64,000 nucleotides of DNA from Lepidodermella squamata (GCA_047495785.1 JBLDXI010000015.1:930001-994000); one strand, 5' to 3'. Shown: positions 1 through 64,000, counted from the first letter of the stretch. Program-made: numbers and translations. The notes: generated from the letters alone by a model not told the origin.

Positions 1-548
1 TTGGATCAATATCATAACGCTCGAATATCAAATTTGTCCTTCAAATAAAGCATCCTGCCGTCACGACGCAGTGAGATTTTCAACCCTAGTTTTTGGCATG
101 TCGAAAACGTGAATGCAAAACTGGTCAATAGACGTGACTGAAGTGTCTAAGTGCAGCGGAAACTTGCGGAGGCTTTGTCTGATATAGGATACGAAAAACA
201 TATATCAAGACAATTTTCATAGTTTCGAATTTATTGTGACGACAATAACAGCCAGTTTGAAGATAGGTATTACTCTGTGATATAAGCCAATTTTATTAAA
301 AGTATCCTAACCTTTTTTGTAGCTCCGAAGATTGATCCGGAGATTATGAGGCTCATGGGTTACGAATGGTCATAATAAGGATTTCAACCTGGGTCTGTTT
401 CGAACTTATTTATGGCTTCCGAACTTGAGAATCCTAATTGAAAATCCATCCTTAAGTTCGAACACGTTTTCTCAAAATAACTTGAGTAATAAGCCTACTC
501 CGCGACAAGTGACAAACATCTTATTAAAATCTTAGATTTTTTGAAAAA

Positions 549-3114
549 ATGAGGATCATCCTAATCCTGTACGCGATTCTACCAGTTCAACAATGCCAAG
601 TCAAAGTTCTGAAGAAAGACTTCACCCTCCTGGTTCCATTTATGTTACCATTGGGTGGGACAGTCAATCCTATGGGTCCTTTCGCGACTGAGACAGCTCA
701 GCTAGTCCTGGACACGATAAATGGCGGCAATCAAGTCCTACCTGGGTACAACTTGGTTCTGGATGTTGCCGACGATAAATGTACGGACAGTCCGGCTGTT
801 CGAGCAGCCGTCAACCTGTTCACCAACTACAAACCTATGCGAGACGTATCAACGACGAATTCCACCGAATTCGGCACATTCCAACCATTGAAACTGGACT
901 TTGTGAAAGAAACTGCGAAAATTGGCTACGTGCCACCGCTGTTTTTCGGCGGAATCTGCTCTGCAGCTTGCGTAGCAGCGGGTAAGTTTCCGCACCATTT
1001 TGGCTTCATCGACATGGTAACCGGTTGCAATGATCCGTCGATAGCTGATCGCAAGAAGTTTCCTAATGTCTACCGTTTCTTGCCATCCCTTGCTAGGGTT
1101 TCGGATATTCGAGGACAATTCTTCGATCTAATGAACTGGGACAAGGTGGCTATTGTTTCGGACGCAATTCAAGTCTCTTTTCTGGTAAAATTCCCCATGT
1201 GAATCTTTAGCTAATGATTTTCGCCTTTTTAGGACGCTTTTGGGATGATGAAAATGCTGCAGCAGCGGAATATTGAGATTGGAGCTCAGGAGTTCTTCTT
1301 CGATGATCCAACTGATGCCCTGTATCGGGTCAAAGCTTCCGATTCGCGAATCATCTTCGCAACTTGTTTTGTCAACGTTTGCCCAAAAATCGCTTGCACT
1401 GCCCTGAAAATCGGCCTTCACGGGCCGAAATACATCTGGGTATTCAGAACAGCCACCGATCTGCTCAGCCCTGCGTTACAACGACCGGATGGCTGTGACC
1501 AATCAATGACAGACCGATTTGCAGAGCGATCTCTGTACATTGGGGCTGATAACGAGGGGCTGTCCTTAGATCCCGAGAAAACAATCAGTCAGATTGGGAT
1601 AAGTATGAAGTACTACAACGATTACCTGGCTAGTAGAACTCAGGGTGTCCCGCGTAACGGGGCTTACTCGTGGCGATTTTTCGTGTTCGAAGCTGTGCAC
1701 AATGCTGCTAACATTCTTCACAACGTGGAGAAAGATCTGAACAAAAGCAAGTTACTTTTGTACCTAACTAACGTCAATAATGTTCTTTTCATTAGGAAAT
1801 GAGACATTAAGGGACCTAATTATGGACGCTTCGAGGCGGAACGAGCTCACGGAGCTAGTTAGGCTGAAAACTTTGAATATTGACGTCGAAGGCCTGAGCG
1901 GTCGAACAGCTTTCATGCCAAACACAACGGAGTCCACGACCCCTGTAATCATCGTCGATCAGGTTCAAAATGGTGTTAGAAAAACAGTTTGGTCCTATAA
2001 CAACTTGACCGCGCCAAGGTTGGTCGACCGTTTCCAAGTTAGAATTCCCCCGAAATGGGACACTTTCAACGGAAAACCGCCGCGAAGCAGGACCTTGGAC
2101 GTGCTGGTGCACCGAGAGGTCCCTAACTGGATCGTCATAATCAGTTACGTGATATCAATAGCTTTGATCATATCACTTATGGCTATGCATTACCGAGACC
2201 TAGGGAAGTTGGTTCGAGGATTGAAAGCAGGAAATCCATCTTTTCGTTCAGTTTCCTTTAAAATATCCGTTGTCGGCTGCATTCTACTTCAATCGACAGC
2301 TTTCACCTACCCGCACACTGCAACAATTTTTTCTATATCAGATTTCTGCGCCACAGCTCCGATCCTCACTCTTGTTGGTTTATTCATGATGACGTCATCC
2401 TTCGTAGGGATTCTGGCTCCAAAGCCCTCAGTTCCCAAGCCTACTGTGTATCATGGAGCGGCCAGGACTTCAGTTTTCATAGAATCTGCTAGACCTCAAC
2501 AAAAGGTGGATTTCCTACCAGCTAAGATGCTTTCCCTCTCTTTATTGATTGAGTCTATACTTCTCATCCTTTGGTACCGAATTGGTGGCGCACCAGATTT
2601 CAGCTTGTTTAAAGAATCTTCCGTTGATCCTGAAGATGATGACGTGATCTGGCGCAACGAATGGATAACTTGCAGTTTAAGTGAAGAATCTGCAACTTGG
2701 CTTATAGGCCCGCTAGGTTTCCAGGCAATAATTTTCGCCATGGGTATTTTTTTCGCCTTGAAGCGAAGTTTCGACAAGTCAAACCGCGATCCATTGATCA
2801 AAATCATTTCTGCAGCAGTTTACATCCTTCTTACGCTGAGCGTTTTGGCTATAATCGCGATTTTGGTGATAAGAAGCGGCCCGAGTGTTTTTGCCATAAC
2901 GACTTGCTACATCTATTGCTGTTCGCTGTTGATGATTGCGATGTTTTCGAGGAAAATCTCATTGATCTCGGCTGATTCTAAGCCTCACAGTGCTTCGGCT
3001 GCTCACACGAGAGCCAGGGAATTCAACCACAGAACATCTTTCGAACCAGCACCAGCGCAGAAGGGAAATAGCAGAGTGAATTCAACTGTGAACAGTAGCT
3101 TCCAAGCTTTCTAA
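549..3114 (+). CDS. Class C GPCR, GABA-B receptor-like (Venus-flytrap domain + 7TM); 3 exons 549-1184, 1233-1746, 1796-3114; ~822 aa
   Basis: Signal peptide and periplasmic-binding-fold signature (IN...VLPGYNL...DDKC; GGICSAAC; PSIADRKKFPNVYR; WDKVAIV; GLHGPKYIW). Seven hydrophobic segments in the last exon; no Cys-rich domain. A GT-AG intron (1185-1232) and a GC-AG intron (1747-1795) join the three ORFs in frame. Confidence 0.85.
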
Positions 3115-3510
3115 AAGTTATACCCTGAAACTTGCTTCATATGAGTAAATGATTGAGCTAATTTAAAGGTTGGTTTTGAACTTCAAAACAATCAACTTTT
3201 TGTTAGATAGAGGAATAGCTTGTTTCAAGTTTGAATTCAGCGACCTCGGAAGAGCCATGCTTTGTTAGAGTGGATTTCGTTCGATGATTCCACTGTGGTA
3301 ATTATTTTTAGATCCTCAGTGGGCTATGTGGTGCCCTTTTTAATTTCAGGTTAAATGAGGTTAAATCTTATTTTTATGTACCAGTAAAATGAATGATCAC
3401 TTGCCTACAACAATTTGAACTGCTAATTTTCAAATTTTCTTTGCGCACGCGCCCAGACAGACTATACTTTTTTGGCCAACTCATTTTTCACAAAACAATT
3501 TAAAAAAAAC

Positions 3511-5748
3511 ATGAAATATTTGCTGTTTACTACACTATTAGTTTCACTGAGCCATGCGGTTTCAGCGCAGTTAGGAGCCTGTGCTAGTTCGGTGAGTAAG
3601 CAACTCGATTTTAAAAGATGGTGCCAAGCCCCGACTGGGCGCCGATATCTCCCCGCAATTCCTAGCGAAAACAATGATGTTTACATCGACTTTGGAACTG
3701 CTGATTGCTCGGCCGTTAAATGCGAAGCTGATAAAGAGTTCGACCTTGGAATCTGCGACTGCCGCTGTACCAAGACCCCGTCAGATGCTGGCCAGCGTTG
3801 CTTCGGTAATCGCGCGGAAAGCGTGAAATCATTGGATTACTACTATGAAGTTAGCGCCAGGAACTGCTTCACCCAGGTCAATTGTTCGACCGGGCTACAG
3901 TTCAATTCTCGAACTTGCACCTGCGAGTGCTTCCCGAAATACGTCGACAAAGCCACGTTTTGCCGGAACAAATCAGGTGCTTACTTCTACAGAGCTGCAG
4001 ATGGCACAAGATTCTACTACCCGGCTTCTGAAAACGGCTGTGTGGTACCTGGGTCTGGAAAATCCTGTGATTCGGGGACCTTTGACACAACAGCTTGCGA
4101 GTGCCGTTGCGCTGGTGATTTGGTGCCGTTCGATTCAAACGAGATGTTAACTGCGTCGTCTACAGCCTGTCAAGATCTTGGCAAGTATCGGTTATCAGCG
4201 AGCGATGATTACGTGTATTACGAGTTCAAAGAACTGGGCTGTTTCTACCGGAGGCAATGCGAAAAGCCTGGCTATGTGTTCGATCACAAGATTTGCGCTT
4301 GCTCTTGCCCGGCTCCGATTAACCCAGCTGAGCAGACCTGCACTGGCCCGGATCTAGAAAAGCGAACTGCTCATAGTCTACCGGGGAGGTACTATCTCGT
4401 GCAAGGTGATTGTAAAGTCGCGAAGCGATGCCCAGATGGAAGCATATTCGACGTCAACAAGTGTTCTTGCGTGAGTTGATTTGAATACAATTTTAATATC
4501 GGTATTGAATTGATTAAACTGCAAAAACATTACTTAAACATGCCGATAAATTTACCTTGGGCTTATTTTGAACGAATTTAAGAGATGTGCTCCTAAATTC
4601 CTAATCAAGTCCCTATATAATTTTGTCTCTTGAAATCACTGAAAATTCTTGTTTAACCGCCATTCCTTTTTCTATCTTCAAAAAAGTATAAATGAAATTA
4701 CTCGAAATTCCAAACTCTCTGAACCATAAACCCCCAATCTCGATTGATCATTTAGGAGGAAGAAAACATTTAGCTTTTAGATTACAATCACGCTTAATTT
4801 GATTTCGCATTTTTTAAGGTTGGACCAGAAGGCTGTGTTGCAGCTAAAGACTGGTCGTGCCAGCAAGGTGATTTGAACCCTACAACATGCGATTGCAGAT
4901 GCCCAGACGGCTGGAGCACAGGCGCCGTTCAAGACATTATCGCAGTAGTTAACTGCGGCGGAAAGTTCTACGCTACAAGAAAGTCCCCTCTTCCTTCAAA
5001 CTCCTACTACGAGCTGCAACCTAACAAATGCTACGCCCCTCGGAACTGCCCGAATCCGAAGCACATCTTCGATTTCAATCTGTGCAAATGCGTTTGCCCG
5101 AACGAATGCGATAGCAGCCAAGAGCGAAACGAAGAGACGTGTGAGTGTAGCTGCAAACCGCCGAACAGTCGACCGGATATTCCGTTCAACTCGACCGAAA
5201 AATGTTTGTCACCAATCGATGGTAGCACTCGATATCCGATCGCTGATTCCTCGAGGGATTATTTTGAAATAAACCAACTGGGATGTGTTGTTAGAAAGAA
5301 GTGCTCGGGAACGTTTTACGGCGGTGATATTTGCGACTGCAAGTGTCCAGCTGGTCTAGTTCCAGAATCTAAAGTTGACATTCGATTCAGATCTAACAAC
5401 CCCAAGTTTTGTGACGGCCTCTACACTTACCGATCGCTGAATGATGGTCAAATTTACTACATTTATCGCGCAGATGACTGCTTTGAGGAGGTCAAGTGTC
5501 CCAACAATTTGTCCTACGACGGCACGGAATGTGGCTGTACGTGCTCGCCGAACATCGCTCAGTTCTCAACTGAGAAGATGAAGCCAAAGAATTGGTGCAG
5601 GAAAGCGCTTGATCGATATGGGGATAGGACGATTTACTACGATTACGATCGTGGCTGTGGCGTTTGGAAACGGTGTGAAGTCGTTGGAAGTGAGCAGCAA
5701 GTCTTCTACCCCGGAGCCACTTGTCGATGCGGGTTTCGTTCGCCGTAA
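3511..5748 (+). CDS. Secreted Cys-rich repeat protein 1 (CxCxC / chitin-binding-type-2-like repeats); exons 3511-4470, 4819-5748; ~629 aa
   Basis: Signal peptide MKYLLFTTLLVSLSHAVSA; about 10 repeats of RY-x-YY(E)-x-GC-x-C-x-F[DN]-x3-CxCxC. Donor GTGAGT at 4471 and acceptor TTTTAAG at 4818 are both phase 0. Confidence 0.75.
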
Positions 5749-6134
5749 TGATCCTGTTCTCCAAAAAACCCTGGACAGACTTATTTATTGAACCCAGCAA
5801 AATTATTGATATTATTATTTTGAACGTTCTTCATCATCGCTATTTAATTTAGGTCACACCAAATAAACATAGAGCAATATGAGTCATAATTTGCACTTTT
5901 GGATCAAAGCAAACTCCTCTCCAGGCTACCAGGACTTTTGATAATTGAAAAGCTGCTCAATGATAATTTTCCGTGTCATGAAGTATTTATTTCCCCGTCC
6001 TCTCGAATATTTCGTTACAAGTGAACAGAACTTTCAATGTGACACCAAAATCTCGATCGCGTGCTTTACCGCGTTCTGTTTGTTTAAGTGTTTTCAATTT
6101 TTATTGCGAATTATCATCCATATTTCAAAGAAAA

Positions 6135-7386
6135 ATGAAGTGCTTTAAATTCCATGCGATAATTTTATTTTCATGCCTCATCGGCGCAACAAACGCCGCT
6201 GGATGGATTCGATGCTTCTCGGCTCATGATGCTCGCTTCATTAGATGCGTCGACCAGACAACTGGCTGCAATCAGCTAAGTGAATTTCAAGGAAAAATAC
6301 TTTAACCCGCAGCAAATTCATACTCTTTTCCGCAGCAAATTTCTTTATTTTCTTTCCAGCATCTCCAATTTTTCTCCAAATCTTGGGATTCTCACTTATT
6401 CTGATCGAGGAGGATTAGGGCTGTCGAAAAAGCCCTAACTCATTAATAAAAGATTGACTAATTTGGGGATATGATGGAAAGTCCGAAGTCATCATACTTT
6501 TGTCTCACAAATCACACTATTGGTGAAACTTGAAAAGGGTTCGTTTGGCAACATTAGTGCCAATCGATAGCCCTCGAACCCCGCTATCAACTGGCGTCGT
6601 GAATAGCTTCTTATCAAACGTAACCTGGCGTCCTTGATTGAATAAATGGAAATTTGCTGCGGAAAAGAGTGAAAATTTGCTGCGGCCAAAAGTACCGTCC
6701 ATTTCAAGTAAAAGCAATACCGATATCACATATAATGCCTCATAATCATAAACCGCCTATTATTTCTAGACAGGCAAATTATTCTTCAATCAATCGATCT
6801 GCGAGAGAGGGGTTTTCTATTATTTTCTTTCGCTGAATTTCGCCGAATTTTGGTGTTCAATAAGGTGGGACGTATGTGTTACAAATATCTAGCGCTGACG
6901 CCTGTCTGCCGTCCAGCTGGAATTCCGTGTCAAGCAAATTTCTCTCAAAAATGATTTAATTTTTATAGAATGCTGTGAAATGCAGCACTGCTGCCGGAAA
7001 TATTTGCGGAAACTTTTGCCCAGCTGGTTCACCGCAGGTTTTATGATCCAGGAGAATTCTAGCAGGGATAAGCATTTTAATTTTACAGATAGAAATCATT
7101 TCTGACCAACCGGAGTTTGCGTCGAATTACGAATATTGCTCTGTGGTAGCGGTAAGCACTAATACTTAATATTAATACTTATACCTTATGTAAATTCATT
7201 TTCCAGTGCAAAGCGCCGAATATACCGTTAGTTGGCAGGTGCCAAACGTCAGCGGGAAAAACTCGGTACATGACGGCTGCTGGAAACACTTATTTCGAAA
7301 CTGACAACCAAGGCTGTCCGATCGAACCGGCGTCTGTCTGCGCTACTGGTCGTCTGACTGCTGCCAATGGCTGCGAGTGCAGATGA
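6135..7386 (+). pseudogene. Cys-rich gene 2 (4-Cys modules plus one terminal family repeat), probably disrupted by a MITE at the first splice donor
   Basis: Exon-like pieces match the 10387 gene exon by exon: 6135-6290 (signal peptide + WIRCFSAHDARF..), 6770-6811 (TGKLFFNQSICERG), 6865-~6933 (VGRMCYKYLALTPVCRP), 6969-7037, ~7089-7151, 7207-7386 (CKAP..TRY..YFE..GC..GCECR*). The first donor is displaced by the insertion at 6292-6700 and several exons appear lost. Confidence 0.65.
6292..6700. mobile_element. Non-autonomous TIR element (MITE), ~409 bp, 8-bp TSD ATTTCAAG
   Basis: Imperfect ~50-bp inverted repeats (tacttt..ccgcagcaaatt..actcttttccgcagcaaattt and its complement); ATTTCAAG at 6284-6291 and 6701-6708. 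Confidence 0.75.
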
Positions 7387-7669
7387 AACCGAAAATGAAC
7401 AGATATTCTAAGCTTCAAACATTAAATGAAACAATGATTCGCTCACGCTTACTTAGAATGCTTAAATCATTGCTTATTTACGTGACAAAATACAGATGCG
7501 GCTTCCTTTTTACATAAAGCCTCACTTGAGAAATTATTTTTGACCGGGTATCGCTCATCCTTCTTGATTATGATGTCTACCGTTTTTTGCAAAGATAAAT
7601 TGTGTAATCATTTGAAAAAAGTGTTGAAGTATGAGTTTACATTTTGCACCGGATTTTGTGACCCACTTC

Positions 7670-7687
7670 TATATATATATATATATA
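7670..7687. repeat. (TA)9 microsatellite
   Basis: Direct reading. Confidence 0.9.
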
Positions 7688-7738
7688 GTTTTGGCAAATA
7701 TCAGATAGAGTGACGGCAGGTGGCGGGTGATTCAAAAA

Positions 7739-7753
7739 CTGGTCGCGTGCCAC
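7739..7753. promoter_or_regulatory. Conserved motif CTGGTCGCGTGCCAC (orphan copy of the Cys-rich gene upstream block)
   Basis: Identical 15-mer at 8274-8288 and 17397-17411, partial at 17221-17231; flanking bases also similar. Confidence 0.55.
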
Positions 7754-8273
7754 GCCGTGTTTCATCTCGATAACTCTCACTACATTGAATACTCCATAAT
7801 TTTATGAATGGGGCGTGATATCGTTAAAGACAGTAGGTCACAATCATAGGTAAATAAATACAGCAGATCGCTAGCACATTCATGATTTATGTGTTGCCCT
7901 TACTAGTTAAACAAAGACGAGGAAAAATGCTCAAGATTGCCAGGTTGGATTCCAGTAAGCCAGGGTATAAGCGAGCGACGCGGGCTTTACCTAATGGTAT
8001 TTTACAGTAATTTTGGCGGAATTACGCCTAAAATACGTTGATTTTCGTGAAATGAGACATCTGGCCGTATTCCAGCAATGATTCAAGAAAAGCCTTCCGG
8101 CCGCTATGAAAGACCCCGCCGGCCGCGTGCGAAAATTCCAAGTCCTTACAATTACAATGTGACCCATGTAAACATGTAAATGATAAATTATTGGATAAAT
8201 TCGTAAATTCTGATGCGTATTGACTACATATATGTTATTCAAAACACTTTCAATAAATTGGGAGATTCAAAAC

Positions 8274-8288
8274 CTGGTCGCGTGCCAC
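8274..8288. promoter_or_regulatory. Conserved upstream motif CTGGTCGCGTGCCAC, ~80-90 bp before ATG 8366
   Basis: Same 15-mer at the same distance upstream of the paralogue at 17487; contains CACGCG on the minus strand. Confidence 0.6.
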
Positions 8289-8365
8289 AGTGTTCAGCTC
8301 GACAAATTTCACATTAGAGAAGACTCATGAATGAAGCTTTATAACATCGTAAAAAATAGCTAGAA

Positions 8366-9571
8366 ATGAACAGCTTCATCTTCATTTTTATCATCCCATT
8401 TCTGATTGGTTTTATCGAATCTAACACGCCCACTTGTGAATCTGAACTGTCTAAATCAGCCACTTTCAAAAAGTGGTGCCAAGACAACTCGAAAACGCGC
8501 TTTCCTCATGGTTCCAATCGACAGCTCTATTTTGAAGTTTCACAGCCATCTTGCTCGATATTGGAATGCGAGGGCGAGCAGTACTTTGATGCCGATACTT
8601 GCTCATGCCGCTGCGCCGGAACTCCAATCAAGGCCTGCACAGAAAATCAGATATATGTGAACGATGAGAGCCGGAACATCTGTGGATGTGTTTGCATGGA
8701 CCCTCCAGTGGAAGCAAAAGCATTATGTGGCACAGACCGCTATTCCCATTCGAAAGACAACACACTCTTTTTCCCGGTATGTACGAGATTATTTAAAATG
8801 TTATGAAAATGGGACCAACATTTTTTTTTATTCCACTAGATAGATTCCGACAATTGTGTATCGCAAGCGCCTACGAAATGCCCGCAAGGCGTGGTCACCG
8901 GCGGCCAATGCAGCTGTGCTTGTCCTGCGAATTCCCAGATTCAACCTACAGTCGACGTGGGAAAATCGTGCAGCGACGAAAAATTCTTCGTCTCTAAGAC
9001 TACTCCTGTGCCACGAAACAGCTATTTTGAGCTCGTCGTCAATAACTGCTACGAAACGCGATATTGTGAAAACCCGAACTTCGTTTACGATGTCAATTCC
9101 TGCACGTGCAAATGCCCGGACTGCCCTGTTAATCAAGTGAGAGATGACCCTGATGCGTGCACGTGCAAGTGCCGAGAGCCGACCAAATATTTTGTCAGCT
9201 CTATCAACTGCACCTCGTTCAATGGGAAGAAACGATTTGCGACTAATGACACCTATTACGATTATTTTGAGCTTGATTCAAACGGCTGCTTCGATTCGAG
9301 ATATCCCAACGGTGTGACATGCCCTCAAGGGACGCTTCAATTTACAGGCAATTGTCTGTGCACGTGTCCGGCTGGGACATTTCAAATCTCCCAAACTAAC
9401 GCTGATTTTTCTTATAATTCGAGAACCCGATGCGACCAAGTAAATTTGTATCCTGACCGTAGCAGCAACGACGTCTACTATCAAGTGACATATGAGGCGA
9501 ACAATTGCTATACTAAGGTTACTTGTCAGTCCGGGAAGACTTATAAAGTCGGCAACTGCTATTGTACCTGA
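8366..9571 (+). CDS. Secreted Cys-rich repeat protein 3; exons 8366-8776, 8840-9571; ~380 aa
   Basis: Signal peptide; family N-terminus C-x8-FKKWC; phase-0 intron 8777-8839 (GTATGT..CTAG) at the same position as in the 19126 gene. Confidence 0.85.
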
Positions 9572-10386
9572 AGTCTTTCCAAACGGCATGCCCTTTGTCT
9601 GCTCTGCTCATGTCCCCGAACTGATGCGTTAACAAGTTATCTTATATGACCTAGCTATGAGTTACTTTATTACGATAATAAAACAAGCTTTGGTCTCATA
9701 CATAATACATACCATTTTGATAGCGAGGATATGTATCCCAAGCAAGGCGGTCAAAGTCTGGGCTGAGAAAAATAACAGAACTCTCTTCTCCAAACTTCGT
9801 TAGCTGAATTTTCATTTTAATTTTTCTGATCAGTATGGAAAATTCTATGACGGAAAGCGTTCAGAACAGAAGCCACTCGGAGGGTGAAATCGAAGCAAGT
9901 CGGATCGGATCAGGGCTAATAAAGAGCCATGTTAGCTCGACGACAGCGAAATCTCGTTTCGTTGCTTTTTCTGTTATGTTTGTTCAAAGTTTGTTCAAGT
10001 TTGTTCACAGCTCAAAGTGGGAAACGGCCAGTGCAAAAATCTAATTTAGGTCATATAGTTCTACGTTCTACCAATAATTAGTTCAAGTGACGAACAGGCT
10101 TGACGAAAACTTAATGAACATTTTTGAAGCCGAGGTAACTGGATACCGGAATAAAGCACGTAGTTGGTTCGTTTTATCAAAATAAGTGGACAAATGAAAA
10201 CAACAAATTAGTTCAGCGTTTCATTTTGACAAATTTTAAATAGATCGCGACGTCAGCATGGGAGCTATCGCGTGACAGGTTTACGAATGAAGGCCACGTG
10301 CCAAAAAACCAGACACATTTTGACCTAAATTCTACTTTTCACGAACTTCATTTTATTTCATTTCATCTTTTTTAAAAATTAACAGC

Positions 10387-12358
10387 ATGCATTTTATTTT
10401 TATTTTCCTGACGGCTTTCGCCACTTGTGATGTCATCGATGCTTCTCGCTGGTTCCGCTGTTTCTCAGCTTTTGATGCCTCATTTGACAGTTGTACCGAC
10501 AACCCTAATGGCTGCGATGCTCTCACTATGTTCCAGGTAAACCGATTGGCTAGCATAATCAAACTAATCAAGCTAATATCTTCATTTTTTTAAATCATCA
10601 AGCGAGGGCCTTCATTTACAAATCGAAGCGCGTGTACGCATGGTGTAAGCAGTCGTTATTGACTTGAATTCAATTTAGCTGTTTGTTGCAGAACGCGCGA
10701 TTGTGCTACAAGTACATGGCTTTGACGCCTGTATGTCGACCGGGTCTTGAAATTTGCCTAAATGATGAAATTGAGGTAGTTCAATTTAGAAGTAGTGCTT
10801 TTCACTAATTTATCACCTATTTATGATTGTTTTTACTATATGAATTAGCTGAACGATTATCGAGGTTACCTCAAGATTCGACGCAACTTGGCTGAATGCG
10901 AAATTGATGCTGAAATTCTGCCGGTTCACTAATTTCAACTCTTTTTCTATTCAAACTGTTTTTTCCCATAATATAGAATTTCGAATTCAGGCGGTGTTTG
11001 AAAAACAGAGCACTTTTCACGTGTGTGCCTGCCGGTAAACCATGCCCGGATAATTCAGTGAGCAAATGCCCAATTTGTGAAAAATAATAAACATCATTTC
11101 CTCAACAGCTGCGTGGACGATTCGCGCGCAACCTCGACGTATGCCTGCAAGGAAGACGTAATTTTTTTAGGCATTTAGTCGCGTGATGATATTTTCAAAA
11201 TTTTCTTAGTACAAGTTCCCGAAGAGCAGACACCGCACATTCGGTGTTTCTCGCAGGAAAACAACGCCTTTACTGATTGCCGGCCCGAAATTTCTGGCTG
11301 CCATGGCGATGAAACATTCAATTTCTCAACTGGCGTTTTCAAAAACAAGAATCTCTGCCTTAGAGGGGTAATAACTACCATTCAGATTATTTTATCCTAA
11401 TTTATGTACACTAGAACGTTGTTCAATGTGACAAGCCCGATGGTAGAGCTTGCTACAACATTTGCCCAAGTGGATCGTCTCAGGTATTATTTAGCCAATC
11501 ATCGTGAATTGGATTTTCTTACTCATGCGAAATTCAGGTCAAAATATATTCAAACGCATCGACTTTCGCGTTGAATCATCAGCAATGCAGAAGTGACTTG
11601 GTGAGTTTGCAATGACTTGGCTGCTTACCAGAGATTTGCGAAAAGATTCGCTGCTTTTCTCATGAGTACTTTGATATTCGACGGATGAAAAGCAAGTTTT
11701 CGAGTGGATTCTTGTTAATCTTACTTTTTCTTTACAGTGCCCAGCTGGATCAGGAACCGAAGGTGACATTGACCGGTCGACGTCCTGCCAACAGAAGTAT
11801 TTCAACTCTCGGATAGCGACCGTCAACTACTACGAATTGACCGCCGATGGCTGTCTGGCCCCTAGAACGTGCTCGAGCCCCCTGCAGGTCTTCAATTTCC
11901 AAACCTGCGCATGCGGCTGCTCGACGACTTGCAACAACTACAATGAGTATCTCGTTCAGGCAAACTGTTCATGCGTGTGCGGCGCACAGCCAGCAAAATT
12001 CAGCAGTAGTTCCGCTAAGTGCACGAGTAAAGACGGGATAACCCGATACGTTTCAACTAAGGAAGAATCCACGTACTTCAAGGTGACCCGAAACAATTGC
12101 GTCTACTCGGATAAATGCCGAGTGGGCGTTTTGCAAACGGACAGCCGTTGTGACTGCGCGTGCCCGTCTGGCTCATCTGAGGAGTATAAATTCGGAAACG
12201 ATATCGGGCGAGATTACACTTTTTGCGACAATGTGCTTCACTTCGCATCGGCAAGCTCAGCGTACAATTACTACATAAGCAAGTTCAGTGGCTGCTATTC
12301 GCTGGAAGCTTGCGACCCAGGCCAGAAATATCATACTGGCGAATGTGGCTGCCGCTGA
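10387..12358 (+). CDS. Secreted mosaic Cys-rich protein 4: five 4-Cys modules plus CxCxC repeats; 10 exons (10387-10536, 10603-10644, 10692-10775, 10849-10923, 10977-11057, 11109-11157, 11210-11367, 11415-11483, 11538-11600, 11738-12358); ~463 aa
   Basis: All nine GT-AG introns are phase-compatible by hand splicing (eight phase 0, one phase 1), giving a stop-free 1392-nt CDS. Exons are paralogous to the 6135 gene. Confidence 0.75.
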
Positions 12359-12408
12359 GATTTGCTAGCCAGCTTTTGATTAACACTTTTTCGTTCTCAT
12401 TTTGTGTA
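11753..12408 (+). repeat. Near-identical direct duplication of 17733-18388 (offset 5980)
   Basis: I see one coding difference (12061 G vs 18041 A, synonymous) and a few in the 3' UTR. Confidence 0.95.
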
Positions 12409-12420
12409 ATTCTCGACGCA

Positions 12421-12486
12421 TGGGAAGATTGGAAAAGAAGTACCTGTTTTTTCCAATCTTCCCAATCATTTGGAAAAGAAGTACCC
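12421..12486. repeat. Perfect 16-bp inverted repeat with an overlapping 16-bp direct repeat
   Basis: TGGGAAGATTGGAAAA (12421-12436) / TTTTCCAATCTTCCCA (12449-12464); TTGGAAAAGAAGTACC occurs twice. Confidence 0.85.
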
Positions 12487-13574
12487 GTAATCTCAGATTT
12501 TATAAGGCTCAAATAATTGAATAATCAAAGAACTGACAGCCTATTTATTCATAAACCAGATTCTTTTCTATTTTGAGAATTATATAAATTATTTCGATAA
12601 ATTGATAAAATGTAATGTTAATCTTCATAATCGGTCAAATAAAATCTGTCAAAATGTAAAAGTTCGCTCTCATTTTTATCTCAGCGCTCAGTTTGAATAA
12701 GCCCACCCTCACAGTAAACTAAGCCGCCTCGATTGCGCAACCATTGTGCGCTAATCGTGAATGTTCGCCCTGAGAGCGTGCCTCGGAATAAAGCCTTGGA
12801 ATTTTTTTCTCCAAAACCCATGATTTTCAAATTTTTTTGCTCATTCCTATAATTGGAAAACGCAGGGAACAGTGCTGAAACTGCGGCACAACCAATTGCT
12901 GTAATCTTGAACATCGCGGCCTTGCCCAGGCTTGCTAGATGAGCTGCTTGCTCATTTTCATCTAAGCTTGTTGAAATTGGCAGTACGATGGGGTATAGGT
13001 AGCGTGGTCTTGGGAGCATTTAATTTGTAAACAGAACCAAGGCCGAAATCGCGAACTTGCTATATCATTTATAATCGACCCAGTGAAGAAGATGCCGGGG
13101 GGATGCCAGGGATTATCCCTACTTCGTCGACCGGGCGTCCCGGGACCGACGCTATCCCTGGCTGGATGATTCAGGTTTCTCCAAAATTTGAGTAACGCCT
13201 GGACCATTCTCAATCCAAGTAACGTAAAAATACCGCCAGCTAAGCTTTCTTCGCTCGCTATAATGGTTATGTTCAATGAATAGTGGTCTGCCAATGGAAA
13301 AATCGACTGAAACTAAGAGGCACAAGCAGCCTTTCGCGTGAAGGGGCGGATTAAAATGGATTAGTGCGTCGTTGACGCAATGAGTGAGTCGTTATTTAAT
13401 TTTGGGGCACATTTCCCCATCCGCCGGTGTTTCCTCCGCGCGCGCACTCCTATTGGCTGGGCCTTGTTGCGCAACAACTACGATAATTACAGCCTTCGTG
13501 CGCGCGCGCACGGACGAGAGCAAAGACGACTGCGCCCTGCGCTGAGTCAGCGAAATGCTTTCAAGAAAATAAAA

Positions 13575-15355
13575 ATTTATTTATTTATTTATTTGAAAGC
13601 TCATACGCCCAAGAGAGGGCAGCTTGACAATGTTAAGGAAAACAACATATAATTGCAGGACAAGTTCAGATTATAGGACAGGAAAGGTGTAGTAGGAGAA
13701 AACAAAGTTATAGATCAGACACTCGATCAATTATGTTCTGATGTAACTGAGCAACAAAATCGCAACAAGAATCGTTAAGTATAGCAAAGCAGTATAAACT
13801 GTAATCATAAAAATAAAATCACAAATTTGATGATATTTCATCTCAAGCATAACCAGAACAAGGCCTCCGCTAATTTTTATTCAACTTTAATTTCCCAGCA
13901 TTGGTAGAGTAACAATGATTGTACACAGCTTCGCGGCATTCCTTGGCCGATGCTGCTTGATGAGCTTCGGTCGGCAGCACGTTCCACCAGTCCGGCCCGC
14001 GATAGCTCAAGCTTAGCGTACCGCGTTCCTTTTTGAAAGTTGGTTTGAACATTGGTTCAGAGCGGCGAACATCGTAGGTACTGATTTCGTTTAGCCGGAA
14101 CAATGTTTGCATCGCTACTGGTGCTTGATGGTGTAAGCAGCTCCAAATCATAGTTGCAAGGTGAATAGCGTGTTTTTGATTGACGTCGACCCAACCAAGA
14201 CGGCGTCTCAACGGTTCAGGGTCGGCCAAGGGATGTGCCCCGCAAATGGCACGCACGGCTCGGTCTTGTGTTGACTGAAGTTTAGCCAGATTTGTCGGTG
14301 CTGCTTGGCCTAATGTGATGTCGCCGTAGTTCAAATGGCTGAATACCAATCCGTTCGCCATCATTATTGCCGTTCTGCGATCCACAAACTTCGTGGCTAA
14401 TTTCAAAGCATAGAGACCCCTCCTCGCCTTGCTTTTGATGTTTTTTATTTGCTTTTTGAATGTCAGTTTGTCATCGATTATAAATCCAAGGGTGACCATT
14501 TCACTTGAAGCTTTCACAACAGTATCTCCGATAGCGATAGCAAAGTTTGGTGTTGAAGGAATCGCGCATTTCAAAATAAAAAACTGAGATTTCTTCCCGT
14601 TTACCATTAACGAGTTGTTTGCTAGCCAAGAACAGACACGATTCATTTCCTGTTGTAATACTGAGCGCAACTCATTGACGTTCTTGCTCGCAAAATATAC
14701 CGTTATATCGTCAGCGTATTGCTTAATTTTGCAGCGTGTTACGACCGACGGCAACTCGTTGACGTAGACAGTGAACATGAGTGGGCCCAGCACCGACCCT
14801 TGCGGCACTCCATGATGAATCGCTTCGAATGCAGATAACTCGCAGTTCACTTTTGTAGCTTGCCTTCGATCGCTCAGATAATTTCGCAATAGTCGAAGTG
14901 CTGCTTCTGACAGACCGGCGCTGCGAAAGGACTCGATAATACCCTCATGATTTAAGGTATCAAACGCCTTCGATAAATCTATCGAGATTGCGCCGAAAAT
15001 TTTCCCTTCACACATTGCTATTCGCCAGTCCTCCGTGAACTCGGCAACACACGTGTCCGTTGCGTGTCTCTCGCGAAAACCGTGCTGAGCTGGCGAAAGG
15101 AACTTTGAGAGATGAATCTTGAGCTGAGCAGCTAAGCAGCGCTCAAACGTACGAGCAACTGGGGATATTATCGAAATTGGCCGATAGTTGCCAACATCCA
15201 GTCGATTGCCAGACTTATGAAGCGGGCTAACAATTGACGCCTTCCAATCATCAATAAAGATGCCTTCAGAAATCGCTAAATTGAAAAGTTGAACCAAATA
15301 CGGGGCAATTGTCGGTTTTGCAAGTTTCAGTATACTTTCTGGAATTCCGTCAAAA
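13575..15355 (-). mobile_element. 5'-truncated non-LTR retrotransposon of the CR1/L2 group with an (AAAT)n tail
   Basis: RT ORF 13870-15297 extends upstream to ..FDGIPESILK..; tail TTTATTTATTTATTTATTT at ~13575-13594 on the plus strand. Confidence 0.85.
13870..15297 (-). CDS. LINE ORF2 fragment: reverse transcriptase and C-terminal domain (no endonuclease, no true start codon)
   Basis: Motifs NYRPIS, QHGFR, IDLSKAFD, GVPQGSVLGPL, YADD and C-terminal WNVLP; uninterrupted for 475 codons. Confidence 0.9.
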   Translation of the reverse strand: MVQLFNLAISEGIFIDDWKASIVSPLHKSGNRLDVGNYRPISIISPVARTFERCLAAQLKIHLSKFLSPAQHGFRERHATDTCVAEFTEDWRIAMCEGKIFGAISIDLSKAFDTLNHEGIIESFRSAGLSEAALRLLRNYLSDRRQATKVNCELSAFEAIHHGVPQGSVLGPLMFTVYVNELPSVVTRCKIKQYADDITVYFASKNVNELRSVLQQEMNRVCSWLANNSLMVNGKKSQFFILKCAIPSTPNFAIAIGDTVVKASSEMVTLGFIIDDKLTFKKQIKNIKSKARRGLYALKLATKFVDRRTAIMMANGLVFSHLNYGDITLGQAAPTNLAKLQSTQDRAVRAICGAHPLADPEPLRRRLGWVDVNQKHAIHLATMIWSCLHHQAPVAMQTLFRLNEISTYDVRRSEPMFKPTFKKERGTLSLSYRGPDWWNVLPTEAHQAASAKECREAVYNHCYSTNAGKLKLNKN

Positions 15356-17124
15356 CTTAATTAAGGCAGATTTTGTTGTCAAAAAACATGACAAAATTTG
15401 GATTATCATGTATTTTGTTCTTATCGATTTAACTGAAAGTAGAAAATAGTGCGCGCGCAAAATTCAAATTTTACCTAACAAATTCCGAAAGCGCGCACCG
15501 ATGGCACGAGCTATTTTCGGTGAATTTGGGTTAATTTCATCAAAATATAGCTGGAGACTCTAGCCATTTGATTATTTTCGCGCTACATTGAATTGATTGA
15601 AAAACGCTTCTTGCCCTTTAAAGTTTGTGCGTTTGAAAAGTTACCGCTCATTACCGGAGCCGCTTATAATAGTATGAAGCGGATGTAAAAATTCCTTGGA
15701 ATGATCAAAACGCGAGCGCTGCTAAAAATGTAGAAAAATTGCGATTTCATAAAATCGACATAATATCATGATGAATCATGGTGGCGCGATTTTATTTAGC
15801 CTGCAAATATTTATGAGCGCCTTGTTGATCGTAAGGCATCATTATTTCTCGCATATCTTCTTAATTTGCAATTTCTTGAAATTGGTACTAATTGAAAAAT
15901 GTACTCCCGATGCGCGCGCTTCACATGATATACTGGGCTTGTTTAATTCTGGCTAGCTGTCTTGTGGTTTTCTTGTGATTTTGCAGAGCGCGCGTAGAAA
16001 GCTGCAATAATTTCTTGCGCAATAAATGCGCGCGACGTGCGTTACGCGTAAATTTAACCAACCAATAGGAATGCGCGCGTGGAGGAAACACCGGCGGATG
16101 GGGAAATGTGCAAATTTGGGCGACACAAATGGGGCGAACTTTTATTGGGCGCTTTTCCTTCCCATGGGATAGGACAATTTTCCATTTTCTCGCCACTGAC
16201 ATTCGAGAGCTCATTCATAAGGGTTCGGACTGTTGATAGTCAAGATAAGAGCCCGGCGAACGGTGAACTGCTTGGTCAAGGAATAATAGGGTCAGGCTAC
16301 CGAAATCTGCATAAAGAATCTCCACTTTTTCAAACGCTTGTCATTCCATAACCATGAGGTTCTCCGGGCTCATATTTTGACTTAAACAGTCAGAACCCAT
16401 TTCAGTAAGCTCATGAGCCAATTCATCACCGTTAGCGAGCCATTGTTGCTTGTTGCTAAACGTAAAAAAATGCAAAAATTCAAAATCGCTCGAGGGTGCG
16501 TAAAAGCTTCAATTCCGAACCTGAACTGCATACTCACTCAATTAGGGCGATTTCGGACCACCAATTTTGCGAATTGTACTTAGAAACAGGATGAAGAACG
16601 TGCTTTGAACAGAAACAGTGTGAGCAAAACACATAGTGACTTTTGATCGCATTGTGATGATTTGCACTATCCCGGTACAGTCTAACTATGGAATACTACA
16701 TCATAATTCATAGAAAACCAGGAAGGTTGACAAATGACGTTCTGTGGCTATATTCAGATTCAGCAGAATGACATTAGGTGACGTACGAAAAATCACAGCA
16801 AGATTCGCTTTTGCCTGCATTCGGCGCTAGAGTTTGGCTAGGAGTTTGGCAAGGGTTATTATACCACCATTACTTTCAACCTTTCGATTTTGATGCTTCT
16901 TTCGCTGTCTGATTATTTGAAAGGTTCCAACTTCCAACTTGTTAAGCATACTTTATTTATATAAATCCAAGAAGTCTGAAGCTAATAGGATCAAGATTGA
17001 GCGAGTATGCAGTTTAGGTTCTAATCTAATTTTGCTAATCATGCTACTTTTCAGCTGAGCTGTCCTACACCCCTTAAATATAAATGCTCGTAAATGAATG
17101 AATAATAGATAAATAAGTCCCGAT

Positions 17125-17425
17125 GTTACCTTGGATCTAGACATTATCTGACGGAGGACGAATTCCACTGCGAATTGGCTAAAATTCAAAACTATTGCAA
17201 TAACGTCAGCGATTCTGATACTGGTCGCGTGTCTCGCATCAAAGAGAATCCACTAGTATTTCAATTTGTAAATTAAAAATATTAAGAACAGAAGTTACCT
17301 TGGATCTAGACATCAGCAGAAAGAGGGCGAACTCAACTGCGAAATTTCAAATCACCCAAATTTTTGCACTAGTTTTTAATTTGGATGATTCAAATACTGG
17401 TCGCGTGCCACGCATCAGAGACGCA
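17125..17425 (+). promoter_or_regulatory. Tandemly duplicated ~170-bp upstream unit containing the CTGGTCGCGTG motif
   Basis: GTTACCTTGGATCTAGACAT at ~17125 and ~17293; ATACTGGTCGCGTG..CGCATCA at ~17218 and ~17394. Confidence 0.65.
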
Positions 17426-17486
17426 TCAGCAGTAGTGTTTAAGAATGAATGAGGCGTGATAATATCGTGAAAAAAGTTATCAAGAA

Positions 17487-18338
17487 ATGAACAGAATCTT
17501 TACTTTTCTAATCATATCTCTGGTTGGTTTGGTCGAAGCAAGCACAAATTGTCAATCTGAATTGACTAATTCAGCCACGTTCAAAAAGTGGTGCCAGATC
17601 GACACGAAAACACGCTTTCCGCATGTTTCTAAACAACATGTCTACTTCGAAGCAACACAGGTATCGTGCTCGATATTGGAATGCGAGGGTGAGCAGTACT
17701 TTGATGCCGAAACTTGCTCTTGTCGCTGCGCCGGAACCGAAGGTGACATTGACCGGTCGACGTCCTGCCAACAGAAGTATTTCAACTCTCGGATAGCGAC
17801 CGTCAACTACTACGAATTGACCGCCGATGGCTGTCTGGCCCCTAGAACGTGCTCGAGCCCCCTGCAGGTCTTCAATTTCCAAACCTGCGCATGCGGCTGC
17901 TCGACGACTTGCAACAACTACAATGAGTATCTCGTTCAGGCAAACTGTTCATGCGTGTGCGGCGCACAGCCAGCAAAATTCAGCAGTAGTTCCGCTAAGT
18001 GCACGAGTAAAGACGGGATAACCCGATACGTTTCAACTAAAGAAGAATCCACGTACTTCAAGGTGACCCGAAACAATTGCGTCTACTCGGATAAATGCCG
18101 AGTGGGCGTTTTGCAAACGGACAGCCGTTGTGACTGCGCGTGCCCGTCTGGCTCATCTGAGGAGTATAAATTCGGAAACGATATCGGGCGAGATTACACT
18201 TTTTGCGACAATGTGCTTCACTTCGCATCGGCAAGCTCAGCGTACAATTACTACATAAGCAAGTTCAGTGGCTGCTATTCGCTGGAAGCTTGCGACCCAG
18301 GCCAGAAATATCATACTGGCGAATGTGGCTGCCGCTGA
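17487..18338 (+). CDS. Secreted Cys-rich repeat protein 5, intronless chimera-like, 283 aa
   Basis: N-terminal ~83 aa align with the 8366 gene; the rest has the same protein sequence as the last exon of the 10387 gene. Confidence 0.88.
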   Translation: MNRIFTFLIISLVGLVEASTNCQSELTNSATFKKWCQIDTKTRFPHVSKQHVYFEATQVSCSILECEGEQYFDAETCSCRCAGTEGDIDRSTSCQQKYFNSRIATVNYYELTADGCLAPRTCSSPLQVFNFQTCACGCSTTCNNYNEYLVQANCSCVCGAQPAKFSSSSAKCTSKDGITRYVSTKEESTYFKVTRNNCVYSDKCRVGVLQTDSRCDCACPSGSSEEYKFGNDIGRDYTFCDNVLHFASASSAYNYYISKFSGCYSLEACDPGQKYHTGECGCR

Positions 18339-19125
18339 GATTTACTAGCCAGCTTTTGATTAACATTTTTTCGTTCTGCTTTTGTGTAGGACGAGGAAAA
18401 TCAGGAATCATAAGGATATTCGCAAGATCTAAACTTGCAGTTCAAACATTATATTCACATAAATATAACGTAATGTGATGTATTTATAATAGAATAATAA
18501 AGCTAATTTTGATATACCAGACTTTAACCCTTCTAGTACGAAGTCCCATCACGAAAATAATGTAACATAATGACCTAATGTAGCGCAACATTGGGATGGA
18601 AGACAAGTTGTCATGCAAAAATGCCATAAAATTATAAGAAATACCTCAAAGAGTCCAAGTTTAAAGGATTCAGATTTAATAAACTGCTTAGACCGAAGTT
18701 TCCAGAAGTTAAATTGTTCCGCTTTTAACCTTGTTACACTCAATCTTTTACAAATCTGCTGACTCACAACAGAAAGTCGATACAACATGCCGTAGACGGT
18801 GGGCAAAAATTTTTTGTTTTGAATTGCCAAATAGAATATAACCCTTCTACTAAACAAAGAAAAAAATTGTTGAATAAATGCTCAGTTAGATTCAGATTTT
18901 GGTTGTCGTTTGTCGTCGATTGCTGATATGAATTAACGCAAATGATGCAGTTTCCTTCTATTTTCTTCCTATTCGTAGCGATTAGCGCGATTAGTGAACT
19001 AATGCAAATGGCTGCGAGCCCTTTTATCTAGGTTAAGATTTCAGATTTAAAATAAAATACAAAATACGATTAGGCACACGCCGTGACCACTAACTGCGTG
19101 ATTATTTTATTTCATGAATTGAAAA

Positions 19126-20408
19126 ATGAATGATTTATGCTTTTGGCCTGTTTACAACACAATAATCATTCTCCTTGCTAAGAGTGTTCTCGCATCAGTT
19201 TCCACATGTGAAGCAGAACTAGTGAAGAACGCGAATTTCAAGAATTGGTGCCGAACTTCCACCAGGACGCGATACCAGCACGCCACGATTTCCCAATCGT
19301 TTTACGAAGTTACAACGTCCTCTTGCGTCAATGCGAAATGCGATGGCGAGAAGTACTTTGACACGAAACAATGTGATTGCCGTTGTTTAGCGAAGCCCCG
19401 CAATCCGTGCCCGGAGAACCAAGAATTTCTATACGTCGAGAATCAACAGTTCTGCAAATGTGTTTGCAAGCAGCCACCCGATGAAGTGAAATCACTTTGT
19501 GGAACCGACCGACTTAGCCACTTCAACGATACCACTCTCTATTTCCAGGTAAGAATGGCATCACCGGGCATCTATGTTTCAAGCCGTGTTGTTTCATCAT
19601 TCGAATCTTTCACTTTCAGATAGATGCCAATGATTGTGTAGCGCAAGTGGCCACAAAATGTCCTCAGGGTGTTCTCACCAGTTCGGGGAACCAATGCACA
19701 TGTGCTTGCCCAGCCGGTTCGCAGGTTGAGCCGACGATTGACTCGAGCAGAACGTGCCAAGGGAAATATTTCGCCTCGACAACGTCACCCGCCCAATCGA
19801 ACAGTTACCTCGAGTTGGTGATCAACAAATGCTACAAGACGCGGACGTGCGACAATGCGAAGGACTACTTTGACTTTACAACCTGTAAATGTCAATGTCC
19901 TCCTGAGAAGTGCACTAACCCGTTTCATGTTTTCAACAACCAAACCTGCACTTGTGTTTGCCCACCAGCGAATTGCGACATGTTTAGCGAGGTGTTCATT
20001 TCATCTAACTGCTCGTGCGTCTGTATAGAAAAGCCGTCTGGGTTCAGCAGTTCAGCAGCGAAATGCACCGACTCCGATGGCTTAGTTCGATACGTTTCAA
20101 CGTCTTCAAATTCGCGTCCTCAATATATTCAGGAGACGAGCAACAAGTGTCTTTTCGCGATTCAATGCAGTTCCGGAACATTTATACCGGACAATAAATG
20201 CGGTTGCAGGTGCCCTGATGGCATTCTAGAAGAGTCAACCGTTAATAACGATTTTAGGCCAGAAGCGACTCTCTGTGGTGACACATTCTACATTCCGTCG
20301 CGAGGGTCTTCGAGCAAGTATTACGTCCAAAAATTTGTCGGATGCTGGGAGAGCAAAACTTGTCCGGATAGCAAGAACTACTACACTGAAGATTGCAGCT
20401 GTCGCTGA
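19126..20408 (+). CDS. Secreted Cys-rich repeat protein 6; exons 19126-19548, 19620-20408; ~403 aa
   Basis: Signal peptide, FKNWC motif, phase-0 intron 19549-19619 (GTAAGA..TTTCAG), C-terminal CSCR*; AATAAA near 20502. Confidence 0.85.
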
Positions 20409-21281
20409 GAGCAGCCATGGGAGGTTTTAAATGAACTGCTCTTTGAGCCATGACTAAAAATGTTGATGATGTGTGATGAGCTATGATTAATTCTAGTCTG
20501 AAATAAAATGTCAGGGGGTTACAGTCACTTTATTGCCGGGCCTTGTCCAGGGCCTCGAGCTATCCATATTATTTTGACAACTTTACCTTAATCTTCGAAA
20601 TTATGGCTTCTATTTTTCATTATATCGCCGGGTGATAAAACATGTTTCGCAGATAAGAAGCAACGAGATTAGAATTACCGCAAAATGCCCCTGTGAAATA
20701 TTCCAGCACCGGCTGAATTTAGGGTGTAGCCCTCAATTCCAAATATCAGATGATTTTTCTGTTTTTCTGAGTGCGTTTTTCTGTCATCTTAAGCTCTATA
20801 CGCGATATAGGTTATGTAACGAATTCCTCGAGCAAGCCTAACTTTCCTTGAATTTCTGTTCGACATGTAAAACAATTTAAAACTCTTTACTCGAATCCAG
20901 CAAACTCGAATTATTTCTGTTGGTATTTTTGACCGAGTCCTGTTTTTCGCATCTATACTAAGCCAGAGAAATGTTATAACATGTTAGAACATTTTATAAT
21001 ATGTGAGGATAGTTTTAAATTTTTTATAAGTACACTACACATCAGTTACAAGGAAATGTTGAAGATGATGCAAATTTGTACCCTTCCTTGGTACAATGGG
21101 AAGTTTTATTGAAACGCGCACAAATTTATATTTTTCTCAAACTTACTCACACATTATACCATGCAACTGATTACGTCACTCTTATAAGAATCAAAATTTT
21201 CAAAATTTCTCTCGTCAAAATAACTTCCAAATGTAAGCATTGTTACTATTAACCCATTTAGGCATTTTTTCGAACTTTGAG

Positions 21282-22550
21282 ATGGAAAGACTTGCTATAT
21301 CCATCGCTATCGTATTTGTGGCGTCAGTAGCTAGCCAACCTATTCCCGACTCGGATTGGTCTTCGAGTGGCGGAAGCTTGGAACACACTGGCTACAAACC
21401 ATCAACACTCTACAATGCCGACAACGGATTCTTCCTTCGCTGGACAAACACGAGCGACAAAGCTGCAGTAGCGTCGAACATCCTGGTTTCAGATGGCTAC
21501 GTCATTGCAACACTGATAAGTCCAAATAACCAGCCATTTATTCGGCTTTACAATGAATCTAACGGGGCTGTTATTCGAAATAGTGCCGAAATTCCATCGA
21601 AAAGTTGTTCGAAATTGGTACTCAGTATGGCTGCTGATCAATTGATTATGCTGAGCTGTGCGGATAAATCCTCTGAACAGGCAGAAATTTACGTGCTAGA
21701 CACTGGAACTCTCAGCCTTCTGGGCCGAACTGTTGGCGATGGACATCCTGCTTACAACGAAATCTATGGCCCTGTTGTGATTTTCCAGCCCAAGTTCTAC
21801 GCCTGGTACTTCGCAACCTACAACCCTGACTCATTTACGATCTACAGCATTAACGATAGCGGAGAATTAGCCTTCAACGTTTCAATGACTCGGAAATATT
21901 TCGCATGCCGAAACTTTTTAATGACTCAGTACGATAACAAGCGAATTTTCTTCGCGGCTGAGACTGTCGGTGAGTTGGATATTAACAACGGAAATGTAAC
22001 TTGGACAGTTCCAGATGGTACAACTCGTTGCCCCATGCAAGATAGCAATTTTCCAGTGATGTTCACCCCCGTGATAGCTAACGATATTCTCATCGTTGTA
22101 AGCTTCAACTCGACAAGACCTGGTTTCATGTACCTAGCAGGTTACAGCATCGCAAATGGTCGAAATTCGCTGATCTGGAAGAGCGATTACTGCCCATTTG
22201 ACTCGAGCTTGATTGACGTAACCCCGGCAGTGGATTCAGCAAGTGGGGCTGTCTTCCAGGTGTGTTCCGGTGGTTTTTTACGAGCGATTTTCATCGAAAA
22301 TGGCTTGCTAATGTCCGTATATCATCCGTGCCAAAAGTGCTTCGGTCAACCTATTGTTGTTGTGGATTACATGTTTGTAATGTCGAGCGGTCCGGGCAAT
22401 TCGACTCTTTATGTTTTCGAAAAATCATCCCTAGATCCTGCGAAAGCTAGGGTTGGCACGTATGCAACAACCATGGCCTACCACGAATCAACAATCTTTA
22501 TCCCTGACGGACCGAATAAGGTGCTTGCTGCTTATCAAGCTAGGCCATGA
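21282..22550 (+). CDS. Secreted PQQ/BamB-like beta-propeller protein, intronless, ~422 aa
   Basis: Signal peptide then DWSSSGGSLEHTGY; blade-like motifs (LDINNGNVTW, TPVI, YSIANG..LIW, TPAVD, QPIV); AATAAA at 22562. Confidence 0.72.
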   Translation: MERLAISIAIVFVASVASQPIPDSDWSSSGGSLEHTGYKPSTLYNADNGFFLRWTNTSDKAAVASNILVSDGYVIATLISPNNQPFIRLYNESNGAVIRNSAEIPSKSCSKLVLSMAADQLIMLSCADKSSEQAEIYVLDTGTLSLLGRTVGDGHPAYNEIYGPVVIFQPKFYAWYFATYNPDSFTIYSINDSGELAFNVSMTRKYFACRNFLMTQYDNKRIFFAAETVGELDINNGNVTWTVPDGTTRCPMQDSNFPVMFTPVIANDILIVVSFNSTRPGFMYLAGYSIANGRNSLIWKSDYCPFDSSLIDVTPAVDSASGAVFQVCSGGFLRAIFIENGLLMSVYHPCQKCFGQPIVVVDYMFVMSSGPGNSTLYVFEKSSLDPAKARVGTYATTMAYHESTIFIPDGPNKVLAAYQARP

Positions 22551-22623
22551 ACAAATGCGAGAATAAAAAAGCTGCCTTAAAATATTTAATCATGACTTTT
22601 TGTAACTTGATGTGGGGTGGAAA

Positions 22624-25240
22624 ATGAGGCTCATAATTAATTTTATCTTTAACCTTAATGTTGTCTTAGGTGTGTGTGTTCATTACGACTTTGAAAATAA
22701 AGCCCTACAAATGTGTTTTCACAGGTCAGAAGCTTGACAAAAGTTACCTCAATCTACCGGAGAACAATACGCTGATGGGATACTGGCCGCTATCTGAAGC
22801 TTACGAATTGCAGGAAGCCACTGGGAATTTTCATCGAAAGTCGAACAATGCAAGAGGCTACAGATTATGGCGAGGGGCTGGCCCATCAAATCAGCTAGCA
22901 GCTTCTTATAGCTCAAATCCTTTACCAGGCCGAAAAATGTCGCCACTTTTGAAATTTCGATTCAAATATGTCGCAAAAGCTATGACTGTCGCATTTTTCT
23001 ACTACTCTAGCGGAGCGCCGTCGCTTGCGTTTGAGATGCATTCGAACAAGTTGGATAACAGAAGGGATAAGGACTATCGACCGGCTTGGTTACTGTTACT
23101 CAAGGGCAGTAACATAGAAATCAAATACCGTTGCCCTACAGAGGTCTTCACTTGGAAGAATTTCGGCCTGAAAATCCTTGAAACCCTCGGATCAATTTTT
23201 GGCTCCGCCCCTTCACTAGTTCAACACACGTGTGTTGAGCGCGAATATAATCATAAACTTGAGAAGATTTTCGCGCCAAAGCAATGGAGCTTTATCGCTT
23301 GGACATTTCGATACAAAACGCATCGCATGGAGCTTTACTCGAACATTGCAACTGCGAAAAATCGCCAGGGCAAACGGGTGAATACCGATGAGCAGAGCGT
23401 CATAGCAATTCATCGGCTGAAAGTCGGTCCGTTCGGTCGGAATGATCGCGTGGCCCATTTCGCGTTTTATAATAAAGCCTTAAGTGGCTTGGAGCTTCAT
23501 CGATTACCATGTGCAGCTCGCTTTCACGGGAGATGTGAAGATCATCTGTACGGATTAGCTCCTTATTATGGGCCTAGGAAAGATGCATTACTTCTGTATC
23601 TTCCTTTGGACCTCGATAGCCCTTATTACGACATAGTCCGATCTTTGAAACCAAGCTATGTGAATTCCAAAGAGAATTCAAGATTTGAAGGCGTGGCGAG
23701 CCGTGACTCAAGTCACGCTTGGATTGCCGAGTACAACCTGACCAGTATTGACTTTTGGATCAAAAAGCCGTTCACAGTAACATTCTTCGTCATATGTAAG
23801 CGAGATCCGGGTAAGGGAAATGTTAAGCTGTTCGAGCTGAGTGGGTTGAAGTTTCAGATCAGTGATAGATGTGACAGTATCGATGTTACTTCGAATCCTC
23901 CCATCAGTTTGAATGTGAGATTTGCTGATGGTAACTTTGGCTTCGTAGCTGTTCGGCATGACTTGGATTTGGGAGCGTTGACCTTCGTCCATGCATCTAG
24001 TGGGAAGCTTGAAAGAGTAAGAACATCTATTAACTATTTCATATTAGAAGGCAAATCTTCAATCTGTGTTCTTCCATCCCAGATGCCTCTAAATATCGAA
24101 ACCTTCGAGCTATCTAAGAAAGAAAGAGCTATAATAAAAGCTCAAAACCATTCCCTGCACATCGGACCAGACGAAATCGATTCATTTGCAGGATTGGCCT
24201 GTCTAGGCCTTTTCAACACCACTTTGACGGACGACGAACTTCTATCTATGATTTGTATGTGCCCTGGTCAAGGTCGAACAACCACTCCTGACGTGATACT
24301 TACCAAAACCGATTGTGAGATTGTCAGTCACAATCAAAGGCTTGAACCTAAATGGCTACGGCATGTCTCTGGGTTCCTTCCAATGGACGCTTGGTCAGGA
24401 TTTGGCGATGTTTCGAAACGCTTGACTGGGTTCAGTATAACCGGTGGTTCTGATGAATTTCCGCCGATATTTGCCCTGGGATCTTGGGCAAGGCCGACTT
24501 ATGACGACCCGTTTGGTCAAACTATGAGTGCTCATGGATTTCCGAACCGTCTTCCCACAATTGCAGCTAAAATCATCGGCTTTCTACCAATGGTTAAAAA
24601 GGGTAGTCCACCCAAGGCTTACGCCTTAACTCTCAGCCTTTTCTTCTATCTGAGCGGGAATCGGACTAAGGACTCAATCATTCTCAATCTCAAGATGAGC
24701 CAAAAAGGATTCGGCTTCAACGTGACCTGCCTCACAGATCGGCGGTTTCAAATTAATGATGAAATCGATTTGAAGTACCTGAAATGCGAAGAGGAAAAAT
24801 GGATGCATGTTGTATTTACTTGGAACCCGTTCGATAAGCACTTGACCTTCCATTATTCCAATGGGTCGGTCATGGAGAAGAGGAAATTCCCCGATGCGGA
24901 GAGAATGGATTTCAAGACTTATTCACCTTTTGCACCAACTTTGACGCTCGGTTTGACGGGTCTGAAGCAGCATGATAGATTCGCCTGTCTCCTCTTTGAC
25001 GAGACCATTTTAGAGCGGCCTAAAATAGCTGAGTTTGGCGAGATTTGTCGAACAAAGGGCTACGCATGGTCGAAGGGAGAAGACGTTGAATCCAGGTCGT
25101 TGCCGGGTAGAAAACTCAGCCCAAGACCTACAGATTCTACAAGTTCGAACTATAGGTTGCAGTTCAGCTATTTGATTTATCTGCATATGATGCTAATTGT
25201 TTTTGAGTTACTTTCTGAACCAACAATAAAACAGGATTGA
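22624..25240 (+). CDS. Triple LamG/ConA-like (pentraxin-like jellyroll) protein 1, probably GPI-anchored; exons 22624-22669, 22725-24016, 24083-25240; ~831 aa
   Basis: Three repeats opening GYWPL / LYLPLD / GFLPMD, with W-x-F-x-A-x-T strands and F-YN-x-AL ends; hydrophobic C-terminus. Intron positions match the adjacent paralogue. Confidence 0.72.
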
Positions 25241-25409
25241 ATTTGAAAATTGGACATATTATTCTATTGTTGAGCAAGCCTTCGAAGTTCTTACTTCGAA
25301 TCAAGTCCAAGGCCGGAACTGATTCCAATGGCATGACAAGTAAAAAGCTCCCCCTTAATTTTCTATATCTCTAATAAGTCCTTCGTATAAGGCAAATTGA
25401 TGCTGAACG

Positions 25410-28228
25410 ATGGGCTTTCCAGCTGTGTGTTTTTCTGCGATAATTCTTGCAAGCTACCCGCTATTCGGTAAGTATGTCAAGATTGATAGCTTTCCTTATT
25501 GACTCACTACAAATTTGCGTAATCGTTTGTTCTGTAGGTAGTGCACTACCGTTCAGTAGCATGAACATTCCCCAGAGCAAGTCGGTGATAGCCTATTGGC
25601 CTCTCAACGCCGAATACCAACTGAATGACGCGACCGGACGATTCTTGCCTAACAATAACGTATCTAGAGGCTACCGACAGTGGAAAGGCGTTGGGGCGGC
25701 CAACATCCTCGCTTCATCTTTCACGGCTGCACCCATCGACACGGAAGAATGGCCAGCGTTGCTGAAACTCAAACTCAATCAAGTCGTCCGCCAGTTAACT
25801 CTTGCGTTCTTCATTTACGACCCTGGCGACATTAATCTAAAAGGTTCCACCGTACTAGCAACCGGGAGCCACTTTGTTGATTACGTGAGTGCAATTATCC
25901 CGTCGGACAACATCACGCGACCATCGTGGGAAGTCACGCCTCAGTCCGGTAGTGTTGCTGCTATTTACAAATGCGCCCCGCAAAAGAAAACTCTCGCCAA
26001 CCAAATTAAAGACCTTGATCCGACGCGTTTCAATTTTTGCCCTAAGGGTGGCCATGTTAATATTTACTCAAACGTGTACAACATGAAAGCGTGGAGCTTT
26101 CTCGCCTGGACTTGGGACATCAAAAACGGTCGATCTCGCACGTACTCGAACGCTGCAACTGCTAGAAGTGCGAAAGTACCCCTCAACCAGATTCCTGAAC
26201 ACTCGATGCTACTCGAATGGCTACGTCTCGGCCCGATGGTGACCAATGTTCGGATCGCGAATGTATTCCTTTTCAATAGGGCCCTCCAGCCAATGGAGGT
26301 ATACCTATTGCCATGCGTTGTCCGATTCAGCGGGCGTTGCGAGGAGCATCTCTACGGCCTAGCTCCTTACTATGGACCTAGAAAAGACGCTTTGGTTTTC
26401 TACGCCCCGTTAGATCTTGACAGCCCTTACCACGATCTGGTAAAATCTCGCCCACCCCTCTACCACAACGCTAAGCAGCAAAACCAGAGGATATTTTTTG
26501 TTGCAGCTCGTGACAACGCCAAAGGTTGGATCACTGAGTACAATTTCGCGGACTCTGGCTTCTCGTTCCTGCGATCCTTCACAATAACTTTCTATACATT
26601 TTGCTCCGCCGCTCAGGGTACGCCTGTTGCTCTGTTTCAGATCAGTGGGATTCGAGTGACGATAAGTTCAGAATGTGATACTATTGAAATAGGCATGCAG
26701 CCAAGTTTACGCTTCCCGATTCGCATATTGGAAGGCGCCTGGACTTATGTTGCGATTAAGATGAATGCGGAGAAGGGCGTTCTCAATATGTTCTATACCA
26801 CGAGCGGTAGGGCCAAAGAGGTATGCATGTTACTCCTATAAAGGACCTTAGGTTAAGAGATTATTCGAATATATCCTCAGCTCGTGCTGAAAGTACTAAG
26901 TGCTCGTGCTAAGCTTCGAATAATTCCCCAATTATTACATTTCAAAGGGGATCCAATTTTAGCCCTGGTATGAAGAGGTAAGCTAAAAGCCTTTGCCATT
27001 GGCCCAATGAAGATAGGGAATAGCTCGCAATTCAGAAATGAGGCATAAAGATTGAAATTAAATTAAATGCAACCTTGAAAGCTGTAATCACTGGATTTTA
27101 TTTCAGCTTTCAAAAGCAACAGAGCGGTATCAAGTGACTCACAAATCTCTCAACACCATGGAGAAGCAAAACGATACCTTGGCTATTGGGCCTGATGTAA
27201 TCGACTCGCCAGCTGCTTTGTCATGCCTTGGAATCTACAACGACTCACTGACCGATGACGAAATCTACGACATGCTTTGCATGTGTCCAGGCCAGGGCAG
27301 GACGACAATTCCTAATATTTTATTGGCTAAAAGTGACTGCGAGCTGAGTGCGATTAACGACCGCATAGAACCGCCGTGGCTTCGCAGCGTTGCTGGATTC
27401 TACCCTCTGGACGCAAGGTCCGGTTTTGGAGACGTAACCAAGCGATTGACAGGTTTTTCGATAACTGGAGGGTCTGATGAAAGGTTCCCTCAGTTAGGGC
27501 TTGGGGCACATGCTAAACAGACCTACGACGATCCCTTCGGCCAACCCAACGGCGCTACGGGATTTCCTAATGAAGTTCCTCCGACTCCGGCTAAAATAAT
27601 CGGATATTTATCATCTTCCGCCGCAGCTATTGCTAACTCCCTGACAATAAGCGTATTTTTCTACCTAACTGGCGGTCGGGATAAGGAGACTGTTCTGATA
27701 ACAGCTGACCTCAACCCAAACGGATTGGACTTTGTTATAAGCTGTCTTGCCGACGGGTCCTTCTACGTCAATAACCTGGTTTTACTCAAGGAAATCCGCT
27801 GCCCAGTTGACCAGTGGTTCCAAGTAACGTTCACTTGGAATTCCTATTCTGGGGACATTACTTTTTTCAACGGAGACGGTCAGATTGTGGATAGGGCCAA
27901 GAATGTATTTGATTCCGTTTCATCTTTCTCGACGCCACCTGGTTTTAACACAATACTTGTCCTAGGTGCTAGTGGGCTGCGCCGTAACGACAGATTTGCT
28001 TGTTTACTGGTTGAAAATTCGGTTCTTACCTCTGGTGAATTGGCGGAGTTGCGAGAGGTTTGCCGCACCAAGGGATATTCAAGTTCTGGTTCTTTACGAC
28101 TGCGTTCGGCTATTGCAAGAAGAAAGCAAAAAGGGGCAGCTAAACAGACATCAGCCAGTGCAAACGACTTGGTTTCAGGATCTATTTTACAGTTAATATT
28201 GCTGTACATTTTCTCGAGAGCCTTTTAA
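25410..28228 (+). CDS. Triple LamG/ConA-like protein 2, probably GPI-anchored; exons 25410-25467, 25538-26820, 27107-28228; ~820 aa
   Basis: Paralogue of the 22624 gene (shared HLYGLAPYYGPRKDAL, CMCPGQGRTT, KRLTGFSITGGSDE). Donors GTAAGT and GTATGC and their acceptors are in frame; terminal hydrophobic tail ILQLILLYIFSRAF. Confidence 0.78.
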
Positions 28229-29309
28229 AAAAATGAAACATAACGGAAAACAGGGAAAGAAGATTGTTCTGAGAAATGAGAATATAGCAGGTAAACGATA
28301 GCTGCTCTCACCTGTTGATGCTGCGATACTCGATTTGATTTCCCTAATTAAACAACCTGCCATAAAGCAGTTGCCTTTCTGGCAGTTTTCTTGTTACAGA
28401 AATATTTTCAAGTGCGGTCATGCATAGTCCGATGTTAAAGAAAGATGTGATCAATGGTCAAAATTCAGTGCATCATTAAAGTTTTATGAATCGAGCGACT
28501 TGGGTTTGTTTTTACCGCATTGTCCTTATACTAACTGCTAGAAGAGTAAGATAGTGAATTATCGATTATGTTTGGTGTGCCGGTATTTGTATACTGTATG
28601 AAGTTGGGTTGGCATTTTAGCTAAAGTTTCTCATTTTTTAAGGATTAATTTTGCCTTTTCAATCAGGCCGATATTTGCAAGTAAAAGTGGAACCTTATTG
28701 AGAACCGGAGGGCGAAGTCGACTTTTTACTATTGGCTTAACAGAATTATTGGAATTATTGGCGGTTTTTTCTGAGGGGTTCAATTGATGATAGTAGGTAT
28801 TTTCCCCAAAAATCACCCGTTTTTCCTATTCCCATTACTAAAGCAAAGCGATCCATTCCCCCGAATAAGAAGAGACTTGGAAAACTAACCACTCACCGCG
28901 GCGCTGCTCAGCAAGCTGGATGTTTTACCAGTTGTAATGGTTACCCATCCGTGAAAAACATCACTAATGTCTAATAAAGATACCTACTGGCTACTGGCGC
29001 ATGGAGTTTATACCTTTAACTTTAACAGACCTTCTCTCATTTTGTTTATCAACCACAACTCAGGGCATTGTGTGAAGCTTCGAGCTAGTTGCTAGGTGAT
29101 AATACCACAATGACATAACAGCCCTGCCAAAATTTCATTAAATACTTACCAAAAGGTATATTAAATGAGCGTCTATAATTATAAATATTATTATTAATTA
29201 TATTATTAAAAAATACCTTTAAACCCCTCTTTCTATGATATTTACATTAGTTAAAAATGACGTAACTCTGAAATAATTCGATTTTGCTGTTATAGGATCT
29301 CCAGAATTG

Positions 29310-30287
29310 ATGGTCCGCTTAAAAAATTGGCCGAGGTACTGGACTGTGATACTAATCATTGCAGGCACTTTAGCATGTGTTTACTTGGCAGTTTACAGTC
29401 CGACTATTCGAAACTCTAAGCCGAAGAAGCCCTTGCGAAATGTCATAGTCTACCTCACAACTCTCGGCCGCTATAGCCTCCTCTCGTCGTCATTGCAGTA
29501 CCTTTTCAAAAATTTCAATGCCAAGTACAAATATCCAGTCATCGTTTTCTACGACGGGCCACTGGGAATGGATATTTTCGATAGAGAGGTGAAAAATTGG
29601 ATAACGCCCGAATACCGAAAACTTATCTCCTTCGTCGAATTGGAATTTGAAATGCCGCCGAGATTTCGCAAAACTTATAACCCGGAAACGCTAGAACTCG
29701 GCAAACCCTTCCCGATCGGGTACCGGCATATGATCGACTTTTGGTTCCATCGAATTGTTCACGAACCTGTTATGCAAGACGTAGGGTACTACTTGCGCCT
29801 CGATTCGGATTCGCACATTAATTCAACGATTAATTACGACTTATTCAAGTTTATGGAGTCGAAGGAATATATGTACGGCTACCGCATCAAAAGCGTTGAT
29901 GGGAACTTCGTCACGGATGGTTTGATCGAATTGACTGAGGACTACGTATCTCGGCATGAAAGCACGGTCTGCCATGCCCAAATGCACGAATTCCCGTTGT
30001 TTAAAGAGGAGAGAAAATATGGGTTTCTACCGACGTACTACAACAATTTCGAAGTTCTGCACGTTCCAACTTTCCGTGACCATCCTGGTATTCGAAACTA
30101 TACGCGTGAAGTTGTGGAGTCTGAGAAGATTTACGAGAAGCGATGGGGTGATGCACCATTGAGATATATAACAGTTTCCATGTACCTTAACATTGCGACT
30201 CAGGTGCATAAATTCTGCGATATTAAATACGAGCATCAAGGGTGCAAGTATAATGCAACTTGCAAAAGCCCTGTCTTCGAACCCTGA
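29310..30287 (+). CDS. GT15 (Kre2/Mnt1/Ktr-like) alpha-1,2-mannosyltransferase homologue 1, type II membrane
   Basis: N-terminal TM; NFNAKYKYP, GYRHM..FW, YYLRLDSDS, YD.F..M...YGY, YNNFE, YEKRWGDAP. Confidence 0.88.
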   Translation: MVRLKNWPRYWTVILIIAGTLACVYLAVYSPTIRNSKPKKPLRNVIVYLTTLGRYSLLSSSLQYLFKNFNAKYKYPVIVFYDGPLGMDIFDREVKNWITPEYRKLISFVELEFEMPPRFRKTYNPETLELGKPFPIGYRHMIDFWFHRIVHEPVMQDVGYYLRLDSDSHINSTINYDLFKFMESKEYMYGYRIKSVDGNFVTDGLIELTEDYVSRHESTVCHAQMHEFPLFKEERKYGFLPTYYNNFEVLHVPTFRDHPGIRNYTREVVESEKIYEKRWGDAPLRYITVSMYLNIATQVHKFCDIKYEHQGCKYNATCKSPVFEP

Positions 30288-30872
30288 GATTAATCAAAGT
30301 GAATAAAGCTTCATTTACTTTTCTAATTACAATTCACCTTTTTATGCTATGATCCGGCCTAAATAAAAGGCAAAGTAATCGGTTGGCTTCGAGCTAGGCA
30401 GAACTACAACCTACAACCTACAGCCCCTGTTTTGGATTGCTATGGGGAAACTAGTAGTGCTGTTGTGGAGGGTGCAGGTGGGTATTTTCACCCCGAATTT
30501 ATCTCCAAATGGTCCCCTGGGGTTTTGTGGGCTTTAGTCAGGACCTCTTGAGGTGTGGGAACGGTACCCTCGAACCCTCACCCCTCCAGTACTGCGCACA
30601 CTGCTAAGATCAATCTGTTTTCTCTGAAGATGATGGATTTTATGCATCAGAAAACTGAAATCTTATTACGGGTATTTCGTTGACTTTTGCTACAAGGTTT
30701 CCTCCTCTTCGTTGTCAAGCTTATCCCTCAAAGCTATTGCCGGAGACCAGTGTGAATCATTTAAACTTTAGCCCCTTTCTCTTGTTTTTGGATCACATGG
30801 CTACCTGAACGAGCGATGGTGAAGAGCATTTTAGTTATTTTTTTATTGCAGTATCTGAAATCTACTTTAGGG

Positions 30873-31928
30873 TCAAGATCGAGTCTTATCAGTTCTAGTC
30901 ATCAAGCCACTCTGAGTTGTTGTAACTGGACTGCCGCAGGACTTGCCATACTTGCCCTGATGTTCGTAATCGAAATCGCAAAATTCGTGAACTTGCGCCG
31001 AAACGTTGAGATACATCGCCACCTGGAGATACCGCAACGGCGCATCGCCCCATCGTTTCTCGTAAATCTGATAAGAATCCACAACTTCACGTGTGAAACT
31101 TTGAATACCAGGATGATCACGGAAAGTCGGCACATGCATGACTTCGAAATTGTTGTAGTAAGTCGGAATGCCGTAATTGCGTCTCTCCTCTTTTGTCGGT
31201 GGAAATTTCGGGAGTTGTGAGGTGATCATTGATTTCTCATGCTGCGCTATGTATTTTTCGGCTAATTCAACCAAACCAGTTGTGACGAAGTACAAGTCGC
31301 TACTGCTCAGCCGGTAACCATACAACAATCTGTTCTCCTTCATATAGGTGAAAATGTCGTAATCTATCGGTGAGTGGATTAAAGAGTCCGAATCTAGTCT
31401 CAAATAGTACTCAACGTCTCGCATAACTGGTTGCTTCAACACTCCGTGGAACCAGAAATCGCACATATGTCGGTAGCCGATTGGCCACTGTTTGTTCGTC
31501 AAGGTTTCGGGATTGTAGATTTTGAGAAACTTCTCAGGAATTTCGAATTTTACTTCAACAAATTCGATAAGCTGCCTTTCCTGTAGCTGTATCAACGGTT
31601 TTGATAAATTGTCAAATTTTTGCAGTTCCAACTGCCCGTCGTAGAAAATGATTATTGGATATCGGTACTTCGAGTTGAAGTTTGAAAAGAGATGCCGTAG
31701 TGAGTTAACAAGTACATCGTAACGTTTAGCCGTTGCAAGGTAAAGGATTACGTTCCGTAATTTGATTGGGGGAGGCGGTTGAGTTGTAGAGGTGACAGGT
31801 TCGTTAAGCAGTATTTTGGAGCTGAACTGCAGTGAGGGTCCAAATGCGGCAAAGCAAATACAGCCAGCTATCGCTGATATCGCAAGGAGCCATTTCCTGT
31901 AAGCTGGCCAGCTTTTCATGAACACCAT
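30873..31928 (-). CDS. GT15 mannosyltransferase homologue 2
   Basis: GYRHMCDFW, YYLRLDSDS, YNNFEV, RWGDAP; N-terminal TM; convergent with copy 1. Confidence 0.88.
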   Translation of the reverse strand: MVFMKSWPAYRKWLLAISAIAGCICFAAFGPSLQFSSKILLNEPVTSTTQPPPPIKLRNVILYLATAKRYDVLVNSLRHLFSNFNSKYRYPIIIFYDGQLELQKFDNLSKPLIQLQERQLIEFVEVKFEIPEKFLKIYNPETLTNKQWPIGYRHMCDFWFHGVLKQPVMRDVEYYLRLDSDSLIHSPIDYDIFTYMKENRLLYGYRLSSSDLYFVTTGLVELAEKYIAQHEKSMITSQLPKFPPTKEERRNYGIPTYYNNFEVMHVPTFRDHPGIQSFTREVVDSYQIYEKRWGDAPLRYLQVAMYLNVSAQVHEFCDFDYEHQGKYGKSCGSPVTTTQSGLMTRTDKTRS

Positions 31929-32375
31929 TTTATCGAATCTTTAACGAATATATATTACTAACTCATTTCCTAAATAGATTGGAACGTACATTCTGAAGTT
32001 GATGTTCTGAAGGACAAAAAATCACCGCAGCTAGGTTATGTGTAGGTTATACCTAGTAAGATATTCTATGGGAAAACTTCCCAAAACATGCTTGGGTCGT
32101 GCAAAACTTAGGAGCCAATAGCTGCTTATAAATTCAACCAACAAACCACGACTTGCGTTTTGCGGTGGTATTCTCAGCAAAGCACTAAATTCTTTCCGTA
32201 TGCAATGAATATTAATCTCACCGCCTCATCGATTCGATTAAGGATGCTCGAGTTGCGGCATTTTCTCACCTTAAAATGCGCAATGTTTAGTAAAAATCTC
32301 GTACTGATGTTTCGTGCAAAAAGCCCGAACTAAAATGAATTTATGTTTACCCATTTTTTAAGGGTCCTCCTGTTA

Positions 32376-32488
32376 GCGGAACCAAATATGCTGTAGCGGA
32401 ACCAAATTTTGGAATGGAATTTTTGCATATTTCGACTTCGGTTCCGCAAAAAGCAAATTTGGTTCCGCTACAGCATATTTGGTTCCGC
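32376..32488. repeat. Perfect 34-bp inverted repeat made of GCGGAACCAAAT units (foldback/MITE remnant)
   Basis: GCGGAACCAAATATGCTGTAGCGGAACCAAATTT (32376-32409) and its complement (32455-32488); further GGTTCCGC units nearby. Confidence 0.8.
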
Positions 32489-32624
32489 AACATCAAATTG
32501 GGTTCCGCTAAAAAATATTCCGATTTTTTAACAAGAAAACACAATAACGGAAATTATTATTTTCACAATATCACACAATATCACAATAAAGACGGGAGAT
32601 CTGGCATTCTGGCATATTACGTTG

Positions 32625-34001
32625 CTACAAGAAGTGATGGATCGTGGAAATTAGAGTCAATAATTGAGCCAAAGAAATCGATTCACGATAAGCAGAGGAT
32701 GCATTCAATTCATAGGCTCGCAAAACAGCATCTCCGCCAGGCAGCCCGATCATTGTGAACAGTCGATTTCCGTACAAGGCAGATCGATAACCCTGAATAT
32801 TACTCCCACGCAGCCAAAACTCACCATTAGCCTTATTCATCGCAGTAATGACGACGCAAGCTTCGGAAATTACGTAATCATTGGTCACAATAACTCGGCT
32901 GGTTGCGATGCCTCGAATGTAGAGATTAGTCGTGGTTTGCTGGCAAGAATAGCTTGTCTTGATTATTTGGCCATCACTCCAGCGAAGGGCCACGATAGCA
33001 CTGCGGAATCGGTCAAGCATGAAGATCATCTGACCATCTGTCGCCAACGAATCAGCATCCCTTTGATCTGAAATCACCCCGTTTGACCGCCAAATCTGCC
33101 TCTGAGCGTTTACATCAATGCCGTGAAGATTGACATCGTAGAAGTAAGCATTTTCCAAGCGTGTTAGACTTGTGGCAATCAGGAAATTATTAGCGGCCAC
33201 TGGAACCCAGCGAAGGGATGTCCGGCCAATTTCGGAGTCATCTTGAAACTTGAGTGACCATAGAATCATGCCGGTTTTCATGTCCAACTCAGATATACAA
33301 TAAGGCCGAGAGACAAACAGCCTTCTGTCTTGATAAATTGTTGCTGCGAAAATATATTCATCATCAATTTTTGTTGAGAAGATCAATTTGAGTTCTGGCA
33401 AAGAGAAAGCGGCTAAATTACCAGGTTTACCAGGGTGGGCCGTGTAAACTGTTTTCTGAGACTGACTTATCGCACTGATGAAATCGTGGGCAAACGCTAA
33501 TTGGTGCGAAAACCTAGCCGTATTAATCTGTTCCATAGTTTCGAAGTTGAAAGTCAGCAGTGACGTATCCATCAAGTTTTCGCCCAATTTGATGTCGAGC
33601 CTCATGAATAAGTAGGATTTTGCGTCGATTGTTGTCACAACAGGTTGGGATACGAATGTCCAGTTATCCCTTAGGCTCAGGTTTGCTGGCAACTGCCTAA
33701 CCAGGCGGTTTTTCAGCTGGCCTGTGGCTACGTCAAACATGTAGTACTGGGCGAAGTTATCGTGAACGAAAACTGTATCGTTATGGATTAGGATGTGCGT
33801 GAAACTTGTTTGAACTAGGCCAGTTAACAGGGCTTCCCAACCTAGCTTTGTCCCGCTCAGGTCACTGCTCATTGTTACATTTTTGAAGCCAGTATGATCA
33901 GGCCCGCCTCCAACATCGCTCCATGAATCGTCGTATGATATCTGGCTGAGGCATTTGGTAAAAGTTACCATGACCAGTGCAACTCGAAATGCTGCCATCA
34001 T
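32625..34001 (-). CDS. Secreted or GPI-anchored PQQ/BamB-like beta-propeller protein 2, intronless, 458 aa
   Basis: Signal peptide then SWSDVGGGPDHTGF; blades FDVATG, ELDMKTGMILW, GIDVNAQRQIW, AMNKANGEFW; hydrophobic C-terminus. Confidence 0.75.
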   Translation of the reverse strand: MMAAFRVALVMVTFTKCLSQISYDDSWSDVGGGPDHTGFKNVTMSSDLSGTKLGWEALLTGLVQTSFTHILIHNDTVFVHDNFAQYYMFDVATGQLKNRLVRQLPANLSLRDNWTFVSQPVVTTIDAKSYLFMRLDIKLGENLMDTSLLTFNFETMEQINTARFSHQLAFAHDFISAISQSQKTVYTAHPGKPGNLAAFSLPELKLIFSTKIDDEYIFAATIYQDRRLFVSRPYCISELDMKTGMILWSLKFQDDSEIGRTSLRWVPVAANNFLIATSLTRLENAYFYDVNLHGIDVNAQRQIWRSNGVISDQRDADSLATDGQMIFMLDRFRSAIVALRWSDGQIIKTSYSCQQTTTNLYIRGIATSRVIVTNDYVISEACVVITAMNKANGEFWLRGSNIQGYRSALYGNRLFTMIGLPGGDAVLRAYELNASSAYRESISLAQLLTLISTIHHFL

Positions 34002-34687
34002 TCAATATACAAATTTACTATTGGTTTGATTTCAAATCGCTCAGGTGTCACGATAGGATATTGCTCCTCGGGAAGTAAACTGGTCGATATTGTTGGTTGG
34101 TAAATAATTGTTCAACTGATTCATAACGAAACTTATTGATGGGGAGAGACACCAATTCTGTGGTTTTACTTTAAGAATTGGGTTTTACTTTCGAGCGCTG
34201 AACGCAGCATTTATCTTCTCATTTTCATGTTAATTGCATTTGCGTTTGTCATTCACCGTCTTCTTGTTTGCTTCCAAGTAAATTTACCTGTTTGTTTAGC
34301 TAAATACAGACTATAATGTTATTTGTGGGTATTAGTAGCGAGCATAGCTAACGCTTTCCTCTCGTGATTTTCACTTAATCGTAAAAAAATATTGAAAATG
34401 CATGGCCTTGTAATTATCCTCCGGCCATTAAACGTGGTATTCTGAAATGCATTAGATGATTGAGGTGGCAGGTTTCGAGATCAAAGTGCTTCACAGGCAT
34501 CGGCAGGTTTTGGATTCCGGTGTTTACGCCGCCTATTTCCGATTTTAAACCCTTGTGAACCCCTTAACAAACACTGAGCTATTGCAAATATATTTCATTC
34601 ATCACCATCCAATTGATAATTGATCAACAAAAATTAACGACCTCACGACCGCCCAGCCATCACCACCAACCACCACTTAGCAAGCAG

Positions 34688-35568
34688 TAGAGCTGTGCCG
34701 GTCCTAATTTCAGAGCCTCCGGTCCGGTTCGGTTCGGTCCTCGTATATTCAAGGATCGGACCGGTTAACCGGAAAGGACCGCCGGTTAACCGCTTGCTTT
34801 GCTAGGCTATATATCGGAGAACACAACTCTATGCCAGTATCTCTGATTTCGAATCTGATTTCACCGTTAGATTCTACGTTAGATTCTAAAAGTAAAACTG
34901 AGTTCTGAGTTAAACGGTATGTTACAGTAAAGAGAAAATATGAAATTTCGATTGCAGCAATAAAGCAATAAACTTATTACCTACATGTAATTGTCTTGAA
35001 ATTGGTAAGAGCTATTGAAATTATGAAAACGGATTCCGAACCAGCGCATAAAATGTACCCCTTCGGGATTTCTAAGGGGGATTTTTGAGCAAAAGAAGCC
35101 GCGTTTCGGCATTTCTTTCATCTTTTTCATCAAAGAATGGTTTCCCGAAATTAATAATTCAATTAAAAACTCTATTTTCTATGTTTAAAAATCACTGATT
35201 AAGGAATAGAAATCGAAAGGCAATATACTCTAGGGTAACTTTTGACGAGGAATTCATTGGCGATGTCAGATTCTTCGTGGCAACTATCGATTATGGATTA
35301 TTGATTATCCACAATCATTTTGATTGATTTTTTGTAAAGTTCTCTTCCTCATGCCACAATAAATTGTGAGAATAAGTCATTGGTTTGATGTTTTCTCAAT
35401 CCCATATCAAGTACGTATGACACTTGTCATGGCTAATTTGAAATTATACGCTACATCCCGGTTAACCGGGTTAACCGGCAACTTTTTCACAAGGCGGCCC
35501 GGACCGAAACGACCGAGAGGACCGGACCGGCGGTTAACCCCGGGCTTTTTCGGACCGGCACAGCTCTA
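34688..35568. mobile_element. hAT-type MITE, 881 bp
   Basis: 17-bp perfect TIR TAGAGCTGTGCCGGTCC; 8-bp flanks GCAAGCAG / GTAAGCAG (7/8); subterminal CCGGTTAACCGG and GGACCGG repeats. Confidence 0.85.
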
Positions 35569-35961
35569 GTAAGCAGCAAGTAGCAAGCGAATAAAATACA
35601 CAGCCGAAATTCATTATCGAGTTCACTATGACATCACTCGATTTCAGCCCTTGAAAATGGGGCTTCGCTTCGCTTCGAATACTTTCAGGCATCTTCAGCG
35701 GGCTGGAATCGCGATCTGCCTTCAAATCCGGGTATAATCCTTTAACATTATCGTTCGAATATTTTAGCCAATTTTTAATCCTTTTTAACCTCTTTGCTTT
35801 CTCCGCAACAGTGAAAACATTTGCAGCACGTGCGAGGCTAATTTTGACGCTTGTGTTGTTATTGCGCACCGGCGTGTGTCACCGATTGGCACGAGCCGCT
35901 TCACAGCTTTTCTGCTGTTATTGTTTTAATCCCATTCATTATTTTTTTTAAATTAATTTAA

Positions 35962-38581
35962 ATGAGCAAAATAGTTTTTATACTCGTATTGATCACTTGT
36001 TCATGTGGTCGCACTGATGGCTCCTGGCTTCGATGTGTAGCCGTCGCAATTGACGACTCTGTCGAATGTCGCGAAAACGCTTGTCAACCCGGTGGTTGGG
36101 TTCAATTCCCAGCAAACGTTACATTCAGCACGCAGGCGGCTTGCTTGAATGCAAAGAAGCAATTCTCTATCTTCAAAATGCCAGATTCAACTTCATGGTT
36201 TGACGCTGCCCAGAAATGCAAACAGGAATCAGGTCAACTTGCGACGATCAAGAATTTCGCTGAGCTTGAAATCGGTCGAACGCTGATGACAACATTGAAC
36301 GTTACAAAGGCTTGGGTCGGTATCTATGACAACCAGATTGCGTCTTTCCAATGGCTCGACAACGTCATGGTTTGACGCTGCCCAGAAATGCAAACAGGAA
36401 TCAGGTCAACTTGCGACGATCAAGAATTTCGCTGAGCTTGAAATCGGTCGAACGCTGATGACAACATTGAACGTTACAAAGGCTTGGGTCGGTATCTATG
36501 ACAACCAGATTGCGTCTTTCCAATGGCTCGACAACGTTACTATCATGGACTTCGATATGGGGCCCGAGGGAGCCCGACGACCAAGGACCTTGCGGCCTGG
36601 TTTCGCCCTACGCAGAACTCGGCGCATTTCCAAGCAATGTGCGGCTTAACGACAAGGGGTGCACCACGTTATATTCTTCGGCCATTTGCGAGTTGTTTGA
36701 CAGTGGCGTAAAACGGTTCACCTTACTCCAAACTAATAAAAGCATCAATTGGAACGAAGCAGCGTCACTGTGCGATAAAGCATCCGCCAAGCTTGCGACC
36801 ATAAAAGGTTCAACCGAACTTCAAATCGTTCAAACTTTGATGCAAAATAACAGTGTGACTACGGGGTGGGTCGGTGCTGTGGCTAAAAAGGTGCCAGTAG
36901 TCTTCACCTGGATGGACGGAGTGAGCTTGTCAAACAGTGATCCTATTTGGGGACCCAATCAACCCTCCGGCGATGGATTCTGTGCCACGCTTATATCTTA
37001 TGGCTCACTTGGCACCTACCCGAGCAGTCTTAGGTTCAATGACGATTTTTGTTACGCATTGGGCGATGGAGCGATTTGTGAGTCGGTTGTCGCTTCTACC
37101 AAGACATTCACCGCGATCAAACCCGGGCGAACGATCACGTGGCCAGAGGCCGATCAGCTGTGCAAAAATGCTTCAGCCAAGCTGGTGACGATAAAAAATC
37201 CGAGCGAGTTTCAACAAGTTCGACAGTTGATGGGTAATTACAGCCTGCAGAAGGCGTGGACTGGTGCCAAGCGAAATCCGCAGACGCATTTCAAATGGAT
37301 AGACGGAGTTCCGCAGCCGAGCATTGACCCTCTTTGGGGCCCAACCGATCCGAGTAACGACGGAGCGTGCGGCACGCTGCTGTCCTTTCCTCAGGTCGGA
37401 TCCTACCCTAACAACATCTTCTTGAACGACCAGTTTTGTTATTATCTGCGGGGCAGTGGTGCGATATGTGAGACGTTCATCTCACAACCAAGCTCCGCAG
37501 ATAACTCGACATCCCCACAATCAAACTCTACAGCTTCCTTGACAACCCCGCAACCAAACTCCACGAATTCCTCGATTACCCCGCTGCCAAATTCTACAAA
37601 TTCCTCGACAACTGAGCTGCCATCTGACGTAAGTCACCACTGTTCACTGTAAATAATTTTGCAATAGCTGTAGCTGCATTCGTTTTAATTAATATATTAA
37701 ATAATATATATTTAATAAATATATATTTAATTAATGTGCAATAATTTATCAAAGAACCGGAGTTCGATTCCACAAAGCTTCATTGTTCTTTTGCGACATG
37801 GGTGTCATCCAATTAAAAATGTTTATGCAAAAAATGGGCGTTGTCATGGGTCAGAATTCCGATCAGACATCAATTTCAGGCTTCAAACTGCTATATTTGT
37901 TTCTCAATGTAGGATGTGAACTTCAAGAGATGCGTGAGCCAGTCAACCTTGCAATTCATGGGTTGCCGAACAAAATGTCTACCGGGTGAGTTTGTTCTTA
38001 GCACGAAATCGACTGAGAAGGCATGCGTGCGTGGGGTAAGTTGTGAAGTTGGGGTCATTGAGTATTGAGTATGTCACAAATTGCAATCCTTCAGGCCGCC
38101 ATAAGGTGCTATGACAAAACTACGAAACAGACTAGGTGCATATCAGATGGAAAGACGTGCAATGAGAATGAACGTCAGGTGATGATCGAAGCAAAGTTCC
38201 TAATTATCTTTGAAGTTATACTTATACACAGGCCGACGGCAAATTCAATACCTACACTTACTTCAGTCGTAATTACATGCTTTGCATGAACGATCCAGCC
38301 GAGGTAAATACTTGATATTTTCCGTATTCGACGGGATTTTACTCTCAACATTGCCTTGTTTTTTACTAGGATCACATCCGCTGCGCCAAGTCTGGTACTA
38401 GTCTGGTCGAATGCCGCCCCATTTCGCTTGGCTGCAATGCCGGAGAGGTTAGCCCCGAATTCATAACTTTGAAACTACGCTAGAATCTATTTGCTTTTTT
38501 CAGGTCAAGTTTGGCTCGCCTTATTCAAGTATCGACCAATGCTATGCTAATTTGGAGAGCTCCTTGAATGTTCCACAATGA
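35962..38581 (+). pseudogene. Multi-domain C-type lectin A (signal peptide, 4-Cys module, 3 CTLDs, S/T linker, three 4-Cys modules); frameshifted
   Basis: CTLD motifs W..A...C....LATIK, AWVG, WGP.EP/QP, LND..C, AICE. A 172-bp tandem duplication and a second +1 shift near 36537-36557. Five small downstream exons end in NVPQ* at 38581. Confidence 0.75.
36193..36536 (+). repeat. Exact tandem duplication, 2 x 172 bp
   Basis: 36193-36364 equals 36365-36536. Confidence 0.95.
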
Positions 38582-39434
38582 ATTGGCGAAAAGCGTCACA
38601 CTATTGCATTTTTCACTTTTCACTCAGTGATCAGTGATGGAAAGTAAATTATCATTTCACTTGAATTTTCTTTGATGACTTTTTGTGTCTGTGACTTTTC
38701 TGCTCACTATTCGGAAAGCTTCAGTTTTGGAGGCTCATTAATTCGTAGCTTTGACAAAGTTGATGTACATAATATGTACATATTATGAAACTAACTAATG
38801 TCTCAAATAAATTATTTTGGCCCTGAATAAAGAAAAGGATGAATTACTCTGAAAAATCGGTGTCTTTTCTTAATCATTCCTGGTCTTCAAAGCAATCGCG
38901 TATAGTCGAAACTATTCTATGAAGTTGACGTCTCTTTATATCAGTTAAAATTCTGAGCAGAAATTGTCTCGCTGAGTCGAATAGAGATGTGGCGCAATTG
39001 CACCTAAGGCTTCACACCACAAGTTTTCGATACTGGGAGGAATACTGTTCATCTCACTTTATTGCTTGCTGGCAGGTGTCTTGCAACAGTTTTCTGAAAA
39101 AGCAGCAGCATTGCTCTTTAAACTACGACATATGCATATATTTTCATTATCTAATCTGACACTCCACTTTTGTCACATGTTGTTTTTGGCCCTTAAATAT
39201 GAACACAAATCATTAAATCAAGATAAATAAAAAGATTAAATAGAATTGCAAGTTGACGACCGGGGAATGAATCAAAATATCAAAATATCAAAATAACCTG
39301 CACATGTGAAGTTGAGTGTGAAGACGGCACAGGTTAGCTCCGGCCTCATGAATTGGCACGTGCAGCACGAGCGAGAAGTTTGAAACTTAATTTTTCAACG
39401 GTACACATTTGCTGGCTGATTCTCTATTATTACT

Positions 39435-41652
39435 ATGATTCACAATTGTGTTCATTCATTTTAATCGCGGCCTCTCTTGGTTGCGTTGATAGCTCCTGGG
39501 TACGCAGCGTGGCTGTTGAGAAAGACGGCTCGGTCGAATGTCGTGAGAACGCCTGCTCACCTGATGGTTGGGTCCCATTTCCACCAGGGCCATACACCTT
39601 CGGAACTCAAGCCGGATGTTTGAATGCGGAAAAGCGGTTCACAGCTTTCAAACCGGAATCAACACTGAGCTGGAACGAAGCCGATGCTGCGTGCGGCAAT
39701 ATGTCAGCCCAACTGGCAACAATCAAAACTAAAGCCGAGCTTAGTGTTGCTCAAGCCTTGATGAGCAATTACTCATTGGACGTAGCTTGGGTCGGCGCTA
39801 AGGATAAATCGGCGGCGCTTTTTGGTTGGATCGGCGACGTCTTCTTTCCAGACTCGCCTTGGGGCCCCGGTGAACCGCTTTTCGGCAACTATGCTGCGGT
39901 CACTCGCTTTGACGCTTTGGTGGAACCCTACCCAGTCAATCTCCTGCTCAGCAGTCAGGCATGCGAAACTGGGGATGGTGAGTTTGGCGCAATATGTCAA
40001 CCAATCAATGGCGAATTTACTGTCGCCGATAAAACAATCAATTGATGAAAGATGCGGCGCAAATGTGTGGTTCAGCGTTCAACGGTCAACTTGCGATAGT
40101 CAAAAATGCGACCGACCTACAGGCTATTCGTGTGCTCATGGCCAACAGCAGTTTGAACAAAGCATGGGTCGGCGCAAAGCGTAAACCTAAAAAAGTTTTC
40201 GTAGGCGTTGACGGTGTGTCGCCTTTCCAATTATCGACAATTATTGGGCGCCAGGTGAACCGAGTGGTGACGGAGATTGCGCCGACGTTACGTTTGGACC
40301 ACAATACGCGCTGATTCTCAGAGACAAGCCGTGCTCGAGTTCGGTTGATGGCGCGATTTGCCAGAAATATGTTAACGCTTCGAAGGTCTTAACATCCATA
40401 AAACCTCCACAGCCTGGGCAGTATTTCACTTGGGACGAAGCTGCCACGGCGTGCGCAAATGCGTCGGCTCAGTTGGCGACAATTGTAAATTCAGCAGAAA
40501 TCGAAACAGTCCGCATCCTGGTCCAGGGATCCGCTCTGGGAAGTGCTTGGGTTGGCGCCAGGCGGAAAGAAATGGCCTATTTCAGTTGGATTGATGGCGA
40601 TCAATTCAGCCAGTCGATTTGGGGCCCTAACCAGCCGGATTACGCTGGGTTTTGCGGTGTCTTGACGACATTTGACGCAAGCAATTCTAGCAGCACATTG
40701 CTCAACGATGCGTTGTGTGAAGAATTGGTGGATGCTTCCGCTGCGAGACTTTCGTTGATAATCCTCCACCATCAACCGTAAGTATTCACATTTTTTGGTA
40801 GCCATGCGTTAAAATGTTGTGACTAAACTTATCAGTATTTTTTCGATACAAGCCTGATTTTAATTCCTAGAAGTCTGAAATTTTATTTCCCATGTAAAGG
40901 GCTACTATCGTTGCGGCAAGAAGTCAACTTTGCAGTTCGTTGATTGCCGAACTTCCTGTCTACCGGACGAGATTGTCCTTGGCACGGCGAAGAATAAAAA
41001 GTCCTGTTCGCAAGATGTTCGTTCTAATGTTAGAAAAATATCGAATTGTATCATTTTGTTTTAATATCTTTCAGGCTGCTGTTCGATGCTATGATGCTAA
41101 AACCGGAACTACCAGATGCGTATCTGACGGCACGTCGTGTAATGCGAACGAAGAGGTGAGAGGCACTAGAAGCTGGTGATAATTCCCATATTTCCCTTCG
41201 TATATTTAGGCCAAAGGACAATTCAGTTCTTACAAGTACTTCGGTCGCAACTACGTAGCCTGCATGAACTACCCCGCCCAGGTAATTAGGAGAAGTTTTA
41301 AATATTTTTAAAACGCTATACGCTAGGATTTTCCTGAAGGATTTGATGAACCAGGATTTGTTGAAGATGATCATTACATTGAGCATTGAAGAAGTTGGCC
41401 GAGTATTATTAGTTGATTGCCGGTTGTTTGTTTTTACAGGATCACGGCCGATGCGTAAAGAAAGGAACTACTCAGGTTGTCGACTGTAGGAAAAAGTCAC
41501 TGGGCTGCTATGACGGCGAGGTTTGTTCCATCTTCGAATAAAAGGATAGCGTGTCAATAATTTTTTGTTCACAGGTAATGGTCGAGCCGTTCTATAAAGA
41601 TGTCGACAAGTGCTACGCAAATTTGGAAGGACCGCTGAACATTCCGAAATGA
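39435..41652 (+). pseudogene. Multi-domain C-type lectin B; several frameshifts
   Basis: Same architecture as A. ATG 39435 is out of frame with the signal peptide; further lesions near 40043, 40215 and 40735. Terminal exon VMVEPFYKDVDKCYANLEGPLNIPK*. Confidence 0.75.
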
Positions 41653-41980
41653 GTCATGCAGTTATCCTTGTCTGAAAACAATGAAAACAATTGTGTGTCC
41701 AATTCCAAATTGCTAAATGTGGCGCTCTGTTCGCTATTTTCATTAATCTATTATAAAAAGCTAAAACATGAACTTTAACGTGAGAAGGTTTCGATAATTT
41801 TGAATCGCGAAAAATAATTAATTAATTAATTAACTCGAACAATAAAATATAGTTTTGCGGCACGCGTTTGCTCCGATTTAATTAATTAAGCTGTGCTACA
41901 CAGGAAATCGTGTTTTCACGTGAATCCTCGGCTTTAAAAGGCCGTTTGCTGAATTGTAAAATTTCATTAATTATTTCTTC

Positions 41981-44312
41981 ATGAGTTATCAATCTGTTTT
42001 ATTCCTGATTACGGCGATTTGCGGATTGGCCGATGCCTCTTGGGTGCGTTGCGTTCATGTTGAAACGGATGGCTCTGTCGAATGCCGCCAGAAAACTTGT
42101 CAACCTAGCGGTTGGGTTCAATTTCCAGCAAACTCCACCTTCATCACGAAGCAAGGCTGCTTAAATGCGACGAAAAAGCTGACTGCCATCAAAACTTCAA
42201 TTAAAAATTTCAACGCGGCCATTTTGAAGTGTAACGAGGCTGGGGGTTAACTAGCATCGATCAAAGATACTACCGAGCTCAAGTCAGTGCAAACCTTGAT
42301 GAAGAGCAGCGATTTGAAAACAGCTTGGGTCGGCGCTAGCAAACCCCAGCCGAAGTTCCTATGGACAGATGGTTCGAAGCTGTCGAACGACGATCTAGTC
42401 TGGGGCCCTCCAGAACCCAGCGGCGACGGAGATTGCGGCGAGATCAGGGAGTATAATGGGATAGGTTTCTACCCAGACAATCTGCGCCTGAATGATCAAT
42501 CTTGCTATAGCAGTGCTTCTGCTGCCATTTGCGAAGCGTTCATTGGTTCAACCAAGCAGTTCAGTGCTATCGTAAAAAGTCTACACTCTTTCTATGCGGC
42601 AAGCCAAGAGTGTCAACTTTTGTCAGCCCGGCTTGCGACGATCAAAAATGCGACCAAACTCAAATCTGTTCAAGACCTGATGAACAGCAAGAGTCTGAGA
42701 ACGGCGTGGATCGGTGCCAGCACTCAAAAACCAGAACAGACTTTTACTTGGTCAGACGGGTCGCAGCTGTCGAGCGAAGATCTAGTTTGGGGCCCTTCAG
42801 AACCTAGCGGCGACGGAGATTGCAGCGAAATCAAGGAATACTATGAGCTAGGTTCCTATCCAGATAATCTGCGGCTAAATGATCAATCCTGTTCTACCGG
42901 GGCTGATGGTGTCATATGCGAGACTTTTAATGCTTCGTCAAAGCAGTTTAGCGCTATCCTGAAAAGCATCAACTCTTTCAACGCAGCCAGCCGCGAGTGC
43001 CAACTTTTGTCAGCCCGACTTGCGACGATCAAAAATGCGACCGAGCTAAAATCTGTTCAAGACCTGATGAAAAACAACTGAGAACGGCTTGGATCGGTGC
43101 CAGTAAGCCACAGATACCGTTCCGATGGATAGACGGTGCACAGCTGTTACTCGACGATCTTGTTTGGGGCCCTCATGAGCCCAGCGGCGATGGATCTTGC
43201 AGCGACATCAAGGAGTACTCTGGGCTTGGTTCCTACCCAGATAATCTGCGCCTCAATGATCAATCTTGTTCAGCCGATGGTGCTGATGGTGTCATATGCG
43301 AGACGTTTGTTAACTCATCGGCAACACAACCTCTGGTTAGCTCATTCATTTCCACTATTAAGCGCAAAGATATAAATTGCAGAGTAATGTCGCATCATCG
43401 ATTTGTTGTCAAATAATTGTGAAGATTTTGTAAAGATTATCAACAAATCAGATACTTACACTTGCTTTTAATAGTTCGAAAACAGCTCATAATTCAATCG
43501 TTTCATTTTTAGGGCTACTACCGATGCGTGAAGCAAATCGACCCGCAGTTTGCTGTTTGTCGAACAACCTGTCAACGAGATGAGTTTGCAATTGGTGCAG
43601 CGTTTTCGAGTAATAAAACCTGTTCACACGGGGTGAGTTGTATGAAATATTTCACGAAAAAACGACAAATCAATTTCTTTTGTTCAGGTCGCGATTCGGT
43701 GCTATGATTTAGCTGCAAATAAGACCAGGTGCATATCGGGTAGAATGTCGTGCAAAGCGAGCGAAGTTCAGGTTTGAATTGTTCAATGTTAAATCTGCAA
43801 TTCTGGATCCTGGATGTTATCAATTTTTCACGTTGTTACACAGTTTCAAACAAAATTCAACAAATACAGCTTTTTCTCTCGCAATTACGCCTCGTGCATG
43901 AACTACAGCCCCGTTGAGGTAAATATTTAACTAGATTACATTTCTTTAGAAGAAATTTTTACAATTCTGTAATTTACCGCCATTAGCAATAAAACTTTGG
44001 AAGGCTCACTTACTTCAAAATTGCGATAATTAATCGTTTCCATGCTTTTATTTCTGCTGATTTTTCTAGTTACTAATTCGATTTGTGTTATATCAGGCTC
44101 ATATCAGATGTGTCAAGTCGCTGGGGCCTAAACGCTGGGTTGGTTGTCGAAAACTTTCGCATGGCTGCAACGCTGGAGAGGTTTCCTCAAATTTCAAAAT
44201 ATTCCGCTCATACTAATTTTCATGTATATAATAGGTTATGGTCGGTCCTGTCTACAATACCTTGTTCCAGTGCTACGCCGATTTGACACAACCGTGGACT
44301 ATTCCGAAGTGA
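41981..44312 (+). pseudogene. Multi-domain C-type lectin C; premature stop and frameshift
   Basis: TAA at 42248-42250 where paralogues have Q (G-Q-LA); frameshift near 43075-43081; three similar CTLDs with EPS/LND. Terminal exon VMVGPVYNTLFQCYADLTQPWTIPK*. Confidence 0.75.
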
Positions 44313-44583
44313 AGCAGCGAATGGCATCAAAATCCTATTAGGACTATACTCTAGTATCAGTGTAAACTGATTATCTATGCTTGATTGTAATCCCGATCAT
44401 TAAATACAATAAATGTATTTCCTTGCTGCAAAATGAACATCGTTATGAAAATAGTTATTTATTTCTCAGATATGACAGCAAAACCCAATGGTATCTGGCT
44501 CGGTAATTTTCGGTATTTCACCCGGTTGGACCTCAATTCGACTGGAATTTTTTAATCCTATTACAAGTGACATACTTGATTAC

Positions 44584-44910
44584 GGGTGTGACTTTTTTCA
44601 TCCGACCAATGTCTTTTTTTATCCGACAACCAAAAATGTGACTAAAATCATCCGACATGAAAATATCGATTTTCTCGATTTTCCCACGTTCGATTTTTCC
44701 GTAGGGGCACGCCCCTTTTATGCACCCTATTTTCGCCCGTGAACCGGCAGAATTTTATGGTGAAAGATTTATGACGTCACTTTTTTACTGTAATTTTTTG
44801 AAAACATGAAAAAGTAAGCCGGCACATTTTTGTCACATTTTTGGTTGTCGGGTGAAATAAGACATTGGTCGGATAAAAATATACATTGGTCGGATGAAAA
44901 AAGTTTTCCC
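44584..44910. mobile_element. Mutator-like MITE, 327 bp
   Basis: GGG..CCC termini, long imperfect TIRs (ACTTTTTTCATCCGACCAATGT..), perfect 9-bp TSD CTTGATTAC at 44575-44583 and 44911-44919. Confidence 0.88.
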
Positions 44911-45096
44911 CTTGATTACTATTCTTGTTATATTTTTTTTTAATTTTAATTTTTCTTACATTTTTCCGGACAAGAGATGTGAATTAGTCTCTCAATTTCT
45001 TTGCTTGCGTTACTTTTATGGGACAGATAATATTCCCCTCGAGCAACTGTATAGTGGAAAATGACGAGCTCAAGTCGAAGGCCTCAACAATTTTAT

Positions 45097-46197
45097 TTAA
45101 AATACTAATTCTGTCACATTATTTGAATGACCATCAACATCAGGCGGCGAGCACGTTGCATTGAAAAAGAACTGATGCCAATAGTCGATATCACAAAATT
45201 CATGCACGAATTTACTACGATCGAGAAACATCGCCACTGTGAGATACCTCAGCGGCGCATCGCCCCACCGCAATTTGTAGATATTCAACGAATCAACAAC
45301 TTCACGGCGGAATGCTTTAATGCCTAAATGGTCCCGAAAAGTCGGCATATGCAAAATCTCGATATTGTTGTAGTAGAGCGGAACGCGATAATTGCGGCGC
45401 TGAAACGAATTTTTGCCAGGCGGGAAATCGGGTAATTGGCCTTTGATCGGCTCAATTTCGTTCCTTTCCAGAAAATTCTCGACAAAATCCAACAGATTAA
45501 CCGTAACATGCAGCGAGTCGGTTAAAACTTTCTTATAGCCATACAAAAATCCGTTTTTCGCCATAAAATCGAATATGTTGTAGTTGATCGGGGATTTTAT
45601 CAAAGAGTCCGTATCCATCCGCCAGAAATATCGAACGTCCCGCAGCAACGGCTCGTTGAACACGCGATCGAACCAAAAATTCAACACATGGTGATAGCCA
45701 GGGAATAAATGGTCGAAAACTGGGATGAAGCCGAATTTCTTCATCTCCGTGCCGTATTTTTCGACAAATTTCGCCGGCAATTTGAAGTCGACCCGAATAA
45801 ATTGAAGCAAGGCGTAATCCTGTTCCTCCAAAACGCCTTCGAACGATATTAGTTTCATCGCATGTGAAATATTGAACGGTTTCTCGTAGAAAATGATAAC
45901 AGGATATCTGTATTTCGCGTTGAAATTTTTGAAAAGCAGCGCGATAGAATGCGCCAGTGAATCAGCCCGCCATAGATGGGTTAAGTAGATGATGACATCT
46001 CGAGTTGCTGTTGCGTTGTTCTGGGCGATTTGCGCGATAAGTTGAGCCGTTTGATCGCTGGCTCGGAATTGATAGTCGTGGTACAACTTGTCGTGTTCGT
46101 TCCATATCGACGCGACGACGTAGGATGTGAGTAAGAAACTGGCCCAAACAGCGCTACAACGGCAGAATATAACGCGTTTAAGTTTTCGTAAAAGCAT
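45097..46197 (-). CDS. GT15 mannosyltransferase homologue 3
   Basis: ATG at 46197, TM, GYHHVLNFW, YFWRMDTDS, YNNIEI, RWGDAP. Confidence 0.86.
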   Translation of the reverse strand: MLLRKLKRVIFCRCSAVWASFLLTSYVVASIWNEHDKLYHDYQFRASDQTAQLIAQIAQNNATATRDVIIYLTHLWRADSLAHSIALLFKNFNAKYRYPVIIFYEKPFNISHAMKLISFEGVLEEQDYALLQFIRVDFKLPAKFVEKYGTEMKKFGFIPVFDHLFPGYHHVLNFWFDRVFNEPLLRDVRYFWRMDTDSLIKSPINYNIFDFMAKNGFLYGYKKVLTDSLHVTVNLLDFVENFLERNEIEPIKGQLPDFPPGKNSFQRRNYRVPLYYNNIEILHMPTFRDHLGIKAFRREVVDSLNIYKLRWGDAPLRYLTVAMFLDRSKFVHEFCDIDYWHQFFFNATCSPPDVDGHSNNVTELVF

Positions 46198-47140
46198 GCC
46201 TATGCTGTAGCCAGAAATAAGCAGTGTAATTGTGGAGTTTTGATGTGCTACTACACTCTGTTGCTGCAGTCGTAATGTATGTCTCATCAATGTATTGTCA
46301 TAGTTATAGCTTTGTTTTTGTTAAGGCGGAGATTTTATGTTGCGCGCATGCGGTTTAATTACAGTGCGCGCTGAGGCATTGTGCGCGATAAAGTTTTGAC
46401 CTAGAAAATAATAGCATTCTAGATCTATCTTAACCAAGTGAATAACAGTAATGCGGCCGAGTGACATGGCTATTCTGAGAGGAGCTGAAAAATTCACTTG
46501 ATAATGTTACAAATATATATTATTTTTTCTTACAATTTAATATTTATTTTCTGTAGAATATGTAAGAAATTTCTAAAATTAATTATCTATATGACTAAGG
46601 CCTAAAACTGAAAATTACGATGAAAAAATAAATAAATCATGAAATCACCTGCTGAAGGCTTGAAAGCGCATTTTTGATTTTTGGACGAATTTAAAATTGG
46701 CTCCGATTCAACTCCCGCTGCCGGCCTAATTAGTTCCGGCCAATAAATATCGAGCCTCTCATTATTGGTGATGATGCGCACAATAAATATTTATCTGTTA
46801 TGATTCAACGAAAAAATGTCAAATTGATTCAGCGCACAAAATCGCCTTCTATGATGATGAATTGAACGAAAATGCGATTGAACGAACATAGTTTTTTGTT
46901 GATCCAAGCTTGGGAATAGAAAATGGCCACTCTACGGATGTTTTGATAAACTGTTTTAAATTTTCGTTTGTCTCAATCATATTCTGTGTAATTAATTTCG
47001 TGATAAATTTGAAATTATTTTCTTTCAAAATGTCCAACATTTTCGTTGAAAATACCCGGAATAAGCCTTCTAACACATTGTTGCAACGCTTTATTTGAGA
47101 AATTCGCGAAAATAAATTATAAATAATATTAACTATTTAT

Positions 47141-48241
47141 TTAAAGAGGGCTATCGCACGTTGCCTTGTAGTAACCCTGATGTTCGTAATCAAAATCGCA
47201 AAATTCATGAATTCGACTCGTCATATTGAGGAACATAGCCACAGTAAGATACCGCAACGGCGCATCGCCCCATCGTTTTTCATAAATCTGCACCGAATCC
47301 ACAACTTCACTCGTAAAATCACGAATTCCAAGATGGTCGCGGAAAGTTGGGACATGAACAATTTCGAAATTGTTGTAAAAAATCGGAAATTCAAATTCAT
47401 CCTTCATTTCAGGTTTGATCGGAAATTTCGGAAGTTGGTCGGTATAAATCGACAAGTTTCGATTTCGCCTCAGGTAATTTTCTGTGAAATTTACCAAGCC
47501 AAGCGTGACGCAGGGCCGGTCGAATTTCATTGCTCGATAGCCGTAATAATAGCCATTTTTCGCCATAAATTCGAAAATATCGTAAATAATCGGCGATTTC
47601 ACGTAAGAATCCGAGTCCATTCGCCAGTAATATTCAACGTCACGCATGGCTGGTTCGTTGAAAATTCGATGGAAGCTGAAATCGATCATATGCCTGTAAC
47701 CCATCGGCCATTTCCAACCACGGTATAATTTTCGTCGCTTGAAAATTCGCCGAAATTTTTCCGGAATTTTGAAATCAAGCCGGACAAAATTAATCAGATA
47801 TTTCTCGTCGTCTTTCAGCCATTTTTCGGTGTTACTCATGCATTTATCCTTATCATAATTTCCATCGTAGAAAATCAGTACGGGATATCGAAATTTCGAG
47901 TTGAAATTGACGAAAATCGATTGAAGCGATTCGGTGATGGTTGAATAATCGTGCCGTTTCGCCGATGTAATGTAGACGATAACATGCCGAGATTTATTTG
48001 GCTGAATTCGAGCTTCAATTCCACGCTTGAGTGATTTCGCGTTGCCAACGACAAATCCTGGTTGTCTGAAAATTGTGAATGCCAAACAAAAGAAAGTAGC
48101 AGCGGCGAAAGTAGCGATTAAAGGCCGGTATATGTCAACTTTTATCGATTTATTATTCATTTTCAAAAAGGTATTAGTAATTTTTTTGATTACCGTGAAC
48201 TCGAGAAAATTCGAGGCGCGCGTGACAAGGCTATTTTTCAT
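47141..48241 (-). CDS. GT15 mannosyltransferase homologue 4 (alternative start at 48160)
   Basis: TM, GYRHMIDF, YYWRMDSDS, YNNFEI, YEKRWGDAP. Confidence 0.86.
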   Translation of the reverse strand: MKNSLVTRASNFLEFTVIKKITNTFLKMNNKSIKVDIYRPLIATFAAATFFCLAFTIFRQPGFVVGNAKSLKRGIEARIQPNKSRHVIVYITSAKRHDYSTITESLQSIFVNFNSKFRYPVLIFYDGNYDKDKCMSNTEKWLKDDEKYLINFVRLDFKIPEKFRRIFKRRKLYRGWKWPMGYRHMIDFSFHRIFNEPAMRDVEYYWRMDSDSYVKSPIIYDIFEFMAKNGYYYGYRAMKFDRPCVTLGLVNFTENYLRRNRNLSIYTDQLPKFPIKPEMKDEFEFPIFYNNFEIVHVPTFRDHLGIRDFTSEVVDSVQIYEKRWGDAPLRYLTVAMFLNMTSRIHEFCDFDYEHQGYYKATCDSPL

Positions 48242-48761
48242 CTCATGAATGAAAAGACGCGAATAGAATTGCGTCTAAATTTGCATCCAATAAAAGTAAA
48301 AATACTAGCACTAAAAATACTCTTCTTTTTGCCTTATTGAGATCCTGCTCCTCCCTGCGGTCGGAGAAGGAGCGCCGGGTGAAACCCAGAATTTGAAACT
48401 TGAATATTACATACAAAGGGGACTAATTCTTTCATTTAGCTTTAGTCATTCAAAATGACCAGATGTGCTCTAAGCTCTTTGTCGCTTGTCGCTATATTAG
48501 ATTGGTACCGACTGCGTTCCAAATCGTGTAATTCCTAACACTTCTACTTCTAAGCGGTTCGAGCTTCATGATTTGAATCCAGATATTGTATATTGGATCC
48601 GGATTCTGGCTCTGAATTATATTCAAATTGAAGAGTAGATAACCCTGACTTGGATTCGTCTTACAGCCGCTAATAGACTAAATATGGACAAAATAACAAC
48701 CAAATCGATTAAGCAAAGCTCTACTCAGAAAATATATTACTTATACTTCAATGGAGTGTTG

Positions 48762-49066
48762 AGGCACGGTGGCTCAGTTGGGTCGTCGAGCTGCTGTTTA
48801 TCTGAGGAGATATTGGTCGGGACTGGGTTCAAGTCCTAGTGACGGAACCAGGATCGAGTCCCCCCTTGGCCCCGCGGTGGTTTTACCAATCCATCGCGTT
48901 ACAAAATAGAAAATTGGGAGACTGGGAGTGTCAGCTAGACTGCACCAGTCAAATCCCGTCATACGGAAATCTTACTCACTTACGATAAGACCTAGGGCTA
49001 GAGTAAGTGGCATGCCCTTCTAGTCCTCAAAGCTCGCTTTGAAACATAAATTATTATTATTATTAC
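48762..49066 (+). mobile_element. tRNA-derived SINE, ~300 bp, (TTA)n tail
   Basis: Pol III A-box TGGCTCAGTTGG (48770-48781), B-box GGTTCAAGTCC (48826-48836), tail TTATTATTATTATTA (49051-49065). Confidence 0.7.
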
Positions 49067-49199
49067 TTCTCTTGGGCTTTTATAGCCATCCAGGACGCTG
49101 AATGCTGAATTGAATTGTAAATATAATGATAGGCGACATAATGATATTGCTGGGCACGAGCCCTGGCAAATGATAGAAGCTAGTGTTTAGAATAATATG

Positions 49200-49203
49200 T
49201 ACT

Positions 49204-49239
<36 letters not shown>

Positions 49240-50907
49240 CAGTAGTTTAGTGCTGTCCCCTTTCGGGGCGGACTGCCTCCTCGCATATCTGCCTCCACAA
49301 GTCCCGGTCCCTGGCCGAGGCCTGCGCCGAACCCCAGATCAGCCCCATGTCGCGCAGGTCGCTTTCAATTGGGGCCCGCCAAGTAGATTTTTGGCCGCCC
49401 AATCGCTCGTTTGCCCTGTGGCGTCCACCAAAGGGCAACTCGGGGAGTGCGCCTGGCATCCATCCGTAGCACATGCCCTAGCCAGCGGAGTCTGATGTCA
49501 GCCGATATTGGCCGGCATTTGCAAATGCGGTGAGCTCCTCATTTGAAACGATCTTCGGCCAGAAAATGCCTTGAATTCGTCGGAGCAACGGTTGTGGAAA
49601 GAATCCAGCTTTTTCACGTAAGTCCCCAACTCTCGCCAGCACTCTGAACCGTAAAGTAAGACTGCCTTGAGCGTGCAGTTGTAGACGCGCATCTTGGTCG
49701 CCTTGCTGAGCTGTTTCGATTGTCAGACCGCCTTTAGCGTGCCTAGCTTTCTTGAGTCGGGAGGCGATATCCGCGTAGGCTCCGTCAAGGCTGATGACAC
49801 TGCCAAGGTACGGAAACGCCTCCACGTCCTCTAACACCTGATCTTGGATGATGATCTGCCTCTTGTCGCAGGTGGCGATGCCCATGACCTTAGTCTTGGC
49901 GATGTTGATCTCAAGTCCGATCGTGGCCGCGGTTTCGCGTAGCCTCGTCGTCTTCGCCTGCAGATGTTCAACGCAGGTCTCCAGCAGAGCTAAATCGTCG
50001 GCGAAGTCAAGGTCGTGAAGCTGCGTGAGCAACATCCACCTAATCCCATCATTTTGCCGCTCAGTGACAGCGCGCATCACGAAATCAATCGCAACGCAGA
50101 ATATAATCGGTGAAAGAATGCAGCCTTGCCTGACGCCTGACACCAGAGTTTACCGCAAAGCTCTCACTCTCAAATCCAGCCTCCATCAGCACACGACACT
50201 CGAAGCCGGTGTAGAACATGGCGATGAGTCGGACAATTTTATCCGGGACGCCGTAGTGACGGAGGATCTTCCACAAGGTTTTGCGGTGTACGCTGTCGAA
50301 AGCCTTCTTGAAGTCGACGAAATTAATAAGCTGGAGTGTTCCACAGGAGACATTGCTCGACGATATTTCGCAGGGCAAAGATTTGGTCGATGCACCCACG
50401 AAGCGAGCAAAAACCAGCCTGCTCTTCTCGCAACAGCCTATCAATCTGGTCCCTTATGCGGCACAAGATGACCCGACAAAACACCTTGCTGGGAATTGAA
50501 AGGAGGTTGATGCCTCGCCAGTTGTCGCAGTTGGCGAGATCCCCCTTTTTGGGATTTTGAGAAATCCCAACTCTTGACACCAGTTTTGCATCCGGTACCC
50601 TGGCCGTCGTCGCTCGACCGTCCTTGCGGCTTTGAGTCGAACGAGTCAAATAGCGCGCAGAATTTCTGGCGCCCGGGGTTACCGGCGGCGAGTTACAATT
50701 TTGTTTGTTATTTGTTGAGGTTTCGAGAACGGGTGTGTTTTTTATGTGGCGGTTGGGCAAGCACACAACCTCTAACCCTGAGGACTGGGTCGCTGATGTT
50801 AGTTTGCCTCTATACGTCGGCCTCTCCGCATTGGTTGAACCATCGGCACAGCCCTTCGGGTCGTCGAGACGAAGCCCCCAAACCACGGCAAGGTATCAGC
50901 AATGGGG
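49200..50907 (-). mobile_element. RTE-clade LINE, internally deleted and frameshifted, with 5' UTR, (CTA)n tail and 13-bp TSD
   Basis: Motifs PKKGDL..C.NWRGI.LL, EEQAGF, FVDFKKAFDSVHR, GVRQGCILSP and DLDFADD spread over several frames; (TAG)n at 49205-49246; TTAGAATAATATG at 49187-49199 and 50908-50920. Confidence 0.9.
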
Positions 50908-52652
50908 TTAGAATAATATGGAGTGTCCAGAATTGGGGCAAGGAACATAGCGATAATAAATATCAAGTCGAAATTCTGGATCAAGAAACTGTTTTTTGAA
51001 AGTGCTATGACCCCAAAGTAATCTGGGCAACTGGGGCCTGCTTGATTCAACCTCTTTTCTATTGAACCATTTATAAATCCCCATTGGAAATTTGCATTGG
51101 TTGCGTAGTTTATATGATACTGTCCTAGTGATGACGTCCGTAGATCTTTCTATCGGAACAATGTCTCCTTTAAGCGGAATAAAATAACATCTTCTACCGT
51201 CGGAAACTATCGGAATAATAAAAATATCTCTTTCCATGCGAAATTACTTATTTTCCACTCTAAATATATTTTTCCTTGAATAATGTCTTTCCGATGACGG
51301 AACAATCAACCACGAACGATAGCACATCACTGCCGAATCTTCAGCTTTGATAACTCGAAGCTTCGGGTCACACGACCAATAGGAATAGTATGACCTATGC
51401 CGCGTATTTTACCCGCCCGTGCTTCGCATGCTTGGCTGAAACCCAGAGCTACCTCTTCGAATGGAGCTGCCTTCTTCGCCGAACGGTTGCTCAACAGGCC
51501 CAGCTGCCTATGCCTGTTCGATGTCTCATACTCGAAGGCTCCAACCAGTCTCGGCGACGACCGGGCTAGGGGCTTGGGACATCGTTCTTATTGGTTTTAT
51601 TTTTCCGGCGAATTTCCTTAGTAAGACCTTAGTAAGACCAATTATTCTTCTATGCTCTCCGAACTTGAACTAATTTAAACTCAAAACCAGCTCTATGTGT
51701 AACCTCTACATAGCTACGCAAGTCTCATCGAGATGCGACTACAACCGATCGATGTCATAACTAGGACGAAGTGCTGGCCGCCGTTCTCTTCGCCTTCCGA
51801 TCTGCTGTCAACCTGTCGACCGGTTTCATCTCGGCCAAGCTGCCCGGTCACCCGATTCCCGCCGTATTCATGCCTGCACGTTGTCCGCCGGTAACTCACC
51901 AGGCTCAACAAAACAACGCATTTTGCATTCTGCCAGTGGAGCTAGCCCGCGCTAACCTCGACAGAGCTCGACTACGTCAGTTCGAGTAGGGCGATCCTGT
52001 TTGGGTTCGACTCGCACAGTCCAGCTGCACCGCGTTGAATCTACCAGCTGCGAACAGAACACGAACACCATCGTCGTCAATCGACCTCCAGCCGTTTGAC
52101 CAGTTTGAGGACTAGATGGCTGCTCTGCCAAAAACGCTACCGCTGCACCATCGCAAGCCAACGTGCCGACTCGCGTCATAATTCGTCCCTTGAAGCAAGC
52201 GCAACGACTCGTCTACGTCGATACCAGCCTGTTTTTTAAGGATCGATTTGCGGTGTTTAAAATTGCGGTTTTGGAGTGTAAATTTGGGGGGTTAAGACCG
52301 TTTTTCTTGCGATTTCGGCCACATTTACTACAAATAGCTACATATGCCTAAATATATAAGAATTGCCCTCAAAAATATAGGCCGAATGGCTTGGCCAATT
52401 CGATATTTTACGATATAACATTTGTAAATCATTCAACTCGTTTAACTCGATTTACTCATGTCAGCTCGCCTCCGGCTCTTTTCGATTCGTAAATCTCGGC
52501 CGGCTCTGTTCAGATATATTAAACAATATTCGCCTGCGCCTCGACGCTAGAAATGTTGTCGAATATTTTGTATACCGGAGACACATAATTCGGCCATGAA
52601 AGAGTTAACCTTCGCAGCGCAATAAGTTTTTTCGATGCGATAAAATATCGTG

Positions 52653-52831
52653 AGCGACGTTGAATAACTCGGTTATAGGCTTGTTTACAGCCTTTTTAAG
52701 GCGACGGGTGACAAATAACGTTTTTCAACGTGAATGAAGACGCAAAACAAAAGATTTTTTACTTGTCACCTCTCACCTCTCACTTTGAAACGGATGTTAA
52801 CGAGTTCAATTCCGAGTTATTCAACGTCGCT
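52653..52831. repeat. Small inverted-repeat element (MITE-like)
   Basis: 20-bp perfect IR AGCGACGTTGAATAACTCGG / CCGAGTTATTCAACGTCGCT; no clear TSD. Confidence 0.6.
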
Positions 52832-53188
52832 AACGAAATCAATATTTGCTCGCGATGATAATTATATTAAGAGAAGAATGCCTTATTTTAAAATAAAATG
52901 TTGATTGTATGAGCTTATTCCAATAGTGCAAAGAGACGTCAGTAAGTAAATAATACGCTAAAACTGTACAACTAGTTTCCGAAATACTTACCCAGGCTTA
53001 TACGAAAATGATACGTCGAAAAATGAGGAAAAGGAGGTAGCAAAAGTAATAATAATAAAGAACAGTCACATGCTATCCCGTTTTCATTGCATCTTCGAAT
53101 AAAATGGGGCGTATGATTTCACACCTACAAATAATACCAAAAGGCAAATTGTATGCACCTTCTCCTAGATCCTAGAAATAACACAAAT

Positions 53189-54871
53189 GAGCCGCGACAA
53201 GTGAAAACCGTAGCTTACGCACTTGTGAGAAATTTTCACCAGAACGCAAAGAAGGCTTGATAGGTGAATTTTGTCAAAATCGACTTTTCATGATTTTCTA
53301 GTGCAGTTTTTCATGAGGAATCGGCTGGTGCAATCCGATTTTTTCTGCGATGCATAGTTTTTAAGCTATAACCCAGAAATGCGAGTGCGTCAAAAAACAT
53401 GAAATTTACGCATTTTTCCCAGCAGTTTTTGTGGTAAATTTGGGGTGCGCGTAAAACTTTTTACCATTACATTTTTCGAGCGAGAACACTATATTCATTT
53501 CAAAGCTTGTTACTTGTAGTATTTTTAGACATAAAAACCGCCCAAAAATTCGCAACTTGACCTTTGACGTAAACGCGCGGAATGCGGATGACTCATAAAA
53601 TCATCATACCGAATTTTGAGTTCGATTTTTTCATCATCTCTAAATGATCAATGTAGCTTTTGATGATCTGCCATCATATCTATGAATAGGGCTAGGTTCC
53701 TGTGGCATGGGTAAATACTGAATTTGAAGGAAGAGGGTAAATCGCCGTTGAAATCAAGATTAAATCATAGGATGAATTTCATGAAAGAATACTGTTTTCT
53801 TTGTTTTCCCATTAATTTTCCGAATTTCCCCGTGAAATTACTGCAGCTAGAGTAGAGCCGAGCAGCCTAGCTAGCATTGAAATTAATTATATCTGGGACA
53901 CGACATAGCCCCGAGGCTTATGTCAACAAAATTTGATCACTTTTCGAGCATAAAATCTTCAATTTTTAATTTTTGGGACCTCTCGCAAAGTTATTCAACG
54001 AGCCATTATTGTAGCATGATTTTTGAAGTCAAGCTGCTAAAGCTATGAATCAACACAACAAGCTCAAAACCATTGTTGATTGTGAGAAGAGGGATCGTCG
54101 ATTTAACGGAAACTATCAAATTAGGCCATTGGCACTTATCCAAGCTAATCATTTCGGCTGGGCCTGTTGCAGATACTTTATTCGTATCCTTATTTTATCG
54201 TACCCTGATTGCAGAACAGCTATAAAATGCCTGCCTTACACATTAAAATCTGTGAAAAATAAGCAGTGTGTCGGTGGATGCCGATTGCGATGAAAAAACT
54301 TATGCAACGTGAGTGGATGTTTTGAGGACCGCTGTTAAGTCTGAAACTCAAATTGCGTCTGTGGTATGCTGCTTATTGGTTATAACGGCTGTAGCCATAT
54401 AAAAAGGCGAGCCTTTCAGCTCGTCGCAATTGGCGGTTTCGTTGGCACACAGCTTAAAAACAGAGAAGCATGAACAGTGGGGAATTACGAAAATGAGTGC
54501 TATGCAAAAAAGAGTTAGATTAAGGTAGATCGGCAGGGCTTAGGTCCATAATAATGCAAAATTCAGAATCTACGACTCAAACTGCCCTAGTTGGCCATTA
54601 AAACCACAAAATGAGGCGTTTTGTCAATGCATTTTGCAAAGGTTTCATAAAATTTTGTCGCTATTAAATGTGTTGTTTTAGTTTTTTGCTTCTCCTGAAA
54701 AATTGCAATTTTAATGTGCGCGCACTCAATTGCTAATATCTTGAGAACGGTAGCAGATATTAAAAAATGGGTTCCAGATTTGGAATGGGCGCGAAAAACT
54801 GCATTAGACCATGCAATGAACTCGGATTTGAAAAAAAATTCGTAAGCTACGGTTTTCACTTGTCGCGGCTC
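53189..54871. mobile_element. Non-autonomous DNA transposon, 1683 bp, GAG..CTC ends and 4-bp TSD (Sola-like)
   Basis: 31-bp perfect TIR GAGCCGCGACAAGTGAAAACCGTAGCTTACG; AAAT on both sides; no transposase ORF. Confidence 0.82.
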
Positions 54872-55450
54872 AAATAATCAGCCCACGTGAGTGAAACGAA
54901 CTGTAGTTGTCATAGTTTGCATGGGAAATGGTATAGAGGTTTCAAATTTTTCAGCATAGCGCAGCCACTTTTTACCGAAGCGGAAAAAAATCGCATAGTA
55001 GTTAGTGAAAAGATAACAATAGTCGCTTGTTCTGAAGAAATAAATTAAAATAAGTAAATCCGATAATTCGGATTTCCTAATCTAGTTCCTAAATCGTGTC
55101 GCTAACATATCGCGGGTAGGGCAGAACGACTTGCCTGAAATAGAAACAATGGCTCAGAAAAAATGATGCGTACAAATAACTGGCGCTCAGCTATCTTGCG
55201 ACCGACTTGGCGAGTGGCGGATATGACATATTTTCTATTTTTGGCAAGTCGTTCTGTCGCCCACCCCGCGCTATAGAGTCGTTACGCTTGATTCTCGTCT
55301 ATTAAGATGATAAAAAGTTATCACGATTATGATATTTATTAGGTACTTATGATTTTAAAATAATCTTGATCGTGTGCGTGAAACTATTCTAATACTGCCA
55401 AGGAAGTTTAATGAGTTAATAAGAGTATGTTACCATACAAGCTCTCGGCG

Positions 55451-55545
55451 ATAGCCGCTCGTGCTGAATTTTATCTGACGAGGCGTCAGCCGAGTCAATA
55501 AAATTCTGACGAGGCGCCAGCCGACTCGGGGCACGAGCGGCTATT
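55451..55545. repeat. Palindromic cassette with an internal direct repeat
   Basis: ATAGCCGCTCGTGC .. GCACGAGCGGCTAT enclosing two TCTGACGAGGCGYCAGCCGA copies; related CTCGGCTGCGCCTCG at ~55948. Confidence 0.65.
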
Positions 55546-56132
55546 GCAGGGAGCGAGGATGCATAACAATTCGTATACAACACTAGATGTTGATCGCTTG
55601 ACGATTTAAAAATTTTTGATCAGGGAATCAGGTGAATTTGCAATATTTACCAACAATTGTCGCCAAAATGGTGGTTGTAGGGAAACATCAGGTACAAAAA
55701 CAACACCTGATGCTGCTCGCGAATTTCGAAACTTGTTTGTTTCCTCATTTCATTTTGCAAAATTTGTCGGTCGATGCAACATCAATTTCCAGGAATAAAC
55801 ACCACCTTAGCAAAAGGTACTGGCCAAGCGTTCCTGGAATGAGACAAATAGGCAAGAAGCTGAGCTCCAAGAAAATTAAAAAAATTCACCGACATTTTGA
55901 GGCCAAAACTCCAAAACTCCAGATAAACTACACTAAAAAAGTATTAACCTCGGCTGCGCCTCGGTCGTGATTTCGAAATTGTCCTCGGCGGAGCCTCGGA
56001 AAATGGCTCGGTTTCACCTCGCCGAATTCACTGGGCCTTGCGGCCCATGTTGGTACAACATCATTTCCTTGTTTCAACCTAATTCCCGCTAAATTTGATA
56101 AATTTAAAAACCATAAATTTTTCAACTTATCA

Positions 56133-56672
56133 GAGTTGCGTTTTTTATGGTATCCGGAAAGCTATTGTTCGACGTTGTGATCAATTCTTCGAACACCTCC
56201 GCAACACAGAACTAACAATCAAGTAATTAGACTGGAGCTGTCCGAGCTCGAGAGGCAAACAGTTAAGACTAATCACCCTGCGACTTGATTAGATTAGGCC
56301 TTGACAAATCGAGACATGGTTGTAATTAATTTACTACATAGCGCCATCTGACCCTCGTTAACTTCTGACGACGCGCCATACGGTCAATTTTTAGCCTAAC
56401 GTCGTGGCGAAGCCTTTTTCATTTTGTTGGCACGATTCGCGAAAATCGAGAGAAATATTGACTTTTTTAAATTTTTCGAAATTTACTAAAAATTCTCAAT
56501 TTTAGCTGTCAAATGGCGATTATTTTGAATCCAAACTTGTCAAAAAATTCGTAGTTCAATATTTCTGAATTTAAAGTTTAACGATTGCTCTGAAAAGCAT
56601 TAGCCAAGTTATGTGTGTCATCTGGTGTTAATTGATATAATTAGCCCGCGGACACCATAAAAAACGCAACTC
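56133..56672. mobile_element. MITE-like element, ~540 bp
   Basis: 24-bp IR GAGTTGCGTTTTTTATGGTRTCCG (23/24 match); TSD not evident. Confidence 0.55.
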
Positions 56673-57321
56673 AGGTTTACGACACCAGCGTCTAAATTAC
56701 TTATTTATCTGCATCGAGCTCGAAATTTCAGTAACGATAAATTTTATCCAATTTAACGATCTCTATTTTTAGTAACAATCTGGCGCCTCGGCAAACACAG
56801 GTGTCACTAGCCTGTGAAATAACAAAATCCTAGCATTTTATCATTTTTGGGACGCTAATGCAAAGAGTCAGGCGATCAACAGGTGGTGTAGTATACATAG
56901 CACGCTAGAACTTTATAACCAATCGGATTAGTGAAATTAGCCTGCCCTTCTAATCCTGTAAATATCAATTTACGAATACAAATGATAATGATAACGATGA
57001 TAATGACTGCAACGATTAGCTAACAACAGTTAACTATCGCCGATTTTATGCCGATGTTTATTAAGAATAACGAAAAACTACTATGATTGCATTTTGTTGC
57101 CAGTTTGTTTGCCTACATCCTTTTCGAACAAAATTTTATGGAATTTTGACCACAGACTAGACCTATCATTTGCTGAAAACCGCATAAAAAAATTCATCGT
57201 ATTTGTGGAGCAATCGAAAAATTTCGGGGAAATAAATGTGCGTGCCATCGCTATTGTTTTGCTTGTGCGCGCAGGGCATTTTATTGAAGGTGTGCGGGTC
57301 AAGTGCGCGCGTGCGCGGCTT

Positions 57322-57412
57322 CAGACGGACGGACAGACGGACAGACGGACAGACGGACGGACAGGCAATTTTGACTGTATAGTACCGGGTTTCACCCGGC
57401 ATTCACCCGGCA
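57322..57412 (+). repeat. (GACG/GACA)n tetranucleotide array with a short 3' hairpin; DINE/Helentron-like remnant
   Basis: CAGACGGACGGACAGACGGACAGACGGACAGACGGACGGACAG followed by CCGGGTTTCACCCGG. Confidence 0.55.
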
Positions 57413-58156
57413 CAGATCGATATTCATGCCTTCAGGCCTCACCGAACCTTGGATATTATTTGATTTCAGGCACTTGGAAATTATCAATGCTATGTTTGAG
57501 ACGGATGGTATAGGAAAAATCACTGATTTTTAAAATCGAAGCTTGAAATCGAAGTAAATATTTCGGAAATTCGAATTAATTTTACATTATTTTTCTTAGT
57601 TGAAAATGAATTTTCTTTAATCCTTATATTTTTTTTTTATTTTCAATTTGAAGCATAAATTAACTCGATAATATTTTACGCAATGGTATCTAAGATTAAA
57701 ATCAACCTCTGTTTTAAAGGCATCCTGAAACTTTGACACGAGTTGTGCTAGAGGAATTCCGATTCTTCTGCGAAATTTCATAACCTGATTTCGGACAATA
57801 AGAGGATAGCATAATAGATGTGGGTGAAAGCTTCAATTCAAGGGTTTGATGTGAGAAAATAATACCGTATAATATGGAGTATTCGCGCAATTATTCAGGG
57901 CAGGCAGTTATTAACCCACAACCTTTCATACAAAATAATCATCAAAGAGAGACTGGAAAGAGAGTAAAAATCGTATTTTATTTATCACATTATAGGTTGT
58001 ATCACAGAACATTTATGCTTATATTGCAGGGTATGGAAACCGCTTTAGAAAAATATAAAATCAGTAAATAAATCAATACAGAATAAAGTTTCTGACTAAT
58101 AGCATGCATAATAAGGGAGATCGTCAAACACTTGTAGAACTAAAAAAATTTAAGTT

Positions 58157-59284
58157 TCAATTTTTCTCATCGGGGATCACAGGACTTGGACACGTGATAG
58201 GGAATAATTGGCCGTGGTAGTACTGGATATCGCAAAATTCATGAACCTCAGTTGCGTTATCAAAACACATCTGAACCGTGAGATACCGCAGCGGCGCATC
58301 GCCCCATCGCCTCTCGTAAATCTTCTTCGAAGCTACAACCTCAAGGGAGAAATCTCGGATGCCAGGGTGTTCGCGGAAGGTCGGTACGTGGAGGATTTCA
58401 AAATTGTTATAATAAATCGGCAGTGAAAAGTTGTCGCGATTCTCCTTCGGAAATGCCGGCAGTTGATGCGTGAAAATCGAATCTCGCCTTTTCGATACGT
58501 AGTCATCCGTGAAGTTGACCAGGCCAACCGTGACATAGGCCGGGTCGTGCATTTGATTTTTGAACCCATACAGATACCCGCTCGATTTCATGAATTCAAA
58601 CACGTCGTAGTTGATTTTCGATCGAATATTCGAATCTGAGTCGAATCGCCACATGTACTCAACGTCTTGCATGACTGGCTCGAAAAAGACCTTGGTGAAC
58701 CAGAATTCGATCATGTTGAGGTACCCTAAGCCCCAACGTTCCCAAATCGTGCAATTTGGAGGTTTATAACCGAACTTAACCTCGACAAAATCGATCAATT
58801 TGTCTTCATCCGTTGTCATCCACATATTTGTTAAACTGAAAAATTGCTCCTTTTCAACAGGCCCGTCGTAGAAAATGATGATAGGATATCGATATTTCCG
58901 GTTGAAATTTTCGAAGAACTGACGTAACGATTCACTGGTTTGCGCGTATCGATTTGATTGTGTCAAATAGGCGATTATATTCCTCAATTTTCGCTTTGAT
59001 TTGACTGGTAGTTTGCTTTTGTTAGGTTGTTTCGGGCTAACGATTAGAGGTTGTTTACGGCCTGTATAGGGCCTGGTTAGACGAAGCTCGCTTGTAGTTT
59101 TGCTGTAACTGCTTCCAAACGATGTTGGTTTGGCGACGACTTCACGCGAATTTCGGACCGATCTCGCAGGCTCGTTTTTGGCCCTTGTCAGGCTCAAGTA
59201 GACGAATAGTGAGCCGATCAACACCAGATAGACGAAAATTAGACATCTTAATGAAATTCGAACTTGTCTCAACCTAAAAGACAT
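58157..59284 (-). CDS. GT15 mannosyltransferase homologue 5, long stem region
   Basis: TM, GYLNMIEFW, YMWRFDSDS, YNNFEI, YERRWGDAP; splice acceptor with CTAAC branch site ending 2 nt before the ATG. Confidence 0.88.
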   Translation of the reverse strand: MSFRLRQVRISLRCLIFVYLVLIGSLFVYLSLTRAKNEPARSVRNSREVVAKPTSFGSSYSKTTSELRLTRPYTGRKQPLIVSPKQPNKSKLPVKSKRKLRNIIAYLTQSNRYAQTSESLRQFFENFNRKYRYPIIIFYDGPVEKEQFFSLTNMWMTTDEDKLIDFVEVKFGYKPPNCTIWERWGLGYLNMIEFWFTKVFFEPVMQDVEYMWRFDSDSNIRSKINYDVFEFMKSSGYLYGFKNQMHDPAYVTVGLVNFTDDYVSKRRDSIFTHQLPAFPKENRDNFSLPIYYNNFEILHVPTFREHPGIRDFSLEVVASKKIYERRWGDAPLRYLTVQMCFDNATEVHEFCDIQYYHGQLFPITCPSPVIPDEKN

Positions 59285-60139
59285 ACCTTGAAAGAAATTA
59301 AGGGTTAGGTAATATCGAAAAGCCTTGATTAAGTAAATCCGGGTGTAACTATGAACAACCCTATTTTTCGAAGGTAAGATATCATTCTTTTCTCAAAAAT
59401 CCGAGACGGGCAAGGAAATTTCTGATTTGCATGTATTTTTTTGGTATTTTGATATTTTTTGGTTATTATTGCCAATTCAAATTACTCAAGGCTACTTTGA
59501 TCAGTATGAGTGTTGTAGCACTCTACCCTGAATACATGCCCCGCACAGACAAATCGCCGAAAATTTCTTTCTTCTTGCAGAGAGAAAGGAGAAAAAATGT
59601 TAAGAGAATATTCAAGTCGTCCCAAAACTACATCTAAAGCCTCACGGTATCACCTAGCCTTACTGCACCAGAGTTGATTTCGCAAAATGCCCTCAAGCGA
59701 CCGAAAACCTTGCTACGTCGCAAAAAAGGAGCGAGCTACGCGAAGCAAGGATTTCGATCTGGCAAGGTGAGAAAAAGTGAAGCGAGCGTGGCAAGCAGTC
59801 ATTGGTATCTGATTTTTCTTTATCGATCGAAGCGAGAAAAGCGTCCAATTTATCAACACTTTTTTGTGACCACTGCGAATTATTATTGGCAGTAGATGAC
59901 TGCCTAGCATGCCAACCGAGAAATTGGCATTTAATGCGGCTTTTTTGATGCACTGCCGAAGCTGAACGATGATTATTAGCCAACGGGACAGAATTTGTTT
60001 CGGCCTGATAGACGCCGAAAAACCCCAATAGATGCAGCTGACATTGACGCCAAAAAACAGCTTTAAAATGGAGTAGCTCAGGTCTGATATTAAATTCCTG
60101 ATTTCATTCTACCTTGAAGTTATGTTACGTTCACAAACT

Positions 60140-60345
60140 GCTTCGAAGGCTTGTCCGAAGTTATAGCCTCCGAAGTTTCGTATCGCTGACCGAAGTTGTA
60201 GATTTTTGTACACAAACGCGCACACTTTGGACTGTGCGTGCGTAAGTAACTTCGGACACGCACAAACTTCGGCTCGGAGAGCCCCACAACTGCTATCCGA
60301 AGCGCCTCCAAACCGTTTGTGCGTGTCCGAAGTTACGTACGCACG
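60140..60345. repeat. CCGAAGTT/AACTTCGG-rich foldback with a ~31-bp near-perfect hairpin
   Basis: CGTGCGTAAGTAACTTCGGACACGCACAAAC (~60237-60267) vs GTTTGTGCGTGTCCGAAGTTACGTACGCACG (~60315-60345). Confidence 0.65.
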
Positions 60346-61455
60346 CGCGCGCAGCCACTTGCCCGCGCGAGGTAGGGCGACGACATAAATCAACTGTTCC
60401 TGTGGCATCTTGAATTCGTTTTATGTTGACTATTGACTATTATTCCGAAAAGCGGTCATTTTCGCGTTTTTGTTATCGTCGTCTTGTTGTACATCTTATT
60501 ATTTAGGTATTTTGAGAATTGAAGTGAAATCGAAAAAAATTGTGTCTACACCTTTTCTGGTTTAAGCTCATGTGCACGCACTCGAAATCTTCGGCCCGCA
60601 AACATTGAAATTTCGTACGACTCATGTCACGCGCACGAAATTGCCACTGATAAATAACATCGCACCGAAGTTTCGCTTGAGTGTTCCGAAGTTTCATTGG
60701 GTTGCGTGATACCGTCTCATTTGGGTACCGATATTTCATCAACCGTCAGGAATATAGGGGTAATGGGGAATTTATATCAGTGAGTAGATCTCTCCATTTC
60801 ACATGCCCGTGTGAAAGCCATATTTTTATTCTGGTCGAAAATTCTTAGGTGTGCGTGTGCGAATCGACTTTCTTTGAGTTTTCAGTGTGCCGCGCTCCCT
60901 GTTGACAAATCAAACCGCGATAACATTTATATTGGGGTGAATGGGAAGAAGAGCTCTATCAGATGAAATGGATTTCGTTCTACTTCTCGCGAAGGATGAT
61001 TTTGCAAAAAGGGGCCCAAACGATGCGCTTGCTGCGTGCCCAGTGTAGAAAGGCGCGATACCTGCGCGCACCGGTAGTCATGCTACTTGTTCTCTCTCTT
61101 GTGCTCTTTCAATAATAAGTGGCAGGATTTGCTCTATAACTCAAACTTTTCCTGGTATTTCCATCGATTATTGTTTTCTCAAAAAGGGACTTGACATTTT
61201 CGTTGCAAAGAGAGCGCGGTTGCGTAACTATTAGTCTACGGCCCGCGCTTGTGTGTGTCGAGTCCATTGGTATTAGTCACAAGGGGAATTCAACTCATCG
61301 CTCATTTATCTGTCGCTGGCCATCAGCCTACTATGTTTTCATGCTATCTAAATTGCAGAGTAGTGGCGAATGCGTGTCGACGTGAAGGCCTGGTTTGCTT
61401 AAACTTGAAGCGCTAACATGAGGAACATTAGCCGCAAAACGCTCACTGCCGTGAG

Positions 61456-62652
61456 ATGACAAGTCTCAATCGCATGAGGCGGGCCTCGCTATGCATTTTC
61501 ATCGCGTCACTAGCTGAAATCTATTTGCAATTCGCATGGCCTACAATACCCGGCGGGAAATTGTACCGCGATTTTGAGATCAAGTACAGCGTAACTGATC
61601 GTGCGATGAATGCGGATGGCGAAATTACGATTATGATGGCAACTTCACGGTACAAGGAAGATTTAACTCAACCACCGCATTACGACCCTGCCACAGATAA
61701 CTGTCCGAAAAAGTGTCGAATTGTATATCACGCCACGTCCCCACACGAATTGCTAACAGCTGATGCGATGATTTTCCATCTTGTTCATACAGATTTGAAC
61801 ACGACATGGTTTGAATGGCTGCTACGCCACCGCAGTCGAGAACAAGTCTTCATATTCTACTCGGTGGAGCCTCCATTAATATTGGCTCGAATGCTGCCTG
61901 GTATGAGGGATTATCGCTATTTTAACGGACTTTTTAACTGGACAATGACATATCGCAGAGATTCAGACATACCCACCTACTACAACGGCGTGATTGGCTA
62001 CGAGAGAATCCCGCCTAAAACGCCGCAGCCTTGGACGAAAATCTCAGGAAAAAAGCATATTGCTGCGGCTATATCGAATTGCATGAGTCAGAATTACAAT
62101 AGAATAGGAATTCTTGAAGAGTTGCGAGGTCTCGGACTTGAAGTCGATATTTTTGGTAAATGTGGCTCAAAGACATGCACTGGTGTATTCCGTCCAGAAT
62201 GTTATCACCGTTTCGAGAGTGGCTACCTGTTTTACGCCGCCTTCGAAAATTCCCTTTGCCAAGATTATGTCACGGAAAAGGCGTTCAACATCCTGGACTA
62301 CAACATTGTCCCCATCGTTATAGGCGAGTCGAATTATTCCGCGATTTTGCCTCCGAAATCGTTTATTAACCTGCGAGACTTTAAATCTGCTCAAAGTTTT
62401 GCTAGGTTCATTCTCCAACTTTCGCAGGATGAAGTGGCTTACAATTCGTATTTTGATTGGAAAGCCAACTATCGGTTGAAGAAGGAGCCATATAATAATA
62501 TGTATTGCAAACCATGTCTGAAAATGCATGAGCACAGATCTATGAAACCGAGAGAAACAAAAATATATGAAGATCTAGATTCTTGGTGGCGGCTGCCTTG
62601 CTCGGGCACAGCCCGAGTGTACCGCGGAAGGTTCTTACTGCTCATCATTTAG
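61456..62652 (+). CDS. Alpha-1,3-fucosyltransferase (GT10), intronless, 398 aa
   Basis: FNWTMTYRRDSDI and the alpha-1,3-FucT motif YLFYAAFENSLCQDYVTEK; VPIV.G; LPPKSFI; N-terminal TM. Confidence 0.92.
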   Translation: MTSLNRMRRASLCIFIASLAEIYLQFAWPTIPGGKLYRDFEIKYSVTDRAMNADGEITIMMATSRYKEDLTQPPHYDPATDNCPKKCRIVYHATSPHELLTADAMIFHLVHTDLNTTWFEWLLRHRSREQVFIFYSVEPPLILARMLPGMRDYRYFNGLFNWTMTYRRDSDIPTYYNGVIGYERIPPKTPQPWTKISGKKHIAAAISNCMSQNYNRIGILEELRGLGLEVDIFGKCGSKTCTGVFRPECYHRFESGYLFYAAFENSLCQDYVTEKAFNILDYNIVPIVIGESNYSAILPPKSFINLRDFKSAQSFARFILQLSQDEVAYNSYFDWKANYRLKKEPYNNMYCKPCLKMHEHRSMKPRETKIYEDLDSWWRLPCSGTARVYRGRFLLLII

Positions 62653-62974
62653 ATTTGATGTTCTATTTCGTTCGTTTTCAGTACTGAAAGCAATCATTGA
62701 ATCATCAAGCAAGCGATGGCTAGGAAACAATCGATAAATCTCAATGGGTAATAATTTTACATCATGTTTTATGGAAAATATAGTTATCATTTAGGTTATT
62801 GAATACTGTCAGCCTGTTATGACATTTCGGAATGTACGCCGATTTTATACACTAAGGGATGCATACAGGAATTAAACAGATTCCAATAAATCAAACATAC
62901 TTCATTTCGTTTTTCGGTGTACCTTGGAACCTTTCGGCGTCATGGTTATACGTGTGCAGCTGTTGGGGCGCGAG

Positions 62975-63555
62975 TCCGAATTCTGCCCGTACGCATTCGG
63001 GCGGGCCCGTGTGCAGACGGGTAACATTGATTCGCCGCTCCGCACTCGGGCCGCTTAAGAACATGCCCATATGGGAGGTTTACCGTAAATTTAACAAATT
63101 CAATAGATTCACGCTTCACGGTACATGGGCCGGCCTATGCGTTGACCCGAGCACGGCGGAGAGCAATGGGAACCAGCGCAATTGTTAGGCGCTCGAGACG
63201 TACTCGGGGCGCCGGGTTTGTGCTGGGACTTCTTACAGTTATCGTGTAGGGCGTTGGTTGTAGGATGACCCAAGCCCGGCAGCCCAAGCCCGGAGGCCCG
63301 ATTCCAGAGGCTCGAGCCCGGCTGCCCTAATGCGTCACCTAACAATTGCGCTGCTTCCCATTGCTCTCCGCCGTGCTCGGGTCAACGCATAGGCCGGCCC
63401 GTGTACCTTGAAGCGTTATTCTTTCGAAATCGTTAAATTTACGGTAAACTGCGCATATGGGCCCGGCATAGACTGACCAGCGCGCGGAGTGGCGAAGTGC
63501 AGTTACCCGGTCGCATACGGGCCGGCCCGAACGCGTACGGGCCGATTCCGATGAG
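62975..63555. repeat. Long GC-rich inverted repeat: arms ~62975-63189 and ~63339-63555, ~150-bp spacer
   Basis: Arms align without gaps; the inner ~60 bp are nearly identical and the outer parts are diverged. Confidence 0.85.
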
Positions 63556-63857
63556 CACATGAGGAGACCATTAAGCAGAATATTGACCTTTTTAACGAAG
63601 CGAGAAATTAAAAAAAAATTTGAGGGCATGTATAATTCGTATTATTTGGATACGTCCAATTTATGATACGCTCTGCAAGAGATTTGCAAGAGGCGGACTC
63701 AACTTTTCTAATCGATTTCATAAAATCCGTTGTTCTTTTCAAACATTATTTATTCGTTCCAAATCATAACATGTTATTATTACCCACTGGAAGCGTTCAA
63801 ATCATGAATAAATGGCGAGAAATATAACTGAACTTTAGACCGACCGGAGAATTTCCA

Positions 63858-64000
63858 TTATTTCTCATCGATGATCACTGGACTTGGGCAAGTGATAGGA
63901 AAAGGCTGGCCGTGGTAGTACTGGATATCGCAAAATTCATGAACCTGCGTCGCATTGTCAAAATACATCTGAACCGTGAGATACCGCAGCGGCGCATCGC
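63858..64000 (-). CDS. GT15 mannosyltransferase homologue 6, 3' end only (runs off the window)
   Basis: Minus strand reads DAPLRYLTVQMYFDNATQVHEFCDIQYYHGQPFPITCPSPVIIDEK*, very close to copy 5. Confidence 0.88.
   Translation of the reverse strand, partial: DAPLRYLTVQMYFDNATQVHEFCDIQYYHGQPFPITCPSPVIIDEK

Follow-up and report, generated by a model that had tools for sequence, protein, structure and literature searches.

The locus described here raises the question of how an animal came to carry a whole series of genes for glycosyltransferase family 15 (GT15), and of what their products may do there. The window, i.e. the whole stretch of 64,000 nucleotides of Lepidodermella squamata DNA that was analysed, contains six such genes (g1 to g6). 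Our reading as a whole, to which we give a probability of about 0.6, is that they belong to a tandemly expanded, host-integrated GT15 family with a D-x-D metal motif, that they encode Golgi type II enzymes, that the family already had several copies when the host and a relative diverged, and that an old acquisition is the favoured origin.

GT15 genes and their neighbours in the window

In line with the initial annotation, five complete, uninterrupted ORFs and a partial sixth were recovered as GT15 paralogues, the five at 67–88 bits (67.5–87.9) against the profile PF01793 (Glyco_transf_15; cut-off 25 bits, profile length 325) and the sixth by tblastn. The matches of g1 to g5 cover profile positions of about 42–324, the best stretch of g5 being 155–323. 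The intronless g1 (29307..30287, plus strand; ATG at 29310, 325 aa, 76.5 bits) carries RLDSDS as its metal motif and a predicted type II signal anchor, with an N-terminal hydrophobic 19-mer of KD 2.12. Divergent to it lies g2 (30873..31928, minus strand; 351 aa, 87.9 bits), also intronless and with RLDSDS, which was the copy chosen for the structure model and as search query. The intronless genes g3 (45097..46290, minus strand; 396–397 aa, 67.5 bits, RMDTDS) and g4 (47141..48241, minus strand; 366 aa, 75.2 bits, RMDSDS) stand in tandem, followed by the intronless g5 (58157..59284, minus strand; 375 aa, 71 bits, RFDSDS). Only the 3' end of g6 falls into the window (63861..63998, minus strand, the feature extending to 64000), i.e. 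the C-terminal 46 residues, which are 91 % identical to the C-terminus of g5 by tblastn; the gene is complete past the window end (G000:C15:993912-994736), its reading frame of 357 aa being fully open in L018. The ends of g5 and g6 also coincide with a direct repeat of 87 % (58152–58302 and 63850–64000). Pairwise identity among g1 to g5 is 40–54 %. Their metal motifs are exactly those quoted in the initial annotation, and the conserved Tyr, N[FI]E and RWGDAP are kept as well, in the form of GY..M (GYHHV in g3), NFE (NIE in g3) and RWGDAP.

The GT15 copies had also been described as interleaved with animal-type genes and transposons, and we found the same. A C-type lectin ORF array on the plus strand (36498..43081; ORFs 36498–37652, 39353–40045 and 42287–43081 with 85.5, 28.4 and 94.2 bits to PF00059) lies between two GT15 pairs and, judging by its domain matches, represents animal-type neighbours. 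Broken reverse-transcriptase ORFs between g4 and g5 (49478..50886, minus strand; translation read by eye) mark a retroelement remnant. Adjoining g2 is a PQQ_2/BamB-like beta-propeller gene in a single ORF (32625..34001, minus strand; PF13360, 31.5 bits), whose nearest Atlas clusters are bacterial but weak, at only 0.82–0.84. Finally, an intronless GT10 fucosyltransferase gene with an ORF of 398 aa (61456..62652, plus strand; 163.7 bits to PF00852, 62.5 bits to PF17039) sits within the GT15 array, with g5 on one side and g6 on the other, although it is itself not a GT15 gene.

Copy number and integration in the host genome

The genome contains 23 matches to PF01793, 20 of which score 62–110 bits in open frames of 330–499 aa with zero stops. 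This amounts to at least 21 GT15 copies on seven contigs, at least 20 of them intact, nine being packed into one 43-kb array (C15:959–1,002 kb) that extends beyond the window end. The host is an animal, as the initial annotation had assumed, since Wnt genes at four or more loci and more than 150 nuclear-receptor DNA-binding domains are present in the same genome. The abundance of the latter speaks against a ctenophore, and the lack of GH6 and cellulose synthase against a tunicate. The assembly also yielded neither a mitochondrial COX1 nor the N domain of nematode cuticle collagens, and a rotifer spliced-leader sequence had no match, the last being a weak test.

Considering that GT15 is unusual for an animal and that the nearest named relatives are protists, the genes could in principle derive from a contaminating protist or fungus, or from an assembly artefact. 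However, C-type lectin, GT10 and retroelement sequences alternate with the six genes on a contig of 5.2 Mb, GT15 copies occur on seven contigs altogether, and a retroelement of the host interrupts one of them. Moreover, the depth of the DNA run is about 80–110 over genes and spacers alike, with alleles at around half depth at heterozygous sites within g1, GC3 is host-like (0.42–0.63 for GT15 versus 0.43–0.55 for neighbouring host genes), and a metagenome contig of a relative carries a GT15 gene among housekeeping genes. Contamination is therefore contradicted by linkage, depth, heterozygosity and GC3, and we rejected it as having hardly any probability left; the GT15 genes are integrated in the host genome. 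Their lack of introns is weak evidence for transfer, because the Beclin, GT10 and PQQ-like genes of the host are single ORFs too.

Regarding expression, contigs of X2, which is presumed to be an RNA run (its RNA status being the tool's guess), cover the body of g2 at a depth of 20–31 and its flanks at 0, and cover g1 weakly. Thus, g2 is probably transcribed.

Predicted fold, active site and topology

The AlphaFold model of g2 (pLDDT 90.6) has a transmembrane helix at residues 7–29 and a low-confidence stem at 30–57. Its best 11 PDB matches are all GT15 structures, i.e. CmsA/Ktr4, Kre2p and Ktr4p (E 5e-21 to 2e-19, TM 0.63–0.70), with the next-best fold, which is GT8-like, far behind (E 1.8e-8, TM 0.39). 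In the HMMER alignment to Kre2p (1S4N), D179-S-D181 of g2 falls on E247-P-D249, and Y152, R177, D179, D211, N260, D295 and H323 correspond to Y220, R245, E247, E279, N327, D361 and H388 of Kre2p; the two differences (D179 versus E247 and D211 versus E279) are both conservative changes from Glu to Asp. The roles of the catalytic and donor-sugar residues are taken from work on Kre2p and CaMnt1 (PMC11077754, PMC12493134).

Of the 21 own copies, 20 retain the Tyr, N-x-E and RWGDAP motifs. With regard to the metal motif, 19 copies have D-x-D, C15_2538k shows D-S-E instead, and C15_1478k (C15:1478790) has lost it together with the Tyr and RWGDAP motifs. The column of the C-terminal His is filled in 19 copies, while the copy on C74 ends short of it. 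All 21 have a single N-terminal hydrophobic 19-mer (KD 1.5–3.2) and no other in the protein, preceded by basic residues (Lys/Arg) in all but one. These features point to a type II signal-anchor topology, and a Golgi location is predicted.

Phylogeny and origin of the family

Among 198 compared rows, i.e. the 21 own copies and the retrieved relatives with their extra domains, the metal motif is D-x-D in 189 and E-P-D in one, and the alignment to Kre2p reaches 63 bits versus 205 bits for Euglena. By motif and alignment, the animal copies belong to a D-x-D subfamily of GT15 and not to the fungal Kre2/Ktr/Mnn6 (E-P-D) type. Other members are found in Euglena gracilis and E. longa, Naegleria fowleri, the green alga Myrmecia bisecta, Rhizomucor pusillus (Mucorales) and Chromosphaera perkinsii, an ichthyosporean and thus a unicellular relative of animals, with best identities to the animal copies of 38–44 %. 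The named relatives amount to eight proteins from six genera (three cluster look-ups), none of them from an animal, and most other relatives in the databases are metagenome proteins. Since D-x-D marks a non-Kre2 subfamily, a fungal donor of the yeast type finds no support, which agrees with the earlier suggestion that the donor was perhaps not fungal. A viral donor was likewise considered and rejected, because the clade nearest to each of the 57 IMG/VR loci is a separate one of short proteins (P0018/P0012), and in no case that of the animal copies.

In the careful tree (IQ-TREE, LG+C20 PMSF), the own copies form a clade with the metagenome proteins P0028 and P0033 (100/98). The latter two fall inside a 19-row subset of this clade (95/85), and 12 copies make up an own-only clade (100/99). 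The position of g3 outside this 12-gene clade indicates that its sub-lineage is older than that of g1, g2, g4, g5 and g6, and g3 is also the own copy closest to P0028 (44 %). The contig of P0172, a cluster mate of P0028, encodes a Beclin 69 % identical to that of the host, compared with 36–39 % for the best named animals (molluscs and arthropods); one of the two metagenome GT15 proteins thus belongs to an organism demonstrably related to the host. In JGI metagenomes, a search for further host kin yielded only two short fragments nearest to the own copies (L140 and L149). Because P0028 and P0033 nest within the animal clade, the GT15 family predates the split between the host and this relative. 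The family would hence have been multi-copy before the split from the metagenome-known relative, with later local duplications in the lineage of the host.

Even between tandem pairs, dS is 0.7 or more (0.73 for g5 versus g6, with a dN/dS of 0.16). For the five pairs with unsaturated dS, dN/dS is 0.15–0.21, as would be expected of paralogues diverging under purifying selection. Of the initial proposal of an acquired gene that was then amplified and is now diverging, the amplification (at least 21 copies, 12 of them in an own-only clade) and the divergence are therefore borne out, while the transfer is plausible only, the deep nodes being weakly supported.

In the ML tree, the animal clade is sister to a clade containing Euglena and metagenome proteins, with a support of only 81/83, and an AU test does not reject the grouping of the animal clade with Chromosphaera (delta lnL 9.5, p-AU 0.34). 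The latter would fit with vertical inheritance, i.e. the presence of a D-x-D GT15 in the ancestor of Holozoa or of eukaryotes, which was kept here and lost in most animals, so that only the expansion is lineage-specific. The occurrence of the subfamily in eukaryotes as distant as Euglena, Naegleria, Myrmecia, Rhizomucor and Chromosphaera also speaks for such descent, as do the five GT15 genes in each of the cryptomonads (PMC6260743), the single GT15 listed in a snail CAZyme table (PMC10295696), and the age of the genes, which are fully ameliorated and show the high dS mentioned above. However, this scenario calls for numerous separate losses, and a survey of plants, animals and fungi encountered PF01793 in fungi alone (PMC5225481). 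In addition, the named relatives include no animal, and the neighbour of the animal clade in the ML tree is the Euglena-containing clade and not Chromosphaera. We consider vertical inheritance a possibility to be taken seriously, albeit not the probable one, and lean slightly towards an ancient acquisition from a protist-like source as the more parsimonious reading.

Proposed function

The predicted layout is that of a Golgi type II enzyme, in which a short tail on the cytoplasmic side is followed by a single signal-anchor helix, a disordered stem and the GT-A catalytic domain. In g2, D179 and D181 together with His323 would hold Mn2+ and the diphosphate of the nucleotide sugar, Arg177, Asn260 and Asp295-Ala296 would hold the donor sugar, and Tyr152 and Asp211 would position the acceptor. 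A sugar, most likely mannose from GDP-Man, would then be moved with retention of configuration to glycans of secreted or surface glycoproteins. It is the conservation of residues that suggests such a GDP-Man-dependent, retaining mannosyl transfer.

Nevertheless, the proteins may share the GT15 fold and still not be alpha-1,2-mannosyltransferases, acting instead with another donor or linkage, transferring mannose-phosphate like Mnn6, or serving in many copies as non-catalytic glycan-binding proteins. Identity to the characterised fungal enzymes is only 19–21 % by structure and around 25 % by sequence, the metal motif differs, and GT15 itself includes the mannosylphosphate transferase Mnn6 (PMC5225481). 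Furthermore, g2 has no pair matching the guanine-contact Arg-Asn of the fungal enzymes at the aligned position (HMMER alignment extended by hand and read by eye), so that its nucleotide sugar could differ from GDP-Man, and the copy at C15:1478790 has lost the Tyr, D-x-D and RWGDAP motifs. Against this, the residues that contact mannose and position the acceptor in Kre2p and CaMnt1 are all kept in 20 of the 21 copies, and the paralogues are under purifying selection. We regard a function other than alpha-1,2-mannosyl transfer as rather unlikely, and mannosyl transfer remains our preferred prediction. In our literature search, we found no paper characterising a D-x-D-type GT15, biochemically or otherwise, and no description of GT15 in rotifers or of a GT15 expansion in any animal.

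It is tempting to speculate that some twenty protist-type GT15 enzymes build alpha-mannose-rich, mannan-like glycans at the surface or in secretions, and that the clustering of GT15, fucosyltransferase and C-type lectin genes reflects a co-evolving system to 'write and read' glycans for self-recognition, mucus or defence. We think this improbable; if true, it would mean a mannan-like glycan class not known from animals. Regardless, GT15 is regarded as a Golgi family of fungi, and a conserved and probably expressed animal family of about 20 genes implies that this lineage probably makes glycans that other animals do not. The case also brings to light a large GT15 subfamily with D-x-D, whose members occur in protists, in some fungi, in bacteria or phages, and in this animal. 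With its many paralogues, a datable array and a relative for comparison, it lends itself to studying the expansion of a glycosyltransferase family within an animal and, as a second question, the possible recruitment of foreign-type glycan synthesis for mucus, cuticle or egg coats. Practical benefits are modest for now, the activity being predicted only.

Comparison with known systems

The best-known counterparts are the yeast Kre2p/Mnt1p and Ktr4p and the Aspergillus CmsA/Ktr4 (1S4N, 5A07 and 7BOO), which share the Pfam family, the GT-A fold and the type II layout with the animal copies. Equivalents of their Tyr220, Arg245, Glu279 (here Asp), Asn327, Asp361 and His388 are present. In contrast, identity is only about 20–25 %, E-P-D stands against D-x-D, the guanine-contact Arg/Asn pair seems to be absent, and the hosts are fungi versus an animal.

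Closer are the D-x-D GT15 proteins of protists and early fungi, which are 31–40 % identical to the own copies, have Y-Y-x-R-L-D-[ST]-D-S and RWGDAP in common with them, and are of the same length and layout. These relatives have at most two copies per named relative among the matches listed, compared with 21 in the animal, and the animal copies form their separate, highly supported clade. GT15-like proteins of viruses (IMG/VR) and of phage-rich Atlas clusters have the same D-x-D motif and fold and are only 26–33 % identical to the animal copies.

Foreign-type carbohydrate-active enzyme genes are also known from other small invertebrates, such as the horizontally acquired gene sets of bdelloid rotifers and the cellulose synthase of tunicates. 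While GH6 and cellulose synthase, as in the tunicate case, were not found in this host genome, the GT15 genes resemble these examples in that a carbohydrate-active family atypical of animals is likewise integrated, probably expressed and amplified in one lineage, whereas a transfer is only plausible here.

GT15 genes and their neighbours in the window

In a Pfam search of the window, five uninterrupted reading frames of 326–397 codons matched the Glyco_transf_15 family (PF01793) at 67–88 bits (curated cut-off, 25 bits), i.e. g1 (29307–30287, forward strand) and, on the reverse strand, g2 (30873–31928), g3 (45097–46290), g4 (47141–48241) and g5 (58157–59284), with pairwise identities of 40–54 %. 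A tblastn search with these five genes revealed a sixth, g6 (63861–63998, reverse strand), of which only the last 46 codons, 91 % identical to g5, lie within the window. The initial annotation, which listed six GT15 paralogues with uninterrupted frames, the last of them partial, was therefore correct.

Between g5 and g6, and thus inside the GT15 array, an intronless 398-codon ORF (61456–62652, forward strand) encodes a GT10 fucosyltransferase, not a GT15 enzyme, and falls within the 5,698 bp spacing of the g5-to-g6 duplication. The sequence separating the GT15 pairs also contains broken reverse-transcriptase ORFs and three C-type lectin ORFs (36498–37652, 39353–40045 and 42287–43081, all forward strand). 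When the translations were read by eye, the lectin domains showed the tripeptides EPD, QPS, DPS or EPS followed by an ND motif; classical C-type lectins carry EPN/QPD and WND. A single ORF of 458 codons with a hydrophobic N-terminus (32625–34001, reverse strand) encodes a PQQ_2/BamB-like beta-propeller, possibly another foreign-type gene; its closest Atlas clusters are bacterial, at just 0.82–0.84.

A short part of the spacer between g2 and the PQQ-like gene (32243–32636) is a very high-copy repeat, with a DNA-contig depth of 4,380–7,810 vs around 90 nearby and many loose ends and joints. Just upstream of g6 lies an inverted repeat (62977–63189 and 63338–63550) with arms of 213 nt that are 81 % complementary, stand 148 nt apart and both bear a similar short ORF, probably a transposon remnant. 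Upstream of the GT15 genes we found an intact-looking reverse-transcriptase ORF (13870–15297, reverse strand; RVT_1, 116 bits), two long ORFs at 22670–28228 (forward strand) with weak concanavalin-A-like/Laminin_G_3 matches, and several further long ORFs without a Pfam match.

The GT15 family in the host genome

The window corresponds to C15:930001–994000 of a 121-Mb assembly (151 contigs). A six-frame PF01793 search of this assembly returned 23 matches, 20 of them in open frames of 330–499 codons without internal stop; with overlaps removed, the 23 matches amount to 21 distinct copies on seven contigs. On the 5.2 Mb contig of the array, g6 is complete just beyond the window end and is followed by three more copies (C15:995463, 996863 and 1001460), one array holding nine GT15 genes and one GT10 gene in around 43 kb. 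The amplification proposed from the window thus proved larger than the six genes noticed there, with some 20 intact genes. One copy on contig C54 is split into two pieces around 9 kb apart. Another paralogue (L023, C15:1478790–1479251) is degenerate: its 326-codon frame is open, but it no longer has the Tyr, the D-x-D or RWGDAP. With a score of 29.7 bits and a very long branch, it is a pseudo-enzyme or else a gene in decay.

In five copy pairs with unsaturated dS, dN/dS was 0.15–0.21 (Nei–Gojobori), and dS reached 0.73 even for the tandem pair g5/g6, which argues that the duplicates are old and constrained. The copies on contigs C29 and C46 are 94 % identical (dS 0.125). Nuclear-receptor matches, too, often occur as equal-score pairs across contigs (C25/C26, C28/C33, C15/C105 and C26/C49), and the assembly apparently includes diverged duplicates or haplotypes as separate contigs.

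The array behaves as part of the host genome. Contigs of the DNA run cover genes and spacers alike at a depth of around 80–110, and second alleles in the interior of g1 occur at about half depth, as predicted for a diploid nuclear locus. GC3 is 0.42–0.63 in the GT15 genes and 0.43–0.55 in neighbouring host genes, and overall GC content is also similar. Contigs of a 2015 run, whose type the tool guessed to be RNA, cover the body of g2 at a depth of 20–31 and both spacers at zero, a pattern unlike that of a DNA run; g2 is therefore probably transcribed. Since the host genes for Beclin, GT10 and the PQQ-like protein are also single ORFs, the absence of introns is uninformative on the origin of the GT15 genes.

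That the host is an animal, as had been presumed, and not a ctenophore is borne out by Wnt genes at no fewer than four loci and by nuclear-receptor DNA-binding domains (PF00105), with at least 150 scored matches among 438 candidates genome-wide. This PF00105 expansion is very large, with dozens of matches in one dense array (C54:2.55–2.67 Mb). Nematode cuticle-collagen N domains, GH6 and cellulose synthase were not found in the host genome, and neither was a rotifer spliced leader, although the latter search is a weak test. Host Beclin is only 36–39 % identical to that of the best named animals (molluscs and arthropods), pointing to a fast-evolving and poorly sampled lineage.

Relatives and origin

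When 1.84 billion cluster representatives were scanned in full with HMMER, 1976 relatives emerged, all at 42 % identity or less. Among 198 aligned rows (the 21 host copies and the relatives retrieved, with the extra domains of the latter), the metal site reads D-x-D in 189 and E-P-D in one, and yeast Kre2p scores 63 bits vs 205 bits for a Euglena protein. This assigns the host genes to a large D-x-D subfamily rather than to the yeast Kre2/Ktr type, and the earlier suggestion of a donor that was perhaps not a fungus stands in so far as the genes are not Kre2-like, the transfer itself being hypothetical. A literature search found no characterisation of this subfamily. The few named relatives are Euglena gracilis, E. 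longa, Naegleria fowleri, N. lovaniensis, the green alga Myrmecia bisecta, the mucoralean fungus Rhizomucor pusillus and the ichthyosporean Chromosphaera perkinsii, with no animal among them; diatoms make up most of the Atlas cluster that is closest by features, and cryptomonads reportedly have five GT15 each (PMC6260743). Homologues of the D-x-D type also occur on viral contigs in IMG/VR (57 loci, L032–L088; contigs of up to 171 kb; 26–33 % identity), all 57 lying closest to another clade, made up of short proteins. Viral members (Uroviricota) account for 67 % of one ESM-Atlas PF01793 cluster; together with the 57 contigs, this shows that phages or their hosts carry GT15 as well.

For the phylogeny (IQ-TREE, LG+C20 PMSF, 81 rows, 318 columns), we removed cluster mates that were almost identical, together with the degenerate copy. 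The 20 remaining host copies form one clade with the metagenome proteins P0028 and P0033 (support 100/98). The sister group of this animal clade contains Euglena and many anonymous metagenome proteins (support just 81/83). A tree constrained to unite the animal clade with Chromosphaera, as vertical descent within Holozoa predicts, is worse by 9.5 log-likelihood units and is not rejected by the AU test (p-AU 0.34). The tree is therefore compatible both with an old protist-to-animal transfer and with retention in the host lineage accompanied by many losses elsewhere. Retention would fit the very wide spread of the D-x-D subfamily across eukaryotes, its presence in an ichthyosporean and the single GT15 in a snail CAZyme table (PMC10295696); however, a survey of plants, animals and fungi reported PF01793 in fungi only (PMC5225481), which, with no animal among the named relatives, favours transfer. 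On this evidence we put an old transfer from a protist at roughly 55 %, regard vertical descent as a serious but distinctly less probable explanation, and leave a small remainder to other scenarios.

Within the animal clade, P0028 and P0033 fall inside a 19-row subset (95/85), while 12 host copies, including g1, g2, g4, g5 and g6, form a host-only clade (100/99). A 54 kb metagenome contig bearing P0172, a cluster mate of P0028, carries ordinary eukaryotic housekeeping genes whose ORF pieces are separated by gaps of 40–80 bp, resembling tiny introns. Its Beclin is 69 % identical to that of the host, far above any named animal, which identifies the contig as that of a host relative. GT15 was thus already multicopy when the host and this relative separated, and most of the expansion occurred later.

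Predicted fold and comparison with fungal enzymes

The AlphaFold model of g2 (51 homologues, mean pLDDT 90.6) comprises an N-terminal helix (residues 7–29) and a compact domain (58–335), with a stem of low confidence between them. In Foldseek, its best eleven PDB chains were all GT15 (CmsA/Ktr4, Kre2p and Ktr4p; E around 1e-20, TM 0.63–0.70), far ahead of the next fold, the GT8-like XXYLT1/UGGT. All 21 copies have a single hydrophobic segment, at the N-terminus, preceded by basic residues in 20, a predicted type II signal-anchor layout as in Golgi transferases.

At the sequence level, g2 aligned with yeast Kre2p/Mnt1p (1S4N) at E = 2e-16 and with two Ktr4 structures. In the Kre2p alignment, g2 Y152 corresponds to Tyr220, R177 to Arg245, D179 and D181 to Glu247 and Asp249, D211 to the acceptor-binding Glu279, N260 to Asn327, D295-A296 to Asp361-Ala362 and H323 to His388, the second metal ligand; catalytic and contact roles follow the CaMnt1 and Kre2p literature (PMC11077754, PMC12493134). 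The motif readings of the initial annotation were exact. Of the 21 copies, 20 keep the Tyr, N-x-E and RWGDAP motifs whole. Nineteen carry D-x-D at the metal site, C15_2538k has D-S-E there and C15_1478k has lost this motif. The copy on C74 stops short of the C-terminal His.

When the alignment was extended by hand, g2 had no pair matching the guanine-contacting Arg-Asn of the fungal enzymes, whereas their mannose-contacting residues are retained. GDP-Man is thus, as far as residues can tell, the most likely donor, and the synthesis of mannan-like glycans by the host with these enzymes is a hypothesis. The host GT15 set adds a new member, from an animal, to an enzyme family that is already known.
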